Below are positions 1-64,000 of a stretch of DNA of 64,000 nt, in pieces (positions within the stretch are counted from its first letter, which is position 1; each line of letters begins with the position of its first letter). The stretch lies in the NCBI GenBank assembly GCA_040902285.1, contig JBBDXP010000012.1, positions 8,501 through 72,500 of the forward strand. The letters run 5' to 3'. The notes below the pieces were generated by a model. It had not been told where the DNA came from and ran no database searches. It saw only the letters and a list, made by a program, of their open reading frames with translations. The DNA comes from Candidatus Spechtbacterales bacterium. Its GTDB lineage: Bacteria; Patescibacteriota; Minisyncoccia; Spechtbacterales; 2-12-FULL-38-22. Both the position numbers and the translations under genes were made by a program.

Positions 1-1
1 G

Positions 2-196
2 AGTAGCAAATCTCTTGATATCTTTTTTAAAATTCCCGAAACAACAGCTTCTAAAATAAAAGTGAGCGGTGCAAATCCTCCCGAATATCAAAAAAGATGG
101 AAACAGGTTATTGTAAAAATTGACTCTGCAAACGATGTAAAAAAATTAACTCCATATTTTGAAGCGGCATACAATTATATTATTGGAAAAGACTAA
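2..196 (+). CDS. C-terminal fragment of an unidentified protein; CDS runs off the 5' edge of the window
   Basis: Open frame from position 2 to TAA at 194-196 (…KVSGANPPEYQKRWKQVIVKIDSANDVKKLTPYFEAAYNYIIGKD*). No start codon in window. Followed by terminator hairpins. Confidence 0.3.
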   Translation, partial: SSKSLDIFFKIPETTASKIKVSGANPPEYQKRWKQVIVKIDSANDVKKLTPYFEAAYNYIIGKD

Positions 197-227
197 ACAC
201 GGCTTTCTTTTGGGTTCAATCAAACAA

Positions 228-314
228 CAAAACCGCCCTTGGGGCGGTTTTGTAACTACCAAGGACAGTCCTCGCCAGCTCGGACTAACACAAAACCGCT
301 CTTGGAGCGGTTTT
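228..314. terminator. Two near-identical bidirectional terminator-like hairpins (aaaaccgcNcttggNgcggtttt) at 228-250 and 292-314
   Basis: Perfect GC-rich stems flanked by an A-run and a T-run, seen directly in sequence. Confidence 0.5.
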
Positions 315-422
315 GTGTTAAACTAACCACATGGGATATTACTTATTGATATTTTTGGGGGTGGTTTTGCTAGTTGTTTTGATGTCGCCGGGAGGGCGGC
401 GTAAAATTGCTAAAATAAATGC

Positions 423-1016
423 ATGGAATTGAAATGGGAAATAACCCGCGGGGAGAATTTTAAATCTTTGGTGAAATCCGTTTTTCATCCATGGACCTTT
501 TTGGCTGTGGTGGTCTTTGGTATTCTTGGGGTTTTAGGGTGGTCCTTGACCGAGCCGGATGTGTCCGCAGAAGACGGATTCAGGGTTGTTATTAGCTATA
601 TTATGTTTGTCTGGATAGTGCTTGTTGTCGTGTTTTTGTTTAAGTCCGTTTTCTATAACGCAAAAAAGTATGTTTTAACCGATAACTATATACAGGTGCA
701 AAAAGGATTGTGGACCAAGAGATATTCTTGGGATGAGTTTAAAGATTTTTTGATATACGAATCATATGCTACCAAAGGTGTGCCTGGAATGGAGCAACTC
801 GCGGAAAAGGTAAGGCAAAAAGAGCGAAGTGTTTTTGGGCCCAATATTTATTTAAGAAAGAAAAAGAAATTTCCTTTTTTGAGGAAAACATATCTAATCT
901 TATATACCGAGACAGACAGCTACCAACAAGTTGTAGAATTTATAGAACAAAAACTTCCGCAAAAGAAACAACAGCCCTACGATTTTGAAGGATTAGTGAA
1001 TATTCTTTTTAAATAA
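423..1016 (+). CDS. Hypothetical membrane protein with two N-terminal TM helices, possibly a bacterial PH-like domain
   Basis: 197-aa ORF with hydrophobic segments LAVVVFGILGVLGW and IMFVWIVLVVVFLF. Followed by two hairpin terminators (1048-1100). Confidence 0.45.
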   Translation: MELKWEITRGENFKSLVKSVFHPWTFLAVVVFGILGVLGWSLTEPDVSAEDGFRVVISYIMFVWIVLVVVFLFKSVFYNAKKYVLTDNYIQVQKGLWTKRYSWDEFKDFLIYESYATKGVPGMEQLAEKVRQKERSVFGPNIYLRKKKKFPFLRKTYLILYTETDSYQQVVEFIEQKLPQKKQQPYDFEGLVNILFK

Positions 1017-1047
1017 ATACAAAAAACTCGACACATGCCTGCATAAA

Positions 1048-1100
1048 CAAAATCGGCTCATAGAGCCGATTTTTATTTTGGAGCGGACACCCGCTCTTTT
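1048..1100 (+). terminator. Tandem rho-independent terminators (aaaatcggctcatagagccgatttt; ggagcggacacccgctcttttt)
   Basis: Stem-loops followed by T-runs immediately after the 423..1016 CDS. Confidence 0.55.
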
Positions 1101-1209
1101 TGGTTTAAGATTTAAAACTTGTCTCTTGTTTCTTGTTGCCTGTCTCTAAATAGGTACTTGACATTCGGACCCTTTTTGTTAATGTAGTACTGAATTAAGA
1201 AACATAGGT

Positions 1210-2400
1210 ATGTTGAAGGACATACCAAAACACACAAATAATATGGCCCAAGTAAAACCCGATATAGAAACATTCGCAAAAATAAAAGTTGTGGGGGTCG
1301 GAGGTTCAGGATGCAACGCTATAAGCAGAATGATCGACTCCAAGATAGACGGAGTGGAATTCATTGCTATTAATACGGACGCGCAGGCACTGCACCACTC
1401 AAATGCTCCTGTTAAAATTAATGTTGGAAAAAATCTTACTCGAGGTTTGGGAGCCGGAATGAATCCTGAAATCGGACGCCAGGCAGCCGAAGAAAACAAA
1501 GATGAGATACAAGAGGCGGTAAAAGGCGCCGATATGGTATTTGTTACCTGCGGAATGGGAGGAGGAACCGGAACGGGTGCCGCACCCATTATTGCCGAGG
1601 CCGCGCGCGATTCGGGCGCTCTTACTGTGGCTGTGGTTACAAGGCCTTTCAGTTTTGAAGGCGCGCAAAGAAGCCAGATTGCCGAGGAAGGACTGAATAA
1701 TCTTAAAGACCATGTTGATACCCTTATTGTTATAAACAACGACCGGCTTTTAAATGTTATTGACCGCAAAACATCTTTAGTAAGCGCTTTTTACGCCGTG
1801 GACGATATTTTAAGACAGGGGGTACAGGGTATTTCTGACTTGGTTGTACAGCCCGGAATTGTAAATGTGGACTTCGCTGACATTCGCGCGATTATGCAGG
1901 ATGCCGGAAGCGCGCTTATGGGAATAGGCCATGCTACCGGAGAAGAAAGAGCCATGGAAGCGGCAAGACAAGCTATAAACTCTCAGTTGCTGGATGTGTC
2001 CATTGACGGAGCAAGAGGAGTTCTATTTTCTGTTTCGGGAGGAGACGATTTAGCCATGAGCGAAATAAACGACGCGGCAAAAATAATTACCGATTCCATA
2101 AGCCCCGACGCGAAGGTTATTTTCGGAGCCGTTATAGATGACAAAATAAAAAAGGGCGCGGTTAAAGTAACGGTTATTGCAACAGGATTTGCCGAGATGC
2201 CCGCCAGCGCGACCGAAACACTAAATTTTAATTCTTCATCGGAAGAAAACGACAAAAAAGAAGATATAAAAAAAATTAGAACAACCGTATCTGAAAATCG
2301 AGATACAAACGGAAACGGAAATGGAAACGGACCAAAGAACGATGATGACGAAGAAGAAGATTGGGACGTCCCCGCCTTCATACGCAGGAAAATGAAATAA
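1210..2400 (+). CDS. ftsZ: Cell division GTPase FtsZ
   Basis: Motifs [14 protein letters not shown], tubulin signature [10 protein letters not shown] and NxDxxxL. C-terminal NGNGNGNG linker and conserved C-terminal peptide [11 protein letters not shown]. Alternative start at ATG 1243 (MAQVKPD…). Confidence 0.95.
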
Positions 2401-2417
2401 ACCAAATTGATTTTTAA

Positions 2418-2445
2418 AAAGCCCTGTGCAATTGCACAGGGCTTT
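2418..2445 (+). terminator. Rho-independent terminator after ftsZ (aaagccctgtgcaattgcacagggcttttt)
   Basis: Perfect 11-bp stem plus T-run. Confidence 0.7.
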
Positions 2446-2455
2446 TTAGTTGCCG

Positions 2456-2484
2456 TCAAGGCGGTGGTATAATGAAATTAATGG
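2456..2484 (+). promoter_or_regulatory. Candidate extended -10 promoter (TGgTATAAT) upstream of nrdJ
   Basis: ggcggTGgTATAATg about 75 nt upstream of the nrdJ ATG. The -35 is weak. Confidence 0.35.
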
Positions 2485-2556
2485 TTATCCACAGAGGTTC
2501 TCTTGGACATGTGATAAAATAGAATACCCAAAGTATATAATTTTACAAAAAATACA

Positions 2557-4863
2557 ATGATACTCAAAACTCCATTCAAAAAAGTTCGCAAAAGAGACGG
2601 AAGAATAGTTGATTGGGACCAATCGCGCATTACAAACGCGATAGGCAAGGCCATGAAAAAAACGGGAGAAGGAGACGCCGAAAAGGATCCTCAAAAAATA
2701 TCTGACAAGGTTGTAAATCTGTTATCAAAAAAATATTCGTCCAAAGATATTTTGGGAATAGAACAGATACAGGATGTTGTGGAAGATGCTCTTATCTTTG
2801 GCGAGTATCCCGAGACAGTAAAGGAGTACATAGTATATAGAAGAGAGCGGGCAAAGGTGCGCCAGGCCCGAAAAGATGTTCCCGAACATATAAAGAAGGC
2901 CGCCGCTGAAAGCCAAAAATATTTTAAAAATAAACTTGGGGAGTTTGTATATTACAGAAGCTATTCCCGCTGGATAGACGGCGAAGGCCGTCGTGAAACC
3001 TGGACAGAAAGCGTGCAAAGGTACATGGATTTTATGCGTGAGAATATTGGCAACAGTTTAAACGACCAAGAATACGCCGAATTGCAGGAAACAATTTTAA
3101 AACAGGAAGTAATGCCCTCCATGCGCTTAATGTGGAGCGCGGGCGAAGCCGCCAGAAAAACAAATGTATGCGGGTATAATTGTTCGTTTATAGCGCCAAG
3201 CCGGCTGGAGGATTTTGCCGAAATTATGTACCTATCCATGTGCGGAACAGGAGTGGGCTTTTCGGTTGAAAGCCATAATGTGCAACAGCTCCCGATAATT
3301 AAACCGCAAACGGGAGAAAAACTAAAAACATATGTTATAGAAGACAGCAAAGAGGGCTGGGGAGACGCCCTGACCGCGGGTCTGAAGGCCTGGTATGAAG
3401 GAAAAGATGTGGAGTTTGATTATTCCCGGCTCCGCCCGGCGGGTGCCCGGCTGATGACAATGGGCGGAAAAAGTTCCGGTCCCGAACCTCTGCGTTCACT
3501 TTTGGACTTTACCCGCAAAAGCATTTTAGAAAGACAGGGGAAAAGGCTCCGCAACATAGATGTTCACGATGTAATCTGCAAAATAGGAGAAGTGGTTGTG
3601 GCCGGCGGAGTGCGCCGCAGTGCTCTTATATCTTTATCCGATTTGGACGACGAAGAAATGCGCCACGCTAAAGACGGCAAGTTTTATCTTTTTGAACCCC
3701 AACGGCAAATGGCTAATAACTCTGCCGCATATACCCGCAAGCCCACCGCCCAGGAATTTATGGAAGAGTGGCTGTCCTTGGCAAAAGCCGGAACAGGCGA
3801 GCGCGGGATATTTAACAGGGCCGGCCTAAAGCACCAATTGCCCGAGCGTAGGTGGAATGTTTTTGCCCCACATTGGGCAAACAGCGGCACAAATCCTTGC
3901 GGAGAAATTGTTTTGAGAAGCAAGCAATTTTGTAATTTATCCGAAGTTGTATGCCGTGCCCAAGATACAGAACAATCTCTTTTGCGCAAAGTGCGCTTAG
4001 CAACGATACTGGGCACTTATCAATCCTCGCTTACCGATTTTCCGTATCTTTCAAAGGAGTGGAAAAATAATTGCGAAGAAGAAAGATTGCTGGGGGTTTC
4101 GTTGACCGGGCAGTGGGATTCGCCCGCGTCCCGTGATGTGGATATTCTTAGAAAATTAAAAGAAGAGGCGATAAAAGTTAATGAATATTACGCCAAAAAG
4201 ATGAAAATAAATCCTTCAACGGCAATAACCTGCGTTAAGCCGTCGGGAACCGTTTCTCAACTGGTGGATTCGGCCAGCGGAATGCACCCAAGACACGCGA
4301 AGTACTATATTCGCCGGGTAAGAATTTCGGCCACCGATGCTTTATTCCACATGTTGCGTGACCAAAAATTTCCTTATAAGCCCGAAATCGGACAGGACGA
4401 ACAAAACGCGACCACTTTTGTTTTGGAATTTCCCGTTAAAGCCCCCGATAACGCCGTCACAAAAAATGATTTAACCGCGCTTGACCAGTTAAAACACTGG
4501 AAAGATATTAAGCAGAACTTTACGGAACATAACCCTTCTGTGACAGTTTCGGTGGGGGACGACGAATGGATAAAAACGGCAAACTGGCTGTACGAGAATT
4601 GGGATATATTGGGCGGCCTTTCGTTCCTTCCCCGGGACGATCACCACTATGCTCTTGCGCCGTACGAAGAAATTACGGAGCAAAAATATAACGAACTTGT
4701 TTCTTTAATTCCGGAAATAGATTTTTCCCAAATAGTAGGATATGAAAAAGACGATAACACCCAAGGCGCAAAAGAATTGGCATGTGTCGGCGGAACCTGC
4801 GAGATAGAAGAGATTGCCGAATCCGCCGGCGATAAACACGAGCACGAACATGAAGAATCTTAA
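2557..4863 (+). CDS. nrdJ: Class II (adenosylcobalamin-dependent) ribonucleotide reductase with N-terminal ATP-cone
   Basis: ATP-cone VRKRDGRIVDWDQSRITNAI. Class II core NCSFIAPSRLEDFAEIMYLSMCGTGVGFS. C-terminal redox cysteines CVGGTCEIEE. 768 aa. Confidence 0.85.
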   Translation: MILKTPFKKVRKRDGRIVDWDQSRITNAIGKAMKKTGEGDAEKDPQKISDKVVNLLSKKYSSKDILGIEQIQDVVEDALIFGEYPETVKEYIVYRRERAKVRQARKDVPEHIKKAAAESQKYFKNKLGEFVYYRSYSRWIDGEGRRETWTESVQRYMDFMRENIGNSLNDQEYAELQETILKQEVMPSMRLMWSAGEAARKTNVCGYNCSFIAPSRLEDFAEIMYLSMCGTGVGFSVESHNVQQLPIIKPQTGEKLKTYVIEDSKEGWGDALTAGLKAWYEGKDVEFDYSRLRPAGARLMTMGGKSSGPEPLRSLLDFTRKSILERQGKRLRNIDVHDVICKIGEVVVAGGVRRSALISLSDLDDEEMRHAKDGKFYLFEPQRQMANNSAAYTRKPTAQEFMEEWLSLAKAGTGERGIFNRAGLKHQLPERRWNVFAPHWANSGTNPCGEIVLRSKQFCNLSEVVCRAQDTEQSLLRKVRLATILGTYQSSLTDFPYLSKEWKNNCEEERLLGVSLTGQWDSPASRDVDILRKLKEEAIKVNEYYAKKMKINPSTAITCVKPSGTVSQLVDSASGMHPRHAKYYIRRVRISATDALFHMLRDQKFPYKPEIGQDEQNATTFVLEFPVKAPDNAVTKNDLTALDQLKHWKDIKQNFTEHNPSVTVSVGDDEWIKTANWLYENWDILGGLSFLPRDDHHYALAPYEEITEQKYNELVSLIPEIDFSQIVGYEKDDNTQGAKELACVGGTCEIEEIAESAGDKHEHEHEES

Positions 4864-4883
4864 AATAATTTTTGATGGAAAAT

Positions 4884-4916
4884 AAAAGCCCCCGTTGCCT
4901 CGGGGGCTTTTATTTT
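4884..4916 (+). terminator. Rho-independent terminator after nrdJ (aaaagcccccgttgcctcgggggcttttatttt)
   Basis: GC stem plus T-run. Confidence 0.75.
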
Positions 4917-4931
4917 GTTAGTATTATTGGG

Positions 4932-5054
4932 ATGAGTCCCGTTAGTAATTACCCTAACGGGTCTGCCAAACTAAGTACAGTAAATATAGGTAGTTGATTT
5001 ATCTAAATACATATAAATTAAAACTGCGTAAGCAGTAATTACTAACGGGATGAG
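4932..5054 (+). mobile_element. Family-A MITE-like element, copy A1 (about 112-bp core, TIR CCCGTTAGTAATTAC, flanking ATGAG direct repeats); abuts comEC start
   Basis: 5' …ATGAGT|CCCGTTAGTAATTACCCTAACGGG… and 3' …AGTAATTACTAACGGG|ATGAGA. About 97% identical to copy A4 at 52712. Confidence 0.6.
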
Positions 5055-6306
5055 AAAGGAAAATATTTTGGCAATAATGTGCCTTGCTGTTGTGGCGGGG
5101 GCTTTTATTTTTTATAAAGTTCCCCAAAATTCCGCGCCCAAGGAATTTGAAACGGCTTTTGAAGGAAAGATAGTTGAATATCCCGACAAGCGCCCCGATA
5201 AAACAATTTTAATAGTTGAACCTTTGCCGGAACGCGGAAGTGAGACCGTTCGCGTAAGAATAAGCGTTAAAGATGTTAAGGCCGGGTATGCTTACGGAGA
5301 ATATATAAAAGTGACAGGAACCGCAAGAGAGCCAAAAAGTTTCGAAGATTTTAATTGGGCGGGTTATTTGGCAAAAGAAGGAATAGCTTACGAAATGTAT
5401 GACCCTGAAATAGAAAAAACACGCGATTCCCAAAAAGATCTCTTTTATTTCGCCTTTGTTTTACGCGATAAATTGCAAAAAGGAATTGACACATCTCTGC
5501 TTCCTCCGCAAAATTCGCTGTATTCGGCCATGCTGTTGGGTGATAAGAGCCGGTTATCCGCATCCGACAAGGACGGCTTGGCTGGTGCCGGGCTTAGCCA
5601 CATCGCAGCCATAAGCGGACTGCATATAGCGGTTATATCTTCCATGCTGTTCTTTTTGTTTCTTGCTTTGGGAATGTGGCGCCAGCACGCAAGCATTTTA
5701 GTGCTTGTCGTTATGGCGTTTTACATAATAATGATAGGCGCCCCCGCTTCGGCTGTGCGCGCCGGAATAATGGTGGGTATTTTATTCGTGGCTCAATTTA
5801 TTGGAAGGCCGAATTCTTCGTGGCGCGCGCTTTTGGCGGCAGCAGCCGTGATGGTTTTGCTTAATCCGTATATAGCCAGATACGATGTAGGTTTCCAGTT
5901 GTCTTTTTTGGCTGTTGCCGGAATACTTTTATTTTCCGAGCGGATTGAAATATTTTTTAAAAAACTGCAAAAATATTCGGTTGAAATAACAACCGGGCGT
6001 AAAATAACAAAGGACAGAGCCGTCGCGGGCTATATTGCGGAAGGCAAATTCGGTTTTATTTCGGTTATAGCAATGACTTTATCCGCACAGGCCCTTACTT
6101 TTCCCATAATTTTTTATAATTTTGGAAACTTTTCGCTTGTATCTCCGATAACAAATTTGCTTGTGGTTCCGCTTTTGCCATTTGTTTTAATCGCTGGTTT
6201 TGTTTCGGTAATCGGCGGTATGGCGGGGGGAGTTGTGGCAGCCGTTTTAGCGGCACCCGCCTGGGTGTTTTCAAGTTATATTTGGCTTGTGGTTGATTTG
6301 TTTTAA
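5050..6306 (+). CDS. comEC: ComEC/Rec2 DNA internalization channel (DUF4131 plus competence domain); membrane part of a split ComEC
   Basis: Competence-domain motif MLLGDKSRLSASDKDGLAGAGLSHIAAISGLHIAVIS and multiple TM helices. Next ORF encodes the ComEC MBL domain. Confidence 0.75.
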   Translation: MRKENILAIMCLAVVAGAFIFYKVPQNSAPKEFETAFEGKIVEYPDKRPDKTILIVEPLPERGSETVRVRISVKDVKAGYAYGEYIKVTGTAREPKSFEDFNWAGYLAKEGIAYEMYDPEIEKTRDSQKDLFYFAFVLRDKLQKGIDTSLLPPQNSLYSAMLLGDKSRLSASDKDGLAGAGLSHIAAISGLHIAVISSMLFFLFLALGMWRQHASILVLVVMAFYIIMIGAPASAVRAGIMVGILFVAQFIGRPNSSWRALLAAAAVMVLLNPYIARYDVGFQLSFLAVAGILLFSERIEIFFKKLQKYSVEITTGRKITKDRAVAGYIAEGKFGFISVIAMTLSAQALTFPIIFYNFGNFSLVSPITNLLVVPLLPFVLIAGFVSVIGGMAGGVVAAVLAAPAWVFSSYIWLVVDLF

Positions 6307-6309
6307 CTT

Positions 6310-7158
6310 ATGAAAGAAATATTTTCTAAAAAAGAAAAATATATATTATTAACCTTAGGTTTTTTTGCTGTTTTGGTATGTTCGCTTGCCTTTGTATCAG
6401 CGCCGTCGGGCGCGCTCGAAATTCACTTTTTAAACATAGGGCAGGGGGACGCTATTTTTATAAATACTCCAAGCAAAAGACAGGTTTTAATAGACGGAGG
6501 CCGCCCCGATTCTCCTATTTTGGAAAAAATTTCGCAAAATATGCCTTTTTACGACAGAGATATAGATCTTGTTGTGGCAACGCATATGGACGCCGATCAT
6601 ATGGGCGGGCTCATTTCCGTTCTTGAGAATTTTAAAATCGGAGGAATTTTGGTAAGCACCACAAAATCAAATACGGATTTATCCGCAAGGTTTTGGGAAC
6701 TAATCGAGGAAAAGGATGTTCCGATTTATGTTGTAAGAGCCGGAGACATATTTGTTTTAGATAAAGATGTGGAGATGTTGATTGTTTCTCCAACAGAACA
6801 ATTTATAGATACTTCTGGCGACAATGATCTTTCTGTCGTAGTTAAACTTACATATAAAGACGATTCATTTTTATTAACAGGCGATATAGAAAAACACGCT
6901 GAGTATGCTCTTGCCACAGGTAACGTAAATTTAAAAAGCGATGTTTTGAAAGTTGCTCACCACGGGAGCAACACATCAACGGTGCAATACTTTTTAAATA
7001 AAGTAGATCCAGATTTGGCCGTAATACAAGTTGGTGAAAACAGATACGGCCATCCGCACCCCGCGGTTCTGGAAAGAATCTCGGCCGCCGGCGCGAAAAT
7101 TTTGCGCAACGATTTGAACGGCGATATTTCTTTGTATAGCTACGGGGATAGTTTTTGA
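6310..7158 (+). CDS. Metallo-beta-lactamase fold protein corresponding to the ComEC C-terminal domain (separate ORF)
   Basis: MBL motifs HFLNIGQGDAIFI, VATHMDADHMGG and KVAHHGS. N-terminal TM anchor. Starts 4 nt after the comEC stop. Confidence 0.7.
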   Translation: MKEIFSKKEKYILLTLGFFAVLVCSLAFVSAPSGALEIHFLNIGQGDAIFINTPSKRQVLIDGGRPDSPILEKISQNMPFYDRDIDLVVATHMDADHMGGLISVLENFKIGGILVSTTKSNTDLSARFWELIEEKDVPIYVVRAGDIFVLDKDVEMLIVSPTEQFIDTSGDNDLSVVVKLTYKDDSFLLTGDIEKHAEYALATGNVNLKSDVLKVAHHGSNTSTVQYFLNKVDPDLAVIQVGENRYGHPHPAVLERISAAGAKILRNDLNGDISLYSYGDSF

Positions 7159-7197
7159 ATATTGCGCTTCGCAATTCGAAGTGATATTTTATCTATA

Positions 7198-7809
7198 ATG
7201 GAACAAAAACATTTTAAAGAAGAACAAACATTTGTAATAATAAAGCCGGACGGAGTTCAGCGGTCTTTGATCGGGGAAGTTATAGCCCGATATGAAAGAG
7301 TCGGATTAAAACTGGTCGGCTTAAAGATTTTGCTTGCGCCGAAGGATATTGTAGAGAAGCATTATACGGTTAATCCCGAATGGAAAAAGAATGTGGGAGA
7401 AAAAAGCATAGAAAGCTACAAAAAGAAAGGAATGGAACCGCCTATGCAGGATCCAATTGAGGCCGGTGAAAAGGTTTTGGAAAAATTGGTAAATTTTATG
7501 AGTTCGGCACCGGTGGTCGCCATGGTTTGGCAGGGCGCGCATGCCGTGGAAATTGTGCGTAAGTTGGTGGGTTCAACCGAGCCCTTAAGTAGCGATGTCG
7601 GTACAATTCGCGGAGATTTTGTTTTGGATTCTTATCAGATGGCCGATGCCGATGGACGGGCGGTGCGCAATGTGGTGCATGCTTCCGGAACAAAAGAGGA
7701 GGCGGAAAAAGAAATCGACCTTTGGTTTGGGGAAGATGAGTTGGTAAGATACAATCTCGTACAGGATAAGATACTTTACGACGTAAACCTGGACGGGTTA
7801 ATTGAGTAG
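7198..7809 (+). CDS. ndk: Nucleoside diphosphate kinase with an internal insertion and a C-terminal extension
   Basis: FVIIKPDGVQRSLIGEVIARYERVGLKLVGLK, SAPVVAMVWQG, GTIRGDF and NVVHASGTKEEAEKEIDLWF. The ORF call extends to 7162. The ATG at 7198 (MEQKHF…) is the likelier start. Confidence 0.8.
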   Translation: MEQKHFKEEQTFVIIKPDGVQRSLIGEVIARYERVGLKLVGLKILLAPKDIVEKHYTVNPEWKKNVGEKSIESYKKKGMEPPMQDPIEAGEKVLEKLVNFMSSAPVVAMVWQGAHAVEIVRKLVGSTEPLSSDVGTIRGDFVLDSYQMADADGRAVRNVVHASGTKEEAEKEIDLWFGEDELVRYNLVQDKILYDVNLDGLIE

Positions 7810-7864
7810 CATTTTCGCAGTTTTACACATGACCATTTTCGGCGGGCGCCACGCTTATATTCAC

Positions 7865-7982
7865 TTCAGAACACAGCGTCAAAATCCCCAGCGCGGATTT
7901 TGCGCTCTTTCTCGCCCTCGCTCTCTCGCTTCGCTCGAACCGTGCCCGCTCGGGCTCCGAAGGGTTCCGAAGTTGAATATAA
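7865..7982. repeat. Family-B element copy B1: GC-rich core flanked by an 18-bp inverted repeat (ttatattcacttcagaac / gttccgaagttgaatataa)
   Basis: Core cgcttcgctcgaaccgtgcccgctcgggctccgaagg is homologous to the cores at 14718-14817 and 56172-56293. Confidence 0.5.
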
Positions 7983-8025
7983 CCGTATCGCCTTCGCCAC
8001 TACCTACTACTTACTTTTTTAAACC

Positions 8026-8844
8026 ATGCCTGAAATAATAGAAGCGGAAATAACAAGACAAAAATTAGCGCCGGCCCTGAAAGGCAGGCGCATTTTAAAG
8101 TTTACAACGGACTGCCCCCGCGGCTTTGTCTCGGAAAAGAAAATATGGCAAAGAGGGATTCCGTCTCTTAAAAATTTAGAAATAACCGGCATGTCCAGAA
8201 AAGGAAAGGTTGTCGTGCTAAACATCAAGGGCGGAAAAGTGATAGGAATACACCAGAGGATGAGCGGGCACATTGCTTTTAATAACAGCCATGTTGCAAG
8301 CAAGCACAGCCATTTTATTTTTGAAATGGATAACAAAAAAAGCTTCTCTCTTGTTGATCCCAGAAAATTCGGCATTGTTTGGTACGGGTCGGAAAAATGG
8401 TTTGGACAACAGCCATATATAAAAAAATTGGGCAAGGATGCCATGAAAATAAACGAAAAGGATTTTGTTAAAGTGTTTGAAGGCGCGGGCCGTGCTTCTG
8501 TAAAATCTTTTTTGTTGAGGCAGGATAAAATAGCGGGGCTCGGAAACATAGCATGCGACGAAACGCTCTGGCACGCGCGCTTAAATCCCGCCGCAAAAGT
8601 TTGTGACCTTACAGATACCCAGCTAAGAGGGGCGCACAAAAGCATGAAAAAGATTTTAGTCGATCTTTTGCGTTATGGCGGAACAAGCATGAGCGACTGG
8701 CTGCACCCCGATGGTTCAAAGGGAAATTATCAAAATAAATTTAAGATATATAAACGGCAAAAATGCAGGCGCTGTTCCTCGCAAGTTAAATATATAAAAG
8801 TAGCCGGGCGGGGAACATACTTTTGTCCTAAATGCCAGAAGTGA
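8026..8844 (+). CDS. Fpg/Nei family DNA glycosylase/AP lyase (formamidopyrimidine-DNA glycosylase-like)
   Basis: N-terminal MPEIIEAE (catalytic Pro2/Glu3). H2TH region. C-terminal zinc finger CRRCSSQVKYIKVAGRGTYFCPKCQ. Confidence 0.75.
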   Translation: MPEIIEAEITRQKLAPALKGRRILKFTTDCPRGFVSEKKIWQRGIPSLKNLEITGMSRKGKVVVLNIKGGKVIGIHQRMSGHIAFNNSHVASKHSHFIFEMDNKKSFSLVDPRKFGIVWYGSEKWFGQQPYIKKLGKDAMKINEKDFVKVFEGAGRASVKSFLLRQDKIAGLGNIACDETLWHARLNPAAKVCDLTDTQLRGAHKSMKKILVDLLRYGGTSMSDWLHPDGSKGNYQNKFKIYKRQKCRRCSSQVKYIKVAGRGTYFCPKCQK

Positions 8845-8850
8845 TATAAT

Positions 8851-9174
8851 GTGTATATGGATTTGTTTAAAAAAGGGGAAAAATATTCGTTTTTTAATCC
8901 AAAGAATGCGCTGTTCGGATTAATATGGGCGGATATTACTCTTTTAATTTTTTTCAGCCTGGCTGAACTGGATTACTATCTACACCGCTTTGTTTATATA
9001 CAAACGGATATTACCCGACCCATACCTCCTTATGTGTTTTGGATTTCTTTTGTGACCTTCATATTACCCCTAATTATTACTGGTAAGAATTGGGGCAAAA
9101 AAAATGCTTTATCTTTATTGGTTTATGAGATCTTGTTTATATTTTTAATTGTTTCGTTTTTAGTCATAGTTTAA
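8851..9174 (+). CDS. Hypothetical small membrane protein
   Basis: 107 aa with 2-3 hydrophobic helices. No recognisable motif. Confidence 0.35.
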   Translation: MYMDLFKKGEKYSFFNPKNALFGLIWADITLLIFFSLAELDYYLHRFVYIQTDITRPIPPYVFWISFVTFILPLIITGKNWGKKNALSLLVYEILFIFLIVSFLVIV

Positions 9175-9180
9175 ATTTTT

Positions 9181-9296
9181 ATGCGTTTAATCCATAAAAA
9201 GATATTAATAGTTATTCTATTTTCGACAGGGCTAGTTTCTCTTTCAGTTTTTGCAGGAAATTCCCTACAATTTCTTGGGAACCGGAAAATATAAAA
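9181..9296 (+). pseudogene. Signal-peptide-encoding 5' segment, out of frame with the downstream 714-aa ORF; likely the frameshifted N-terminus of the same gene
   Basis: ATG 9181 encodes MRLIHKKILIVILFSTGLVSLSVFAGNS… (classic n/h/c signal peptide) then stops at 9296. The 714-aa reading frame is open from 9198 but offset by one nt. Confidence 0.45.
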
Positions 9297-9356
9297 GTTC
9301 ATGTTTTCCCAGGTGGATTAAAAAGTATTGAGGCGACATTCATAAGTTCTAAGGAT

Positions 9357-11501
9357 TTGGAAAATGTTGAATTTAGAATCGCCCCAGAAATAGAACCTTT
9401 TATTGATGTAGAATCGGGCAACCTAGATTTAATACGGGCTGGTGAAGAAAATACAATAATCTTGAGTGTTGCAATGCCGACTGATGCGCCGTTGAGAACT
9501 TTCGATGGCGTTATTCAGATCAATGCTACAGAAAAATTAAGTGCCATAGAAAAATTTATGGGAAGGGTGCTTACAAAAAAAATCGACAAACAAAAACATC
9601 TTGCCAAACCATTGCCCGTGGAAGTTGAGGTAATATCTGCACAGCCAACTCTGGGTTTATTCGAAGAATTTTTAATTGAACAATTTGGTACCCTGACACC
9701 CGAGGTTGATTTTGAGGGAGATGTCTACGAATCAATAGCAACCCCCGAAGATATTATCAGTGGTTTTTCTCAAGGCACCGAAGGCGCTTTTGTGCTTGGT
9801 ATAGGATCAATCAAGTTCCTGGGGCCGTTTGGTGCAAACGAGGAAGCTGTTCTTGGGTCGCATGATTTGTTAACAGAATTGGCAGATCAAGGAGTTATTG
9901 TGGACGATCTAATGGATGCTTTAAAAGATCATGACATGTATATTGAAGGTACGAAAGATGTCTCTGAGCTTCTAATAACCCCAGGCTTAAATGCCGTAAT
10001 ATTTTTCCCCAGAAAGGGTGCACAATTTTTCACCACAACTCCTTATGATGAGAACGGAGATGGTATCACGGATCATTATGTGGTGATACTTGATAATGAT
10101 ACCCATGTGTTGCACAGAGCACATCATGTCAATGCTTTTATAAATCGCAACTTTTTTGTCGGAAATATCTTAAATAATTCATCCAGGACACTTGTTCATG
10201 AACTTTTGCACGCAGTAATTTTTAGAACGAATTGCTTTGTGGGCACCAGAGATGATGAGGAAGTTTTTGTGGAAGATATGCTCAGCGTATTGGATGCTAA
10301 ATTGAGTACCAACACAACATTCTATAACGCACTATTGTCACAAACCCTATCGGATTTTCCTCAAGGGGAAGATTGTTTAGACAGGTTGGGTCTTGAACCA
10401 GTATCCCAACAATGGTCAACTCCCGAAACCGTATCGACAATAACAGGCTCCTTTCCCGACATAGACACAGACCAAAACAATATACCCCACGTTGTATGGT
10501 ATAATTCTACGCCCTCCAGCACTAATATATTTTACAGCAAACAAAACACAGACCGGTCATGGATATCTCCTCAGGACATATCGGGAGTCCTGCATGCCGC
10601 GGGCAACCCCCCGGAACTTACAATAGACATAACGCAAAGCGACAGCGGAAGCATACACGTTGCGTGGTCTGCGGTAGTAGAAGAAAACAACCAAGAAATA
10701 TTTTATTCCAGATACAATGGATCCAGCTGGTCAACTCCTCTGAATGTATCCAACACTTCGGTTAATTCCACCTGGCCCTCTATTACCCTCGACAGCGCCG
10801 GCAACCCTCATATTGTATGGGAGGAGTTCTATGTAAGCGTAACTCCAACAGAGATATATTATACGCAATTCAACGGCAGTTCATGGTCCACTCCTCAAAA
10901 CATATCCAATTCTTCTTCTTTATCCCTCTCTCCCATAATTGCAACGGATAACCAAAATAACCTGCATGCAATATGGTATGAACAGCCCAATCTTCTACGG
11001 GCGGAAGGCCTTTATTATACAAAAAATATCAGCGGGAACTGGGTCTCTCCCGTCAAGATTTTTGATACGCACGGCTCAGGAATTGTTCATCCAGACGCCC
11101 CATCAATTGTCATAGACAAAAATGACAATATTCATCTTGCGTGGACAGATAATATATCCGGCAACGGAGAGATATATTACAGCAAATACGCCAATTCCTC
11201 ATGGCAAGATTCTCAAAATATATCCAACAGCGCCGGTACTTCTTGGGCATCCACAATATCCGTTGATTCCAACGACAATCCCCATATTGCATGGAGTGAC
11301 GGGGTCATAGGGACCATTAATTACAATATAAAATATACAAACTATAATGGTACTCAATGGCAGGACATACAGATCATTTCAAATGTACCGGGCAGGTCTT
11401 TTCAGCCCGAGATGGCAATAGGCACAGACGATGTGGTGCATCTTGTGTGGTTTGATATTCAAAGCGGAACCTACATATTCTATAGCAGCAGAGAACCGTA
11501 A
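9357..11501 (+). CDS. Large probably secreted protein: N-terminal HExxH domain plus C-terminal about 7 repeats of about 45 aa (beta-propeller-like)
   Basis: HELLHAVIF motif. Repeats of the form …SWSTP(L/Q)NISNS…(D/N)NPHI(A/V)W…(E/I)(I/F)YY(S/T). The start is assigned to TTG by the ORF track. The true start is probably upstream (see the 9181 pseudogene entry). Confidence 0.6.
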   Translation: MENVEFRIAPEIEPFIDVESGNLDLIRAGEENTIILSVAMPTDAPLRTFDGVIQINATEKLSAIEKFMGRVLTKKIDKQKHLAKPLPVEVEVISAQPTLGLFEEFLIEQFGTLTPEVDFEGDVYESIATPEDIISGFSQGTEGAFVLGIGSIKFLGPFGANEEAVLGSHDLLTELADQGVIVDDLMDALKDHDMYIEGTKDVSELLITPGLNAVIFFPRKGAQFFTTTPYDENGDGITDHYVVILDNDTHVLHRAHHVNAFINRNFFVGNILNNSSRTLVHELLHAVIFRTNCFVGTRDDEEVFVEDMLSVLDAKLSTNTTFYNALLSQTLSDFPQGEDCLDRLGLEPVSQQWSTPETVSTITGSFPDIDTDQNNIPHVVWYNSTPSSTNIFYSKQNTDRSWISPQDISGVLHAAGNPPELTIDITQSDSGSIHVAWSAVVEENNQEIFYSRYNGSSWSTPLNVSNTSVNSTWPSITLDSAGNPHIVWEEFYVSVTPTEIYYTQFNGSSWSTPQNISNSSSLSLSPIIATDNQNNLHAIWYEQPNLLRAEGLYYTKNISGNWVSPVKIFDTHGSGIVHPDAPSIVIDKNDNIHLAWTDNISGNGEIYYSKYANSSWQDSQNISNSAGTSWASTISVDSNDNPHIAWSDGVIGTINYNIKYTNYNGTQWQDIQIISNVPGRSFQPEMAIGTDDVVHLVWFDIQSGTYIFYSSREP

Positions 11502-11516
11502 ATACTCAAACCCCGA

Positions 11517-11540
11517 ACACGCACATCGATGTGCGTGTTT
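11517..11540 (+). terminator. Perfect palindromic hairpin (aacacgcacatcgatgtgcgtgtt) after the 714-aa gene
   Basis: 11-bp perfect stem. Weak T tract (ttt). Confidence 0.45.
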
Positions 11541-12020
11541 AGAGTTTGAATCTGTGGTTTGCATGATATAATGTGTATGAGGGTTGTATGAATATAAATT
11601 TGGCCTAAAGTAGTTTTCAAAGGGAGTTCTATATTACACAGTTCCTTGGAACAGTGTTGCGGACACCCACTATAGCCCCCCACCGCACATATAAAATCGA
11701 CTTGACGGAGTGAATTTTGATGAATATTCGAGGCGCGAGGAGTGTGGCGATGCCAGAGCATCGCGAGCGACGAGCAACGAAGAAGATTTGCAAAATTCAC
11801 CCGCCCTTCGGGGAACAAAAGAATAAACCGTCTGCTTCTTCATTCCTCCTTGAAGTATATATCTATACTCCTTCGTCGTCATTCATCGCATCCGGTTCAT
11901 TCTTTTGTTCTCAAGGTCCATTTTATATATGCGGTGTGGGGCTCCAATTTTAACCAAATTTCTAACATACTCCCTCAAGATGCGTCCCCCGATAAGTCGG
12001 GGGACTTGTCTAAAGACGGT

Positions 12021-12725
12021 ATGTATAAAAAAGAAAATTTTTCCGTTGTGGCTCTTGGGGGCTCAATTATAATTTCAAGAAAAATACAAACGGGGTACTT
12101 GAGGCGGCTTAGGAATTTTACTCAAAAACGTATAGAGAGCGGAGAGAAATTTATTTTTGTGGTGGGAGGCGGCTCTGTGGCTAGGAATTACCAAAGGGCG
12201 GCTTTTTCAATCGTAAATATTTCTAATGAGGACAAAGATTGGCTCGGAATACATTCCACTCGCCTCAACGCACATCTTTTGCGGACGATATTTAATGGTA
12301 TGGCGTATCCGATCGTTTTGGATGATCCTGAAAAACCGATAACCCAGCGCGATCTTAAAAAATATTCGCTTTTTATAGCTTCCGGATGGCGTCCCGGATG
12401 GAGCACGGATTATATCGCTTTTCGCCTGGCTCATCGTTTTGGCGCGAAGCGGGTAGTGGTGGCCACAAAAATTTCTAATGTGTATGACGCCGATATACAA
12501 ACGCATAAAAATGCGCGGCCGTTGAAAAGGATCAGCTGGAAAAGATATTCCAAACTTTTGCCGTCTAAAATATGGTATCCGGGAATGGGAAGTCCCGTTG
12601 ATCCCGTGGCAACAGAGTTTGCCGCGAAGAAAAAAATTTCATGCGTTGTTTTACGCGGAACAAATTTAAAAAATCTGAATAGGTTTTTGGACGGCAAAAA
12701 ATTTGAAGGCACGGTAATCAACTGA
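12021..12725 (+). CDS. Amino-acid kinase family protein, UMP kinase (archaeal-type PyrH)-like
   Basis: FSVVALGGSIII, FIFVVGGGSVARNYQ and DWLGIHSTRLNAHLL. About 234 aa from ATG 12021. The ORF-track extension back to 11742 is rejected. Confidence 0.6.
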   Translation: MYKKENFSVVALGGSIIISRKIQTGYLRRLRNFTQKRIESGEKFIFVVGGGSVARNYQRAAFSIVNISNEDKDWLGIHSTRLNAHLLRTIFNGMAYPIVLDDPEKPITQRDLKKYSLFIASGWRPGWSTDYIAFRLAHRFGAKRVVVATKISNVYDADIQTHKNARPLKRISWKRYSKLLPSKIWYPGMGSPVDPVATEFAAKKKISCVVLRGTNLKNLNRFLDGKKFEGTVIN

Positions 12726-12788
12726 TTCTTATTTTATGCGTCGAATTGACGTATTGATAAATAATATGTATAAATCAATGATAAACAT

Positions 12789-12912
12789 ATGAATCCCGTT
12801 AGTAATAACCCTAACGGGTTCACTAAACCAAGTGCAACAAAGACAAGTAGTTAATTCGTTTAAATATACATAAATTAAAACTGCGCAAGCAGTAATTACT
12901 AACGGGATGAAT
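12789..12912 (+). mobile_element. Family-A MITE-like element, copy A2; abuts dapB start
   Basis: …catATGAAT|CCCGTTAGTAATAACCCTAACGGG…GCAGTAATTACTAACGGG|ATGAAT atcgcg. The ATGAAT direct repeat is present on both sides. Confidence 0.6.
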
Positions 12913-13641
12913 ATCGCGCTTATAGGATATGGTTCAATGGGCTCTGTTGTGCGGCGAGTGGCGGAAGAAAGAGGACATAAAATTGTCTCAATAATAGATC
13001 CCAAAGCTCCGGAAGCCGCAGCTTTAGTTCCGAATGCCGAGGCTTTGTCGGACGCCGATGTGGCGGTGGATTTTTCGGCGGGCGAGTCGGTTTTGGACAC
13101 CATAAGGATTTGCAAAGAATCAGGGGTTAATTTAGTTGTGGGTACAACGGGGTGGTATGACAAACTTCAGGAAGCAAAAAATTTAGCGGAAGGAATTGGC
13201 TTTCTTTGGTCCTCTAATTTTTCCATAGGAGTAAATATATATTTTAAAGTGGTGGAAGCGGCTGCCAAACAAATGGATAAATTTGATGAATACGATGTGT
13301 GGGGGCACGAGATACACCATTACAATAAAGCGGACAGCCCTTCGGGAACCGCTAAAACCTTGGAAAAAATATTGCTTGATAATATAGAAAGAAAAACCTC
13401 GGCCGTTGAAGATAAGCTGGACCGCAAACGCAAAGACGAAGAAATCCATTTTTCTTCTGTAAGAGGCGGGGCTGTAAACTTTGGCCACACAATAGGATTT
13501 GATTCGGCGGCCGATAGAATTCTAATTACGCATGAAGCAAGAAGCAGAGACGGTTTTGCCTTGGGTGCTGTAAAAGCGGCCGAATGGCTAAAAGGCAAAA
13601 AAGGTTTTTTTGAAATGCAAGATTTTTTAAATAATAATTAA
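12907..13641 (+). CDS. dapB: 4-hydroxy-tetrahydrodipicolinate reductase
   Basis: N-terminal Rossmann fold IALIGYGSMGS and signature EIHHYNKADSPSGTA (E-x-HH-x-x-K-x-D-x-PSGTA). Confidence 0.85.
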   Translation: MNIALIGYGSMGSVVRRVAEERGHKIVSIIDPKAPEAAALVPNAEALSDADVAVDFSAGESVLDTIRICKESGVNLVVGTTGWYDKLQEAKNLAEGIGFLWSSNFSIGVNIYFKVVEAAAKQMDKFDEYDVWGHEIHHYNKADSPSGTAKTLEKILLDNIERKTSAVEDKLDRKRKDEEIHFSSVRGGAVNFGHTIGFDSAADRILITHEARSRDGFALGAVKAAEWLKGKKGFFEMQDFLNNN

Positions 13642-13759
13642 CGCTCACTTCGTTCGCTATTCACGCAGATTTATACAGATTAAGCGGATTTATGCTGATA
13701 CTTTTTAAACGCTATCCGCATTTATCAGCCTAATCCGCATTATCCGCGTTTAAGCGAGG

Positions 13760-14665
13760 GTGAAGCCCGAGCAAAAAAATATGGAAAAAACAAAATACGC
13801 GGGAACATGGACGGCTATTGTTACTCCTTTTAACGAAGATGGCAGTTTGGATGAACAATCTTTCCGTAAATTAGTGCAAAGACAAATAGAAGGTGGTGTT
13901 ACAGGGATAGTACCCGTGGGTACCACAGGAGAATCTCCCACGCTTTCGCTTGCCGAAATGACCAGGTTGTACGAAATAACGGTTGAAGAGTCCAAAGGAA
14001 AAGTGCTGGTAATGGCCGGAACAGGAAGCAATTCCACAGAGCATGCGGTGGAATACACAAAAGCCGCCAAAGAAGCAGGTGCCGACGCTTGTTTGGTTGT
14101 AACGCCTTATTACAACAAGCCCACGCCCGCCGGACTAAAAGCGCACTTTGCCGCCATTGCCGATGTTGGCTTGCCCTTGTTCGTTTACAATATAAAGGGC
14201 AGAACGGCTCTGAACATAGAGACGGATTTGCTTATGGAGATGGCCGAACACCCCAATATAATCGGGGTTAAGGAAGCCAGCGGCGATATTAACCAGATAA
14301 AAGAGGTTATAGAAAAAAGACCCGAAGGATTTGTGGTTTTAAGCGGCGACGATGGCATGACACTGGATTTGATGAAGGCCGGCGGAGACGGAATAGTTTC
14401 CGTTGCAAGCAATATCGTTCCCGAAAAAGTTGTGCAGTTGGTTAAATATGGATTGAGCGGCCAAATGGACAAGGCGGAGGAGTTGAACGGAGAGCTAAGC
14501 GATATGTTTAAAAAAATATTTATAGAAACAAATCCCGTTCCCACAAAGTACTGCTTGTATAAAATGGGGCTTTGCAAGCTGGCGTATCGTTTGCCCATGT
14601 GCGAGCCAACAGACGCTTCAAAAGAAGTTTTGAATAAAATGATTTCTGATTACGGTCTTATCTAA
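13760..14665 (+). CDS. dapA: 4-hydroxy-tetrahydrodipicolinate synthase
   Basis: GTWTAIVTPFNEDGSLDEQSFRKLV…GIVPVGTTGESPTLS. Active-site Lys region VYNIKGRT. Probable start at ATG 13781. Confidence 0.85.
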   Translation: MKPEQKNMEKTKYAGTWTAIVTPFNEDGSLDEQSFRKLVQRQIEGGVTGIVPVGTTGESPTLSLAEMTRLYEITVEESKGKVLVMAGTGSNSTEHAVEYTKAAKEAGADACLVVTPYYNKPTPAGLKAHFAAIADVGLPLFVYNIKGRTALNIETDLLMEMAEHPNIIGVKEASGDINQIKEVIEKRPEGFVVLSGDDGMTLDLMKAGGDGIVSVASNIVPEKVVQLVKYGLSGQMDKAEELNGELSDMFKKIFIETNPVPTKYCLYKMGLCKLAYRLPMCEPTDASKEVLNKMISDYGLI

Positions 14666-14690
14666 GTCTAAACAAAAGGCGCGCAGGGTG

Positions 14691-14840
14691 TACGGATGTG
14701 CGAATATTATTTTTAACGACCGAGGTCTGGTTTTTCCAGCGAAAACCAGCCTCTCCCTCTCGGCTCGCGGCCGCGCTTGCGCGCGAACCAAGCCCGCTTC
14801 GCCTCCGAGAATCCTTAAAAACAATATTCGCACATCCGTA
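14691..14840. repeat. Family-B element copy B2: GC-rich core flanked by a 26-bp inverted repeat (tacggatgtgcgaatattatttttaa / ttaaaaacaatattcgcacatccgta)
   Basis: Inverted repeat with one mismatch. Core …gcgcgaaccaagcccgcttcgcctccgagaatcc is homologous to the B1 and B3 cores. Confidence 0.55.
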
Positions 14841-14882
14841 TCTATCAGAAATTTAGTAGTAACAAATTCAATTTTATAGGAC

Positions 14883-16115
14883 ATGAACCAAGATGTAATT
14901 TATTATCCTGAAAGTTCAATAAAAGAGGCGGTGGAGAAATTCGAAACCCCGTTCTTTATTTATGAAGAAAAACGGCTTCGCGAGAACGCAGGCAGGTTTA
15001 GGGATACATTCCGAAAATATTTTCCGTCTTTCCAGCCATTGTTTGCGGTAAAAGCAAACCCAAACCCCGATGTTTTAAAAATAATCGCTGATGAGGGGTT
15101 TTTATTTGACGCTTCAAGCGCGGGCGAGGTTTGGATTTCGCAAAAACTGGGAATTGCCGGCATGCACACGGGAAATTATCTTGGAGCCGATGAACTCAAA
15201 ATGGCAAAAGATGCCGGGTTTACAATAAACTTGGATGACGTTTCTCAACTGGACTTTTTGAAAGAAATAGGCGTACCCGAAAAACTTTCGTTCCGCATAA
15301 ACCCGGGCATGGGAAAAGGAGAATACGAAAGTTTGATAATGGCGGGTCCCGACGCAAAATACGGAATACCTTACGAAAAAGCTGCCGATGCCTACAAAAA
15401 AGCACAGGATATGGGAGCCAAGCATTTTGGCATACACATGATGACCGGAAGTAATGTGCTGGATGAAGGATATTTTCCCGCAATCGTGGGCAGGTTGCTT
15501 GATACTATAGCAAATATAAAGGAAAAAACAGGTATAGAAATAGAGTTTATGAACATAGGGGGAGGATTTGGAGTGCCTTACCGCCCTGAAGAAAAAAGTT
15601 TGGATTTAGAAAGAGTGGCATCGGGAATACGAGAGGCGGTTGATAAAAAATGCAATGATTTACAAATACGCGAGCCGGTTCTTATGGCCGAACCAGGCCG
15701 GTATGTTTGCGCTGATGCCGGTTGGCTTGTTGGCCGTGTGCAGGTTATAAAAGACAGCTACAAAAAATTTGTCGGCATAGACGCGGCAAGCAACGATATG
15801 CCGAGACCCTCAATTTACGGGGCGTACCATCATATTTCTGTTTTGGATGGAGGCGACAAACAAGAAGAATTGGTTTCGGTTGTGGGAACGATTTGCGAAA
15901 ATAATGATCAATTTGGAAAGGACAGAGAGCTGCCGGCATGCAAAAGGGGGGATATTGTAATAATCCATAATTGCGGAGGACACGCCAGGGCAATGGGCCA
16001 CAATTACAATGGAAAATTAAGACACGCTGAGTATTTAATAGAAAAAAACGGAAACCTAAAACAGATAAGGACATCGGAAACCGTAGAAGATCTGTACAGA
16101 GGAACAAATATATGA
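14883..16115 (+). CDS. lysA: PLP-dependent Orn/DAP/Arg decarboxylase family; diaminopimelate decarboxylase by context
   Basis: FAVKANPNPDVLKII (PLP-Lys motif), GGGFGVPY and EPGR. Sits between dapA and the DapL-like aminotransferase. Confidence 0.7.
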   Translation: MNQDVIYYPESSIKEAVEKFETPFFIYEEKRLRENAGRFRDTFRKYFPSFQPLFAVKANPNPDVLKIIADEGFLFDASSAGEVWISQKLGIAGMHTGNYLGADELKMAKDAGFTINLDDVSQLDFLKEIGVPEKLSFRINPGMGKGEYESLIMAGPDAKYGIPYEKAADAYKKAQDMGAKHFGIHMMTGSNVLDEGYFPAIVGRLLDTIANIKEKTGIEIEFMNIGGGFGVPYRPEEKSLDLERVASGIREAVDKKCNDLQIREPVLMAEPGRYVCADAGWLVGRVQVIKDSYKKFVGIDAASNDMPRPSIYGAYHHISVLDGGDKQEELVSVVGTICENNDQFGKDRELPACKRGDIVIIHNCGGHARAMGHNYNGKLRHAEYLIEKNGNLKQIRTSETVEDLYRGTNI

Positions 16116-16236
16116 ATCCCGTTAGTAGTTACCCTAACGGGTCATTCATTGAAATAATATTAAAATTAACAATAATTACCGCTGTAGCATTTTATTGCGA
16201 CAGGACTGCGCAGTAGTAACTACTAACGGGATGAAT
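16112..16236 (+). mobile_element. Family-A MITE-like element, copy A3; inserted at the lysA-stop/dapL-start ATGA overlap
   Basis: …atATGAAT|CCCGTTAGTAGTTAC…GTAACTACTAACGGG|ATGAAT atag. Perfect 15-bp TIR. Removing the element plus one ATGAAT copy restores a 4-nt ATGA stop/start overlap. Confidence 0.65.
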
Positions 16237-17406
16237 ATAGAACCATCCAAAAGATTAAAATCATTGCCCTCGTACGCGTTTGCCGATATCAGCAACAAAG
16301 TTGAAGAATTGCGCCAGAAGGGCGTTAAAATAATTGATTTTGGAGTGGGGGACCCTTCGGAGCCCGCTCCGGATTTTGTAATAGAAAGATTAAGCGAATT
16401 CGGGCGCAAGCATGCTTCAACCGGTTACCCCAGTTACATAGGCAGTAAGGATTTTAGGCAAGCTGCGGCAAATTATATGCAAAAAAGATTTGGTGTTGAA
16501 CTTGACCCCGAAAAAGAAATTTCTTCAAACATCGGCTCAAAAGAAGCGATATTCAATTTTCCCGAAGGATTTGTGAACCCCGGAGATATTGTTATTTGTC
16601 CCTCTCCTGGATATCCGCCCATGAAAACAGGAACAATTTTTGCAGAAGGCGAGCCTTATTATGTACCCTTGCTGGAGAAAAACGGATTTTTGGTTGATTA
16701 CGAATCCATTCCACAAGACATCGCGCAAAAGGCAAAGATAATTTGGATAAACTATCCAAATTCTCCAACCGGAGCTGTAGCTTCGCGGGAATATTACGAA
16801 GGATTATTGGATTGGGCGCACAAAAATAATATTATAGTAGCGGCTGACGAGGGTTGCTATATAGATATTTATTTTGATGAAAAACCATCTTCAATATTGG
16901 AAGTGGCGCGCGAAGGAGTGATTGCGTTTTATTCTTTATCAAAACGCAACAATATGACCGGTTACAGAGCTGGCTTTGTTTGTGGAGATGAAAATATAGT
17001 AAAAATTTTCAAAGACCTTAAAACCAATATAGATTCCGGCACGCCAAGCATTGTACAGGAAGCGGGAATAGCCGCGCTTGCCGATGATGAACATGCTGAA
17101 AAAATGCGCCGGATCTATCAAGAAAAACGCGATATCCTTCTGTCTGCTTTGCAGGAGGGAGGCTTTGAAACAGGGAACAGTGGAGCCACTTTTTACATAT
17201 GGCAAAAAGTAAAAGGCAGTGATATGGAATTTGCCAAAAAGCTTTTGGAAACAGAACCGGGTATAGTTGTTACGCCCGGAAGTTTGATATCGGATGAATG
17301 TGCTGGAGGAATAAATCCCGGATACGGATATGTGAGAATAGCTCTGATGCCGGCACTAGAAGAAGTAAAAGAAGCTGCCCAAAAATTTAAACGCTTGGCA
17401 CAATAA
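16231..17406 (+). CDS. Class I aminotransferase, LL-diaminopimelate aminotransferase (DapL)-like
   Basis: N-terminus SYAFADISNKVEELRQKGVKIIDFGVGDPSEP matches the DapL-type N-terminus. PLP-Lys region SLSKRNNMTGYRAGF. Start at ATG 16231 formed by the element terminus. Confidence 0.65.
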   Translation: MNIEPSKRLKSLPSYAFADISNKVEELRQKGVKIIDFGVGDPSEPAPDFVIERLSEFGRKHASTGYPSYIGSKDFRQAAANYMQKRFGVELDPEKEISSNIGSKEAIFNFPEGFVNPGDIVICPSPGYPPMKTGTIFAEGEPYYVPLLEKNGFLVDYESIPQDIAQKAKIIWINYPNSPTGAVASREYYEGLLDWAHKNNIIVAADEGCYIDIYFDEKPSSILEVAREGVIAFYSLSKRNNMTGYRAGFVCGDENIVKIFKDLKTNIDSGTPSIVQEAGIAALADDEHAEKMRRIYQEKRDILLSALQEGGFETGNSGATFYIWQKVKGSDMEFAKKLLETEPGIVVTPGSLISDECAGGINPGYGYVRIALMPALEEVKEAAQKFKRLAQ

Positions 17407-17410
17407 AATA

Positions 17411-17436
17411 ATACACCCCCGAAAGAGGGGTGTATT
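17411..17436. terminator. Bidirectional terminator hairpin (atacacccccgaaagaggggtgtat) between convergent genes
   Basis: 9-bp GC stem with A- and T-runs on both sides. Confidence 0.6.
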
Positions 17437-18140
17437 TATTTAAGGTGCAATTTTATTCTCAAAAATACCGTCAGGGGGTAGCTGTTTTTATATTCAAATC
17501 CGTTAAATACGTTGTTCTTTAAAAATCTGTATCTGGCCGTTGCATGCTTTTTCAGGTATTCAGGGTACATTATGTACATAAAGAAGGATTCGGCAAAATC
17601 TTCAAGGGCGTTAGTTTTGGCGTAAGCGGTGGGGAAAGACCGGTTTTGGCGCAATCCCTGGAACATAGCACGTCCTGGCGCCAATCGGTGGTCAATCGCG
17701 TGGCCCAGTTCATGCAGGGTAACCGCGATAACATTTGTGGGGTCTTTAAATTTCTGTGTACCTATGTAAATGGCGAAGCTTCTATAATAAAAACATCCCA
17801 AAAAGTTTTCTTCTCTGCATGTGTTTCCGGTGTTAAAGCTTATCAGAAGACCGTCTAATTTTTGTATGAGGTCCGGAGGCAAAAGTTCTAAAGATGTCTG
17901 CAAAAGGGCTATCCATTCTTTTTTGTCTTCGTAAGACAATTGATAATCAAAAGTTACGGTTATTCCGTGTAGCAGATATAATCTCTCATTTGAGCCTACC
18001 CATTGGCCGGCCGGGTTGCTTCTTGCGCTCGCAAGCGGATCAAATTCGCCCGGAGTGTTAACATCACTTTTTACCAAAATCAGCGCCAGAAGCAAGGATG
18101 CCGATATGAGCAGTATTAAAATACGTCTCATTATTGACAA
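17436..18140 (-). CDS. Secreted zincin metallopeptidase, anthrax-lethal-factor-like (ATLF-like) domain
   Basis: Signal peptide MSIMRRILILLISASLLLALILV. HELGHAIDH plus downstream EDFAESFF (third zinc ligand pattern of ATLF-like domains). Confidence 0.55.
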   Translation of the reverse strand: MSIMRRILILLISASLLLALILVKSDVNTPGEFDPLASARSNPAGQWVGSNERLYLLHGITVTFDYQLSYEDKKEWIALLQTSLELLPPDLIQKLDGLLISFNTGNTCREENFLGCFYYRSFAIYIGTQKFKDPTNVIAVTLHELGHAIDHRLAPGRAMFQGLRQNRSFPTAYAKTNALEDFAESFFMYIMYPEYLKKHATARYRFLKNNVFNGFEYKNSYPLTVFLRIKLHLK

Positions 18141-18270
18141 GGTCTTCCTCCCTTCCTTTTTATTTTAAAGTTCTGAAGTTATCCTATCACATTACTACCG
18201 TTTAGCAATAAAAATCTTGACCAAATTACCGCTATGATTTATAATATGCCAAGAAAAAGAGGATAGAAAA

Positions 18271-18600
18271 TTGAGGGACTGGGTAAGCTCGTTTATAACA
18301 ATATTTATAGAGCACATATTTCCCAGATGGATGCTGAAACATCCCTGGGATTATTTTTTGCATTTTTCGGTAAGTTTTATAGGATTTTTTATATTCTATA
18401 TTGCGGCGCGCAAAATATTTTCCTTACCCCCAGTTACAGCGGCAGTAGCTGCCGTGGGAGCCATTTTTCTTTTAGGCCTGTTTAAGGAGTTTTACATAGA
18501 TGTGTATGTGGGAAAAACGGATATGGTTTACGACATAGTGGCCAATACAATCGGAATATTGGTTGCTCTTCTGGTGAAAACAAAACTTCTGGACGCTTGA
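18271..18600 (+). CDS. VanZ-like small membrane protein
   Basis: 109 aa, three TM segments, C-terminal DIVANTIGILVALLV typical of the VanZ family. Confidence 0.45.
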   Translation: MRDWVSSFITIFIEHIFPRWMLKHPWDYFLHFSVSFIGFFIFYIAARKIFSLPPVTAAVAAVGAIFLLGLFKEFYIDVYVGKTDMVYDIVANTIGILVALLVKTKLLDA

Positions 18601-19022
18601 GCAAAAAGGAGCAGGAGATGATCCACACACTCTCAAAGGAAAAAGGGGGGTTCAGAAATTCTGGACGCCTTGGAGAGAACCGCCTACTCGCTCGACTTAA
18701 AGTTCGAGAGGCCTGTCGAAAATGGTCTTGCGAGCACGAACAGTGTTCTTGCTGTTCCCAGCTACGGGCCAACTCTTGTCAAAAGAAGAGAGTTATCCGA
18801 CAGACCGTATACGCAAGAAGTGCCGAATCTGCGTTTTTACTTTGGAGACGCAAGATATCGTAATTTTTTCTCTGATAAAAAATACGCGCGAATAGGAATC
18901 ATCATATTCGTTCCTCTTTATGGTTCTTTGTCTTTAGGCATAACCCGGAAAACGGAGTCCGTTTTCCGCGCGTAAGCCATGAATACCAGCGCGTGCTTCA
19001 TCAGCTGGAAAAACATCTTGGT

Positions 19023-19050
19023 TATTAAACAAAGCCCTGCACAAGCGGGG
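19023..19050 (+). terminator. Rho-independent terminator (aagccctgcacaagcggggcttttatcat) with no annotated CDS upstream for about 420 bp
   Basis: Stem AAGCCC…GGGCTT plus T-run. An adjacent opposite-facing hairpin (aaaaaaaaagccccttcttatttggggc, 19058-19085) terminates minus-strand transcription. Confidence 0.5.
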
Positions 19051-19451
19051 CTTTTATCATAAAAAAAAAGCCCCTTCTTATTTGGGGCAAACAAATAAGC
19101 ACGGGGCTTATCAAGGTACTAGTACTAGTTGAGAGCGCTCTCAATGAAACGGATAAAAAGTGCCTGTCTTTGCAGGCCGTAAAATTGTTTTTGTAAAGAA
19201 CAAAAGTAAAAAAGAACTATTTTGGTTCGCCCCGGAGAAGCCGGTGGCGAGTCCTGTCTGTCTCGGTTCCCACCCAAGACCTGTGTTTGTGAACAAGGGA
19301 CGAGAACGATTAGCCCTTATTCTTAGTACATACTATCACAACGGCCAAAGTCGTCAATATTATTTTGTGGATAAAATATCCGTCCGGGAAACCGAGGTTT
19401 CTTTTTGGTGCCGCAGAAGGGTATAATAGATGAGTATAAAGAACCAATTGT

Positions 19452-20162
19452 ATGTGGTGGTCATTTTTTCCAATACCGTTTCCGTATTTCGACGAATACC
19501 ATACTCACAAAAAACCATACATAACCGTAATACTTTTATGGGTTAATTTTATAATATTTGGCGCAACTCTTGTGTTAAGTGCGGCATTGAATGATTTTAG
19601 TTTTACGGATATGTTTCGTAATCTGGCGGTAGTTCCTGCCGATATCGTGTCAGGAGAAAATCTTTACACTTTAATTACTTACTTGTTTGTGCATACAGGT
19701 GTTTTGCATTTTTTAGGCAATATGTGGTTTTTATATATTTTTGGAGACAATGTCGAACATAACATGGGAAGGGTAAACTTTTTTTTATTTTTTATTATAT
19801 CCGGAGTGCTCTCCGCCTTGGCGCATGTTTACCTGGTGGCCGGACAATCTCTTACTCCGCTGGTGGGAGCGTCGGGAGCTATTTCGGGCATATTGGGGGC
19901 TTATATAGTACTGCTTCCCGAAAACAAAATACATGTTGTTTTTGGTCCCAAGGCAAAATTTCAATTTCCGGCATTTTGGTATATTTGGATATGGTTTGTG
20001 TTACAGGCGGCTTATTTGTTTTTGTACACAACCGAATCCACGGCCTTTATGTCTCATATCGCCGGTTTTGCTTCGGGAGTTATTCTTGCGTATATATTTG
20101 GGAAAAAAATAAAATACAAAAATTACAGGTTTGAAACTCCCGATTATTTGGATACAATATAA
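19452..20162 (+). CDS. Rhomboid family intramembrane serine protease
   Basis: GASGAISGILGAY (GxSG catalytic Ser) and MSHIAGFASG (catalytic His) within 6 TM helices. Confidence 0.8.
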   Translation: MWWSFFPIPFPYFDEYHTHKKPYITVILLWVNFIIFGATLVLSAALNDFSFTDMFRNLAVVPADIVSGENLYTLITYLFVHTGVLHFLGNMWFLYIFGDNVEHNMGRVNFFLFFIISGVLSALAHVYLVAGQSLTPLVGASGAISGILGAYIVLLPENKIHVVFGPKAKFQFPAFWYIWIWFVLQAAYLFLYTTESTAFMSHIAGFASGVILAYIFGKKIKYKNYRFETPDYLDTI

Positions 20163-20617
20163 TGAAAGATCAATCTTTCGGCATAATTCCGTTTACAAAA
20201 GAAGGCGGCACTTATAAGTTCCTAATCGTTCAGCATTTGTCGGCCAACGGTGGAGGCGCGCATTGGTCTTTTCCAAAAGGACACAAAGAAAAAGGAGAAA
20301 CCGATTTGGGAGCGGCCTTAAGAGAGTTTAAGGAGGAAACAGGGATACAAAATGTTGAAATTGTAGACGAGAAAGGGATTGCGGAAAAATATTTTTTTAA
20401 CAGGGAAGGGGAGGATATAAACAAAACAGTAAAATACTTTTTGGGATTTATAAATCACTCTCAAATCATAAAGATCCAAAAAGAAGAATTGTATAATTAT
20501 AAATGGGCAACCTTTGATGAAGTAATGGAATCCATAACATTCGATGAAGCAAAGGATGTTCTAAAAAGAGCGTACAGCCATATAGCAAAAACATATGATA
20601 CAAGACATAATAAATAA
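20162..20617 (+). CDS. NUDIX hydrolase
   Basis: Nudix box GHKEKGETDLGAALREFKEETGI (Gx5Ex7REUxEExGU). Confidence 0.85.
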   Translation: MKDQSFGIIPFTKEGGTYKFLIVQHLSANGGGAHWSFPKGHKEKGETDLGAALREFKEETGIQNVEIVDEKGIAEKYFFNREGEDINKTVKYFLGFINHSQIIKIQKEELYNYKWATFDEVMESITFDEAKDVLKRAYSHIAKTYDTRHNK

Positions 20618-20831
20618 TTTTTTAACGAAAGATATTGTTAATAATTCAGCATATGTTTTTGCCGCGATCGTGGCGGTTTTTTTCATTGTTGCAAGCTGGG
20701 CGTTTATTCATCACTGGGGAAGTTATGGGATAAGCAAGCGCGAAACAAAACTTCTTTACATTTTTTATTTTTCTGTTTCAATATTCCTGTTCGCGGTCAT
20801 GGGCGTTTCTTTATTATTGTTTATAAAATAA
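20595..20831 (+). CDS. Hypothetical small membrane protein
   Basis: 78 aa, two hydrophobic helices. Confidence 0.3.
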   Translation: MIQDIINNFLTKDIVNNSAYVFAAIVAVFFIVASWAFIHHWGSYGISKRETKLLYIFYFSVSIFLFAVMGVSLLLFIK

Positions 20832-20837
20832 TTTTTT

Positions 20838-21347
20838 ATGATTGAACTTTTAGAAGGTGAAAAAATAATTCTGCAAAAAAGACGGCACTGGTACATAATT
20901 GCCAGCGAGAGTTCTGTTTTATTTTTTGCCGCAGTGGTTCCCGCACTTGTTTTTATATGGATTGTTTCGGCGTTATCATATGAAGTTATTGCGCCCGTAA
21001 TGCCTCTGATTGTTTTTGCATTTGCCGGATGGTTCCTTATTTTGTGGATAATATTCTTTATATTTTGGACCAATTATTATCTGGATGTTCTAATTGTTAC
21101 CAATAAGCGTGTTATAGATATTGAACAAAGAGGGCTGTTCGCGCGTGATATTGCTGAAACTTCGATAAAAAACATCCAGGACATAAAGATAGAAGTTATA
21201 GGAATACTTGCGACGCTTTGGGATTTTGGAGATATTCATATTCAAACGGCCGGGGAGTCGAGAGAGATGGCCATTCGCAGTATAGCTAATCCGCACGAAG
21301 TAAGAAAAAAGATATCTGAACAGCACCACGAAACACCCCGTATTTGA
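20838..21347 (+). CDS. Membrane protein with bacterial PH-like (DUF304-type) domain
   Basis: Two TM helices followed by a YdbT-like PH region (NKRVIDIEQRGLFARDIAETSIKNIQDIKIEV…). Confidence 0.45.
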   Translation: MIELLEGEKIILQKRRHWYIIASESSVLFFAAVVPALVFIWIVSALSYEVIAPVMPLIVFAFAGWFLILWIIFFIFWTNYYLDVLIVTNKRVIDIEQRGLFARDIAETSIKNIQDIKIEVIGILATLWDFGDIHIQTAGESREMAIRSIANPHEVRKKISEQHHETPRI

Positions 21348-21382
21348 TATATATAGATGATTTAACCGTGTTATTTTAAAAA

Positions 21383-21406
21383 ACCGCCTCATCGGGGCGG
21401 TTTTTT
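21383..21406 (+). terminator. Rho-independent terminator (aaaaccgcctcatcggggcggtttttt)
   Basis: Perfect stem plus T6. Confidence 0.7.
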
Positions 21407-21444
21407 GGTACAATAAAGAAAGAAAACTCTTACCCCAATTATAC

Positions 21445-22635
21445 ATGCCCGAACTTTTTCCATTTTTTTTAATTCTTTTTGTTGCCCTGTTTTTTTCCGA
21501 GGTTTTTTCGCGCGTGCATATGCCGTGGGTGGTGGCTCTTATAATAAGCGGGATGATAATAGGACCTTTTGGTCTGGATATTTTTACGCCTGACGAAACA
21601 ATAAATCTGTTGGGGGAAATAGGCATTGTATTTTTAATGTTTATGGCAGGTCTGGAGGTGCGGCTCTCCAGCTTGGCAAAAATGAAAAAAGAGGTTGCCC
21701 GCATGTCGCTTTTAAACGGAATGATACCTTTTGCGCTGGGGTTTGGATTGGGAATGTTTTTCGGATATGGTTTAATGGAATCTTTGTTGCTCGGAACAAT
21801 ATTTGTATCTTCATCTGTAGCCGTTATAATACCGTCACTCGAAGCCAATAAATTACTAGATACACGACTTGGAAAAACCATTGTTTCTTCTGTTGTAATA
21901 CAAGATATTGTAAGTTTGCTTTTTCTTTCTATAATTCTGCAATCTGTAAAACCTCTTACAGATTTGCCTTTGCCTGTATTTTATATTCTTTTGTTCGCCG
22001 TGCTTGTTGCTTTAAGGTGGCTTTTGCCAAAAATAAGATTATTTTTCTTCATGCTCTCAAGAGAAAAATCAAGCTTGTTTGAATGGGAGCTCCAGGCGAT
22101 TTTTGTGATCCTTTTGGGAACGGTTGTGTTCTTTCAATTTATAGGCCTGCATGCCATTATCGCGGGATTTTTTGCCGGACTCGTTTTGGCCGAATCCATA
22201 AAAAGCGATATTCTTATGGGTAAAATAAGGGCCATAAGCTACGGATTTTTTATACCAATATTTTTTGTATTAGTTGGAATTAATACCAACCTGGGAGTAT
22301 TTATTGACACAGAAGGAACGATATTATTGTTGTCTTCAATAATAATATCGTTCATAGCGGTTAAATTTATTAGCGGTTGGATAGGGGGTAGAATTAACGG
22401 CTTTAACTCTACAGAAAGTATCCTTATTGGCGGTTCTACAATTCCCCAATTAACCACAACCTTGGCAGTTGCCATTACGGCTTCCGAATTTAATCTTTTT
22501 TCGCAGGAACTCGTTACGGTTATTATTGTTTTAAGCATTATTACAACATTAGTCGGTCCGATTATTATGCGCCTGACCAAAGTTAAATTAGATGCCAACA
22601 CTCTTGGCCCCGATGTTAAATATGAAGAAGCATAA
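21445..22635 (+). CDS. Cation:proton antiporter (Na+/H+ exchanger family)
   Basis: 396 aa with about 11-12 TM helices. CPA-type motifs (…LGEIGIVFLMFMAGLEV…). Confidence 0.7.
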   Translation: MPELFPFFLILFVALFFSEVFSRVHMPWVVALIISGMIIGPFGLDIFTPDETINLLGEIGIVFLMFMAGLEVRLSSLAKMKKEVARMSLLNGMIPFALGFGLGMFFGYGLMESLLLGTIFVSSSVAVIIPSLEANKLLDTRLGKTIVSSVVIQDIVSLLFLSIILQSVKPLTDLPLPVFYILLFAVLVALRWLLPKIRLFFFMLSREKSSLFEWELQAIFVILLGTVVFFQFIGLHAIIAGFFAGLVLAESIKSDILMGKIRAISYGFFIPIFFVLVGINTNLGVFIDTEGTILLLSSIIISFIAVKFISGWIGGRINGFNSTESILIGGSTIPQLTTTLAVAITASEFNLFSQELVTVIIVLSIITTLVGPIIMRLTKVKLDANTLGPDVKYEEA

Positions 22636-23467
22636 GATATTATTCGCATTGGCGGTAGTTGTTTTTGCGTCTTCAATCTTACTGTTGGGGCCTTTTCAGG
22701 GGTGGTGGCCGGGTGTAAATGAAAGCGTTAGAAATTTTTTTGCTGAAGAAATACAAAGACAGATTTTTGCTCCCGATCCTTTGCGGGGGCCCGAGGAGGG
22801 GCAGGGTTCATTAACGCGCTCCGGCGTAATAGAGTGGACAAACACGCAAAGAACGCAGTTTGGGCTTCCCGCCTTGCGGGAGAACTCTAAATTAAATGAA
22901 GCGGCTGCTTTGAAGGTTGCCGATATGTTTGAAAATCAATATTTTGCCCATATTTCGCCTTCGGGAAAAGGGGTTGGAGAGTTGGCGGAAGAAGTGCGGT
23001 ATTCCTTTATTTTAATAGGTGAAAATCTGGCGCTTGGAAATTTTGCAAGCGACGCTTTGCTTGTAGATGCGTGGATGGCGAGCCCGGGCCACAGAGAAAA
23101 TATCTTAAAGCGGGAATTTACCGAAATAGGGGTGGCTGTAAAAAGGGGAGAATTTGAAGGGCGCCAAATCTGGCTTGCGGTTCAGCATTTTGCCAAACCC
23201 TTATCCGATTGCCCACAGCCCGATGAATCTTTGAAGTCACAAATAAGCGCCAATAACGCTCAGCTTGAGGCCTGGAAAATAGAATTGGAAGAAAAAAAGC
23301 AAGATTTAGAAAATACACACCCTAAAGCCGGCCCCATATATAAATCCAAAGTTGATGAATACAATGAGCTGGTTGAAAAATATAATAATTTATCCAGGGA
23401 AAACGCGGCACGTATAACCGAATACAACAACCAGGTTAATACATTTAACGCGTGCGCTAAAAATTAA
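22592..23467 (+). CDS. CAP/SCP/PR-1-like domain protein, secreted, with C-terminal coiled-coil
   Basis: NQYFAHISPSG, GENLALGNF, WMASPGHRENIL and EIGVAV (CAP motifs). N-terminal signal/TM. Probable start at ATG 22622. Confidence 0.65.
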   Translation: MPTLLAPMLNMKKHKILFALAVVVFASSILLLGPFQGWWPGVNESVRNFFAEEIQRQIFAPDPLRGPEEGQGSLTRSGVIEWTNTQRTQFGLPALRENSKLNEAAALKVADMFENQYFAHISPSGKGVGELAEEVRYSFILIGENLALGNFASDALLVDAWMASPGHRENILKREFTEIGVAVKRGEFEGRQIWLAVQHFAKPLSDCPQPDESLKSQISANNAQLEAWKIELEEKKQDLENTHPKAGPIYKSKVDEYNELVEKYNNLSRENAARITEYNNQVNTFNACAKN

Positions 23468-23552
23468 GAAGCATGGCAAAAGAAGCAGAGGGTTGTAATT
23501 ATCGAACTTGACGGTCCGCGGGACAGGACTGTTGTGGTACAATTTAAGTAAT

Positions 23553-24431
23553 ATGGAAAATACACAAAAAAGAGTTTTGGTATTGGGGGGAACAGGTTTT
23601 CTTGGCTATTATGTTTTGCATGCCTTGAGTCAGAAAAATGTTTCCATGGGAGTAATGATAAGGCGCAAGCTGGACGATATAGAAATTCCTATGGAAGGAT
23701 ACGAAACTCTGATCGGAAATATATTAGACACAAAAAGCGTTAAAGAGGCGGTTTTAAAATTCAAACCGGATGTAATAGTAAACCTTGTCGGCATTGCAAG
23801 CGAAAAAAGACACGGCATAACTTTCAGAAAAGTTTATGTGGAAGGAACTAAAAATTTTGTGGATGCCGCCAAAGAAGCGGGCGTAAAAAAAATAATATCG
23901 GTAAGCACTATGGGCGCCGACAAAAACGGCCCGACAGAATACTTTAAAACAAAAGCGGAATCCGACGACATTATTATGAATTCGGGTATCGCTTGGACAA
24001 TATTCCGTCCCACTATAATGTTTGGGTGGAGAAGCGCTTTTAATTCCATGATTGCTAAACCGGCCCGCCGCCTGCTGTTTATTCCTATGATTGACGGGGG
24101 CTACCATAAAGTACAGCCCGTTTCGGCGAGTGTTTTGGCCGATGCCATTGCCGACGCGTGTTTTGGCGCGGGAGACAATTCGGTTTATGAAGTCGCCGGG
24201 CCGGAAGTAATAACCGTAAAAGAAGCCACTGAGCGGGTCCGCGAAGCGATGAAATCATCCAAGCCCACAATGGGCGTTCCGTTATGGCTATTGCGCGCTT
24301 TAAAAATAGCCAATGAAACCCAGATAAGCATGGTTACGGGAAACCACACAAATGATTCCAAGGATTTTAAAAGGGATTTTAAAACAAAAGAAGTATATTT
24401 TGATCCCATGGGGGAAATGCCCATTTTTTAA
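23553..24431 (+). CDS. NAD(P)-binding epimerase/dehydratase (SDR) family protein
   Basis: VLVLGGTGFLGYYV Rossmann motif. Start at ATG 23553, preceded by an extended -10 TGgTACAAT. Confidence 0.7.
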   Translation: MENTQKRVLVLGGTGFLGYYVLHALSQKNVSMGVMIRRKLDDIEIPMEGYETLIGNILDTKSVKEAVLKFKPDVIVNLVGIASEKRHGITFRKVYVEGTKNFVDAAKEAGVKKIISVSTMGADKNGPTEYFKTKAESDDIIMNSGIAWTIFRPTIMFGWRSAFNSMIAKPARRLLFIPMIDGGYHKVQPVSASVLADAIADACFGAGDNSVYEVAGPEVITVKEATERVREAMKSSKPTMGVPLWLLRALKIANETQISMVTGNHTNDSKDFKRDFKTKEVYFDPMGEMPIF

Positions 24432-24433
24432 CC

Positions 24434-25009
24434 ATGAAAAGGACAGACCTCACATTATTGATTATTGTAACCGGACTGGGCGTTTACGGCATCTATTTGC
24501 TTACTAAGAATATAGATACCACACTTGCCATCGGCGTTGATATGTTCGTTGCGCTTGGAGTTTTAGTTTTTGCCTATGTACAAATAGGCGTAAACAGAAA
24601 GCTTATTGATTTACAGGATTATGTGGCAATATCCATTGTGCCGGATCCCAATACACCTCTTTCCGTGCGCCTATATAATACCGGCAAACTTAATATCTAC
24701 ATACACAGAATAGAGATCCGGGATTTTGAGACGGATATTCTTATAGGTTCAACGGATGTGTTTAAAGAACCGCGCCTTGTTCCCGCTGGAACTTTGGAAC
24801 AGAGCTACTATTGGTATCCTTTGCCTAAAGAAATTTCCGAACATAAAAAATTTCGGCTGGTTGTTTTGGCGGGAGACGATTTCAACCGCAAGTGGCTTGC
24901 CAGCCACGGAGGAGAGATACTGGACAAGCAGGAACTTAGGGTTTGGTCTCATAAAACCCACAGGAAAAATTGGAAAATATATAAAGACGGAGAAAAGGTG
25001 CCCAAATAA
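24434..25009 (+). CDS. Hypothetical membrane-anchored protein
   Basis: 191 aa, two N-terminal TM helices. No motif recognised. Confidence 0.35.
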   Translation: MKRTDLTLLIIVTGLGVYGIYLLTKNIDTTLAIGVDMFVALGVLVFAYVQIGVNRKLIDLQDYVAISIVPDPNTPLSVRLYNTGKLNIYIHRIEIRDFETDILIGSTDVFKEPRLVPAGTLEQSYYWYPLPKEISEHKKFRLVVLAGDDFNRKWLASHGGEILDKQELRVWSHKTHRKNWKIYKDGEKVPK

Positions 25010-25014
25010 ATATT

Positions 25015-26208
25015 ATGAAAAAGGCCGTTTTAGCACTATTTTTAATTGTATTTTTGTCCGGCATTATTTGGGCCGGATCTTTTTTTTGGGAAAATTTTAG
25101 GGGAGCCGGGCCTGCGCTTAAACCTCCGCCCGAAGATATAACGGAACTTATTGAGGGTTCCGGAGAAAATAAAACGGATTTCCCGTTATCTTTGCCCGGA
25201 GGTTTTGAAATGTCTGTTTTTGCCGAAGGTTTACCAGGAGTGCGCGTAATTGTGCAGGACGGATTGGGTAATTTTTGGATAAGCCAGCCGTCGCGGGGAG
25301 TTGTTTCTCTTTTAGAGGTTGATGTTAACGGAGAAGTTGCAAGAATAACCCAGCCGTTTAGAGGTTTAAAAAGACCCCACGGACTTGCTATAGATCCTCA
25401 AAACGGAACCATGCTTTATATAGCGGAGGAAGATAAAGTATCGCGAGTGCCTTTGTATACAGACGCGTCTCCGGAAACAGTGGTTAGTTTGCCGACAGGC
25501 GGAGGACATTTTACCAGGACTATTGGATTTGGCCCTGACGACCGGCTGTACATATCGGCCGGTTCCTCATGCAATGTTTGTGTAGAATCGGACGAGAGGC
25601 GGGCGGCCATATATTCAATGGAGAGAGACGGTTCGGATTTTAAAAAGCACGCAGAGGGCCTTCGTAACGCGGTATTTTTCACATGGAGTTATATAGACGG
25701 TAAAATGTGGGCCACAGAAATGGGGCGCGACAATCTTGGAGACGATCTTCCACCCGATGAGATAAATATAATACAGGAGGGCGCTCATTACGGTTGGCCG
25801 TATTGCTACGGCAGGCAAATAAGGGATACAAGTTTTATGTCTGCGAGCGGATTTGATTGTGCCGATACCGAGCCCTCTTACATAGATTTACAGGCGCACT
25901 CAGCTCCTTTGGGTCTTGCTTTTGTTCCGGAAGAGGGCTGGCCCGAGGCAATGTGGTATGACCTTTTGGTCGCGTATCATGGATCATGGAACAGAAGTGA
26001 GCCGACCGGATACAAGATAGCACGCTTTAAGCTGGACGAAAACGGAAATGTGGAAGGCACGGAGGATTTTATCAGTGGGTGGTTGTCTAGTGAGGGCGCT
26101 CTTGGAAGGCCGGTGGGTATTTTAATCCGTCCGGGAGGTATAATGTACATAACGGACGACCACGCGGGACTTGTTTATAAGGTAATATATAATCCTAATG
26201 GGGAGTAA
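25015..26208 (+). CDS. PQQ-dependent sugar dehydrogenase-like (soluble glucose/sorbosone dehydrogenase beta-propeller family)
   Basis: Signal peptide. Motifs PHGLAIDP, GFGPDDRLYIS, HYGWPYCYG and YHGSWNRSEP typical of the SGDH family. Confidence 0.65.
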   Translation: MKKAVLALFLIVFLSGIIWAGSFFWENFRGAGPALKPPPEDITELIEGSGENKTDFPLSLPGGFEMSVFAEGLPGVRVIVQDGLGNFWISQPSRGVVSLLEVDVNGEVARITQPFRGLKRPHGLAIDPQNGTMLYIAEEDKVSRVPLYTDASPETVVSLPTGGGHFTRTIGFGPDDRLYISAGSSCNVCVESDERRAAIYSMERDGSDFKKHAEGLRNAVFFTWSYIDGKMWATEMGRDNLGDDLPPDEINIIQEGAHYGWPYCYGRQIRDTSFMSASGFDCADTEPSYIDLQAHSAPLGLAFVPEEGWPEAMWYDLLVAYHGSWNRSEPTGYKIARFKLDENGNVEGTEDFISGWLSSEGALGRPVGILIRPGGIMYITDDHAGLVYKVIYNPNGE

Positions 26209-26214
26209 TTAAAT

Positions 26215-26772
26215 ATGAACGGCAAAATGTCTAAGATATCATTTTTTACAAGTTTACTTCTTTTGGTTTTTGCGGGGGTGGCGCTTCTTTTTTTAACTTT
26301 TGGCGATAAAAGAGCGGAAGATTTGTCTAAAATAAGAAGTTTTGAAGAATGCGCGCGAAGCGGGGACTCTGTTATAATGGAATCTTACCCAAGACAGTGC
26401 CGATTATCCGACGGCAGGACTTTTGTAGACTATATAGGAAATGAATTGGAGAAAATGGATTTGATAAGGATAGATAATCCGCGTCCGAACCAAGTTATAA
26501 GTAGTCCGCTAATTGTTTCGGGAGAAGCGCGGGGATACTGGTTTTTTGAGGCCAGTTTTCCCGTCCGCCTCTATGATGCCAATGGAAACGAAATTGCATT
26601 GGCAATAGCGCAGGCGCAGGGGGATTGGATGACGGAGGATTTTGTTCCCTATGAAGCCGTTTTGGAATTTACTACTCCTTCTACTTCGACAGGCGTGTTG
26701 ATTCTGGAAAAGGACAATCCATCAGGGCTTAGTGAAAATGAAGACGACTTGTTTGTGCCGGTTAAATTTTAA
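26215..26772 (+). CDS. Secreted protein with Gmad2-like immunoglobulin-like domain
   Basis: N-terminal TM/signal. SSPLIVSGEARGYWFFEASFPVRLYDANGNEIA pattern. Confidence 0.4.
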   Translation: MNGKMSKISFFTSLLLLVFAGVALLFLTFGDKRAEDLSKIRSFEECARSGDSVIMESYPRQCRLSDGRTFVDYIGNELEKMDLIRIDNPRPNQVISSPLIVSGEARGYWFFEASFPVRLYDANGNEIALAIAQAQGDWMTEDFVPYEAVLEFTTPSTSTGVLILEKDNPSGLSENEDDLFVPVKF

Positions 26773-26778
26773 AAAATC

Positions 26779-28053
26779 ATGTTTTTAAAGAATATATCCA
26801 GCAAACTTTACAGAAATAGAATATTTTTTATGCCGGTCTTGTTTTTAGCTGTTTCCGCGGTTTCATATTTAGGTTTTTCGTTTCTTTTTTCTGTTAATGT
26901 TGAATTTCGCCAGTTTCCCGAAGTTGGGGACGAGGTGGTAATTAAACTCGGACCGCTTGTAAGCGAAAAAAGCGTTCAAAAAAACTTCGCTATTGTGCCA
27001 CCGGAGAACGGTCAATTTGTGTGGATAAAAGATGCGAGAGAACTGCATTTTATTCCGGAAGCGGGCTTTGAACCCGGCCGCCAATACACTGTAAAAATAT
27101 CGGGAGGATCTTCGTTAATGGCGGAAACATCCGTTGTTTCAACCGTATTCACATTTAGTCCTGTTAAATTTTCTTCGGGCAGCAGTTATATACCACCTGA
27201 AATAATTGCCGGCAAATATATAGATGTGAATTTAAGCACTATGCAGATAACGCTTGTCGAGGATGGAAAAGCGGTAGGCCAGTATCCCGTTGCCGGAAAG
27301 GGCAATCCGTGGTCAAAATCCACAAGAGAGGGAAGTTTTACGATATTAACCAAAGAGCCCCTGCACTGGTCTACATTGGCTAAGTTATGGATGCCCTGGA
27401 GTATGCAGTATTCAGGCGACTATTTTATACATGACTGGCCCTATTGGCCCGGCGGAACGCCTATAAATAGTACATATTCAAACGGCTGTATAAGAATGCA
27501 TAATTCCGATGCTAAAACAATATACGATTGGGCGGAAATAGGCATGCCCATAATAGTACATTCTACTCCGCAAAGATTTGCCGTATTTTCCTCCGATATA
27601 ATTAAAGATGGAGATCTTGCGCGCGAACAAAACAAGAGCGAAGTATATATAATTAAAAAACAAGACGGGCAAATGTATAAAAGACATGCCTGGGCATCTG
27701 ATTTTGGAAAATGGTACGCACACCTGGCATCTTTTTGGCAAAGAATTAAAATAGTTCCCGCAGGATCACTGAATTATTATGTTGAATCACGCTGGATAAC
27801 GGTAGATTCTTCTCAATATCCGGAATTATCCGATTTTGTATATGAGATAAACACTCAAAATCGCACAAGACACAAAATGATATGCGGAAAAACACCCTTG
27901 AGCTCTCAGGAAAGTCCCGAATTTTGCAAAGATTCTTGGGAAGCTTATGGTTGGGATAAAGAGGAGATATTTACAGTATCATCTCAGGAATTTGAAAAAT
28001 ACACGGAAGGAGAACCGGTGCCATTGAGTCCGTCTCCTAATGTGTTGCAGTAA
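26779..28053 (+). CDS. L,D-transpeptidase (YkuD domain) protein
   Basis: HDWPYWPGGTPINSTYSNGCIRMHNSDAKTIYDW (catalytic His…Cys motif SxGCIRM). Confidence 0.75.
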   Translation: MFLKNISSKLYRNRIFFMPVLFLAVSAVSYLGFSFLFSVNVEFRQFPEVGDEVVIKLGPLVSEKSVQKNFAIVPPENGQFVWIKDARELHFIPEAGFEPGRQYTVKISGGSSLMAETSVVSTVFTFSPVKFSSGSSYIPPEIIAGKYIDVNLSTMQITLVEDGKAVGQYPVAGKGNPWSKSTREGSFTILTKEPLHWSTLAKLWMPWSMQYSGDYFIHDWPYWPGGTPINSTYSNGCIRMHNSDAKTIYDWAEIGMPIIVHSTPQRFAVFSSDIIKDGDLAREQNKSEVYIIKKQDGQMYKRHAWASDFGKWYAHLASFWQRIKIVPAGSLNYYVESRWITVDSSQYPELSDFVYEINTQNRTRHKMICGKTPLSSQESPEFCKDSWEAYGWDKEEIFTVSSQEFEKYTEGEPVPLSPSPNVLQ

Positions 28054-28080
28054 AATAATAATTACTGTATAAACACTTAA

Positions 28081-28866
28081 ATGAAAATAAAAATAAGCGA
28101 CCAGGCACTGGGGCTTTTTGTTGTGCTGATACTGGTTTTAGGCGGCTGGTTTTTGTTTTTAGGTCCGTCCGCGGGCCCTTCAGTTGATGAAAACGCGGTT
28201 AACTTTATAGATCCGTCGAAAAACAGGGATTCTTCCGGCGAGGAAGGACAGGAGGAACCTGGGAACGAAGAAATACCCGAAACGCAAGCCGTTCTTTTTA
28301 GCGTTCCTTTTACTCCCCAAGCGCCGTTAGGCAACTGGGATGACCCCCGCCAGCAGGACGGTTGCGAAGAAGCATCCGCCTTGATGGCTGTCCGCTGGGC
28401 AACGGATCGGGGACTTACTCTCGCAGAAGCGGAAAAGGAAATAATAGCAATTTCGGATTGGGAACAGGAAAATTACGGCCAGTTTCACGATTCTTCTGCG
28501 AAAGATACCGCCGAAAGGATAATCAAGGAGTATTTGAAGTACCCAAATGTAAGAGTGGAATATTTCATAACAGCCGAGGATATTAAAAGAGAGCTTTATA
28601 AAGGCAATCTTGTGATAGTCCCGACCGACGGAAGAAAATTAAATAACCCTTATTTCAGCGGCGACGGCCCGGAGCGCCATATGTTTCCGGTCATAGGATA
28701 CGATCCTGCCGCAAAAGAATTCATTGTTAACGACAATGGCACAAGAAGGGGTGAAAAATACCGCTACAGCGAAAATATTTTAGAAAACGCGATTGTGGAT
28801 TATCCGACCGGATACCACGCGCCGATAGAAAATTACAGAACCGCCATGATAGTGGTTTCAAAATAG
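28081..28866 (+). CDS. Secreted hypothetical protein, possibly a C39-like cysteine peptidase fold
   Basis: N-terminal TM anchor. QDGCEEASALMAVRW resembles the papain-like/C39-like Cys region. Weak assignment. Confidence 0.35.
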   Translation: MKIKISDQALGLFVVLILVLGGWFLFLGPSAGPSVDENAVNFIDPSKNRDSSGEEGQEEPGNEEIPETQAVLFSVPFTPQAPLGNWDDPRQQDGCEEASALMAVRWATDRGLTLAEAEKEIIAISDWEQENYGQFHDSSAKDTAERIIKEYLKYPNVRVEYFITAEDIKRELYKGNLVIVPTDGRKLNNPYFSGDGPERHMFPVIGYDPAAKEFIVNDNGTRRGEKYRYSENILENAIVDYPTGYHAPIENYRTAMIVVSK

Positions 28867-28880
28867 ATTGCGCCGAATAA

Positions 28881-28910
28881 AAAACGACTCATGCTTATGA
28901 GGCGTTTTTT
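28881..28910 (+). terminator. Rho-independent terminator (aaaaaacgactcatgcttatgaggcgtttttt)
   Basis: Stem-loop plus T6. Confidence 0.65.
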
Positions 28911-28913
28911 ATA

Positions 28914-28969
28914 TGACTCACGCGCGTGAGTCAATTTTTCTTGACCGAACGCAGAGTAAAAAGTACAAT
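28914..28969 (+). promoter_or_regulatory. Perfect 20-bp palindrome TGACTCACGCGCGTGAGTCA (28914-28933) followed by consensus-like sigma70 promoter TTGACC-17-TACAAT (28941-28969) and SD AGGAGG
   Basis: Seen directly. Spacing is 17 bp. The palindrome lies immediately upstream of the -35. SD aaaaaggaggtccagATG. Confidence 0.55.
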
Positions 28970-29001
28970 CAGACAAGAACTTTTACAAAAAGGAGGTCCA
29001 G

Positions 29002-30933
29002 ATGGAATGGGATTATTCTCAACTCAAGCCGTCGCAAATCAAAAATGCCGCAAAAAGATGCATTTCGGAGGCACAGAATACCGTTTCTACGGTTTCGGCC
29101 GTTAAAGGAAAAAGAACTGTAGAAAATACTCTTGAGCCGCTGAATGACATGTATATCGATTTGCATAATTTGTCTCATCGCATATCAAACATACAGTATC
29201 TGCATCCGAGAAAAGACATGAGAGCCATGGCTGAAAAATGCGAACAGAGCATGGCGTTGTTTTATTCCGAACTGGGACTTAATCGCGACTTATTTGAAGC
29301 CGAAGAAGCGGTGGATGTGGAACGGGCAGATCCGGCAACAAAGCGCCTGAAAGAAAAATCCATACTTGGCTACAAAAGAGCGGGTATCGATAAAGACGAA
29401 AAAACTCGCAAGGTAATAATTGATCTTGATGCGGAATTGTCTAAAATTAGTTCGGAGTTTAGCCGAAATATAAACGAAGCGGAAAACCCCGTTACTGTTT
29501 CAGATGAAACCGCGCTGGAAGGGGTTCCGGGCAATGTGATAAGGCGTTTGCGCCGGGATGATAAAGGAAATATTGTTATAACCATGGAGTATCCGGATTA
29601 TCTGCCAGTGATGGAATTTTGCAAAAATGAAGAGGTTCGCAAAAAACTTTCTTGTGCGTCAAATACCATGGCTCCCCAAAACGAGGAAGTGTTGAGGAAA
29701 ATTTTGGTCAAACGTCTTGAAATGGCCCGTATTCTCGGATATGAGAACTGGGCCGAATATGCCGCCGAAACAAAAATGATAGGTTCGGCTGATAAAATTG
29801 CCGGTTTTATAGATTTTCTGGAGTTATCAACGCGTGATTTAGCTCAAAGAGAGGCGGAACTTATTCTTGAATATATGGCCAAAATAGGCGTGTACAAGGA
29901 TTCCATATCTTCGTGGGACAGCGCGCATTTTACCACAACTGTTAAGAAAGATATGTTTAATTATAATCCGGAGGAGTCAATGGATTACTTTCCTTATTCT
30001 AAGGTCAGGGACGGCATACTAAGTGTATACGGAGACCTGTTTGACATAGAATTTGTGCCGAATACGGATGAATCTGTCTGGCACAGATCAGTTGAATGTT
30101 ATGATGTTTTGGAAGGCGCGGGGATTATAGGGCGTATTTACTTGGATATGCACCCAAGGAACGGAAAATACGGGCATGCCGCGTGTGGAACTCTTGTTCC
30201 CGGGATTAAAGACAGACAGGTTCCGGAAATTGTCTTAATGTGTAATTTTCCGGGAGAAAATAAGTCAGATCCGGGCTTGATGCAGTTCGGACAGGTTAGA
30301 ACATTTTTCCACGAGTTCGGACATCTTCTACATAATGTCTTTGCCGGCCGGCAAAGGTGGGTGGATTATTCGGGCATATCAACCGAACGCGATTTTGTGG
30401 AAACGCCCTCCCAGCTTCTTGAGGAATGGCTGGCGGATACCGGAGTTTTGCGGCGCATCGGCAGGCATTATAAGACAAACGAACCCATTTCCTCTGAACT
30501 TGCTGAAAAACTAAGCCGTATAGGGGATTTCGGCAAAGCGTTGCATGTAAGGCGCCAAGCGTTTCTTGCCGCGGTGGCGTTTAACTTGCACATACATCCC
30601 GATCCTGAAAATCTGGATTTCGTGGAACTTTGGAAAGAAATGGAAAACAAGTATTCGCCGTATAAGCACCCGGAAGGCACGCACATGTGGACCTCGTTTG
30701 GACACCTGCATGGATACTCGTCTAATTACTATACATATATGTGGTCTCTTGTTATTGCAAAAGATCTTATGACGGGATTTAATCCTCATTTTCTTATGGA
30801 TAAAGACATGGCGTACAGATACAGAAAAGAAATTCTTGAACCCGGTGGAAGCATAGATGCCGCCGATCTTGTAAGTAATTTTTTGCAGCGTCCGTACAGC
30901 TTTAAGGCCTTTGAAAGATGGCTTAAAAGTTAA
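29002..30933 (+). CDS. M3 family metallopeptidase (oligoendopeptidase / peptidyl-dipeptidase Dcp-like)
   Basis: FFHEFGHLLHN (HExxH) with downstream E, and M3-family length and architecture (643 aa). Confidence 0.8.
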   Translation: MEWDYSQLKPSQIKNAAKRCISEAQNTVSTVSAVKGKRTVENTLEPLNDMYIDLHNLSHRISNIQYLHPRKDMRAMAEKCEQSMALFYSELGLNRDLFEAEEAVDVERADPATKRLKEKSILGYKRAGIDKDEKTRKVIIDLDAELSKISSEFSRNINEAENPVTVSDETALEGVPGNVIRRLRRDDKGNIVITMEYPDYLPVMEFCKNEEVRKKLSCASNTMAPQNEEVLRKILVKRLEMARILGYENWAEYAAETKMIGSADKIAGFIDFLELSTRDLAQREAELILEYMAKIGVYKDSISSWDSAHFTTTVKKDMFNYNPEESMDYFPYSKVRDGILSVYGDLFDIEFVPNTDESVWHRSVECYDVLEGAGIIGRIYLDMHPRNGKYGHAACGTLVPGIKDRQVPEIVLMCNFPGENKSDPGLMQFGQVRTFFHEFGHLLHNVFAGRQRWVDYSGISTERDFVETPSQLLEEWLADTGVLRRIGRHYKTNEPISSELAEKLSRIGDFGKALHVRRQAFLAAVAFNLHIHPDPENLDFVELWKEMENKYSPYKHPEGTHMWTSFGHLHGYSSNYYTYMWSLVIAKDLMTGFNPHFLMDKDMAYRYRKEILEPGGSIDAADLVSNFLQRPYSFKAFERWLKS

Positions 30934-30946
30934 ACTTATGTACTTT

Positions 30947-30970
30947 AAAAACCCCTCAAACGAGGGGTTT
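30947..30970. terminator. Bidirectional terminator (aaaacccctcaaacgaggggtttt) between convergent genes
   Basis: Perfect stem with A/T runs on both sides. Confidence 0.7.
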
Positions 30971-31000
30971 TATTGTATTGTTTTAAACACAATAATTTAA

Positions 31001-31600
31001 TTAGCGCGCTATAGGTTCTGGAGACCTATTCTTGTTTGTCTTGATAAAATCAATAATTGCCGTTTCGTCAAAATTTTCAAGATTTTGGAGCCGTCCCCAT
31101 GAAGCCAGGGCAATTTTTGAATCGTTGGCAGAACGGGGGGTAATAATTACGCTTCCGGGGTATTTTTTTCCTATAGCGGCAAGTTTTGCCTTTGTATCCT
31201 CATCAATATCTTTATAAGAAATCCAAATTCCGCCGTGCTCTAAGTTGTGTATTAGTTGTTCGTCCGGTAATTCCCTGTCATATACGCCCCATTCAGCGGG
31301 GCTCCCATAATGCCACCCCGAAGTTGGAGGATTTGAGTTATAGTCGGGATGCGATGCCCCGACCTCAATATGCTCTTCACCCAAAATAGAATAAGATTGC
31401 CCGGGCCTTTCTTTCTCCGCCTTAGAAGCCAAAAGAATAAGGCCGTATATTGAGGATCCGATAACCAAAAGACCTATCAACCATAGGGATATTTTTTTAA
31501 AAGTGCGCTTTCTGAGTTCGCCTTCGGCAAATTTTTGCTTTTCTTGGCGTCGCAGTCCTCGGCGCTCCCATTTGCTCAATTGTTGCGGTTGATTGTCCAT
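31001..31600 (-). CDS. DUF3105-like membrane-anchored protein
   Basis: N-terminal basic region plus TM. Conserved PPTSGWHY and HNLEHGG motifs. Confidence 0.5.
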   Translation of the reverse strand: MDNQPQQLSKWERRGLRRQEKQKFAEGELRKRTFKKISLWLIGLLVIGSSIYGLILLASKAEKERPGQSYSILGEEHIEVGASHPDYNSNPPTSGWHYGSPAEWGVYDRELPDEQLIHNLEHGGIWISYKDIDEDTKAKLAAIGKKYPGSVIITPRSANDSKIALASWGRLQNLENFDETAIIDFIKTNKNRSPEPIAR

Positions 31601-31856
31601 AACTAATTACAATTTATGTGTTAATTTTTAAAAAAGCAGTTTGCCTGCTTGCCCGGCTGCACTTCGTTTGTCGGAGCGCCGGGGCTTGGCGTCAAGTTGC
31701 TAAATTCGCTTCGCTCATTAAGCACTTCCTGCCCGGCCTCGCCTGTGTCTCCCGCCTGCGCCGAGGCTTCGGCGGGCAGGTCGGCACATGGCTCCGGCTT
31801 TCAAGCCCGGACGCAGGCAAAGCAGTTTGCCTGCTCGCCCGACCGCACTTCGTTTG

Positions 31857-31927
31857 TCGGAGCGCCGGGGCTTGAACCCGGTTCGCATGACCCCCAGCCA
31901 TGCATAATACCCATATACTACGCTCCG
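31857..31927 (-). tRNA. tRNA-Pro (anticodon GGG)
   Basis: Reverse complement folds as a tRNA. Acceptor CGGAGCG/CGCTCCG (C1:G72 as in bacterial tRNA-Pro). U8, A14, GG18-19. Anticodon stem CATGG/TCATG with loop CTGGGGG (U33, anticodon GGG, G37). T-arm CCGGG-TTCAAGC-CCCGG. Discriminator A. CCA not encoded. Confidence 0.7.
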
Positions 31928-31946
31928 AATATAGAATCTTAAAATC

Positions 31947-32147
31947 CTAGGCCTTTGCCGCCGGGGTTTTGGACGCTGTTTTCATACAGCGGGTGCAAAC
32001 ACGAATGCGGGATCCGTCTTCAAGCCGCATCCACTGAAGGTTCGGGTATTTTCTTTTTTTAACGGTAGGGTTATAATGCCCACGAAGAAGCTTCCTTTTC
32101 CACTCTATTTTAGAGGTTTTACCGCATTTTTTACATTCTCTAGCCAT
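31947..32147 (-). CDS. rpmB: 50S ribosomal protein L28 (zinc-ribbon type)
   Basis: CKKCGK…RGHYNPT…KRKYPNLQ…CTRCMK: PNLQ hallmark of bL28 plus a Cys4 ribbon. Confidence 0.7.
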   Translation of the reverse strand: MARECKKCGKTSKIEWKRKLLRGHYNPTVKKRKYPNLQWMRLEDGSRIRVCTRCMKTASKTPAAKA

Positions 32148-32243
32148 AAAACTATAATTTAAATAATCAACTTGTTAGGAGTGTGAGGTACGAACAGAAT
32201 CTCACACTCCTGAGTATACTCAACTTTTAATTTTTTTTCAAGT

Positions 32244-32894
32244 ATGGATATTGTTTCATTCGTAATATTTATCAGCGTGCTTATATTTTCGGTGGTTCTT
32301 CACGAGGTCTCGCATGGAGCCGTTGCTTATAAACTGGGAGATAATACGGCAAAAATGATGGGCCGTCTAACGCTTAACCCTTTGCCGCACATTGATTTGC
32401 TCGGCTCAATAATAGTTCCTTTGGTTATGGCCATACCGGCGCTTTTTGGTGGACCGGCTATAATATTCGGCTGGGCAAAGCCCGTTCCCTACAACCCTTA
32501 TAATTTAAGGTATAAAAAATGGGGCCCAGCTCTTGTAGGTATCGCGGGACCCGCGACCAACATATCTTTAGCCGTTGTTGCCGGCCTGCTTATTAGATTG
32601 TTTCCCCAGGTAATTTATGACCCCAATCTTTTGGGAGCAGGACTTGTTCTATTTGTAGTCGCGTATCTTAATATAATACTTGCCATTTTTAATTTAGTGC
32701 CTATACCTCCTCTGGACGGTTCAAAACTTTTGTTTTCATTGTTTCCTTTGTCCGCGCAAACAAAATATTTTTTAGAAAGGAACGGTTTTTTATTTCTCTT
32801 ATTGTTTATATTTTTTGGTTTTCAATTAATAGTTCCAATAATAAGATTTCTATTCACTTTTATTACCGGAATAGATATTAGCGCCGCCTTATAG
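32244..32894 (+). CDS. Site-2 protease family (peptidase M50-like) membrane metalloprotease
   Basis: LHEVSHGAVA (HExxH in TM helix), LNPLPHIDLLGS, multiple TM helices. Confidence 0.65.
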   Translation: MDIVSFVIFISVLIFSVVLHEVSHGAVAYKLGDNTAKMMGRLTLNPLPHIDLLGSIIVPLVMAIPALFGGPAIIFGWAKPVPYNPYNLRYKKWGPALVGIAGPATNISLAVVAGLLIRLFPQVIYDPNLLGAGLVLFVVAYLNIILAIFNLVPIPPLDGSKLLFSLFPLSAQTKYFLERNGFLFLLLFIFFGFQLIVPIIRFLFTFITGIDISAAL

Positions 32895-32961
32895 GAATGT
32901 TTGACAAAGAGAGACGTTTTATAATAGATTATTAAAGGTGTGAAGATTCACATCTTTCAAC

Positions 32962-33378
32962 ATGCCGACTATAAACCAACTTATAAAAAGAAAAAGAAAA
33001 GATCCTCTGAAAAAGAAAAACACCCCGGCCCTAGGCCGAGGTTTTAATGAACTCAAAAATAAACCAGCCAGATATAACAGCCCTTTCAAAAGAGGGGTAT
33101 GCACTCGTGTTACCACGGTAACTCCCAAAAAGCCGAACTCCGCTCTCCGTAAAGTGGCGAGGGTTCGCCTTACCAACGGAATGGAGGTCACAGCATATAT
33201 CCCGGGAGAGGGGCACAATCTTCAAGAGCACGCGGTTGTCTTGCTAAGAGGCGGAAGAGTAAAGGATTTGCCCGGTGTGCGTTACACGATAGTCAGGGGT
33301 GTTTTAGACACGGCAGGCGTGGAAGGCCGTAGAAACGAGCGTTCTAAGTATGGAGCCAAGAGGCCCAAAGCAGAATAA
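32962..33378 (+). CDS. rpsL: 30S ribosomal protein S12
   Basis: [12 protein letters not shown]…[31 protein letters not shown]. Confidence 0.95.
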
Positions 33379-33380
33379 AG

Positions 33381-33851
33381 ATGAGAAGGAATACAAAAAT
33401 ACCAAAAAGAATACTTCAGCCGGATCACAAATACAACAATCCGGCCGTAACGAAGTTTATTAATTATATTATGTTGGACGGCAAAAAATCCGTGGCTACA
33501 AGTGTGGTGTACGGCGCTTTTGATATTATCGCAAAAAAAACTAAAAAAGACCCTTTAGATGTATTTGACGAAGCTCTTAAGAATATATCTCCGGCGCTTG
33601 AAGTAAAATCAAAAAGAGTGGGAGGAGCCAATTACCAGGTTCCGATGCCGGTAAGGGGAGACAGAAGGATAATGCTCGCGATGCGCTGGCTTAGGGATTC
33701 CGCCCGCGCCAAAACAGGAAAGAGCACGGCCGAAATACTAGCCCAAGAATTAATGGATGCTGCCAAAAACGAAGGAGACGCAATTAAAAAGAAAGAAAAT
33801 ACTGAGCGTATGGCTCGCGCGAATCGCGCCTTCGCTCATTTTGCCCGATAG
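33381..33851 (+). CDS. rpsG: 30S ribosomal protein S7
   Basis: Typical S7 sequence. Position between rpsL and fusA. Confidence 0.95.
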
Positions 33852-33856
33852 CAGCT

Positions 33857-35959
33857 ATGGCCAGAGAGTACCCACTTGAAAAAGTAAGAAACATCGGGAT
33901 AATCGCCCATATAGACGCCGGTAAAACCACGGTTACCGAAAGAGTTTTGTTCTACACGGGAATTTCTCACAAGATAGGCGAGGTGCATGAAGGACAAGCG
34001 ATAATGGATTGGATGGAGCAGGAAAGGGAGCGGGGAATTACAATAACATCTGCCGCCACGACCGCATTTTGGACTCCGACCTATCTTCCGCAGGAGCAGG
34101 AAAATAAACACAGAATAAATATTATAGATACTCCCGGACATGTTGACTTTACCGTAGAGGTAGAGCGTTCTTTGCGTGTTTTAGACGGAGGAGTTGTTGT
34201 ATTTGACGGGGTTGCGGGCGTTGAGCCGCAGAGCGAAACGGTTTGGCGCCAGGCGGACAAATACGAAGTTCCGCGGGTTTGTTTTATAAACAAAATGGAC
34301 AGAATGGGCGCGAGTTTTGAAAAAAGTTATCAGTCCATACTGGATCGGTTGACCCCTAACGCTATACCCGTACAGATTCCCGTAGGCGCGGAGAGCGAAT
34401 TTAACGGTGTAATAGATCTTTTAACAATGGAATGGATAAGAAGTGAGGGAGATCACGGAGAACTCGTAGTAAAAGAGAGCATTCCCGATGATTTAAAAGA
34501 AAAAGCGCAAAAAATTCGGGAAGAATTAGTGGAAAAAGTTGCCGAGCAGGACGACCTTTTAACAGAAAAATATCTTGCGGGCGAAGAAATATCGGTTGAT
34601 GAATTGCGCGGCGCGCTTAGAAAATCGACCATAGAAAATAAAATTATACCCGTTTTGTGCGGTTCCGCGCTTAAAAACCAAGGCGTGCAAACAATGCTGG
34701 ATGCGGTGGTGGAATTTTTGCCCAGCCCTCTGGAAGTTAAAGTTGTCGAAGGAGAAGATCCCAAAACAGGAGAAGTAATAAAGGTTAAGGTTGCCGACGA
34801 AGAACCGTTTGCCGCTTTGGCATTTAAAGTCGCGACGGACCCGTATGTCGGCCAGCTGGTTTATTTTAGGATATATTCAGGAACGGTAGAGGCGGGTTCT
34901 TATCTTTTAAACACATCTACCGGTGAAAAAGAAAGATTAAGCAGAATAGTTCGCATGCATGCAAATCACAGAGAAGAAGTGGATAAATTATACGCGGGCG
35001 ACATTGCCGCTGCCGTGGGCCTCAAAGCTACTACTACAGGGGACACGCTATCTGACCCGGATCGCCCGGTACTGCTTGAAAAAATCACATTTCCCGAGCC
35101 GGTAATTTCGGTAAGAATCGAGCCCAAAACCAAAGCAGACCAGGATAAAATGGGTATTGCTCTGCGCCGTCTTGGCGAAGAGGACCCTACATTCCGAATA
35201 AGTTCTGATGATGAGACCGGAGAAACTATAATTTCCGGCATGGGAGAACTGCATTTGGAAGTTATCGTGGACAGAATGAAAAGAGAATTCAAGGTGGAGG
35301 CAAATGTGGGAAGGCCTCAGGTTGCCTATAGGGAAACCATACGTTCTATGGCTGAAGCCGAAGGCAAATACATAAGGCAATCCGGCGGAAGGGGACAATA
35401 CGGACATGTGTGGATAAGAATAGAGCCAATGGAACCCGGTGGAGGATTTGAATTTGTGGATGAAATAAAAGGCGGAACTATACCTCAAGAGTTTATACCT
35501 CCGGTGGAAAAAGGTGTTAAGGAGGCCTTGCAAAAAGGCGTTGTGGCCGGATACCCGGTGGTTGATGTGCGCGCCACGCTGTATGATGGCTCTTTCCACG
35601 ATGTCGACTCTTCTGAAGCTGCATTTAAAATAGCCGGATCTATTGCTATTCAGGAGTCGGCTAAAAAAGCCAACCCGGTTCTTCTTGAACCTATAATGAG
35701 TGTGGAAGTTTCTATTCCGGAGGATTATCTTGGAGATGTAAGCGGAGATCTCAGCTCAAGGCGCGGCCGGATAGGAGAAATGGGTGAGAGGGGAATATTA
35801 AAGACCGTAAGCGCTAAAGTGCCTTTGGCTGAAATGTTCGGCTATACTACAGAATTAAGATCTATGACTCAAGGAAGAGGCACCGCATCAATGGAATTTA
35901 GTCATTATGAAGAAGTTCCGCAGAGCGTAGCCAAACAAATAATAGAAATGAGGAGCTAA
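33857..35959 (+). CDS. fusA: Elongation factor G
   Basis: [24 protein letters not shown]. 700 aa. Confidence 0.95.
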
Positions 35960-35960
35960 T

Positions 35961-36293
35961 ATGTGGGATTCAATTAAAAAACTATTAAAAACAAACAAAG
36001 ACAAAGCCGTTTTAATGGAAAACGGAGAGCCAAAATATGTTATTTTATCTGTTGATGAATACCTGAAACTTAGCGGCGAAGCGCCTGCTCAAAACCGAGA
36101 TACTCCTGAGCCGGAAGAAGTTTTTACCGATTATTACGAAAATGAAGATTTTAATTTTACCGACGCAATGCAGGATGAACTGGCCTCTGATATTGATCTT
36201 TCAGACATAGAAACGCAAAATCCTTCTGAATATCAGAGTATTGCGGATGAAAATCCGGGTTCTATAAGTTTGGACGATCTGCCAATTTCTTGA
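35961..36293 (+). CDS. Hypothetical protein: Phd/YefM-antitoxin-like N-terminal segment plus highly acidic tail, embedded between fusA and tuf
   Basis: KAVLMENGEPKYVILSVDEYLKL resembles the Phd/YefM fold consensus. C-terminal 70 aa is rich in D/E. The ATG overlaps the fusA stop (TAATATG). Confidence 0.4.
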   Translation: MWDSIKKLLKTNKDKAVLMENGEPKYVILSVDEYLKLSGEAPAQNRDTPEPEEVFTDYYENEDFNFTDAMQDELASDIDLSDIETQNPSEYQSIADENPGSISLDDLPIS

Positions 36294-36422
36294 CATGTAA
36301 GATAAGTAATGTAAAATAAACTTTGTGTCTTTGTAAAAAGCTTTGTATCTTTGTAAAAAGTTAAACAAAAATTAATATTAAATTTTGAGGCCGCAATGAC
36401 GCCTCGCGATTAATAAAAACTT

Positions 36423-37619
36423 ATGGCAGAAAAATTCGAAAGAACAAAACCACACGTTAATGTCGGAACCATAGGCCATGTTGACCATGGTAAAACCACC
36501 CTTACCGCGGCTATTCTAAAATATGTCCAGTTGAAGGGGTGGAAAGGTTCTAAAAAGGAAGTTGAGCAGATAGATGCCGCCCCGGAAGAAAAAGAAAGGG
36601 GTATTACAATAGCCCTGGCGCATGTCGAATATGAAACAGAAAACCGCCACTATGCCCACATAGACGCTCCCGGACATGCCGATTATATTAAAAACATGAT
36701 TACCGGTGCCGCTCAAATGGACGGTGCTATCTTGGTTGTATCGGCCGCGGATGGGCCAATGCCTCAAACCAGGGAACATATTCTTTTGGCTCGCCAGATT
36801 GGAGTACCGAATGTAATTGTATTTTTGAACAAAGTTGACCAGGTTGATGACCCTGAACTTATTGACCTTGTGGAAGCGGAAGTGCGCGAACTTCTCTCAA
36901 AATATGAATATGATGGGGACAATGTACCTGTTGTAAGGGGTTCCGCTTTGCAGGCGCTAAATGCGTCAAGTGCTGATGAAGATGCGGCAAAGCCGATAGG
37001 AGAACTTCTAAAAGCTCTTGATGAATATATTCCCGTGCCCGAAAGAGATGTGGACAAGCCGTTTCTTATGCCTGTTGAAGATGTGTTTTCCATTGAAGGC
37101 CGCGGTACGGTTTCTACCGGCAGGATTGAAAGAGGAAAAGTAAAAGTAGGAGAAGAAGTGGAAATAGTAGGAATGAAAGAGGCGGTTTCCAAAACTGCCG
37201 TAACAGGAGTTGAGATGTTCAATAAACAGCTTGACGAAGGAATGGCCGGAGATAATGTCGGTTTGCTGTTGAGAGGTCTTAAAAAAGATGATATTGAAAG
37301 AGGGCAGGTATTGGCGGTTCCCGGATCGGTGACTCCGCACACAGAATTTGAGGCGGAAGTTTATGTGTTGAAAAAAGAAGAAGGAGGCCGCCACACACCT
37401 TTCTTTACAGGATACAAGCCGCAGTTTTATCTTCGCACAACGGATGTTACAGGAGATGTTACTCTTCCGGAAGGCACAGAAATGGTTATGCCCGGAGACA
37501 CGGTGACATTTTCGGCAAAATTGGTTGTACCGGTAGCGCTTGAGGAAAAACAGCGTTTTGCCATCAGAGAAGGAGGAAAGACGGTTGGCGCGGGAGTTGT
37601 GACCAAGATTACAAAATAA
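36423..37619 (+). CDS. tuf: Elongation factor Tu
   Basis: [25 protein letters not shown]. 398 aa. Confidence 0.95.
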
Positions 37620-37644
37620 TTTTTAAAAGTTCCAGCACATTTAC

Positions 37645-37992
37645 ATGGCAAATGCGTCGGTAGCTAAACAAAAGAGCAAGGAAGAAGTAAAGCAGAGAAT
37701 CAGGATAAAGATCAAATCCTATGACCACCAGGTCATCGATTCGAGCGTTAAGCAGATATTGGATACAGCTATGCGTTACGGGGCCGACATAAAAGGTCCT
37801 GTGCCTTTACCGACAGAAATCAAAAAATACACAATTAACCGCTCTACATTTGTTCACAAAGATTCTAGAGACCAGGTTGAAATGCGTATCCACAAAAGAT
37901 TGATTGATATATACAACCCCTCAGGACAGCTGATAGACGCACTGATGGATTTGAACCTTCCGGCGGGAGTGGATATTGAGGTCAAAATGTAA
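37645..37992 (+). CDS. rpsJ: 30S ribosomal protein S10 (with short N-terminal extension)
   Basis: [20 protein letters not shown]…GPVPLPT. Confidence 0.9.
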
Positions 37993-38084
37993 ATGCAAAA
38001 AACAGTTCGCAAAAAATTTGTGTCCGCAAAAACGGGCACAAATTTTTTGCGAAAGGAACAGCTTATATGTGTTCCGCCAATTCC

Positions 38085-38708
38085 ATGAAATTTATTTTAG
38101 GCAAAAAAATTGGAATGACTCAGGTTTTCAGCAAAGACGGACATGTTAAGCCGGTAACTTTGGTTGAAGCCGGTCCTGCCGTTGTAACTCAAGTTCTTAC
38201 CGATGAGAAAAACGGATACAGCGCTGTCCAGTTGGGTTACGGAAAAAAGAAATTGAACAACCCCCAGAAGGGGCATTTAAAAGATTTTGTTGATAAACAT
38301 GGCAGTGGATTCGCGTATTTGAGAGAATTCAGGATTAGTGAAGAAAATAAATTCAATAAAGGAGATTCTTTGGATGCAAGCCAATTTGAAATAGGAGAAA
38401 AGGTTGCGGTTAGCGCTGTTACTAAGGGAAAGGGATTCCAGGGAGTTGTGAAACGCTGGAACTTCAAGGGAGGTCCAAAAACGCACGGCCAGAAGCATAC
38501 CTTAAGAACACCGGGTTCAATCGGCTCCGCTTTTCCGCAAAGAGTGTTCAAGGGATTGAAAATGGCGGGAAGAATGGGAGGAAAAAGAAAAACCACAAAA
38601 AATCTTCAAATAGCATACATAGACAAAGAACAGAATATAATCGGCCTTAAAGGAGCTGTTCCCGGAAATGCCGGAACAGTGGTGGAAATTATAAAGGCGG
38701 AGAAATAA
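38085..38708 (+). CDS. rplC: 50S ribosomal protein L3
   Basis: MKFILGKKIGMTQVF. The ORF call begins 18 nt earlier. ATG 38085 matches the canonical L3 N-terminus. Confidence 0.9.
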   Translation: MKFILGKKIGMTQVFSKDGHVKPVTLVEAGPAVVTQVLTDEKNGYSAVQLGYGKKKLNNPQKGHLKDFVDKHGSGFAYLREFRISEENKFNKGDSLDASQFEIGEKVAVSAVTKGKGFQGVVKRWNFKGGPKTHGQKHTLRTPGSIGSAFPQRVFKGLKMAGRMGGKRKTTKNLQIAYIDKEQNIIGLKGAVPGNAGTVVEIIKAEK

Positions 38709-38712
38709 TTTT

Positions 38713-39453
38713 ATGGCAATTCAATTAACAAAACATACGCGGGAAGGAAAGAGCGAAGGCACAATCTCGGTTTCTGAGAGTGTTTTGGGGTTGAAGCCGA
38801 ATGATGAGCTATTACATTGGGTTTACAAAATAAAATCAGGAAATATGCACGGGCCGTGGGCGCACACAAAAACAAGAAGCGAGGTGCGCGGAGGAGGCCG
38901 CAAGCCCTGGAGACAAAAAGGGACGGGCAGGGCAAGGCACGGTTCCAACCGCTCTCCCATATGGGTAGGCGGAGGGGTTACATTCGGGCCTCGCAACACA
39001 AAAAATTATTTGAGAAAGGTAAATAAAAAAGTAAATGTAAAAGCGATATTAATGGCGCTTAGTTCAAAGGCGCAAAGAGGCGATCTGTTGGTTGTGGATT
39101 CACTGAATTTTGATGACCCAAAAACAAAACTGGCTCAGAATTTGTTGCAAAAGCTTAAATTTGAGGGAGTTTCTGTTTTGGTCTACGGACTTGGCAGTCA
39201 GGAGAATTTTACGAGAGTTTTCAGAAATATACCCAAGGTTAAAACAAGAAATGTAAACAGAATAGGAGTTGTGGATATATTGAATCATCAAAAATGTATC
39301 GTTTCAAAAAAAGCATTAGAAAATATAATTAAAAATTATGCCGATTCTATCACACATATTCAAAAAGCTGCAGAAGAAACAAGCGGAGCCGGAAAAAAGG
39401 CAAAGGAAAACGCGAAAGCAGGCAGCGAAAGAACAGCCAAAGCAAAGAGCTAA
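38713..39453 (+). CDS. rplD: 50S ribosomal protein L4 (long K/A-rich C-terminal tail)
   Basis: RGGGRKPWRQKGTGRARHGS…. Confidence 0.9.
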   Translation: MAIQLTKHTREGKSEGTISVSESVLGLKPNDELLHWVYKIKSGNMHGPWAHTKTRSEVRGGGRKPWRQKGTGRARHGSNRSPIWVGGGVTFGPRNTKNYLRKVNKKVNVKAILMALSSKAQRGDLLVVDSLNFDDPKTKLAQNLLQKLKFEGVSVLVYGLGSQENFTRVFRNIPKVKTRNVNRIGVVDILNHQKCIVSKKALENIIKNYADSITHIQKAAEETSGAGKKAKENAKAGSERTAKAKS

Positions 39454-39793
39454 GGTTGCCGCGAAGAAGAGCGGAACTAAGGGTGCTTCTTCAATTAAAA
39501 TCGAGCATGCGCACGGCGCGTACAATATTGTGTTGCGCCCTCATATTTCCGAAAAAAGCGTAAAACACAACGACGAAGGCAAGTATGTGTTCGAAGTATA
39601 TAAAGGAGTAAACAAAAAACAAATAGCCGCGGCGATAGAATCCGTTTACAAAGTGAAAGTGGAAAGCGTAAACAGAATAAAAATGCCCCCTAAGCCGAAA
39701 CGGCATTTAAGGCATCAGAATTTAAAATTTAGGCACGATAAAGCTGTGGTAACCCTTGCGAAAGGACAGGAAATAGAGGTTTTGCCGCAATAA
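39338..39793 (+). CDS. rplW: 50S ribosomal protein L23; start uncertain (ORF overlaps rplD 3' end by about 115 nt in another frame)
   Basis: YNIVLRPHISEKSV…KYVFEVYKGVNKKQIAAAIE. The conserved L23 body begins near 39500. ATG 39338 would give a 37-aa basic N-terminal extension. Confidence 0.8.
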   Translation: MPILSHIFKKLQKKQAEPEKRQRKTRKQAAKEQPKQRAKVAAKKSGTKGASSIKIEHAHGAYNIVLRPHISEKSVKHNDEGKYVFEVYKGVNKKQIAAAIESVYKVKVESVNRIKMPPKPKRHLRHQNLKFRHDKAVVTLAKGQEIEVLPQ

Positions 39794-39810
39794 TTTGAAA
39801 TATAAAAATC

Positions 39811-40653
39811 ATGGCAGTAAAAGTTAAAAAACCCACAACACCAGGACAGCGCGGAATGATAGTTACCGATTATAGTAAGCTTTCTAAAAAGAAGCCCGAA
39901 AAAAGTTTGTTATCTTCCTTGCATAGGAAAAAAGGCAGGAGTCACGGAAAAATAACCGTAAGGCATAAAGGAGGAGGGTCAAAAAGAAAGTTCAGAGATG
40001 TGGATTTTAAACAAAACCAGATAGGAGATACTCTTACTGTCATTGCTCTTGAGTATGATCCTAATAGAACTTCTTTTATAGCTTTGGTGCGGAACCAAAA
40101 CGGACAAAAAAGATACATACTTGCGCATTCGAAAATTAAAACGGGGGATGAATTAAAAATTGCGGAATCAGCTCCCATCAAAGAAGGCGCAAGAATGCTT
40201 TTGGTCAATATTCCGATAGGAACATTGGTTCATAATATAGAAACAAAACCCGGAAAAGGAGGCCAGCTTGCTCGTTCCGCCGGTTCACATGCCAAGGTGC
40301 TGGCGCATGACGCGGGTTATACACAGCTGACAATGCCCTCAACAGAGGTGCGAACAGTCCCAAGCCGCTCTTTGGCGACTGTGGGAGTTGTTTCAAACAC
40401 TTCTTACAGAGAGGAAGTTGTCGGGAAGGCGGGCCGCAACCGATTGAGAGGCAAAAGGCCGCATGTAAGAGGTTCGGCAATGAATCCGGTCGATCATCCG
40501 CATGGAGGGGGAGAAGGACGGTCTCCGATAGGGCTTAAATATCCTAAGACCCCTTGGGGAAAAAATGCGTTTGGAGTTAAAACAAGAAAAAGAAACAAAT
40601 ATTCGGACAACAATATAATTAAAAGGCGCAAGAAAAAGAAAAAGAAGCGATAA
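39811..40653 (+). CDS. rplB: 50S ribosomal protein L2
   Basis: Typical L2 (…RNRLRGKRPHVRGSAMNPVDHPHGGGEG…). Lys-rich C-terminus. Confidence 0.95.
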   Translation: MAVKVKKPTTPGQRGMIVTDYSKLSKKKPEKSLLSSLHRKKGRSHGKITVRHKGGGSKRKFRDVDFKQNQIGDTLTVIALEYDPNRTSFIALVRNQNGQKRYILAHSKIKTGDELKIAESAPIKEGARMLLVNIPIGTLVHNIETKPGKGGQLARSAGSHAKVLAHDAGYTQLTMPSTEVRTVPSRSLATVGVVSNTSYREEVVGKAGRNRLRGKRPHVRGSAMNPVDHPHGGGEGRSPIGLKYPKTPWGKNAFGVKTRKRNKYSDNNIIKRRKKKKKKR

Positions 40654-40665
40654 CAGATAATAAAT

Positions 40666-40950
40666 ATGCCACGATCAATAAAAAAAGGCCCGTATGTCGA
40701 TGAAAAATTGCTAAAAAAACTTGGCAAAGTTGAGCGCGGTCAAAAAACAGTCATTAAAACATGGTCCAGAGCCGCTGCAATAACGCCGGAAATGATAGGA
40801 TATACCTTCGGCGTGCATAATGGGAAAGAACATGTCCCCGTGTTTGTTACCGAAGATATGGTCGGCCATAAATTGGGCGAGTTTTCACCAACAAGAAAAT
40901 TCGTAAGGCACGGAGGCAGATTGCAAGAATCGCTGGAGAAAAAGAAATAA
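40666..40950 (+). CDS. rpsS: 30S ribosomal protein S19
   Basis: [18 protein letters not shown]…. Confidence 0.95.
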
Positions 40951-40966
40951 ATTTTAATACGAAAAC

Positions 40967-41371
40967 ATGGCTGAATACAAAGCAAAATTATCATATTTAA
41001 AAATAGCGCCCCGTAAAGTGCGTCTCGTTGCAGATCTTATAAGAGGAGGAAATGTGCGCGATGCCAAAACGCAATTAAGGTTTTCAACGAAACGGGCGGC
41101 CGTTTCCCTTTTAAAGCTTTTGAATTCAGCGGTGAGTAACGCAAAAAATTTAAAAGAAGACACAAAAGAGGAAACGCTTTTTATCAAAAAAATAACCGTT
41201 GACGAAGGCCCGAAGCTTAAAAGATTTAGGCCGGTTGCAAGAGGGCGTGCTGTCGAAATACAAAAGAAAACTTCTCACGTTTCTTTGGTGATAGCCGAAA
41301 CAGAACTTTCCCCGGAAAATAAAACAATTAAGACAAGAGCTAAAACCAAGGTTTCAAAAGACAAATCATGA
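40967..41371 (+). CDS. rplV: 50S ribosomal protein L22
   Basis: Typical L22 sequence. Confidence 0.9.
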   Translation: MAEYKAKLSYLKIAPRKVRLVADLIRGGNVRDAKTQLRFSTKRAAVSLLKLLNSAVSNAKNLKEDTKEETLFIKKITVDEGPKLKRFRPVARGRAVEIQKKTSHVSLVIAETELSPENKTIKTRAKTKVSKDKS

Positions 41372-42036
41372 CACATAAATCACATCCGGTAATTAAAAGA
41401 TTGGGAATAATAAAGGGCTGGAATTCTCGCTGGTTTAACGCGAAAAATTACCAAAGCAACGTGCGGCAAGACCATTTTATACGTGAATATATTACAAATA
41501 ATTACAAAAATGCCGGTATCGCCAATGTAGAAATAGAAAGATTCGCTAATTCCACATCAGTAATAATCGGGACTTCTCGGCCGGGTATTTTGATAGGCAG
41601 GGGTGGTAGCGGAATAGAAGATATGAAAAAGGGTCTGCTTAAAGTATTAGTCAAGGAAGCCAGAAAATTTGGAGACGAAGTGCCAAATCCGGCCAATATA
41701 CGCATTGAGGTAAGAGAAGTCAGAGAAACGGAAGCCAACGCCAGCCTTATAGCCCTGAATGTGGCCGAACAACTGGAAAGAAGAATACCTTTCCGCCGCG
41801 TTATCAAAAGGACTTTGGACAGGGTAGTTTCTCACAGGGAAGTGCAGGGAGTAAAAATAGCAGTTAAAGGCAGATTGAACGGAACCGAAATGGCCAGAGC
41901 CGAATTTGTCAAACAAGGCAAGTTGCCTCTCCAGACCCTGCGTGCCGATATTGATTATGCGCACGAGGAAGCTATTACAAAATATGGCGTTATAGGCGTA
42001 AAGGTTTGGATATATAAAGGAGAAAAACTTGAATAA
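41368..42036 (+). CDS. rpsC: 30S ribosomal protein S3
   Basis: KH domain plus S3 C-terminal domain. Order L22-S3-L16. Confidence 0.95.
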   Translation: MTHKSHPVIKRLGIIKGWNSRWFNAKNYQSNVRQDHFIREYITNNYKNAGIANVEIERFANSTSVIIGTSRPGILIGRGGSGIEDMKKGLLKVLVKEARKFGDEVPNPANIRIEVREVRETEANASLIALNVAEQLERRIPFRRVIKRTLDRVVSHREVQGVKIAVKGRLNGTEMARAEFVKQGKLPLQTLRADIDYAHEEAITKYGVIGVKVWIYKGEKLE

Positions 42037-42083
42037 AAGGCGATTTGGTGGTATTTTTATAACCTGATTTAAAACCCAAAATT

Positions 42084-42494
42084 ATGTTAATTCCCAAAAA
42101 AGTAAAACACAGAAAGTGGTGGAAAGGCAGAAAAAGAACATCGCTGGATTCCCGTGGAACGGAGTTAAGTTTTGGGAAATACGGTTTAAAGGTTACAGAG
42201 GGTTCGGCCTGGATAACATCCCGTCAAATAGAGGCTGCTCGTCGCGCCATGACCAGATATATGAAAAGAGGCGGTAAGGTTTGGATAAGGATATTTCCTG
42301 ATAAACCCGTAACGCAAAAGAGCGGAGAAATTCCGATGGGAGGCGGGAAAGGTCCGGTCGATCATTTTGTCGCGCCCGTTTCTCCTGGAAGAATACTTTT
42401 TGAGATAGATGGAGTTCCCGAAGAAATAGCCAAAGAAGCGATGAATAGAGCCAAATACAAACTGCCCGTAAAAACTAAGTTTATTCAGCGCTAA
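42084..42494 (+). CDS. rplP: 50S ribosomal protein L16
   Basis: [16 protein letters not shown]…. Confidence 0.95.
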
Positions 42495-42502
42495 TTATAA
42501 AT

Positions 42503-42694
42503 ATGAAACCCAAGGAATTACAAAACAAATCGCCCGAAGAGTTGCAAAAACTATTACAGGACAAAAAATCCAGGGTTGTTAATTTGAAAATAAATATTGT
42601 CGGCGGGAATGTTAAAAATGTGAGAGAATTACGAGAGGCAAAAAAGGATATATCCAGGATTTACACAATAATGAACGGTAATTCTGAAAAATAA
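42503..42694 (+). CDS. rpmC: 50S ribosomal protein L29
   Basis: 63 aa, LRELREAKK pattern. Position after L16. Confidence 0.85.
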   Translation: MKPKELQNKSPEELQKLLQDKKSRVVNLKINIVGGNVKNVRELREAKKDISRIYTIMNGNSEK

Positions 42695-42696
42695 AT

Positions 42697-42957
42697 ATGG
42701 AAACTGAAAAAAACACGAAAAAAAATAGAAAAAAAATGACAGGAACAGTGGTTTCTGACAAGATGCAAAAAACTCTCGTTGTCCAGGTAAGCCGCCTTCT
42801 TGAACACCCAAGGTATAAAAAAAGAATGAAGGTTTCCAAAAGGTATAAAGCTCATTACGAGGGCGGAGATTACAGCATGGGCGATAAGGTTGAGATAGAA
42901 GAAACACGCCCTATGTCCAAAACAAAAAAATGGAAAGTGTTAAGAAAAATAAGTTAA
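42697..42957 (+). CDS. rpsQ: 30S ribosomal protein S17
   Basis: GTVVSDKMQKTLVVQV…. Confidence 0.9.
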   Translation: METEKNTKKNRKKMTGTVVSDKMQKTLVVQVSRLLEHPRYKKRMKVSKRYKAHYEGGDYSMGDKVEIEETRPMSKTKKWKVLRKIS

Positions 42958-42960
42958 ACG

Positions 42961-43326
42961 ATGATACAAAACCAATCAAAATTAAAGGTTGCCGATAATT
43001 CAGGAGCAAAAGAGGTGCAGTGCATCAGGGTTTTGGGCGGAAGCAGGCGCCGATACGCCAGAATAGGCGATATAATAGTGGCTTCCGTAAAAAAAGCGGA
43101 ACCTCGCAGGCCCGTGAAAAAGAAGGATGTGGTAAAAGCGGTGCTTGTCAGGCAAAAAAAGCCGTATCGCCGCCAGGATGGGTCTTATATTTCTTTTGAT
43201 GATAACGCGGTTGTTATAGTTGACGGCTTAAATCCGGTCGGAGGTAGAATTTTTGGCCCCATTCCCAGAGAAATAAAACAAAGAGGATATAACAAAATAG
43301 CGTCGCTGGCAAAAGAATTATTATAG
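42961..43326 (+). CDS. rplN: 50S ribosomal protein L14
   Basis: [27 protein letters not shown]. Confidence 0.95.
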
Positions 43327-43328
43327 TT

Positions 43329-43640
43329 ATGAAAGTTAAAACAGGAGACAAAGTACTCGTAATAAGGGGAAAAAACAGAGGAAAATCCGGAAAAGTTACG
43401 GATGCTTTTCCTCGAGAACAAAAGGTTCTTGTTGAGGGAATTAACAAGCAGAAAAAGCATATACGGCCGAAGAAGAAAGGAGAAAAAGGTCAAACTGTTG
43501 AACGAGAAACTCCCATATCTTTATCCAACTTAAAATTAATTTGCGAAAGTTGCGGAAAACCGGCAAGAATAGGATACAAGATGGAGGGGAATGTTAAATA
43601 TAGATTTTGTAAAAAGTGCAAAAGCGTTATAAAGAATTGA
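43329..43640 (+). CDS. rplX: 50S ribosomal protein L24 with C-terminal Cys4 zinc-ribbon
   Basis: KVKTGDKVLVIRGKNRGKSGKV…; C-terminal CESCGK…CKKC. Confidence 0.9.
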   Translation: MKVKTGDKVLVIRGKNRGKSGKVTDAFPREQKVLVEGINKQKKHIRPKKKGEKGQTVERETPISLSNLKLICESCGKPARIGYKMEGNVKYRFCKKCKSVIKN

Positions 43641-43647
43641 TTTTAAT

Positions 43648-44232
43648 ATGGCAGAGGCATTAAATCTTGAAAAAATATATAAGGACAAAATAGCCAAAGA
43701 CCTTTCCGACCAGATGGGGGGAGTTAACTTATACGCTGTACCTCGTATAGGCAGAGTTGTTTTAAATACCGGTGTGGGAAAAATAATTAACATGAGAAAG
43801 GGGGGAACAACGGAGCAAAAAAAAGAAGAAGAATTGGTCGCCGATATTATAGACGGTTTGGCTCAAATTTCCGGACAGCGTCCGCAGTATATTAAATCGA
43901 AAAAATCCATATCGGGATTCAAACTACGTGAAGGCACCGTGGTGGGCTTGCGGGCCACTCTTAGGGGAAAAAAGATGTATGATTTTATAGCACGCCTTAT
44001 TCATGTGGGGCTTCCCAGAACCAGGGATTTCAGAGGAATTTCTACCAAGTCAGTTGATCAGCATGGAAATTTGACTATAGGAATAAAAGAAGCTAGTATT
44101 TTTCCTGAGCTTTCGCCGTCAAATTTTAACTGGGGATTTGAGATTACGATGGTTACTAATACCGGCGGGAAGGATGAGGCCTTGGAATTATTTAAAAAAT
44201 TAGGTATTCCGTTCAGGCAGGAAGAAAATTAA
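43648..44232 (+). CDS. rplE: 50S ribosomal protein L5
   Basis: Typical L5 sequence. Confidence 0.95.
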
Positions 44233-44240
44233 AAGATATC

Positions 44241-44423
44241 ATGCCAAAAAAATCAAAAATAGCAAAAGCGCAGAAGAAACCCAAGTTTTCAACAAGAAAA
44301 GAGAACAGGTGTTTTCGTTGCGGAAGAGGAAGAGGATATCTGCGTGATTTTGATTTATGCAGAATATGTTTTAGAGAATTGGCCAACAAGGGCCACTTAC
44401 CCGGAATAAGAAAATCAAGCTAG
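44241..44423 (+). CDS. rpsN: 30S ribosomal protein S14, zinc-binding type Z
   Basis: 60 aa with CxxC…CxxC ([20 protein letters not shown]). Confidence 0.9.
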
Positions 44424-44438
44424 TAGTAAATAAATCAT

Positions 44439-44828
44439 ATGGATACATTAGCAGACATGTTAACTTCAATAAGAAACGCGCAAGCCGTAAATAAGGAAAT
44501 GGTTAAAGTACCTTTTTCTAACAAGAAATTTTACTTAGCCAAAGTTATGGAGCAGGAAGGATTTATAAAAAGTGTTGAAAAAAAGGGGACACAGCAAAAA
44601 CCGGCACTTGTAATAGCGTTAAAATATACCGAAACAGAAAAACCGGCTATCGGCAAATTAAAGCGCATAAGTACTCCCGGACAAAGGATATATGTAAGAT
44701 ATCAGGACATAAAACCGGTAAGAGGAGGGCATGGTAAAGCCATTATCTCTACCCCAAAAGGTATAATGACGGGGGAAAGCGCAAAAAAACAAAAAGTAGG
44801 CGGAGAATACATAGCACAAATATGGTAA
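44439..44828 (+). CDS. rpsH: 30S ribosomal protein S8
   Basis: MDTLADMLTSIRNA…. Confidence 0.95.
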   Translation: MDTLADMLTSIRNAQAVNKEMVKVPFSNKKFYLAKVMEQEGFIKSVEKKGTQQKPALVIALKYTETEKPAIGKLKRISTPGQRIYVRYQDIKPVRGGHGKAIISTPKGIMTGESAKKQKVGGEYIAQIW

Positions 44829-44835
44829 ATAAATT

Positions 44836-45378
44836 ATGAGCAGAATAGGCAAAAAACCAATAGATATTCCCGAGAAGGTGGAAGTAAGCGTTGAGGGAAG
44901 AATTGTAAAAACCAAAGGTCCTTTGGGCGAATTGGGCTTGGAAATACCGGCGGAATTGAGTGTGGAAAAACAGGATAACAAACTGGTTCTCGGTCTTCAA
45001 AACAAAAGTCCTAAGAACAGGGCTTTGTGGGGCCTCTTCCGTTCTTTAGCGGCAAATATAGTGAAAGGCGTGGCGGACGGTTTTGAAAAACAGCTGGATA
45101 TCGAAGGCGTGGGATACAGGGCCGAAGTCAAGGGAAACGATCTTGTCATGCAGCTCGGGTATTCCCATCTTGTGATTATTCCGGTGCCAGACGACTTAAA
45201 AGTAAGCGTGGAAAAATCTACGATTACGGTATCCGGCATAGATAAACAAAAAGTTGGTCAATTCGCCGCGGATATAAGAAGCAAAAGGAAGCCGGAACCC
45301 TACAAAGGTAAAGGCATAAGATACAGAGGCGAATATATTAAGCGCAAAGCCGGAAAGCGCGCCGCAACGGCAGCATAA
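44836..45378 (+). CDS. rplF: 50S ribosomal protein L6
   Basis: MSRIGKKPIDIP…. Confidence 0.95.
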   Translation: MSRIGKKPIDIPEKVEVSVEGRIVKTKGPLGELGLEIPAELSVEKQDNKLVLGLQNKSPKNRALWGLFRSLAANIVKGVADGFEKQLDIEGVGYRAEVKGNDLVMQLGYSHLVIIPVPDDLKVSVEKSTITVSGIDKQKVGQFAADIRSKRKPEPYKGKGIRYRGEYIKRKAGKRAATAA

Positions 45379-45386
45379 TAAATAAA

Positions 45387-45746
45387 ATGCAAAAAACAAG
45401 AAGTACAATTAGAAAAACCCGCCACGCAAGAATAAGAGCAAAGGTTTGTGGCACCTCAGCCAAACCGCGTCTTTTTGTGTTTAAATCAAATAAGCATATT
45501 TATGGCAGTATCATAGATGACATTGCCGGCAGAACACTGTTTTCGCTCTCCGACAATAAATTGCCGTCGAAAGCAAAAAAAACCAGTAACAACATAGATA
45601 CAGCCCGCAAAGTTGGAGAAGAATTAGGGAAAATAGCTATCGAAAAAGGAGTTAAGGGAGTTGTTTTTGACAGAGGCGGATACAATTATCACGGTAGAAT
45701 AAAGGCCTTTGCCGATGGTGCGCGCTTGTCCGGATTAAAATTTTAA
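45387..45746 (+). CDS. rplR: 50S ribosomal protein L18
   Basis: Typical L18. Position L6-L18-S5. Confidence 0.9.
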   Translation: MQKTRSTIRKTRHARIRAKVCGTSAKPRLFVFKSNKHIYGSIIDDIAGRTLFSLSDNKLPSKAKKTSNNIDTARKVGEELGKIAIEKGVKGVVFDRGGYNYHGRIKAFADGARLSGLKF

Positions 45747-45749
45747 AAT

Positions 45750-46310
45750 ATGGCAAAAAACAGAAACAAAAATAGTCAAAATACTCAATATCAAAGAGAG
45801 CCGCAGGAGTTTGAACAGCGGGTTTTGGATATAGCGCGAGTTGCGCGCGTTGTCGCCGGAGGTAGAAGATTTAATTTTAGGACTACAGTAGCAATAGGTG
45901 ATCAAAAAGGCCGCGTGGGAGTTGGCGTAGGAAAAGGAAGCGATGTTTCAATTTCCATGGGAAAAGCAACGCGTAACGCTAAAAAGAATATCATGTACGC
46001 GCCCATAACACCCGAAGGAACATTGCCTTACGAAGTTACTGGCAAACAAACGGGCTCCAAAGTATTTCTTAAGCCGGCTCCCTCCGGAACAGGTATTATT
46101 GCCGGCGGGCCGGTAAGAGTAATATGCGATTTGGCCGGCTATAAAGATGTTGTGGCCAAAATATTATCCCGAAGCACAAACAAATTAAACATAGCGGTTG
46201 CCACAATAAACGCGCTTAAGGCGGTTGATTACGAACAGCCAAAAACTGAACCTAAGAAAGTTAAAAAAGAGGAAAAGCCAAAGGCCAAAGTTGAAAAGGC
46301 AAACAAATAA
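45750..46310 (+). CDS. rpsE: 30S ribosomal protein S5 (K-rich C-terminal extension)
   Basis: RVARVVAGGRRFNFRTTVAIGDQKGRVGVGVGKG. Confidence 0.95.
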   Translation: MAKNRNKNSQNTQYQREPQEFEQRVLDIARVARVVAGGRRFNFRTTVAIGDQKGRVGVGVGKGSDVSISMGKATRNAKKNIMYAPITPEGTLPYEVTGKQTGSKVFLKPAPSGTGIIAGGPVRVICDLAGYKDVVAKILSRSTNKLNIAVATINALKAVDYEQPKTEPKKVKKEEKPKAKVEKANK

Positions 46311-46319
46311 TAATTTATC

Positions 46320-46772
46320 ATGCAGGCGCACGAACTAAAAAAAACAAAACAAAAAACATCGAGAAGAATCGGGAGAGGAGGAAAGCGCGGCACATATTCG
46401 GGCCGGGGGATAAAGGGACAGAAATCTCGCGCCGGAGCCAGAATAAGGCCCCAGATTCGGGATTACATTTTAAGTACCCCAAAACTTACCGGAACCGTTC
46501 ATAAAGCGGGCGGAAACATGGGCAAGCCGAGAGAACCCGCTCATTATATAAACACAGGAGAATTAGATAATGTTGCGAAAAAGGGAGATACTGTGGACGC
46601 CAAATATCTAACAGAAAATAATTTGATAAAACACGCCAAAGGGCGCGGATATGGTAGAATAAAACTCTTGGCCAAAGGCGGCCTGTCAAAAGAAATTACG
46701 GTTAAAGGCCTTATTTTGTCAAAAAAAGCCAAAGAGTTGGTAGAAAAAGCCGGAGGCAAGATAGAGAATTAA
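46320..46772 (+). CDS. rplO: 50S ribosomal protein L15 (no rpmD/L30 gene between rpsE and rplO)
   Basis: RRIGRGGKRGTYSGRGIKGQKSRAG. Confidence 0.9.
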   Translation: MQAHELKKTKQKTSRRIGRGGKRGTYSGRGIKGQKSRAGARIRPQIRDYILSTPKLTGTVHKAGGNMGKPREPAHYINTGELDNVAKKGDTVDAKYLTENNLIKHAKGRGYGRIKLLAKGGLSKEITVKGLILSKKAKELVEKAGGKIEN

Positions 46773-46787
46773 TAAATATATTAAAAA

Positions 46788-48077
46788 ATGGGCTGGTACG
46801 AACAATTCAGAGCAATATTCAGAATAAGGGAATTAAGGAACAAAATGCTTTTTGTTCTGGCGGTTTTAGGTGTTTTTCGCGTTGCGGCTGTAATACCCGT
46901 ACCTGGTATAAATACCGAAGAGTTGAGCGCATTTCTGGGCGGTAATCAATTTTTCGGATTTTTGAATATTTTTTCAGGAGGCGCTTTAAGCAATTTATCC
47001 ATTGTAATGCTCGGTCTTGGTCCATACATTACAGCAACCATTACACTGCAGCTTCTTACCATGATATTCCCAAAGTTGAAGGAAATGTACGAAGAGAGCG
47101 GAGAAGAAGGAAAGCAGAAGTTTAACCAATATGGAAGAATGTTTACTGTTCCTTTGGCGGCCCTCCAGGGTTATACATTGATAAAATTATTCCAAAGTCA
47201 GGCCATACTTCCCAATGTTTCTCCTTTGGAAATGATAACTATTCTAGCGACCGTAACAGCGGGAGCGGTTTGGCTAATGTGGCTTGGAGAATTGATAACT
47301 GAAAAAGGAATAGGAAACGGCATATCACTTTTAATATTTGCCGGTATTATATCAAGTTTGCCCATAACCTTGAGAAATGTTGTTGTATCGGCAACACCGG
47401 AAGATGTCCCCGGATATGTGCTTGCGTTTTTGGTAAGCTTATTTATAATTGCGGCTGTTGTGGTGGTTAACGAGGCAAAAAGAAATATTCCCATATCTTA
47501 TGCCAAACAGGTCAGGGGCAATAAGATTTATGGGGGAGCTACCACATATCTTCCCCTCTCGCTTAATCCGGCGGGGGTTATCCCTATTATATTCGCGCTA
47601 TCTCTTATTCTTTTCCCGGGTATAATTGCCGGCTTTTTACAGGGAGTCCAAAATGAATTGGTACAGAGTATCGCCGCCATTTTGAATGGGTTTCAAAATA
47701 ATATAGTTGCATATTCAATAGTGTATTTCCTTATGGTTGTATTTTTCACATATTTTTATACAGCCGTAACGTTTAATCCCGAAACCGTTTCCCAGAATTT
47801 GCAGAAACAAGGCGGGTTTATACCGGGTATCAGGCCAGGCAGACCCACGGCAGAACGGCTTACTTTTATACTTAACAGAACGCTTCTTGTCGGAGCCGTT
47901 TTTCTCGGAGGCATTGCCATAGTGCCGTCGCTTGCCCAGATTTTTGCGGGAGGCGCTGCGGGAGCGGGCAGCTTGTCTTTTGTTATAGGAGGAACCTCCG
48001 TGTTGATAGTTGTATCGGTTGCGCTTGATACCATCCGTCAGATTAAAAGCCAGATAGTAATGAGGCAATACGAGTAG
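46788..48077 (+). CDS. secY: Preprotein translocase subunit SecY
   Basis: 10 TM helices, typical SecY motifs. Position after rplO. Confidence 0.95.
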   Translation: MGWYEQFRAIFRIRELRNKMLFVLAVLGVFRVAAVIPVPGINTEELSAFLGGNQFFGFLNIFSGGALSNLSIVMLGLGPYITATITLQLLTMIFPKLKEMYEESGEEGKQKFNQYGRMFTVPLAALQGYTLIKLFQSQAILPNVSPLEMITILATVTAGAVWLMWLGELITEKGIGNGISLLIFAGIISSLPITLRNVVVSATPEDVPGYVLAFLVSLFIIAAVVVVNEAKRNIPISYAKQVRGNKIYGGATTYLPLSLNPAGVIPIIFALSLILFPGIIAGFLQGVQNELVQSIAAILNGFQNNIVAYSIVYFLMVVFFTYFYTAVTFNPETVSQNLQKQGGFIPGIRPGRPTAERLTFILNRTLLVGAVFLGGIAIVPSLAQIFAGGAAGAGSLSFVIGGTSVLIVVSVALDTIRQIKSQIVMRQYE

Positions 48078-48134
48078 CATTCATTTTTAAGCTTGTATGC
48101 TGGTATAATGCTTATATGAACTATAAGCATTTTT

Positions 48135-48755
48135 ATGACCGGGGACTTTGAAAAACCTGTAGCAATAATGATGATGGGCCGGCCGGGAGCGGGCAAGGAT
48201 ACGCAGGCAGAAATACTGGCAAAAAAAATGGATTTGATTCGTATAGTTACAAGTGATCTTCTGCAAAGAAAATTTGCTGAAAATCCGGATAATCCTAGTA
48301 TAAAAAAAGAAAAATCCATTTTTGCCGCGGGCGGCCTCAACACTCCTTCGTGGGTGCTGGAAACGGTTAAAGAGCATGTTAAAGAGCTGTCGAGCAATAA
48401 TTTTAATGGAGCCAAGGGAATAATATTCGGGGGTTCTCCGCGCACAATGTATGAAGCGGAAAATCTCACCCCATTTTTAGAAGAATTATTGGGTAGAGGA
48501 AATATAATAGCTTTTTATCTGGAAGTTTCCGAGGAGGAGGGCAAAAACAGAATATTAAAAAGAAATTCGCGTCCTTTAGATAGGGATCCGGAAAAAATAA
48601 AAGTAAGAATGAAAGAATATACCGAACGAACGGATTTGGTATTGAATTATCTTGAAAAACTAGGAATCTTAATCAGGATAGACGGAATGCCGCCGGCTGA
48701 GGATGTCGCGGCGGAAGTAGAAGGCAAATTGGCCGAAAGGATATCATACTCTTAA
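48135..48755 (+). CDS. adk: Adenylate kinase
   Basis: P-loop GRPGAGKDTQ. The start may be one of the internal Met (IMMMGRPGAGK). Confidence 0.85.
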   Translation: MTGDFEKPVAIMMMGRPGAGKDTQAEILAKKMDLIRIVTSDLLQRKFAENPDNPSIKKEKSIFAAGGLNTPSWVLETVKEHVKELSSNNFNGAKGIIFGGSPRTMYEAENLTPFLEELLGRGNIIAFYLEVSEEEGKNRILKRNSRPLDRDPEKIKVRMKEYTERTDLVLNYLEKLGILIRIDGMPPAEDVAAEVEGKLAERISYS

Positions 48756-48758
48756 AAA

Positions 48759-49508
48759 ATGATAACTATAAAATCAAAAGAGGAAATAGAAAAAATGCGC
48801 CAAAGCGGCAAAATTGCCGCTTTAATTTTGCATGAGATTGCCGATGCCGCCCAGCCCGGCGTAAAAACATCTCAGCTTAATGAGCTGGCCGAAAAGCTGA
48901 TAAAAGTGCATGGAGTCGAGGCGGCATTTAAGGGTTATCAAAAATTCCCCGCCTCATTGTGCGCATCCATAAACGATGTGGTCGTGCATGGCGTCCCTGA
49001 CGAAACAGAACTAAAGGAAGGAGATGTTCTCGGTTTGGATTTCGGAGTCGTTTATGACGGGTGGTATTCGGATACCGCTATTACTTTGGGGGTGGGAAAT
49101 ATATCGCACGAAGCATCCCGCATTATAAAAGTGGCAAAAAAAGCTCTCCGTCTCGGAATTAAAAAAGCAAAGCCCGGAAACACCACTCAAGATATCGGCA
49201 ACACCATTCAGCGCTATGTGGAAGACGAGGGCTTCCATGTTGTGCGCGAACTTGTCGGCCACGGCATAGGCAGGAATTTACACGAAGATCCCTCGGTGCC
49301 CAATTACGGCAAGCGCCATCTTGGGACGGTTTTGGAAGAAGGAATGGTTATAGCCATAGAGCCCATGATTGTGGCCGGCCCGCCTCTTTTAGAATTGCAC
49401 GCTGACGAGTTCGGATACAAAAGCAAACATAAATTTTTAACCGCTCATTTCGAGCATACAGTCGCTATTACAGCCGATGCTTCCCTTGTGCTTACCGAGA
49501 CCGATTAA
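48759..49508 (+). CDS. map: Methionine aminopeptidase type I
   Basis: Metal-binding D/D/H/E/E pattern (…VVHGVPDE…DFGVVYDGWYSD…HGIG…IEPM…). Confidence 0.9.
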   Translation: MITIKSKEEIEKMRQSGKIAALILHEIADAAQPGVKTSQLNELAEKLIKVHGVEAAFKGYQKFPASLCASINDVVVHGVPDETELKEGDVLGLDFGVVYDGWYSDTAITLGVGNISHEASRIIKVAKKALRLGIKKAKPGNTTQDIGNTIQRYVEDEGFHVVRELVGHGIGRNLHEDPSVPNYGKRHLGTVLEEGMVIAIEPMIVAGPPLLELHADEFGYKSKHKFLTAHFEHTVAITADASLVLTETD

Positions 49509-49546
49509 CATTCTGGCGACCTGCGATTTCGTGATACAATAAGTAT

Positions 49547-50305
49547 ATGCGCGAACATAATATAAGGTTGTCCGTGATAATACCGGCCTATAACGAAGCC
49601 GAAAGAATCGGTGGTACTCTTTTAGATGTTGATAAATATTTAACAAGTCAGGACTACGCTTATGAGATTTTGGTAGTAAATGACGGCTCTGCCGATAATA
49701 CGGTTGATACGGTAAAAAGCTATAAAAAATTGATTGGCAACCTGGAATTAATTGACAATAAAAAAAACCACGGAAAAGGGTATGTGGTCCGCAAGGGTAT
49801 GCTGGAGGCAAAAGGGAAATGGCGTCTTTTTATGGATGCGGACGGTTCCACATCCGTTGACCATGTGGAAAAAATGTGGCCGTTAACTGAAAAGGATTAC
49901 AAAGTCATTATCGGCTCCCGCGATTCTAAAGATGCCAAGGGCGCCAAGCAAAATGTCAAACAGCCCCTTGCAAGGAGATTGCTCGGAAATATGGGCAACA
50001 TTTTGATACAAGTAGTGGGGGTTTGGGGCATTTGGGATACGCAAAATGGTTTTAAAATGTTCCATGAAGAAGCTGCTCAAAAAATATTTTCAAAAGCTCT
50101 CATAGACAAATGGGGTTTTGACATAGAAGCGCTGGCTCTGGCCAGAAAAATGGATTACAAAATAGGCATAATACCGGTTTCCTGGAAAGACGATCCGAGA
50201 AGTCATGTAAGCTTGAAAGGATATTTAAATACATTTGTGGAGCTTTTTAAAATCAGATTGAATTTAATTCTCGGAAAGTATGATGGTCAAAAAGAAAACC
50301 AGTAA
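49547..50305 (+). CDS. GT2 family glycosyltransferase (polyprenol-phosphate sugar transferase-like)
   Basis: LSVIIPAYNEAERI…VVNDGSADNT…DADG (DxD). Confidence 0.75.
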   Translation: MREHNIRLSVIIPAYNEAERIGGTLLDVDKYLTSQDYAYEILVVNDGSADNTVDTVKSYKKLIGNLELIDNKKNHGKGYVVRKGMLEAKGKWRLFMDADGSTSVDHVEKMWPLTEKDYKVIIGSRDSKDAKGAKQNVKQPLARRLLGNMGNILIQVVGVWGIWDTQNGFKMFHEEAAQKIFSKALIDKWGFDIEALALARKMDYKIGIIPVSWKDDPRSHVSLKGYLNTFVELFKIRLNLILGKYDGQKENQ

Positions 50306-51338
50306 AAATAAAAAATCTAAACCGGTAAATCCTCAAAAAAAAGTATCTGAACTTAGGAGGGATCTGGTAACGGGGGATTGGATTGCTATAGCAACGGGCA
50401 GGGCGGGGAAACCGCGAGCTTTTATAAAAGAGGACAAATCGCGCCTGGATACGGACATAACTAAATGTCCGTTCGAGAATCCTCAGGCGCACGGCAACAA
50501 GCCGCCGCTTCTTTTGTATAAAAATAAGAAACATCCCGATTGGAGCTTACAGGTTATACCCAACAAATATCCGGCTTTCGGCCATATGGAAGGTTGCGGG
50601 GATATACAAGAAGTAGGCCCGTATCTTGTTCGCGACGGCAGGGGGTATCACGAGGTAATAATAACTCGGGATCACAAAAAACATTTGGCGCTTTTGGCTC
50701 TTGGCGAAGTGGCAGAGGTTATTAGCGCATACAAAGCGCGTTATCTGGTTCTTAAAGAGGATGAATGCGTAAAATATATTTCGATTTTTCATAACCACGG
50801 CGCGGATGCGGGGGCCTCTCTTCCTCATCCCCACTCTCAGCTTATAGCGGTTCCTTTTGTGCCTTCGGATATTCACCGTTCCCTGGTTGGCTCTAATATG
50901 TTTTTTCGCAAAAACGGCCAATGCGTCCATTGTTCAATGGTGGCCTGGGAATTAAAAGATAAAAAGAGATTGGTTTTTGAAAACGAAATGTTTGTCGCTT
51001 TTTGCCCCTTTGTTTCGCGGACCGCTTTTGAGATAAGAATATTTCCAAAAGGGCACAGGGCTTACTTTGAAAACCTTCCGGATAAGGATATACCTCAATT
51101 AGCGGAAGCATTGCGGGCTTCTCTGGCAAAATTAAACAAGCTGTTGGATGATCCTTCATATAATTTTTTTATACACACAGCTCCCGTAGACGGAGGAAAA
51201 TACCCCAATTATCACTGGCACATAGAAATACTTCCCAAAACCGCGATATGGGCGGGTTTCGAGCTTGGAACGGGCATAGAAATATCAACATTGGAACCCA
51301 AAAAAGCCGCCAAATTTTTAAGAGATGTTAAAATATAG
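50280..51338 (+). CDS. Galactose-1-phosphate uridylyltransferase-like HIT-superfamily nucleotidyltransferase
   Basis: ELRRDLVTGDWIAIATGRAGKP and active-site HPHSQ (GalT H-P-H). Overlaps the GT2 3' end by 26 nt. Confidence 0.65.
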   Translation: MMVKKKTSKNKKSKPVNPQKKVSELRRDLVTGDWIAIATGRAGKPRAFIKEDKSRLDTDITKCPFENPQAHGNKPPLLLYKNKKHPDWSLQVIPNKYPAFGHMEGCGDIQEVGPYLVRDGRGYHEVIITRDHKKHLALLALGEVAEVISAYKARYLVLKEDECVKYISIFHNHGADAGASLPHPHSQLIAVPFVPSDIHRSLVGSNMFFRKNGQCVHCSMVAWELKDKKRLVFENEMFVAFCPFVSRTAFEIRIFPKGHRAYFENLPDKDIPQLAEALRASLAKLNKLLDDPSYNFFIHTAPVDGGKYPNYHWHIEILPKTAIWAGFELGTGIEISTLEPKKAAKFLRDVKI

Positions 51339-51343
51339 TTATT

Positions 51344-51967
51344 ATGGATAATTTGCTGGCATGGCTCGCTTCTTTAATAATCAATACCATAGACCAGATG
51401 GGATACGCGGGTGTTTTTGTACTAATGGCACTAGAGAGCGCCAATATTCCCATACCTTCAGAAATCACGATGACATTTTCAGGTTTTTTGGCATCGCTTG
51501 GTCGGCTTAATTTTTATTGGATAGTTTTTTGGGGCGCGTTAGGCAATCTTATAGGTTCTTTGGCGGGCTATTATATAGGATTTTTCGGGGGGCGCCCTTT
51601 TGTGAAAAAGTATGGAAAGTATATGTTCATGCATGAGCATGATATAGCTATGGCAGAAAACATGTTTGCAAGATACGGAAAATCAATAGCGTTTTTTTCC
51701 AGATTGCTTCCGGTAATCAGGACTTTTATTTCAACTCCTGCCGGAATTGCTAAAATGAATATATGGCAGTTTTCCGTTTATACTTTCGCCGGTTCTTTTA
51801 TCTGGTCTGCCATGTTGGCATATGTCGGATTTTTAGCCGGAGAAAACTGGGATTTTCTTAGTCCTTATTTTAGAAAATTTGACTGGGTCATAATATTGTT
51901 TGGAATTGTTGCCGTTGCGTGGTGGATAAGGAGACACTATAAAATATCTAAAAAATATGGACAATAG
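51344..51967 (+). CDS. DedA/TVP38 family membrane protein
   Basis: GYAGVFVLMALESANIPIPSE…FFGGRPFVKKYGKY…FFSRLLPVIRTFIS. Confidence 0.75.
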   Translation: MDNLLAWLASLIINTIDQMGYAGVFVLMALESANIPIPSEITMTFSGFLASLGRLNFYWIVFWGALGNLIGSLAGYYIGFFGGRPFVKKYGKYMFMHEHDIAMAENMFARYGKSIAFFSRLLPVIRTFISTPAGIAKMNIWQFSVYTFAGSFIWSAMLAYVGFLAGENWDFLSPYFRKFDWVIILFGIVAVAWWIRRHYKISKKYGQ

Positions 51968-52715
51968 AAAAAAATATTTCATCGCAAATTGGAAAATGAA
52001 TCCCGCGTCAGAAAACGACGCCAAGAAACTTGCCCGCAATGTGGTTGCCCTCTTGCGCGCGGTTAAAAAAAGAGGGAATACCCGAATTGTTTTATGTCCT
52101 CCTTTTACGTTCTTACTGCCCGTTGCTTCATTGCTGGGCTATGGCGCGGAATTAGGCGCTCAAAACTGTCATTTCGAGGACTCGGGAGCTTACACAGGGG
52201 AAGTATCGGCAAAAATGCTTAAAAGTTTAAAATGTCGATATGTAATTGTCGGGCATTCGGAGCGCAGAAATTATTTTAACGAGGATTCTAAATTAATAAA
52301 CAAAAAACTTCATTCCGTTTTAAAAAATGGTTTAACGCCGGTTTTGGCCGTGGGAGAAAAAGAAGGAGAATCTGTAAAAGTGATAGAGCGCCAGCTTAAA
52401 GAAGCTCTTGAGGGTGTAAGCGGAGCCAAGGCAAAAAATATTATAATAGCTTACGAACCGGTCTGGGCTATAGGTACGGGAAAATCCGCCACCGCGGATA
52501 ATGCTATGAGCGCCCGGATAATGATAAGAAAGGTGTTGGCGGCTTTTTATCCCAAAACAACGGCAAATAAGATTCCTGTTTTATACGGGGGCAGCACAGA
52601 TAGCAAAAACATAGTCCGTTTTACCAAAGACGCTCAAATGGACGGCGCGCTTGTGGGGGACTCAAGCTTAAACGCAAAAGAATTTATTAAAATGGTTGAA
52701 GAAATAGGAAAATGA
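51957..52715 (+). CDS. tpiA: Triosephosphate isomerase
   Basis: FIANWKMN, VIVGHSERR, AYEPVWAIGTGKSAT. Confidence 0.9.
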   Translation: MDNRKKYFIANWKMNPASENDAKKLARNVVALLRAVKKRGNTRIVLCPPFTFLLPVASLLGYGAELGAQNCHFEDSGAYTGEVSAKMLKSLKCRYVIVGHSERRNYFNEDSKLINKKLHSVLKNGLTPVLAVGEKEGESVKVIERQLKEALEGVSGAKAKNIIIAYEPVWAIGTGKSATADNAMSARIMIRKVLAAFYPKTTANKIPVLYGGSTDSKNIVRFTKDAQMDGALVGDSSLNAKEFIKMVEEIGK

Positions 52716-52836
52716 GTCCCGTTAGTAATTACCCTAACGGGTCTGCTAAACTAAGTACAGTAAATATAGGTAGTTGATTTAGTTAAATACATATAAATTA
52801 AAACTGCGTAAGTAGTAATTACTAACGGGATGAGAT
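52712..52836 (+). mobile_element. Family-A MITE-like element, copy A4; inserted at the tpiA-stop/pgk-start ATGA overlap
   Basis: …gaaaATGAGT|CCCGTTAGTAATTAC…GTAATTACTAACGGG|ATGAGA ttattgg. About 97% identical to A1. Coordinates ±2. Confidence 0.65.
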
Positions 52837-53978
52837 TATTGGAAAATTTAAAAATAGAACCACACACACGGGTTATCTTAAGGACTGATTACAATGTGTC
52901 TGTTGTTAACGGAAAAGTGGAGGATGATTTCAGAATAGAGGCCTCTCTTAAAACCATTGAATACCTGTTGGCCAAGAAAGCAAAAATAATAATAATGTCG
53001 CATATGGGCAGGCCCCGGGGGCGCGACAAGTCCTTAAGTTTGAAGCCAGTTGCCGATCATTTGGAAACCCTTTTAAATAAAAAAATTTTGTTTTTTGCTG
53101 ATGTTGAAACGGCTCAGCATAGCATAGAGGATATGAAGCCGGGGGATATAGCAATGCTCGAAAATCTGCGCTTTTTTCCGGGAGAAGAGGCGTCTGACAA
53201 GCGGTTCGCTAACGAACTTTCAAAACTGGGAGATGTGTATGTTGACGACGCCTTTGCGGTTGCTCATCGCAAACACACTTCCGTTTTTCTGCTTCCCCGG
53301 CTTTTGCCTCCGGCGGCCGGATTTTTAATACAAAAAGAGGTAAATGTTCTGGATGAAATACGCGTGGCGCAAAAACCGCCCGTAGTTTTTATACTCGGCG
53401 GCGCCAAGGTGGAAACAAAGGTAAAGATATTCATTAAGCTTATCCACAAAATAGATGCCATATGTATTGGAGGCCTGCTTGCCAACTCTATTTTGATGAC
53501 TAAAGGCATAGCCATAGGAAAATCTAATTATGAAGATATAGCGCAATATGTTGACGGCATGGATCTCACAGATACCCGCTTGCACCTTCCTTTGGATGTT
53601 GTGGTTTCAAAAGACCCCTCGGGCAAAAGTCCTGCGAGAATAACGGCTGTAGCAAGCGTAAAGGCCGATGAAATGATACTGGATGCCGGTCCCGACACCA
53701 TAAAGTTATTCTCAAAGATAATAAGAACAGCGGGTACTGTTGTTTGGAATGGACCGTTGGGAGTTTTTGAAATAGAAAAATTCAGCAAAGGAACAAGGGA
53801 TCTTGCCAAAGAGTTAAAAAACACAAAAGCGAGAGTTGTTGTCGGCGGGGGAGATATAGTGCGGGCAATACATAAAGTTGGAGCCGAAAAATCCATATAC
53901 TACCAGTCCACCGGAGGCGGGGCCATGCTTGAATATCTGGCCGAAGGAAAACTACCCGCGCTGGATGTCCTTAAATAA
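52830..53978 (+). CDS. pgk: Phosphoglycerate kinase
   Basis: Typical PGK N-terminal (…DYNVSVVNGKVEDDFRIEASLKTI…) and C-terminal GGGA motifs. 382 aa. Confidence 0.9.
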   Translation: MRLLENLKIEPHTRVILRTDYNVSVVNGKVEDDFRIEASLKTIEYLLAKKAKIIIMSHMGRPRGRDKSLSLKPVADHLETLLNKKILFFADVETAQHSIEDMKPGDIAMLENLRFFPGEEASDKRFANELSKLGDVYVDDAFAVAHRKHTSVFLLPRLLPPAAGFLIQKEVNVLDEIRVAQKPPVVFILGGAKVETKVKIFIKLIHKIDAICIGGLLANSILMTKGIAIGKSNYEDIAQYVDGMDLTDTRLHLPLDVVVSKDPSGKSPARITAVASVKADEMILDAGPDTIKLFSKIIRTAGTVVWNGPLGVFEIEKFSKGTRDLAKELKNTKARVVVGGGDIVRAIHKVGAEKSIYYQSTGGGAMLEYLAEGKLPALDVLK

Positions 53979-53989
53979 GAGTCAAAACA

Positions 53990-55684
53990 ATGAGTTTACT
54001 AAATAAAACCTGGAAAATAAACAAGCCGGCTCCGCCGAGCTTTATTAAATTAAAAACAGGGTATTCGGAAGTTGTAGGACAACTTCTTTGGAATAGAGGT
54101 GTAAAAACAAAAAAGAATACCGGCAAATTTATGCATCCGGATTATTACAAAGACCTTCACGATCCAAAATTATTAAAAAATATAAACACCGCCATAAAAA
54201 GGATAAGTTCCGCTATAGAGAAAAATGAAAAAATTTTAATATATGGCGATTACGACGCTGACGGCGTTTGCAGTTCCACCCTTTTAAAAGAAGGACTGCA
54301 AAGATGCGGCGCCACAAACATATCGGTATATATTCCTCACAGAGACGATGAGGGTTATGGTCTTAATGAGTCAGCCGTGCACCAATTTATAAAAGAAAAA
54401 TACAATTTGCTAATAACAGTGGATTGCGGCTCCGGCAACATTGAAGAAATAAAATTAGCGCAAGATAACGGTATAGATGTTGTGGTAATAGACCACCACC
54501 AAGTTTTAACAGAGAAAAAATTTTGCCATGCGCTGGTAAACCCTCACCAAAAAGGAGATAAATATCCCTTTAAAGACATTTGCGCTACGGCAGTCGCGTT
54601 TAAGGTTATACAGGCGTTAAACGCGAAAACAAAGTCCTTTGAAAAGGAACAGGAAAAATGGTTTTTGGATTTGGTGGCGATAGCCACAGTAACCGATGTA
54701 ATGCCCCTAATTGACGAAAACAGAACTTTTGTAAAATACGGGCTTATGGTTTTGAAAAAAACAAAGCGCGAAGGACTTAAGGCGCTTATGGAGGTATCTA
54801 AACTTAAAAATTTAAACTCCGACGCGCTCGGATTCATTTTAGGTCCCCGAATAAACTCGGCTGGCAGAGTCGCGCATGCCGACCTCGCGTTTAATTTGCT
54901 TAACGCCAAAAAACCCGCGAAAGCAAAGGCGTTTGCCCTACGGCTTGAAAATAAAAACAAGGAACGACAAAAAATAGTTTCCAAAATCTTAGAAGAAATA
55001 GATTTCGAAACTTTAAAAGGACAGAATGTTATATTTGAAGGCAAAGAACACTGGCCCATAGGTGTTCTTGGTATAGTTGCGGGACGGCTGGCAGATACTT
55101 TTGGAAAACCTTCTTTTGTTTATCAGAAAAAACAAGCGGTTTTAGTGGGCTCGGCAAGAACGCCCTACAATTTTAACACTGTGCAAATACTTTCAAGCTG
55201 TGAAAATATTCTTCAAAAATTTGGCGGGCACAGGCAGGCAGGCGGTTTTACCGCTCTTTTAGAACACGAAGAAGCGCTTGCGAAAGGGATTAACAAACAC
55301 ATCATAAATATGGGAAAAAGGATCAAAAACAAATTACCGGTTCTTTCTATAGACGCTGATGTAACAGCCGGAGATATAAATTACGACCTTTACAAGCAAT
55401 TACTCTTGCTTGAGCCCTACGGAGAGGGCAATCCCAGGCCCAATTTTATTCTAAAAAACGCGCAACTAAAAAATATGCGCTTGGTGGGCTCGAAAAACAC
55501 TCACTTAAAATGCGCCATAGAAAAGGATAACAAAACACTAAGTGCTATAGGTTTTAACATGGCCACTGCCGCGGCAAACTTACAAAACAGCGATATCGTT
55601 GATATAGTGTTTAATATAGACATAAACGATTTTAACGGGGTACAAAACCTGGACCTAAAACTGGTGGATATAAAAAAGAGATAA
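53990..55684 (+). CDS. recJ: Single-stranded-DNA-specific exonuclease RecJ
   Basis: DHH motifs LIYGDYDADGVCSS, VDCG and VVIDHHQ, plus DHHA1 region. Confidence 0.85.
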   Translation: MSLLNKTWKINKPAPPSFIKLKTGYSEVVGQLLWNRGVKTKKNTGKFMHPDYYKDLHDPKLLKNINTAIKRISSAIEKNEKILIYGDYDADGVCSSTLLKEGLQRCGATNISVYIPHRDDEGYGLNESAVHQFIKEKYNLLITVDCGSGNIEEIKLAQDNGIDVVVIDHHQVLTEKKFCHALVNPHQKGDKYPFKDICATAVAFKVIQALNAKTKSFEKEQEKWFLDLVAIATVTDVMPLIDENRTFVKYGLMVLKKTKREGLKALMEVSKLKNLNSDALGFILGPRINSAGRVAHADLAFNLLNAKKPAKAKAFALRLENKNKERQKIVSKILEEIDFETLKGQNVIFEGKEHWPIGVLGIVAGRLADTFGKPSFVYQKKQAVLVGSARTPYNFNTVQILSSCENILQKFGGHRQAGGFTALLEHEEALAKGINKHIINMGKRIKNKLPVLSIDADVTAGDINYDLYKQLLLLEPYGEGNPRPNFILKNAQLKNMRLVGSKNTHLKCAIEKDNKTLSAIGFNMATAAANLQNSDIVDIVFNIDINDFNGVQNLDLKLVDIKKR

Positions 55685-55686
55685 AT

Positions 55687-56130
55687 ATGGCACAATCAAA
55701 CAAAATCACAGTTCATGTTGATGGAGGAGCGCGTGGAAATCCGGGACCTGCGGCACTTGGTGTTGTTTTTGCGGCACCCTTAAATAAAGAATATTCAAGT
55801 TATCTGGGAGTAAAAACAAACAACGAGGCCGAATATTCAGCGGTTGTCTTTGCTTTGCAAAAATTAAAATCTTTGCTTGGAAAAGATAAAACAAAAAATA
55901 CAGAGGTACAATTTTTTATGGATTCCGAACTTGCCGTTAAGCAGTTAAGCTACCAGTACAAAATTGAAAGTCCAAATATAATACCTCTATTCATAAAAAT
56001 ACATAATTTAAGATTGGGTTTCGATAAAGTGGCATTTACGCACGTTCCTCGAGAAAAAAATAAAGATGCCGACAGAATGGTCAACGTGGAATTGGATAAG
56101 CGCATGGGAAAAAATTTGTTTAATTCTTAA
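55687..56130 (+). CDS. RNase H (type 1-like)
   Basis: ITVHVDGGARGNPGPAALGVV… D-E-D-D arrangement. Confidence 0.7.
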   Translation: MAQSNKITVHVDGGARGNPGPAALGVVFAAPLNKEYSSYLGVKTNNEAEYSAVVFALQKLKSLLGKDKTKNTEVQFFMDSELAVKQLSYQYKIESPNIIPLFIKIHNLRLGFDKVAFTHVPREKNKDADRMVNVELDKRMGKNLFNS

Positions 56131-56140
56131 ACCAATTCAA

Positions 56141-56317
56141 CAGAAAGTTCCGATATTCTTATCCGAAGAGCTCTCGGAGGCGCAAAAGCTTGGTTCCCGT
56201 AGGGAGTTTGTGCTGAGAGGCAGCGGACGGTTTCCGTCCGCCTCGGCTTCGCCTCAGCGAGACGGGCTGGAGAAACCGGACCGCGGTCTGAGGATAAGAA
56301 GTATCGGAACTTTCTAA
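56141..56317. repeat. Family-B element copy B3: GC-rich core flanked by a 24-bp inverted repeat (cagaaagttccgatattcttatcc / ggataagaagtatcggaactttctaa)
   Basis: Core …tctcggaggcgcaaaagcttggttcccg… matches the reverse complement of the B2 core (tctcggaggcgaagcgggcttggttcgcg). Confidence 0.55.
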
Positions 56318-56366
56318 ATCTCTAGGTTTTGAAAAGAAAGATTCCTAAGCTGGGCTCTCCAATACA

Positions 56367-56393
56367 AAAGCCCCGCCAATGGCGGGGCTTTTG
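56367..56393 (-). terminator. Terminator hairpin (aaaagccccgccaatggcggggctttt) at the 3' end of rnpB; bidirectional
   Basis: 9-bp GC stem with T-runs on both strands. Confidence 0.7.
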
Positions 56394-56897
56394 CTTGAGA
56401 ATATTATAAGCCGAATTCTGTACCAAAATTGTCTGAGTGAAACGAAGTCACAATTTTGAGTACCCGCCATAGCCCAAGGGGCGTAGGAGGGTTGTCCGCC
56501 TTCGCATAAAGCTACGGTGGACGCTCAATTTTGTAATTGTTCGTGAGCTCGCGAACAAAATTGGCGAGAGTTATTTATCTGCCCATCTCGTTGCCGAGAG
56601 GGTCAAGCGGCACTTCCTGCATATTCTTGTAAAAACGCAGGACACGGCCTTGCACTCGGGTAAGGATTTAGCCGTTTCACTCTGGCTTTTTTGTCCCTAT
56701 GGCCAGATTGAGCCTTCTACGCTGGGATTGGGCCCCTCCTGCCTTTCGGCGCGGAGCGTCACTGTTCGCACCTCTATCCTCGCGGACGACGGGCGTTACC
56801 CGCTACCCGGCTCCTTGCTTTAACGCAAGGGAGTGTTCGGACTTTCCTCCCCACACCTTGCGAACAAGGCGCAGAGCAACTCTCCGTATTCTCACGG
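56394..56897 (-). ncRNA. rnpB: RNase P RNA (bacterial type A-like, enlarged to about 500 nt)
   Basis: On the minus strand: P1 UGAGAAUA/UAUUCUCA. P3 hairpin. GGAGGAAAGUCCGAAC (P4 5') pairing with ACAGAAUUCGGCUUA (P4 3', bulged U). GGGUAACGCC and AGUGAAA motifs. Upstream TTTACA-17-TATAAT promoter. Confidence 0.8.
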
Positions 56898-56899
56898 AT

Positions 56900-56928
56900 A
56901 TTATACATTATTTTAAACAAGATGTAAA
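56900..56928 (-). promoter_or_regulatory. Candidate rnpB promoter (TTTACA-17 bp-TATAAT on minus strand)
   Basis: Read on the reverse complement. The -10 ends about 7 nt before the P1 5' strand. Confidence 0.5.
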
Positions 56929-56993
56929 GTTGAGAATACAACAGTTTCATTGTATTATGATACCAAATTGTATAATTGTTCTGATTAAAAATA

Positions 56994-58376
56994 ATGAGAA
57001 AGAATGACTTGTTTTTCAATATAATACTTGTGCCCATAGATCTGCTTTTACTTGTCAGCGCGGGCTTTGCCGCTTATTTTTTGCGCACCAGTCATTTCGT
57101 CTCCGATATCAAACCCGTTCTCTTCAACCTTCCTTTGCCGTATTTTTTTACAATAACAATTGCTTTTGCGATATTTATAACCCTTGTTTTCGCGTTAAGC
57201 GGGCTTTACATTATGCGCAGAACCACTTCAGTTTTGCAGGAGCTGGCGAAAGTTGTGGTTTCTGTTTCCGCGGGAATGGCAATGATTATCGCGTTCATGT
57301 TTTTTAACAGGGAATGGTTCGATTCGCGTTTTATACTTCTTGCGGCCTGGGGATTCTCTATTATTTTTGTATCTTTCGGCCGGATATCTATAAGAATAAT
57401 AAAAAGTTCGGTTTTACATAAGCGCGGTGTGGGTGCCGAAAACACAATAGTTTTGGGACAGGGGGAAAAAGTTGAGATTATTAAAAAACAGATTTTGCAA
57501 AACAAAAAACTGGGCCTTAATTTGGTGGGAATCCTGCCCATGCCCAATTATAACCTTTTAAAAAGTATGCATGCTGGTAAAAATCTGCACAGAGTTATAA
57601 CCGTGAACGCGGATTTTGACAGAAGCGAAATTATGCGCGTTGTAAACTTTTGTGAGGAAAACGGAATACAATTTTCCTACATTCCCGATATGTTCGATTC
57701 CATTGTCGCCGACATGTCTTTTGATATTCTAGAAGGTTTTCCCGTGGTTTCTGTAAGACCTAGTCCTTTGGATGGATGGGGAAATGCCGCAAAGCGGCTG
57801 ACAGATATAGTCGGCGCTGTTTTGGGGCTTATAGTACTGTCTCCGTTGTTTGCTGTAATCGTGTTTGCTATTAAATGGGACACTCGTGGGCCGGTTTTAG
57901 TAAAACTGAAAAGAGTAAGCAGAGGAAAGGAGTTTGGGCTGTATAAGTTCCGCTCTATGGTCAGCAACGCCGAAGAATTAAAGCCGATGCTCGCGCATTT
58001 AAACGAAAGGGAAGACGGGCCTTTGTTCAAAATGGCGTCCGATCCGCGCATAACAAGAGTGGGCAAATTTTTAAGGGCGAAGAGATTTGACGAGCTTCCT
58101 CAGCTTATAAATGTTTTAAAGGGCGAGATAAGTTTGGTGGGTCCAAGGCCTCACGAGCCGGGAGAAATTATGCTGTACAAAGATTATCACAAAAAAGTTT
58201 TGGCTTTAAAAAGCGGGATCACGGGCATGGCTCAAGTCAGCGGAGCCTCAGATCTGCCCTTTGACCAAGAGGTTAAACTGGATAGATTTTATATAGAAAA
58301 CTGGTCCTGGAAAATGGATTTGGTTATATTTTTAAAAACCGTTAAGATGTTCCTATTCGATAAAAGCGGGGTATAA
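56994..58376 (+). CDS. Polyprenyl-phosphate sugar phosphotransferase (bacterial sugar transferase, WbaP/EpsL-like)
   Basis: Four N-terminal TM helices. C-terminal Bac_transf motifs LSPLFAVIVFAIKWDTRGPVLVKLKRVSRGKEFGLYKFRSM…GPRPHEP. Confidence 0.8.
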   Translation: MRKNDLFFNIILVPIDLLLLVSAGFAAYFLRTSHFVSDIKPVLFNLPLPYFFTITIAFAIFITLVFALSGLYIMRRTTSVLQELAKVVVSVSAGMAMIIAFMFFNREWFDSRFILLAAWGFSIIFVSFGRISIRIIKSSVLHKRGVGAENTIVLGQGEKVEIIKKQILQNKKLGLNLVGILPMPNYNLLKSMHAGKNLHRVITVNADFDRSEIMRVVNFCEENGIQFSYIPDMFDSIVADMSFDILEGFPVVSVRPSPLDGWGNAAKRLTDIVGAVLGLIVLSPLFAVIVFAIKWDTRGPVLVKLKRVSRGKEFGLYKFRSMVSNAEELKPMLAHLNEREDGPLFKMASDPRITRVGKFLRAKRFDELPQLINVLKGEISLVGPRPHEPGEIMLYKDYHKKVLALKSGITGMAQVSGASDLPFDQEVKLDRFYIENWSWKMDLVIFLKTVKMFLFDKSGV

Positions 58377-58390
58377 GCTCGCTCCGCGAA

Positions 58391-58490
58391 CAGTAGGTAG
58401 TAGGTAGAATGTAGTAGGTAGAATGTAGTAGGTAGTAGAAAATCCAAAAATAAAAATTCTACTTACTACCTACTACATACTACTTACTAA
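58391..58490. repeat. AT-rich imperfect palindrome built from three tandem 14-bp units (gtagtaggtagaat) and their inverted copy
   Basis: cagtaggtagtaggtagaatgtagtaggtagaatgtagtaggtagtagaa…ttctacttactacctactacatactacttactaa. A related half-site cactacctactacttact lies at 7998-8015. Confidence 0.5.
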
Positions 58491-58508
58491 TTTTGCGAAG
58501 CAAAAATT

Positions 58509-59615
58509 ATGAAAGTTGCGTTAGTCCACGATTATTTAATCCAATACGGAGGAGCGGAAAGGGTTCTTGAAGAGTTTGCGTATATGTTTCCCAAGGCTCC
58601 TATCTATACATTGGTTTATGATGAAAAAGCGACAGGAAGAGCTTTCAAGGGCCGGGATATACGAACTTCTTTTCTTCAAAAAATCCCGCGCCGCGCATCT
58701 TCTTACAAATTTTTTCCTCTCATTATGCCTATGGCTGTAGAAAGTTTTGATCTTTCGGATTATGACCTTGTGCTTTCCAGTTCAGCCAGTTTCGCCAAAG
58801 GAGTCATAACAAGAGAAAAGTCCACGCACATATCGTATTGCCATAGCCCCATGCGGTATGCCTGGTTGGATTATAAAAAAATAACAGGGGACACTTTGTA
58901 TCCTTCTTATCTGGAAAAATTGATCCCCCTTATAATGCCGTATATGAGGATATGGGACAGACAAAGCGCTCAAAGACCCGACTACATAATAACCAATTCC
59001 AATTTTATACGCAGAAAACTTAAAAAATATTATTCAAGGGATGCAGTCGTTGTATATCCTCCTTTAAACTTCGAAAAATTCTACATATCAGCGCCTAAAG
59101 ATTATTTTTTGGTCGTGGGCCGAATGGTTCCGTACAAAAGATTCGATGTGGCCATAAAAGCGTTCAATGATTTAAAACTTCCGCTAAAAATAATAGGAAC
59201 AGGTCCCGAGTATAAAAAATTAAAATCCATTGCCGGTCCCAATATAGAATTTCTCGGTCTTGTTTCGGAAAAGGATTTGGCCAGGCACTATTCCGAAGCA
59301 AGGGCGTTTGTGTTTCCACAGGAAGAGGATTTTGGCATTACGGCCATTGAAAGCATGGCTTCCGGCAGGCCGGTTATAGCTTACGGCAGCGGAGGGGCCC
59401 TGGAGAGCGTAAAAGAGGGAGAAACAGGTATATTTTTCCAAGAAAGAAGCGCGGAATCCCTTAAAGAGGCAGTTAAAAAATTTGAAAATATGGATTTTGA
59501 CCCACAAAAAATAAGAAAGCATGCTGAAAAATTTGATACAATATACTTTAGACGCCAAATTGCGGATTTTATTTTGCAAAAAATAAAAGAATCAAGAAAA
59601 TTAATAAGAACTTAA
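58509..59615 (+). CDS. GT4 family glycosyltransferase
   Basis: MKVALVHDYLIQYGGAERV… C-terminal GT4 E-x7-E region (FPQEEDFGITAIESMASGRPVIA). Confidence 0.75.
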   Translation: MKVALVHDYLIQYGGAERVLEEFAYMFPKAPIYTLVYDEKATGRAFKGRDIRTSFLQKIPRRASSYKFFPLIMPMAVESFDLSDYDLVLSSSASFAKGVITREKSTHISYCHSPMRYAWLDYKKITGDTLYPSYLEKLIPLIMPYMRIWDRQSAQRPDYIITNSNFIRRKLKKYYSRDAVVVYPPLNFEKFYISAPKDYFLVVGRMVPYKRFDVAIKAFNDLKLPLKIIGTGPEYKKLKSIAGPNIEFLGLVSEKDLARHYSEARAFVFPQEEDFGITAIESMASGRPVIAYGSGGALESVKEGETGIFFQERSAESLKEAVKKFENMDFDPQKIRKHAEKFDTIYFRRQIADFILQKIKESRKLIRT

Positions 59616-59618
59616 GGA

Positions 59619-59745
59619 TTCATCCCGTTAGTGACCGCGGTCACGGTATGTCGCTAAATAGGGATTTGTGAGAAATAAATATTAATTAAATCGTCAGGCG
59701 CGTTCGAGATATTATTGATCGCGACCTGTCACTAACGGGATGAAA
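59619..59745 (+). mobile_element. Family-A MITE-like element, copy A5 (divergent interior; perfect 17-bp TIR TTCATCCCGTTAGTGAC); abuts the GT4 gene start
   Basis: ggaTTCATCCCGTTAGTGACcgcggtcacgg…cctGTCACTAACGGGATGAAaatag. Ends with GGGATGA forming the start codon of the 59740 gene. Confidence 0.55.
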
Positions 59746-60888
59746 ATAGCTATAGACGTACGTGCGCTCCAAGGTTCGAAATATGGAGGAGTTTCCGAGT
59801 ATATACGAAATTTATTGCCTGCCATGTTCACGCAAGCGCCCCATCACGAATTTGTATTATTTACCAACTCCAAAAATCCCCAGAACAATCTCGGGGGTCT
59901 TTTGGAATATCCCAATGTGCGTCTTAAATTTTTCAGATATCCCAATAAATTATTTACCTTCTCATGCCGTTTTTTGAATTTACCCAAACTCGACAATATG
60001 GTTGGCGGGGCGGATGTGTTTTTTAGTCCCCATATTCTTCCCGCTCCGGTGTCGTCTGCTTGCCCGAAAGTTACCACTTTTCACGATATATCATTTGAAT
60101 ATTTCAAAGATTTTTTCGATGTCCGCCGCCGTTTATGGCATAAATATATCTCTCCCAAAAAACAAGCTCTTTCTTCACAAAAAATAATTACTGTTTCCGA
60201 ATCAACCAAAAATGACCTCGAAAATTCATACTCAGTCCCACAAAACAAAATAAGCGTGGTGTATTCGGGAATAAACACGGAATTAATGGATGCGGGCAAT
60301 TTGGACTGGCACAGCGTTAAAAATAAATACGGCATAGCAGATAAATATATACTCTCTTTAGGCACTGTTGAGCCGAGAAAAAACATAACAGGCCTTGTGG
60401 AAGCGTTTCATGTTCTTACACAAGATCCAAAATTTAAAGATCTTCAATTGGTTGTTGCCGGAAGTTTCGGATGGTCTTACAGAAAAATAATAGCCGAGGC
60501 GCGCGCTCATTACGGTTATAGCAATATATATTTTATTGGTCCCGTGGCAGATAATGAAAAAGCTGTGCTATACAAAAACGCTTTGTTATTTGTTTATCCC
60601 AGTTTGTACGAAGGTTTCGGTTTTCCTCCTTTGGAGGCCATGTATGCGGGAACACCGGTGATTGTTTCCGGAATTACATCTCTTCCCGAAGTGGTGGGCG
60701 ATGCCGGAGTTTTGGTAAATCCGTACAGCCCGGCCGATATCGCATCCGGAATGAAAGAGGTGCTTGAAGATGATGCCTTGCGCGAAATTTATATATCCCG
60801 CGGAAAAAAGAGAGTTCAAAAATTCTCATGGGATGATACCGCAAAAAAAACTTTGAAAATTTTGGAAAATTGTGTCCAAGGAGTGTGA
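59740..60888 (+). CDS. GT4 family glycosyltransferase
   Basis: EPRKNI…, FVYPSLYEGFGFPPLEAMYAGTPVIVS (GT4 signature). Confidence 0.75.
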   Translation: MKIAIDVRALQGSKYGGVSEYIRNLLPAMFTQAPHHEFVLFTNSKNPQNNLGGLLEYPNVRLKFFRYPNKLFTFSCRFLNLPKLDNMVGGADVFFSPHILPAPVSSACPKVTTFHDISFEYFKDFFDVRRRLWHKYISPKKQALSSQKIITVSESTKNDLENSYSVPQNKISVVYSGINTELMDAGNLDWHSVKNKYGIADKYILSLGTVEPRKNITGLVEAFHVLTQDPKFKDLQLVVAGSFGWSYRKIIAEARAHYGYSNIYFIGPVADNEKAVLYKNALLFVYPSLYEGFGFPPLEAMYAGTPVIVSGITSLPEVVGDAGVLVNPYSPADIASGMKEVLEDDALREIYISRGKKRVQKFSWDDTAKKTLKILENCVQGV

Positions 60889-60933
60889 GATACAGACACT
60901 CCTAAAGCCGTCTATCATGCTATACTATAAATA

Positions 60934-63630
60934 ATGGGTATGGGAAAAATAAATAAAAAAGAGAAGTTTTCTAAACCCCTTGATCTCAATGCTTCGGCAA
61001 AAGGCGCTTCTGGGCGCGACCGTTTTTGGCGAAAGCATATAGATTCCACAGTTGTGGATTTACGCAAGATAAGGGCAAGCGCTTCTAACAAAAAAACTGT
61101 AAAAGCCCAAAAGGAAAAGAAAGAAAAAAAACCGCCCTCGAGGCGCGTGAATCGGCAGGTAGCTCCGGCCAAAAAGCGCGTGTCTAAAAATTCGGACAGG
61201 CGTCTGCCCATGCGAGTTGATGTGTTAAGCCAAGACGAAATTTTACGCCAAATATCGGAAGTGGAAATGCAAGATGTGCTTATAGAGCAGGGCTTTACAA
61301 ATCTGCAAAAAAACCTGGTGGAACTTGCTGCAATGCCCTCGGCGCCTATAACCCCTCAACAAGAATCTTTTTCTAATATCGCGGATGACCAAAATCAGAA
61401 TAAAAAAGCTATCGCGCCGAAAGTCAAAATAAATCTTATACCGCCGACCATACAAACAGCCGATTTAAAAATGCCCCCCAAATCTCCGGTTTCCCAAAAA
61501 GAGCCGGTTAAGGTTGTTAAAGAACGTCTTGTTCGTATTCCCGAAAATCTCCCTATTTATGTGGAAGAAAAACCGCGCCCGATTCCCGAAAAACAACTTA
61601 AAAAATTTGCGCTTCGCGATAATTATAGTAAACGAGATCCTTGGCTAAGGAATCGCCGCCCTATAGATAATTTGTCTAGGCATCGCGCGAAAAAAATCAA
61701 AACACTTGTTTTTGCCGTGTTTACACTTTTTATAGCAGGTTCGGCGCTTATTTCTTTCAAAGCGGTGGCTTTTCAGGAAGAAGCTACAATAAGAGCGGAA
61801 AAGGCCTATTCTTATATGAATTCCGGTAAAAACGCTCTTGAGAAACTGGAAACCGATGAAGCAAAGGAGTATTTTCTAAAGGCGGAAGATGAATTTACGG
61901 CAATAGAAGAGGGGTTTGGATTTCTTCCCGTTCAAACTCTTAACCTTGCCACGGTATTTCCTTTTCAGTCCAAATTTTCTTCGGCCGCGCATCTTATCAA
62001 AGCCGGCAAACAATTTTCAAAGGCCGGATACGAAATAGCAAGCGCTCTTGCGTCTCTGAAGCGTCTTCCTTCCGGTAGCGGCTCTATTCAAGAACAATCT
62101 AACTTTACAGACAATCTTGTAATAGCAAGCACGCATATAAAGGAGGCCAAAAACTATATATCAGGCGCCGAATCTCATCTAAGCCGCGTAAGGCCGGAAG
62201 ATGTACCGGCCAGTTTTGAGGGGGAAATTTTAAATCTTCAAAATTATAGCGGGTATGTGGAAGAATTGTTTGACGAAGCGTTATCTTCTTTAGATGTTTT
62301 GCTTTCTTTTTTGGGGCACCAGGAAGAGAAGGTTTATATGATTGCTTTCCAAAATTCAAGCGAACTTAGAGCAACCGGAGGTTTTATGGGAACGTACGGC
62401 CTTTTGTATCTCAACAAGGGCTCTATAAAAGAACTGAACATAGACGGAATATATAATCCGGATGGCCAATTATCGGTAAACATAATACCCCCGAAGCCAT
62501 TGCAGTATGTAACGCCTAATTTTGGGACAAGGGACGCCAACTGGTTCTTCGATTTTCCATTATCGGCTGAAAAGATAATGGAGATGTTTATTAAAACCGG
62601 CGGCCCCGAATCTGACGGAGTAATAGGCATTACACCGTCCATAGTTGAAAATCTTTTGCGCTTAACCGGTCCGATAGAAATGCCCGAGTACGGCGTTACG
62701 TTGGATGCCAATAATTTCTTAGAACTTGTGCAGCAGGAAGTCGAGCAGGATTATGACCGCGAGCTCAACCGCCCAAAGCAGATACTAACGGATCTGGCGC
62801 CCATACTTTTAGAAAAACTTGAAAAATCCGATAAACAAATAGAAGTACTAAACATATTATTTGAGGGTCTGGGTTACAAAGATATAATGCTTTATTCGAA
62901 AGATAAAAATGTCCAAAAATTTTTGGAAGAAAAGAATTGGGACGGCGGAATTGAAATGGCGCGCTCTTCAGAATCAGTGATAAACGATTATTTGGCGGTG
63001 GTATTTAGCAATATAGGCGGATGGAAAACAGACAGGTACATGGATACAGAAGTAGACACGGTTACCGAAATAGACGACAACGGCGATATAATAAGAACTG
63101 TCATAATATCGCGCAGGCACAACGGCGGTTCAACTCCTTACAAATGGTACAACAGGCCGAATTACGGATACATGAGAATTTATGTTCCCGAAGGTTCCGA
63201 GCTACTATCGGCGGAAGGATTTTCTGAAGAGCCGGATTATATAAATACCAATTACGCCAAAGAAAGATATGTTATAGATCCGATGGTCGCTCAAATAGAA
63301 ACAACTCTTTACAAACATAACGAATCTAATACGGATATTTTTGTGGAATCCGAAAAAACGGTTTTTGGAAACTGGATGCTAGTTCCCGCCGGTGAGAGAA
63401 AATTCGCGCAGATAAAATACAAATTACCCCAAAAAGCGAATCTTAAAGTTATGTCGTATAATTTGACTATACAAAAACAAAGCGGATTGCCCGTCGATTA
63501 CTCGGGTTCCGTAGAAGGACTTAAAGATTTTTTGGGCATAAAAAATTGCTGGCTTGAAGGCAAGCCGCTATTTTCGGACAATCAGTTTGCATTTTTTCAG
63601 ACAAATGATAAAGATATAAGTTGCAGATAG
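60934..63630 (+). CDS. Large membrane-anchored extracytoplasmic protein, DUF4012-like
   Basis: K-rich N-terminus, single TM (TLVFAVFTLFIAGSALISF). Motif FQNSSELRATGGFMGTYGLL resembling the DUF4012 core (…N.E.R.TGGF.G…). Located in a glycosyltransferase cluster. Confidence 0.5.
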   Translation: MGMGKINKKEKFSKPLDLNASAKGASGRDRFWRKHIDSTVVDLRKIRASASNKKTVKAQKEKKEKKPPSRRVNRQVAPAKKRVSKNSDRRLPMRVDVLSQDEILRQISEVEMQDVLIEQGFTNLQKNLVELAAMPSAPITPQQESFSNIADDQNQNKKAIAPKVKINLIPPTIQTADLKMPPKSPVSQKEPVKVVKERLVRIPENLPIYVEEKPRPIPEKQLKKFALRDNYSKRDPWLRNRRPIDNLSRHRAKKIKTLVFAVFTLFIAGSALISFKAVAFQEEATIRAEKAYSYMNSGKNALEKLETDEAKEYFLKAEDEFTAIEEGFGFLPVQTLNLATVFPFQSKFSSAAHLIKAGKQFSKAGYEIASALASLKRLPSGSGSIQEQSNFTDNLVIASTHIKEAKNYISGAESHLSRVRPEDVPASFEGEILNLQNYSGYVEELFDEALSSLDVLLSFLGHQEEKVYMIAFQNSSELRATGGFMGTYGLLYLNKGSIKELNIDGIYNPDGQLSVNIIPPKPLQYVTPNFGTRDANWFFDFPLSAEKIMEMFIKTGGPESDGVIGITPSIVENLLRLTGPIEMPEYGVTLDANNFLELVQQEVEQDYDRELNRPKQILTDLAPILLEKLEKSDKQIEVLNILFEGLGYKDIMLYSKDKNVQKFLEEKNWDGGIEMARSSESVINDYLAVVFSNIGGWKTDRYMDTEVDTVTEIDDNGDIIRTVIISRRHNGGSTPYKWYNRPNYGYMRIYVPEGSELLSAEGFSEEPDYINTNYAKERYVIDPMVAQIETTLYKHNESNTDIFVESEKTVFGNWMLVPAGERKFAQIKYKLPQKANLKVMSYNLTIQKQSGLPVDYSGSVEGLKDFLGIKNCWLEGKPLFSDNQFAFFQTNDKDISCR

Positions 63631-63635
63631 GTTTA

Positions 63636-64000
63636 ATGAGATTTTCCATTCTTAACACTTCAACCCGCTCCGTCACCGGAGCGGCGTTAATACTTGCGGC
63701 ATCAGTTTTAGTGAGCCGTTTTTTGGGTTTGATTCGCGATAGAATATTGGCCGGAATTTTTGGGGCAGGCATAGAGTTGGATACTTATTTTGCCGCCTTC
63801 CGTATTCCCGACCTTATATATAGCGTTATTATAGGCGGAGCCATAACAAGCGCTTTTATACCCGTTTTTATAAATAAACTTTCCAAGGATGAAGAAAACG
63901 CCTGGAAAGTGGCTCAATCGTTTTTTTATATAGCGGGTATCGGTCTTGGCGGCATATCGCTTGTTATGTTTTTGTTAATGCCTCTTGTGATGCCGTTGGT
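63636..64000 (+). CDS. murJ: Lipid II flippase MurJ (MviN), N-terminal part; runs off the window end
   Basis: MRFSILNTS…FLGLIRDRILAGIFGAGIELDTYFAAFRIPDLIYSVIIGGAITSAFIPVF is the MurJ N-terminal signature. Confidence 0.75.
   Translation, partial: MRFSILNTSTRSVTGAALILAASVLVSRFLGLIRDRILAGIFGAGIELDTYFAAFRIPDLIYSVIIGGAITSAFIPVFINKLSKDEENAWKVAQSFFYIAGIGLGGISLVMFLLMPLVMPL

Follow-up and report, generated by a model that had tools for sequence, protein, structure and literature searches.

Miniature start-codon elements of a Candidatus Spechtbacteria genome as probable deletion derivatives of a small GIY-YIG element family

The five short repeats analysed here, in a 64,000-nt stretch (the window) of a Candidatus Spechtbacteria (CPR) genome, are probably (about 0.78 by our estimate) non-autonomous, internally deleted MITEs of a family of tiny GIY-YIG elements that insert at start codons and are widespread in CPR/Patescibacteria. 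The evidence comes from the junctions of the five copies, from empty sites in relatives, and from full-length elements with similar ends in other genomes and metagenomes.

Five copies in the window and their empty sites

The first-pass annotation had reported five copies on the + strand, each lying against a downstream start codon, and both the coordinates and the CTAACGGG-ATG junctions were confirmed for w1 to w5. The element bodies (T…CGGG) are 112-117 nt long, and CTAACGGG adjoins the ATG of a long ORF in 5/5 copies (comEC-like, dapB, dapL-type, pgk and GT4). w1 (4937..5049, 113 nt, T + CCCGTTAG…CTAACGGG with a 15-bp terminal inverted repeat) precedes the comEC-like gene; its left ATGAG (4932..4936) is the native comEC start codon and now opens a 21-codon remnant uORF (4932-4997, MSPVSNYPNG…), and its right ATGAG (5050..5054) is the working start of the comEC-like ORF (5050-6306). 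w2 (12794..12906), 82% identical to w1, lies before dapB, where the left ATGAA (12789..12793) opens a remnant uORF (12789-12854) and the right ATGAA (12907..12911) starts dapB (12907-13641). w3 (16117..16230), which differs in its interior and shows a compensatory replacement of A-T by G-C in the inverted repeat, separates lysA from a dapL-type aminotransferase gene. The TGA inside its left ATGAA (16112..16116) is still the lysA stop (ORF 14883-16115), the same ATGAA opens a uORF (16112-16216), and the right ATGAA (16231..16235) is the dapL start, with a 391-aa product identical to P0121. w4 (52717..52829) is placed in the same way between tpiA and pgk: the TGA inside the left ATGAG (52712..52716) is still the tpiA stop (ORF 51957-52715), a uORF runs from 52712 to 52777, and the right ATGAG (52830..52834) starts pgk (52830-53978). 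The identity of w1 and w4 was measured at 97%, in line with the earlier estimate. The Logan contig L009 breaks inside w4.

w5 (59623..59739), between two GT4 genes, belongs to another subfamily (cluster 14, CCCGTTAGTGACCGCGGTC…CGCGACCTGTCACTAACGGG). No duplication flanks this copy, and the sequence on its left, ATTCA|T, reads as an insertion that may have split the native start codon between A and TG. At the junction (59739..59742), G 59739 is the last base of the CTAACGGG repeat and is followed by the working GT4 ATG (59740-59742, ORF 59740-60888). The A of this ATG would be the terminal base of the element if the ends are read symmetrically as T…A, and host sequence under the alternative reading.

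The terminal inverted repeats had been described as common to all five copies. They are 15 bp in w1-w4, with one mismatch in w2, whereas w5 has the 12-bp pair CCCGTTAGTGAC…GTCACTAACGGG of its own subfamily. Likewise, the 5' hairpin CCCGTTAG-n8-CTAACGGG attributed to every copy is present in four of the five, w5 having GTGACCGCGGTCAC instead. The direct repeats noticed at four copies are real: ATGAG at w1 and w4, ATGAAT at w2 and w3, and none at w5. In w1-w4 the uORF opened by the left ATG is dead and short, at 21-35 codons; w5 has no left ATG. The spacing from left to right ATG in w1-w4 is 118-119 nt, not a multiple of 3. The annotation had seen no transposase gene, and indeed no mobilising gene lies in the window: neither a nuclease nor a transposase gene was found there, and a GIY-YIG profile run over its six frames gave no match. 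Most window genes lack a Shine-Dalgarno sequence, and ATGRR in the window falls at gene starts 26 times, at intergenic sites other than starts 41 times and within genes 419 times. The repeats are not a chance occurrence: the exact 9-mer CCCGTTAGT is confined to the elements, and other genomes and metagenomes contain elements built in the same way.

Empty sites were found at the orthologous loci of Spechtbacteria RIFCSPLOWO2_01_FULL_43_12, a relative with ~81% protein identity, and they were clean in 5/5 cases. In its locus L010, the sites of w1 and w2 read GGCAATGAGAAAGG and AAAATGAATTTAGC, and the lysA/dapL ATGA overlap at the w3 site is intact (ATATGAAAATAG); in L005, the tpiA/pgk ATGA overlap at the w4 site is intact (AAAATGAGATTATT) and the w5 site reads TAACCATGAAAATAG. 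A second relative (L162) also has lysA/dapL without the element. Removal of the element plus one repeat had been predicted to restore the ATGA overlaps, and the first of these relatives has such sites as real sequences. Since orthologous loci are empty, w1-w5 are insertions and not leaders.

Metagenome copies and full-length GIY-YIG relatives

The same element was found in the Spechtbacterales MAG HN14.bin.51 and in bacterium M50B98, and a metagenome scan returned 114 stretches with ~115 further unique elements, 45-130 nt in length. What these have in common is confined to the termini, T-CCCGTTAG…CTAACGGG-A; the interiors are wholly different between subfamilies. Across the family, the 12 terminal base pairs are Watson-Crick in at least 94% of cases, and compensatory changes occur: repeat positions 10-12 show 2-4 pair types, and the variant CTCGATAGTG/CACTATCGGG is altered on both sides. 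The ATG of the right flank opens an ORF of at least 60 codons or runs off the locus end in 109 of 115 elements (~95%), in a set biased towards an ATG at the right junction by a search pattern that demanded CGGGATG. In the unbiased subsets (the window, HN14 and extra copies inside loci), ~20/22 stand at an ATG, with exceptions such as L136 (a TTGA repeat) and L072. The uORF stops internally in 81/90 MITEs. Some copies lie in frame inside ORFs (P0363, P0252), as Rickettsia palindromic elements do at times.

The duplicated sequence is most commonly ATGAA, and ATGAG, ATGGA, ATGA and ATGCGA also occur. A left ATGGA accompanies a right ATGGA in 6/7 cases and a left ATGAG accompanies a right ATGAG in 7/12, mismatched pairs with left ATGAG and right ATGAA numbering five; the ATGGA and ATGAG variants are scattered across several subfamilies. 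Since left and right repeats vary together (ATGAA, ATGAG, ATGGA), insertion duplicates the start codon and 1-3 further bases. Some ~12 elements, w5 included, lack the duplication, and repeat lengths anywhere between 0 and 6 were seen, an unusual spread for a staggered cut of fixed offset. The orientation is ~113:2 despite the symmetric termini, the reverse-oriented copies L042 and L140 having the same junctions. The proposed target, ATGAR at translation starts, holds as far as the start codon is concerned; stop/start overlaps as such are not the target, being only ~10/115 sites, and ATGGA and ATGCGA sites and left flanks reading GTG or TTG were also seen. The empty sites and the covarying duplication in ~115 elements bear out the first-pass view of an undescribed non-autonomous inverted-repeat element that preserves both reading frames.

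The annotation had expected the autonomous partner to be an IS with matching ends; the only coding elements with such ends carry a 94-96 aa GIY-YIG ORF. These full-length relatives (L059 twice, L102, L002, L146 and L152) are ~290 bp long, with 12-15 bp inverted repeats at the ends, (T)CCCGTTAGNNN…NNNCTAACGGG(A), and their sole gene spans the entire element. L059 has two identical 291-bp copies at different genes and L102 has one copy, the element of L002 lies in the same MAG (HN14.bin.51) as window-type MITEs, and in L146 and L152 an ATGA overlap joins the GIY-YIG gene to the host gene. The ORF starts at the left, host-derived ATG; the left repeat is translated as MNPVSD and the right repeat as …FLSLTG, and the stop is the TGA within the rebuilt host ATGA. 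Among 120 homologues, 31 start with MNPVSD, 25 start with MNPVRD and 63 end in FLSLTG, from which we conclude that the repeats encode the protein termini.

Pfam GIY-YIG (PF01541) matches residues 11-77 of the full-length products at E=1e-16. The nearest solved structure is UPF0213 BH0048 (1zg2, E=6e-12), ahead of 1ywl (E=0.009) and, more weakly, SLX1 (E=0.007-0.05), and the NCBIfam group I intron endonuclease model scores 21.6 bits vs a cut-off of 56. By these matches, the nuclease is placed in a UPF0213/YhbQ/Slx1-like clade. The family comprises 3110 clusters at 50% identity (E<=1e-10).

The miniature forms are probably internal-deletion derivatives of such elements, and those in the window have lost the nuclease gene. 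In the MITE of L086/L127, 58 nt from the start of a full element (MNPVSDNPKFYYVYILRSKK) and 30 nt from its end are preserved, and cluster-21 MITEs finish at the 3' side with the same sequence as the 3' coding end of the full element. No full-length element with the exact 15-bp repeat of the window (CCCGTTAGTAATTAC) was found, and for the window subfamily the GIY-YIG link is suggested by the 8-9 nt termini, target and junction in common and by the co-occurrence in HN14.bin.51.

Alternative origins and known systems

Inverted repeats with a short target duplication are the classic signature of DDE transposition, and several IS families are known to make duplications of 4-5 bp. The copies could then be ordinary MITEs moved by a DDE-type IS transposase recognising CCCGTTAG termini, with the GIY-YIG ORFs as cargo or coincidental passengers. 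We consider this improbable: no transposase lies in the window, and in ~1.1 Mb of fetched loci the sole coding sequences bounded by such ends are element-filling GIY-YIG ORFs. Moreover, the first and last codons of these ORFs are the repeats themselves, and one junction stays the same across duplication lengths of 0 to 6. A cassette moved by a site-specific recombinase is somewhat less likely again. Its excised circle, CTAACGGG-ATGAAT-CCCGTTAG, would have a lox/dif-like junction with inverted arms round a 6-bp core that recombines with ATGAA-like cores, and the five mismatched repeats (heteroduplex resolution) and the invariant T on the left only would fit. However, the elements have no linked integrase, steric constraints make a double-stranded circle of 113 bp unlikely, the reverse-oriented copies have the same junctions, and the polarity is opposite to that of integron attC sites. 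An integron attC cassette (RYYYAAC…GTTRRRY plus a linked integrase) was itself rejected: the ends here read GTTAG…CTAAC, reversed, and the window has no integrase.

The two remaining explanations are both very improbable. The element RNA folds far more stably than its shuffled controls (z = -3.5 to -6.7), forming a long helix that has the start codon at its base, and the position directly upstream of the ATG is invariant, as in a conserved, immobile 5' leader or a regulatory RNA acting in cis, such as a riboswitch, thermometer or translational operator. As an origin this is refuted by the clean absence at orthologous loci of two relatives; in addition, the host genes are unrelated in function, the termini alone are kept between subfamilies, and the strong fold is the inverted repeat itself. 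No Rfam covariance model reached its gathering score in the window, the best sub-threshold matches being 17.9 and 12.7 bits vs cut-offs of 59.5 and 50. Subterminal hairpins, the strong orientation bias and a nearly constant flanking motif recall a single-strand element (IS200/IS605-type PATE or REPIN/RAYT-type) lying 3' of a fixed TTCAT on the other strand and so mimicking a duplication. A fixed element end would not follow the target as this flanking repeat does (ATGGA/ATGGA, ATGAG/ATGAG); the terminal inverted repeats are true ones, the left and right hairpins are unrelated in sequence, and no Y1 transposase is associated in the window or the fetched loci.

Bacterial MITEs (Correia/NEMIS, RUP, ERIC, bcr1 and Rickettsia palindromic elements) are likewise 45-130 nt, many-copied and non-coding, with terminal inverted repeats, a short duplication and a strong hairpin when transcribed. 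Known MITEs trace to DDE-type IS and are mostly intergenic at loose targets such as TA, whereas those described here trace to a GIY-YIG ORF and stand at start codons in ~95% of cases. The suggestion that the element decouples cistrons as terminator plus promoter was not borne out: the 5' hairpin is followed by no T-run or U-tract, no conserved sigma-70-like promoter was found on the + strand of the elements, and no IHF site or promoter/terminator module was detected in them. A transcribed Correia/ERIC-type MITE with such signals was rejected on the same grounds. A weak terminator-like site occurs on the minus strand at w1 and w2 only, in a scan that covered the copies other than w4.

T-even phage GIY-YIG genes (Seg, Mob) and I-TevI/I-BmoI are likewise selfish units, lodged between host genes or at their edges, with a GIY-YIG nuclease as sole product, and they depend on a staggered double-strand cut, which the elements described here would share. 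Those proteins are 200-270 aa with a separate DNA-binding domain and move to one cognate allelic site by homologous repair, lacking inverted repeats, target duplication and miniature derivatives. In contrast, the present proteins are 94-96 aa and closest to UPF0213/Slx1, and the same element occurs at many unrelated genes with covarying inverted repeats and duplications. A free-standing homing endonuclease gene was therefore rejected: the catalytic domain is present, but there is no separate DNA-binding domain or single cognate site. UPF0213/YhbQ (COG2827) and Slx1 share the size and single GIY-YIG domain of the element protein, 1zg2 being the best match, and are regarded as cellular genes that act in repair or whose function is unknown; no report of them as cargo of repeat-bounded mobile units was found in the literature. 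Slx1 is a structure-specific nuclease, an activity that would suit hairpin or cruciform ends. The byp elements of Magnusiomyces mitochondria and T4 gene 60 are short mobile inserts between matching codons that leave the host protein intact. These lie inside coding regions and rely on ribosome hopping, whereas here the insert stands at the start codon and the host gene has its own ATG.

Proposed insertion and expression of the elements

We propose that the GIY-YIG nuclease would make a staggered cut at the start codon, the top strand being cut always between A and TG and the opposite strand usually 4 nt further downstream, and that the inverted repeats would define the ends on which it acts. 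Because the repeats covary, they must pair or be read symmetrically. To our knowledge, no strand-joining role has been described for the GIY-YIG domain, and a DNA-binding domain cannot be recognised in the ~96-aa protein; integration would therefore be without precedent. After insertion, the left copy of the start codon retains the host upstream signals and becomes the start of the element ORF, and the right copy, flush against the right repeat, stays the start of the host gene: one start codon is borrowed and a rebuilt one returned.

In the full-length form, the host gene would be translated by ATGA termination-reinitiation coupling, which the family appears built to keep because its stop TGA overlaps the rebuilt host ATG. 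At the miniature copies, the host gene would start independently at the rebuilt ATG, which may be tolerable because the genome mostly lacks Shine-Dalgarno sequences, and a GIY-YIG copy at another genomic site may move the miniature copies in trans. No description of such an element family was found in the searchable literature. The ~290-bp selfish elements form a large and apparently undescribed family, and this family is widespread in CPR/Patescibacteria.

Short copies in the window and their empty sites

By direct reading, we found that all five repeat copies of the window (w1-w5) share one layout, in which a T is followed by CCCGTTAGT…ACTAACGGG and then by the ATG of a long plus-strand ORF; the exact 9-mer CCCGTTAGT is confined to the elements within the window. 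The bodies, all on the plus strand, are located at 4937-5049 (w1, host start 5050, comEC-like gene), 12794-12906 (w2, host start 12907, dapB), 16117-16230 (w3, host start 16231, dapL-type aminotransferase gene), 52717-52829 (w4, host start 52830, pgk) and 59623-59739 (w5, host start 59740, GT4 gene). The w1 copy is 97% identical to w4 and 82% to w2, and w3 shares only both ends with the other copies. ATGAG or ATGAAT flanks w1-w4 on both sides; w5 has no such flanks. The first-pass annotation had given all five copies the same ends and hairpin, which is correct for the architecture and not for w5, a separate subfamily whose inverted repeat, CCCGTTAGTGAC/GTCACTAACGGG, spans 12 bp and whose 5' hairpin is its own. 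The 3' end of the window subfamily, …ACTGCGTAAGCAGTAATTACTAACGGG, consists of a palindrome and then the repeat, the same layout as …AAGCGCTTCCTATCACTAACGGG. By structural definition, the copies are MITEs. On the minus strand of w1 (5023-5036) and w2 (12880-12893), a terminator scan picked out the 3' hairpin ACTGCTTRCGCAGT followed by TTTAATTTAT, although with only 5 bp this candidate is weak, and the copies of HN14.bin.51, another Spechtbacterales MAG, have not kept it. A near-identical sequence lies in w4 at 52803-52816.

The PGK and dapL-type enzymes assign the window to Candidatus Spechtbacteria (CPR/Patescibacteria). Its nearest other genome, Spechtbacteria RIFCSPLOWO2_01_FULL_43_12 (~81% protein identity), is syntenic across the whole region, and the element is absent from it at all five places. 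The tpiA/pgk (w4) and lysA/dapL (w3) junctions read AAAATGAGATTATT and ATATGAAAATAG there, each a plain ATGA overlap, and the sites before dapB (w2), comEC (w1) and the second GT4 gene (w5) read AAAATGAATTTAGC, GGCAATGAGAAAGG and TAACCATGAAAATAG, respectively. A second relative (75% dapL identity) also has lysA/dapL without the element. The intact lysA-ATGA-dapL junction that had been proposed as a check therefore exists, and the copies are insertions, not conserved leaders. Both the finding and its reading as a mobile element hold. As expected of a dispersed repeat, a contig from a short-read assembly of this organism (L009) breaks off within w4. The ATTCAT flank of w5 might have been read as an inversion, which the intact synteny with the relative rules out.

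The comparison also revealed that ~3.7 kb between fpg and dapB (window 8851-12725 versus 6905-7178 of the relative's locus L010) is missing from the relative; besides a 107-aa ORF without a family, this segment holds the genes for a 714-aa protein matching BNR_4 and for an aspartate-type amino-acid kinase. The relative's intergenic region shares a conserved non-coding stretch of ~100 nt with the window (~11600-11740). This stretch lies upstream of the kinase gene and contains one of three dispersed copies (11610-11637, 25672-25699 and 47739-47766; 71-79% identity) of a 28-nt motif, GTA(G/T)TTTTCA(A/C)A(G/T)…TATA, which may represent a promoter or RNA motif common to them or may have arisen by chance. 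In addition, a second copy of the last ~18 nt of tRNA-Pro (31856-31927, minus strand) and of its 38-nt trailer, which contains a terminator-like hairpin, is present 186 nt downstream (31633-31688 and 31819-31874, 95% identity), with a GC-rich filler of ~130 nt between the copies. The duplication looks like an att-type trace of a small integrated or excised element.

Start codons as the insertion target of a wider family

With the 5'-hairpin pattern, we found only 4 matches in species-representative genomes and none in JGI metagenomes, so this hairpin is subfamily-specific. HN14.bin.51 carries four copies of the window subfamily, all flanked by ATGAAT/ATGAGT … ATGAA/ATGAG, and 'bacterium M50B98' carries one copy with terminal bases C…G instead of T…A and a GTGGA repeat. 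The sole viral match to this pattern (IMG/VR contig L012, 2211-2234) is due to chance, as it lies within a GC-rich phage tail-protein ORF (LLPPVSYDPNG); 19 viral matches to the 15-mer were at chance level and none had both ends. Neither plasmid sequences nor Rfam families matched the element.

A metagenome pattern made of only two 9-mers and ATG matched 114 stretches, which gave ~115 unique elements after de-duplication, 103-129 nt long, together with a shorter class of 45-67 nt. They form many subfamilies with unrelated interiors, and the common part is confined to the termini, which pair over 12 bp. Repeat positions 10-12 covary (G-C/A-T, then A-T/G-C/T-A/C-G, then T-A/C-G) and keep Watson-Crick pairing in at least 94%. 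The outermost base pair is mostly T·A, with C·G in L001, L082, L095 and L111 and A·T in L132; both body orientations exist, at ~113:2 (L042 and L140 versus L032).

In 109 of the 115 elements, the ATG adjoining CTAACGGG starts an ORF that is 60 codons or longer or that runs off the locus; tandem arrays account for 2 of the 6 exceptions. ATGA stop/start overlaps were found at only ~10 of the 115 sites. Of the earlier proposal that the element targets ATGAR at translation starts, including overlaps, the start codon therefore stands as the target and the overlap does not. The left hexamer is ATGAAT in 71 cases, ATGAGT in 12 and ATGGAT in 7, and left positions -6 to -2 covary with right positions +1 to +5 across different subfamilies (ATGGA/ATGGA in 6 of 7, ATGAG/ATGAG in 7 of 12), so the repeat is copied from the target. 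The T beside CCCG is invariant while right position +6 is free, which assigns this T to the element or the junction. The repeat usually measures 5 bp counting the A, and sometimes 4 (ATGA before the T) or 6 (ATGCGA before the T). The right junction is constant in all elements. About 12 elements, including w5, have no repeat and are read as insertions between A and TG of the start codon; a 2-bp 'AT' duplication suits this class, but it conflicts with the real empty sites of w1-w4.

At three sites the left codon is GTG or TTG and the right one ATG, and in one case the GTG is preceded, at a distance of 6 nt, by a Shine-Dalgarno sequence, AGGAGG. A symmetric T…A element that duplicates 4 bp and restores the start codon with its own terminal A would account for these sites; alternatively, the left copy mutated later. 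We also observed that L082 and L095 (C·G termini) and L136 (short, T·A-type) are flanked by GTTGAC, GTCAAC and TTGA repeats. These flanks resemble -35 hexamers (TTGACA) more than start codons, and there may be a subfamily with a different target. Tandem pile-ups at one start codon were observed in L053 (1-260), L079 (9140-9230), L102 (7310-7730) and L132 (100-330), one array reading from a full GIY-YIG element through a MITE to the host gene. Tandem neighbours have a single ATGAAT common to both, so the regenerated ATGAA itself serves as a target.

The bias towards start codons could reflect selection on insertions or targeting. Of the ATGRR sites in the window, 26 are gene starts, 41 are intergenic without being starts and 419 lie inside genes, and if all intragenic insertions were lethal and all intergenic ones harmless, ~39% of surviving insertions would be expected at starts. 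The observed proportions were 5/5 in the window and ~95% in the wider set, where the search pattern itself imposes ATG at the right junction; in the subsets free of this constraint (the window, HN14 and extra copies inside loci), ~20/22 were at ATG, the exceptions being L136 (TTGA repeat) and L072. The bias does not seem to be explained by tolerance alone, and either start sites are recognised by the machinery or copies at start sites are favoured. A -10-like hexamer just upstream of ATG is typical of leaderless genes. We found TANNNT 6-7 nt upstream of the target ATG to be enriched, yet at only ~22% of sites, so targeting of leaderless promoters is suggestive only and was rejected as a general rule.

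Full-length elements with a GIY-YIG reading frame

A search for unpaired ends in the fetched loci brought up longer elements: in L059 a 291-bp element sits at two separate genes in identical copies, and L102 has a related copy. They start with ATGAAT-CCCGTTAGTGAT and end with CTATCACTAA(C/T)GGG-ATGA. A single 96-codon ORF begins at the left ATG and takes in the left repeat, read as M-N-P-V-S-D, a GIY-YIG domain at residues 11-77 (PF01541, E=1e-16) and the right repeat (…R-F-L-S-L-T/M-G), and its stop is the TGA within the ATGA of the host gene. Among solved structures, UPF0213 proteins come closest (1zg2, E=6e-12), followed by SLX1, and the phage/intron homing-endonuclease model scored far under its cut-off on this ORF. 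A homologue search returned 1047 proteins, mostly of 94-96 aa, and a profile search 3110 clusters at 50% identity (E<=1e-10). Among the best 120 of the 1047, 31 begin with MNPVSD, 25 with MNPVRD (the CCCGTTAGAGAC repeat variant) and 5 with MNPDSD, and 63 end with FLSLTG; these conserved ends match the repeats, so the protein termini are the repeats. For two homologues examined on long contigs, the overlap with the host gene that follows is exactly ATGA; one of them has a variant repeat, CTCGATAGTG…CACTATCGGG, altered on both sides. Among the database proteins P0363, P0252, P0373 and P0366, some carry an in-frame mini-element in or before the GIY-YIG ORF (…PVRG…SNG…) and in others the nuclease is fused to a host protein of 200-600 aa; they indicate read-through fusions where the target is without the A of ATGA, or miscalled genes.

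The short copies are deletion derivatives of such elements. A 108-nt element (L086/L127) has kept 58 nt from the start of the full element, still reading MNPVSDNPKFYYVYILRSKK, and the last ~30 nt, and the 3' end of the largest MITE cluster, …GCATTTCCTATCACTAACGGG, is the 3' coding end of the full element (…KRFLSLTG). In HN14.bin.51, the MAG in which the window's MITEs recur, a full GIY-YIG element lies on the minus strand of L002 (~204-490, flanks ATGAGT and ATGAAT); no coding parent with the 15-mer repeat of the window (CCCGTTAGTAATTAC…GTAATTACTAACGGG ends) was found in the loci examined. The window contains no transposase gene, as had been noted, and also no integrase and no GIY-YIG sequence in any frame. 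The GIY-YIG protein would be the mobilising enzyme and would act in trans on the window copies, with a predicted cut between A and TG on the top strand and about 4 nt downstream on the other.

By their features, the elements are not of the IS200/IS605, REPIN or attC types, and a lox-like model was also rejected or given less weight. The coding relatives have only the catalytic domain in common with free-standing GIY-YIG homing endonuclease genes, as they have no DNA-binding domain and possess inverted repeats and duplications, many unrelated sites and MITE offspring. To our knowledge, the GIY-YIG nuclease is not a catalytic type among known transposases. In the literature, of which our coverage was incomplete, so that an earlier description is possible, we found none of GIY-YIG elements with inverted repeats, of start-codon insertion or of CPR MITEs; a GIY-YIG protein is merely listed among the genes exchanged by Patescibacteria (PMC12455944).

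Host gene translation and significance

The native upstream region stays with the left ATG, which now opens a uORF of 21-35 codons (MSPVSNYPNG… or MNPVSN…); in the window this uORF ends 17-55 nt before the host ATG. Family-wide, 81 of 90 uORFs end at an internal stop, 8 at the ATGA and 1 in an in-frame fusion. Since the uORFs stop internally, translation of the host gene behind the window copies would have to start from the rebuilt ATG. The ATG-to-ATG distance of 118-119 nt and the internal stops speak against in-frame read-through or ribosome hopping, and both were rejected. Folding of the element RNA, a check proposed earlier, gave a 13-17 bp helix with its foot at both ATGs (z = -3.5 to -6.7), and in this model a ribosome on the uORF would melt the 5' arm and could help to expose the host ATG. 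Most window genes have an A/T-rich upstream region without a Shine-Dalgarno sequence, so loss of the native leader may cost little. Several window genes have TATAAT-like hexamers ~7-14 nt from the ATG; the upstream sequences suggest frequent leaderless or SD-independent initiation in the window. The idea that the element decouples cistrons as terminator plus promoter was not supported, since scans of the elements found no U-tract 3' of the 5' hairpin and no conserved plus-strand promoter. Gene callers misplace starts at these sites: the dapL call begins at a TTG within w3, and the pgk call is 3 aa short.

As far as we found, the window elements are the non-coding tail of a large, seemingly undescribed start-codon-capturing GIY-YIG family in CPR. 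Termination-reinitiation coupling at ATGA is established. We give a probability of about 0.5 to the reading that this is a new class of prokaryotic transposable element, whose sole protein is a minimal Slx1/UPF0213-like GIY-YIG nuclease, whose ORF is co-extensive with the element including its inverted repeats, and which, without expression signals of its own, takes over the promoter and start codon of a host gene and gives a rebuilt start codon back via the ATGA overlap. If so, start-codon targeting would be a built-in property of the insertion machinery, not a product of selection, and GIY-YIG would join the short list of enzymes that move prokaryotic DNA elements. The parasitic strategy is new as well, in that an element without promoter, ribosome-binding site or start codon takes the start codon of the host gene and regenerates ATG(A) at its far end, so that the host gene survives. 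For annotation, wrong starts are picked, nuclease and host ORFs are fused, and the nuclease is reported as a normal repair gene. Should the specificity prove enzymatic, a tiny nuclease that apparently finds NTG start codons could be useful in biotechnology. The family also explains the short-read assembly breaks at gene starts in CPR/Patescibacteria, such as that in L009, and the abundance there of small 'GIY-YIG nuclease family protein' genes (MNPVSD…FLSLTG), which number thousands of clusters.

Follow-up and report, generated by a model that had tools for sequence, protein, structure and literature searches.

The bcr1 element of the Bacillus cereus group is a MITE-like, transcribed repeat of ~155 bp whose RNA structure is preserved by compensatory changes (PMC3184786). 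Correia elements (CREE/NEMIS) of Neisseria, which bind RNase III (PMC2649163), have terminal inverted repeats of ~26 bp around a conserved core of ~100 bp (PMC2649163, PMC2229807). ERIC/IRU (RU-1) elements are intergenic, imperfect palindromes of ~127–155 bp (PMC2759123, PMC3184786), and classical IS-derived MITEs are short, non-coding, dispersed sequences with terminal inverted repeats (PMC10969869). Here, we describe family B, found in a 64-kb stretch of DNA (hereafter the window) from an uncultured bacterium of the Candidatus Spechtbacterales (CPR/Patescibacteria) lineage. The explanation that we favor, with a probability of roughly 0.65 as a whole, is that three loci (B1, B2, and B3) carry diverged copies of one non-coding interspersed repeat of ~155 nt, representing at least two or three subfamilies, and that this repeat is MITE-like, folds as a hairpin, and is mobile now or was so recently. 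The family is a fresh example of an already known class, the small bacterial mobile repeats, and not a new kind of system; by analogy, bcr1, Correia, and ERIC elements appear to be nearest in kind.

With bcr1, family B shares the length of ~155 bp, the interspersed and intergenic occurrence, a distribution that is not conserved between relatives, and a long cruciform-like fold kept by compensatory changes, in both a sign that a folded transcript is under selection. The two are likened by description, their hosts being Firmicutes and CPR, respectively, and sequence similarity is not expected. The bcr1 elements have 5-bp flanking direct repeats, whereas family B has no clear duplication, and bcr1 is transcribed, whereas family B is known here from sequence alone. 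Like Correia elements, family B has terminal inverted repeats around a conserved core, is intergenic and adjoins or may be co-transcribed with genes, forms a hairpin on which RNase III could plausibly act, and possibly has TA flanks at B1 and B2. However, the terminal repeats of Correia elements are a conserved, promoter-creating hallmark, whereas the arms of family B vary between subfamilies and the ends of B1 and B3 showed no promoter-like sites. The Correia core carries an IHF site, whereas that of family B is a covarying three-way junction in which no IHF site was identified, and Correia elements number hundreds per genome versus three per 64 kb here. With arms that are not conserved between subfamilies and a CPR host, family B falls outside Correia/CREE as judged by description. 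ERIC elements resemble it in size, intergenic location, and cross-species conservation above that of neutral DNA, and a mobilizing enzyme is not known for either; they are palindromic over nearly their full length, whereas family B pairs only its outer ~30 bp around a core of two hairpins, and the two have no sequence relationship.

Family B has several of the features by which MITEs are recognized: it is short (under about 600 bp), has no conserved ORF, ends in terminal inverted repeats, and occurs as dispersed copies with presence/absence polymorphism, including a nested insertion. It differs from classical MITEs in lacking a known cognate IS with matching ends and a clear target duplication. 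Another point against a classical MITE is that the terminal repeats are the least conserved part between subfamilies and the core is better conserved, the reverse of what end binding by a DDE transposase predicts. The sequence-only reading that preceded this analysis had called the architecture the opposite of a MITE; this is true only between subfamilies, where core blocks are kept and arms are not, and not within one, where the arms too are conserved.

An apparent recognition as a folded single strand, with stem sequences that vary while pairing is kept, also recalls integron attC sites and IS200/IS605 derivatives (PATEs and REP). The attC sites, which lack a conserved core, have R-boxes at the stem base and extrahelical bases and belong to cassette arrays accompanied by an integrase; in IS200/IS605 derivatives, the hairpins are separate and subterminal, a long terminal inverted repeat is missing, and the target is a specific one of 4–5 nt. 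Neither assignment suits family B. Its TCTAAC/GTTAGAA-like motifs occupy the inner stem end and not the outer one, where R''/R' boxes (RYYYAAC/GTTRRRY) belong, its center is the conserved part, and its neighbors are housekeeping genes; its ~30-bp terminal stem closes the whole element, and its hairpins P1 and P2 are dissimilar.

Copies in the window

All three copies are intergenic and follow ndk, dapA, and the RNase H gene, as had been noted from sequence (Table 1). The genes on either side of B1 are ndk, which stops at 7809, and fpg, which starts at 8026; those around B2 are dapA (DHDPS), which stops at 14665, and lysA, which starts at 14883. B3 begins 9 nt past the end of the RNase H gene (stop at 56130), within the 3' untranslated region of that gene and upstream of a bidirectional terminator (56367–56391). 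A position just 3' of a stop codon is common to every copy, and B3 is oriented opposite to B1 and B2. GC content rises locally to 0.68–0.69 at each locus in a window of 42% GC, so that the surroundings, described earlier as AT-rich, are only moderately so.

Table 1. Features of the family B copies in the window. The strand given for B1, B2, and B3 is the one matched by the covariance model (putative folded strand).
Feature	Position	Strand	Description	Evidence
Copy B1	7842–7996	−	~155 nt, B1-type subfamily	covariance-model (R1) match
B1 inner left arm	7865–7881		TATATTCACTTCAGAAC; partner is 7965–7982	sequence, arm alignment
B1 inner right arm	7965–7982		GTTCCGAAGTTGAATATA	sequence, arm alignment, fold
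Copy B2	14689–14843	−	155 nt, B2-type subfamily	R1 match
B2 closing stem, left arm	14691–14719		TACGGATGTGCGAATATTATTTTTAACGA	inverted-repeat search, arm homology
B2 closing stem, right arm	14812–14840			inverted-repeat search, arm homology
B2 hairpin P2	14722–14753	−	13-bp stem, conserved loop 14735–14741	
Copy B3	56139–56317	+	179 nt, divergent subfamily	R1 match
B3 left arm	56141–56164		CAGAAAGTTCCGATATTCTTATCC	sequence, fold, arm alignment
B3 right arm	56294–56317		GGATAAGAAGTATCGGAACTTTCT	sequence, fold, arm alignment
B3-specific extra segment	56236–56265	+	~30 nt, within the P2 loop region	gap block in both alignments

The sequence-only reading had seen inverted repeats around a GC-rich core at 7865–7982, 14691–14840, and 56141–56317. 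Such arms are present at all three loci, with fold z-scores of −5.4 to −9.5. B1 is longer than stated because its arms extend further out, with imperfect pairing, as far as about 7846 and 7992 (27 matches and one bulge in the arm alignment), and the extended unit, with a closing stem to these positions, folds at −70.3 kcal/mol (z −5.4). The B2 arms (29 nt) are 93% complementary and 92 nt apart according to the inverted-repeat search. Arms range from 17 to 30 bp across copies, and the copies themselves from 154 to 179 nt. Six-frame translations showed no reading frame conserved across copies because frames shift from copy to copy. The sequence L081 begins at window position 7958, i.e., short-read unitigs break within B1.

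The cores are mutually homologous, as proposed. B1 and B2 align locally with a z-score of 8.4, and B2 has in common with the reverse complement of B3 the blocks GACCGNGGTCYGGTTTYTCCAGC (20/23 identical) and GAACCAAGC...GCCTCCGAGA; direct alignment of B1 with B3 gave no significant similarity. The covariance model R1, built from the same sequences that it scores (five full copies and one relic from two genomes), matched exactly B1, B2, and B3 in the window at 85–162 bits, versus 14–30 bits on their opposite strands (filters off). B1 scored 84.8 bits (E 5e-17; − strand), B2 161.5 bits on the − strand versus 30.1 on the + strand, and B3 98.7 bits on the + strand versus 14.4 on the − strand, which agrees with the earlier observation that B3 matches in reverse complement. 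A GC-rich segment between the tRNA-Pro repeats (31691–31819) had been thought similar to the family; it is unrelated, with an alignment z-score of about 0 and no meaningful model hit.

A close relative (L082) has three more copies, including a relic; none was found in ~200 kb of other Spechtbacterales loci, where RNase H is 69–80% identical to that of the window. Among the sampled genomes, the family is confined to the window genome and this one close relative. No plasmid, phage, or viral-contig sequences matched the element. An Rfam gathering scan of the window returned tRNA-Pro only, and E-value scans of the three loci gave no hit over the cores with an E-value below 0.5; the element corresponds to no curated covariance model of a structured RNA in the window or over the cores.

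A common fold supported by compensatory changes

One common fold fits the five full copies: a closing stem of ~30 bp (P0) that leads into a three-way junction bearing two hairpins. B2 folds with z-scores of −8.5/−9.5 relative to shuffles, and B3 at −88.7 kcal/mol (z −5.9). RNAalifold predicted 59 pairs, 28 of which show double (compensatory) changes. Within the fold, 88% of cells are paired, versus 39–46% in slid controls; the covariation score is 0.442, versus 0.10–0.14 when slid; and none of 500 shuffles reached the observed pairing and covariation values. Compensatory changes thus support a fold of the whole unit. Element ends, age of activity, and covariation statistics come from a small sample, namely five full copies and the relic from two genomes, and the covariation data would fit an RNA fold and a single-stranded DNA fold alike.

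In P1, a CUC/GAG stem is followed by the conserved GGA/GA internal loop, a GGC/GCC stem, and a distal hairpin that varies. The stem of P2 has 13 bp; its loop is invariant in all five full copies (in B2, TCCAGCG on the + strand and CGCUGGA on the − strand), and the stem covaries across copies (CTGGTTTT/AAAACCAG, CCGATTTT/AAAATCGG, GGTTTTC, AAAATCC/GGATTTT). Three unpaired, purine-rich motifs are conserved: the GGA/GA internal loop, a GGGAG junction, and the CGCUGGA loop. One strand folds 7–13 kcal/mol better than the other in each of the five full copies, and G·U wobble pairs in the arms favor that strand 8:2, which is not significant (p = 0.11).

Copies in a close relative and empty sites elsewhere

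The RNase H of L082 is 80% identical to that of the window, and the RNase H genes have an overall identity of 76%, with 52% at third codon positions. A full B2-type copy in L082 (L082a; 875–1028) is 81% identical to B2, and copies of this subfamily are more alike than synonymous sites of the two genomes. A B2-type copy sits after RNase H in L082, opposite in orientation to, and independent of, B3 at the same site in the window. A second full copy (L082n; 8126–8282), arms included, interrupts a B1-type copy at the variable hairpin; the B1-type relic is left as 8084–8126 plus 8280–8320 and is about 85% identical to B1 over the aligned blocks.

The flanks had been described as unrelated between copies. 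This is so among B1, B2, and B3, whose arms have no detectable similarity (z below 1.5), but the B2 arms are homologous to those of L082a and L082n. The B2 left arm matches the arms of these two copies with z-scores of 7.2 and 8.6, and its partner arm with 6.8 and 6.4; across the three copies, arm homology reaches z 6–15.

In more distant relatives, all three window sites are empty and hold no palindrome either. The ndk–fpg junction orthologous to the B1 site has a spacer of 2 nt (L096), dapA and lysA overlap without a spacer at the B2 site (L001), and at the B3 site the RNase H stop codon leads straight to the terminator and rnpB (L083 and L090). Because these relatives are fairly distant (57–73% protein identity), exact insertion or excision junctions are not readable from them. 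Hairpin elements unrelated to family B sit in rnpB at the P19 and P16/17 tips.

Origin of the arms and function of the unit

The sequence-only reading had offered two explanations, one being that a mobile GC-rich core of ~100 bp inserts into the center of AT-rich palindromes, for example terminator stems, and takes its arms from the target. The mutual dissimilarity of the B1, B2, and B3 arms would suit such insertions, as would copies just past stop codons, where terminators occur, and the location of the nested L082 copy and of the unrelated rnpB elements at hairpin tips. Yet the arms of B2 are homologous (z 6–9) to those of two copies at other loci in L082, which largely refutes this explanation; L082n brings B2-type arms into a B1-type element; the empty sites have neither core nor palindrome; and no T-runs follow the arms, the real terminator (56367–56391) being separate. 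Survivorship can account for the hairpin-tip position in RNA genes, since an insertion anywhere else would be lethal. Palindrome insertion is thus very improbable: the homology at unrelated loci, the nesting of one complete element in another, and the empty sites all show that the inverted arms belong to the element.

The second explanation, a structured small RNA inside long stems, fared better as to structure than as to gene status. Paralogous, stand-alone small RNA genes with a cellular function, transcribed from the model-matched strand and spread by duplication and not transposition, would account for the strong covariation, the conserved unpaired motifs (GGA/GA, GGGAG, and CGCUGGA), the better folding of the same strand in 5/5 copies, the wobble pairs in its favor, and conservation above synonymous sites. 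Against them, the wobble asymmetry falls short of significance, consensus promoters or terminators did not occur consistently at the copies, four of the five copies are antisense to both neighbors, and orientations are opposite at one site in the two genomes, all of which but the first argue for a mobile repeat and not a dedicated gene. Moreover, those four copies are wedged between genes that in relatives adjoin or overlap each other, one copy is nested and another has decayed to a relic, and the family is missing from other Spechtbacterales loci of 69–80% RNase H identity. We consider such genes unlikely. Somewhat harder to credit is a domesticated, cis-acting part of host transcripts (an RNase III site, mRNA 3'-end stabilizer, or operon decoupler) kept for that role. 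It would draw on near-perfect stems of 25–30 bp in either transcript orientation and on the placement of B3 ahead of the terminator in the 3' untranslated region of RNase H, and such effects are known for Correia elements (PMC2649163). It leaves the conserved, orientation-specific core unexplained, however, and relatives run the same operons without the element; such a role would be an added consequence of the mobile-repeat explanation more than an exclusive alternative to it.

Proposed mode of spread and its implications

The family B unit comprises the whole sequence with its ~30-bp terminal inverted repeats. If it is a mobile repeat, an enzyme encoded outside the window would move it in trans; no transposase or recombinase was found among the window ORFs scanned with Pfam. 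The copies are flanked by TA at B1 and B2, by CA/TA at B3, and by neither at the two L082 copies, and show no consistent target-site duplication; the flanking TA is not separable from an extension of the inverted repeat because TA is self-complementary. No tetranucleotide is common to the element flanks. Core and pairing are conserved between subfamilies and arm sequence is not; the probable target of selection is therefore a single strand in its folded form, be it a transcript or a single-stranded DNA intermediate, rather than a double-stranded binding site at the ends. Transcription of the element along with the neighboring genes, in either orientation, would yield a 25–30 bp stem of double-stranded RNA suited to RNase III; alternatively, the stem may act as a barrier at the mRNA 3' end.

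A broader and distinctly speculative idea, which we think improbable, is that several hairpin-element families of Spechtbacterales, including family B, move as a folded single strand (single-stranded DNA or RNA), are recognized via the conserved three-way-junction core and not via the terminal repeats, and prefer the tips of existing hairpins for insertion. Were it true, it would explain why arms evolve only by compensation, why a complete copy lies within the variable hairpin of another, and why, in RNase P RNA genes, unrelated hairpin elements occupy the tips of P19 and P16/17. It would also mean a structure-guided mode of transposition in this lineage.

A family of GC-rich hairpin repeats

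The window derives from a MAG of Candidatus Spechtbacterales (CPR/Patescibacteria); NCBI proteins under that name match its RNase H and Fpg at 100% identity. In this window, with a GC content of 42%, the loci B1, B2 and B3 form GC islands of 0.68-0.69 (80-nt windows), all bracketed by inverted repeats, and the gene coordinates agree with the sequence-only reading that all three are intergenic and follow ndk, dapA and the RNase H gene. Their GC-rich cores are homologous, as that reading had proposed: B1 and B2 align with a z of 8.4, and B2 shares two blocks with the reverse complement of B3, a 23-nt 5' block (20/23 identical) and GAACCAAGC...GCCTCCGAGA. Compared directly, B1 and B3 have no significant similarity, so that B2 is the bridge linking them. 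All three fold far more stably than shuffled sequence, with z values of -8.5/-9.5 for B2, -5.9 for B3, and -5.4 for B1 extended to 7842-7996. A covariance model built from five full copies (alignment A2) and run with filters off recovered exactly three copies in the window, and its other weak matches there are generic long hairpins. The element measures 154-157 nt in four copies and 179 nt in B3, and these consistent lengths indicate that family B, as modelled, is a well-defined unit.

Rfam scans over the cores (gathering threshold and E-value) were empty, ruling out a known RNA family, and no hammerhead, twister, K-turn or tRNA T-arm motif fitted by eye. A protein-coding element is ruled out by six-frame translations, which shift frame from copy to copy and leave no conserved reading frame; a concatenated six-frame query of the spurious ORFs had no match at E ≤ 1 in a set of 5.8 billion proteins. 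Plasmid and phage collections held no match to family B, and two specific patterns gave 0 matches in viral contigs. The GC-rich segment 31691-31819, previously listed as similar, is not a member (z about 0, no meaningful model match). The tRNA-Pro direct repeats around it look like either the scar left by a site-specific integration or a duplication of 186 bp at the 3' end of the tRNA.

Coordinates of family B copies and of other repeats and hairpin elements (strand is the better-folding one for family B copies)
Feature	Sequence	Position	Strand	Context
B1	window	7842-7996	-	Intergenic, ndk (7162-7809) / fpg (8026-8844)
B2	window	14689-14843	-	Intergenic, dapA (13760-14665) / lysA (14883-16115)
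B3	window	56139-56317	+	Begins 9 nt past stop of RNase H gene (55687-56130); bidirectional terminator downstream (56367-56391)
L082a	L082	875-1028		B2-type, 7 nt past RNase H stop
L082n	L082	8126-8282		Second B2-type copy
B1-type relic	L082	8084-8126 and 8280-8320		Two halves flanking L082n, without own arms
GC-rich element	L082	1029-1235		Arms GCGCTTTCGGCAATTTCCG.../...CGGAAAGTTGCGGAAAGCGC; directly after L082a, downstream of RNase H
~130-bp MITE family	window	4926-5057, 12783-12914, 16106-16238, 52706-52837; variant 59619-59744		Conventional family with conserved terminal repeats AATCCCGTTAGTAAYTAC; copies 82-97% identical
Nested inverted repeats	window	11674-11943		28-nt inverted repeat (AGCCCCCCACCGCACATATAAAATCGAC) around 214 nt, in long spacer before amino-acid kinase gene; second, 23-nt pair inside (11813-11910)
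tRNA-Pro direct repeats	window	31633-31688 / 31819-31874		56 nt, 95% identical, around 130-nt GC-rich segment; 3' 19 nt of tRNA-Pro(GGG) + 37 nt downstream
RNase P RNA gene (class A)	window	56392-56894	-	78.1 bits (Rfam gathering threshold 100)
rnpB insert	window	~56424-56566		~130-140 nt, P19 position; inverted repeat CCAAAATTG.../...CAATTTTGG
Short-repeat palindromes	window	58392-58489		TAGTAGGTAG/CTACCTACTA-type repeats; motif (CTACCTACTACTTAC) recurs at 7997-8020, immediately downstream of B1
~135-bp hairpin repeat	L086	4588-4722, 5003-5135, 5250-5385		Arms CCCCTCACCCAGAAAGAGC/...CTGGGTGAGGGG; one copy within RNase P RNA gene, P16/17 position
Long inverted repeat	L002	2215-2375		Kaiserbacteria contig, spacer after dapA; CCGGTAGGACAATTTCGAAT/ATTCGAAATTGTACTAACCGG

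The fold is conserved through paired changes

The five copies were aligned on the better-folding strand, which is the minus strand for B1 and B2 and the plus strand for B3 and has an advantage of 7-13 kcal/mol in all five. The RNAalifold consensus comprises a closing stem of ~30 bp (P0), formed by the inverted-repeat arms, and two core hairpins. P1 consists of CUC/GAG, an invariant GGA/GA internal loop, GGC/GCC and a variable distal hairpin; each of its two short stems has changed on both sides in at least one copy, and its distal position is occupied by a different AT-rich hairpin in L082n and by a nested insertion in the B1-type relic. P2, a stem of 13 bp, is capped by an invariant CGCUGGA loop, where B3 has ~30 extra nucleotides. 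Standard pairs fill 88% of the cells, compared with 39-46% when partners are slid, and 28 of the 59 pairs have changed on both sides, compared with 7-9 after sliding; the observed pairing and covariation values were not attained in any of 500 shuffles. For the modelled fold this covariation is strong but, with five sequences, not definitive support.

Wobble pairs are only suggestive of which strand folds: in a strand-symmetric alignment, transition mismatches in the arms yield eight G·U pairs on the better-folding strand and two on the other (p=0.11). The RNAalifold-based count of 27 G·U versus 7 A·C was discarded as strand evidence, being biased by the strand used for prediction.

The arms belong to the element

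L082, a single metagenome contig found by a RecJ-based scan, encodes an RNase H 80% identical to that of the window; the genes are 76% identical overall and 52% at third codon positions. B1-type and B2-type subfamilies are present in both genomes, and B2 and L082a, at different loci in different genomes, are 81% identical, a conservation that fits either recent spread or purifying selection, whether the latter serves the element's own propagation or benefits the host. The RNase H intergenic site holds B3 in the window and L082a in L082, in opposite orientations and from different subfamilies. Inversion of one ancestral copy was rejected because the arms of B3 and L082a are non-homologous. The other L082 copy, L082n, is a complete B2-type unit with long arms lying inside the B1-type relic, at the position of the relic's variable hairpin.

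The flanks had been described as unrelated between copies, which holds for B1, B2 and B3 (z below 1.5 by shuffling; a resemblance seen by eye was dropped as non-significant) but not within the B2 type, where significant arm homology links B2, L082a and L082n (z 6-15). This homology and the nested copy with its arms indicate that the element includes the arms and, judging from the sequences, carries them along when it moves.

The corresponding sites in more distant relatives are empty. Only 2 nt lie between ndk and fpg in L096 (Fpg 57% identical), and dapA overlaps lysA in L001 (dapA 66% identical). The terminator and the 3' end of rnpB come immediately after the RNase H stop in L083 and L090 (RNase H 71-73% identical). 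No palindrome replaces the element at any of these sites. The homologous B2-type arms and these empty sites contradict the proposal that the core inserts into pre-existing palindromes, and the arm differences within the window are subfamily divergence rather than capture of target palindromes. Searches of the other Spechtbacterales loci (~200 kb; L083-L099, reached via RNase H and Fpg homologues) with the model and with nhmmer recovered no family B copy, and the distribution is thus patchy.

A probable MITE-like mobile repeat with a constrained fold

The most economical reading is that family B is a MITE-like, hairpin-forming mobile repeat with a constrained fold. The sequence-only reading had also considered a structured small RNA gene. 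The covarying structure bears out the first part of that proposal, but a dedicated sRNA gene is probably not what the copies represent: a consistent promoter or terminator was not found, four of the five copies are antisense to both neighbouring genes, and the copies at the RNase H site are oppositely oriented in the two genomes.

The closest precedents for a mobile repeat of this kind are bcr1, Correia elements and ERIC/RU-1. The bcr1 repeat of the Bacillus cereus group is about 155 bp long and transcribed, and compensatory changes preserve its RNA structure (PMC3184786); Correia elements combine inverted repeats with a conserved core and bind RNase III (PMC2649163). Unlike textbook MITEs, family B conserves core blocks and pairing across subfamilies but not arm sequence, and it shows no clear target duplication and no autonomous partner among the window ORFs scanned. 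It may be mobilised in trans through recognition of a folded single strand. A probable consequence for the host would be 25-30 bp of double-stranded RNA within the dapA-lysA, ndk-fpg and RNase H transcripts, which could lead to RNase III processing or 3'-end stabilisation. Family B adds a new family to a known kind of element rather than a new class of system.

Other hairpin elements and significance for CPR genomes

Several further elements are listed besides family B (see table). Comparison with the ~130-bp MITE family (presumably the first repeat family of the sequence-only reading), 11674-11943, the rnpB insert, 'family C' of L082, the L086 repeat and the L002 inverted repeat revealed no significant kinship (z at most about 3 in 32 comparisons). 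The similarity of L082 1029-1235 to family B is likewise not significant, and the L002 core is not GC-rich and is unrelated. The window RNase P RNA gene falls below the Rfam threshold because of its unrelated hairpin insert; at the same P19 position, a hairpin is absent or only 4 bp long in L083 and L090. L086, in which one repeat copy also lies within this gene, is another Spechtbacteria genome. Among short-read SRR27977660 unitigs of the window genome, L081 starts at window 7958, inside B1, L094 starts at 59714, inside the 59619-59744 element, and L095 ends at ~2445, where the perfect palindrome 2415-2448 lies. Assemblies of this organism are thus broken up by hairpin repeats. The sub-threshold RNase P RNA gene and the contig breaks are practically useful knowledge for annotating and assembling CPR genomes.

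In the small, compact genomes of CPR bacteria, small non-coding mobile repeats are little documented, a literature search having found nothing specific. Family B and its neighbours indicate that several hairpin-repeat families can coexist in such compact genomes and split operon genes that once overlapped (dapA-lysA, ndk-fpg). With its conserved core and compensating arms, family B is well suited to distinguishing selection on a transcript from selection on a transposition intermediate.
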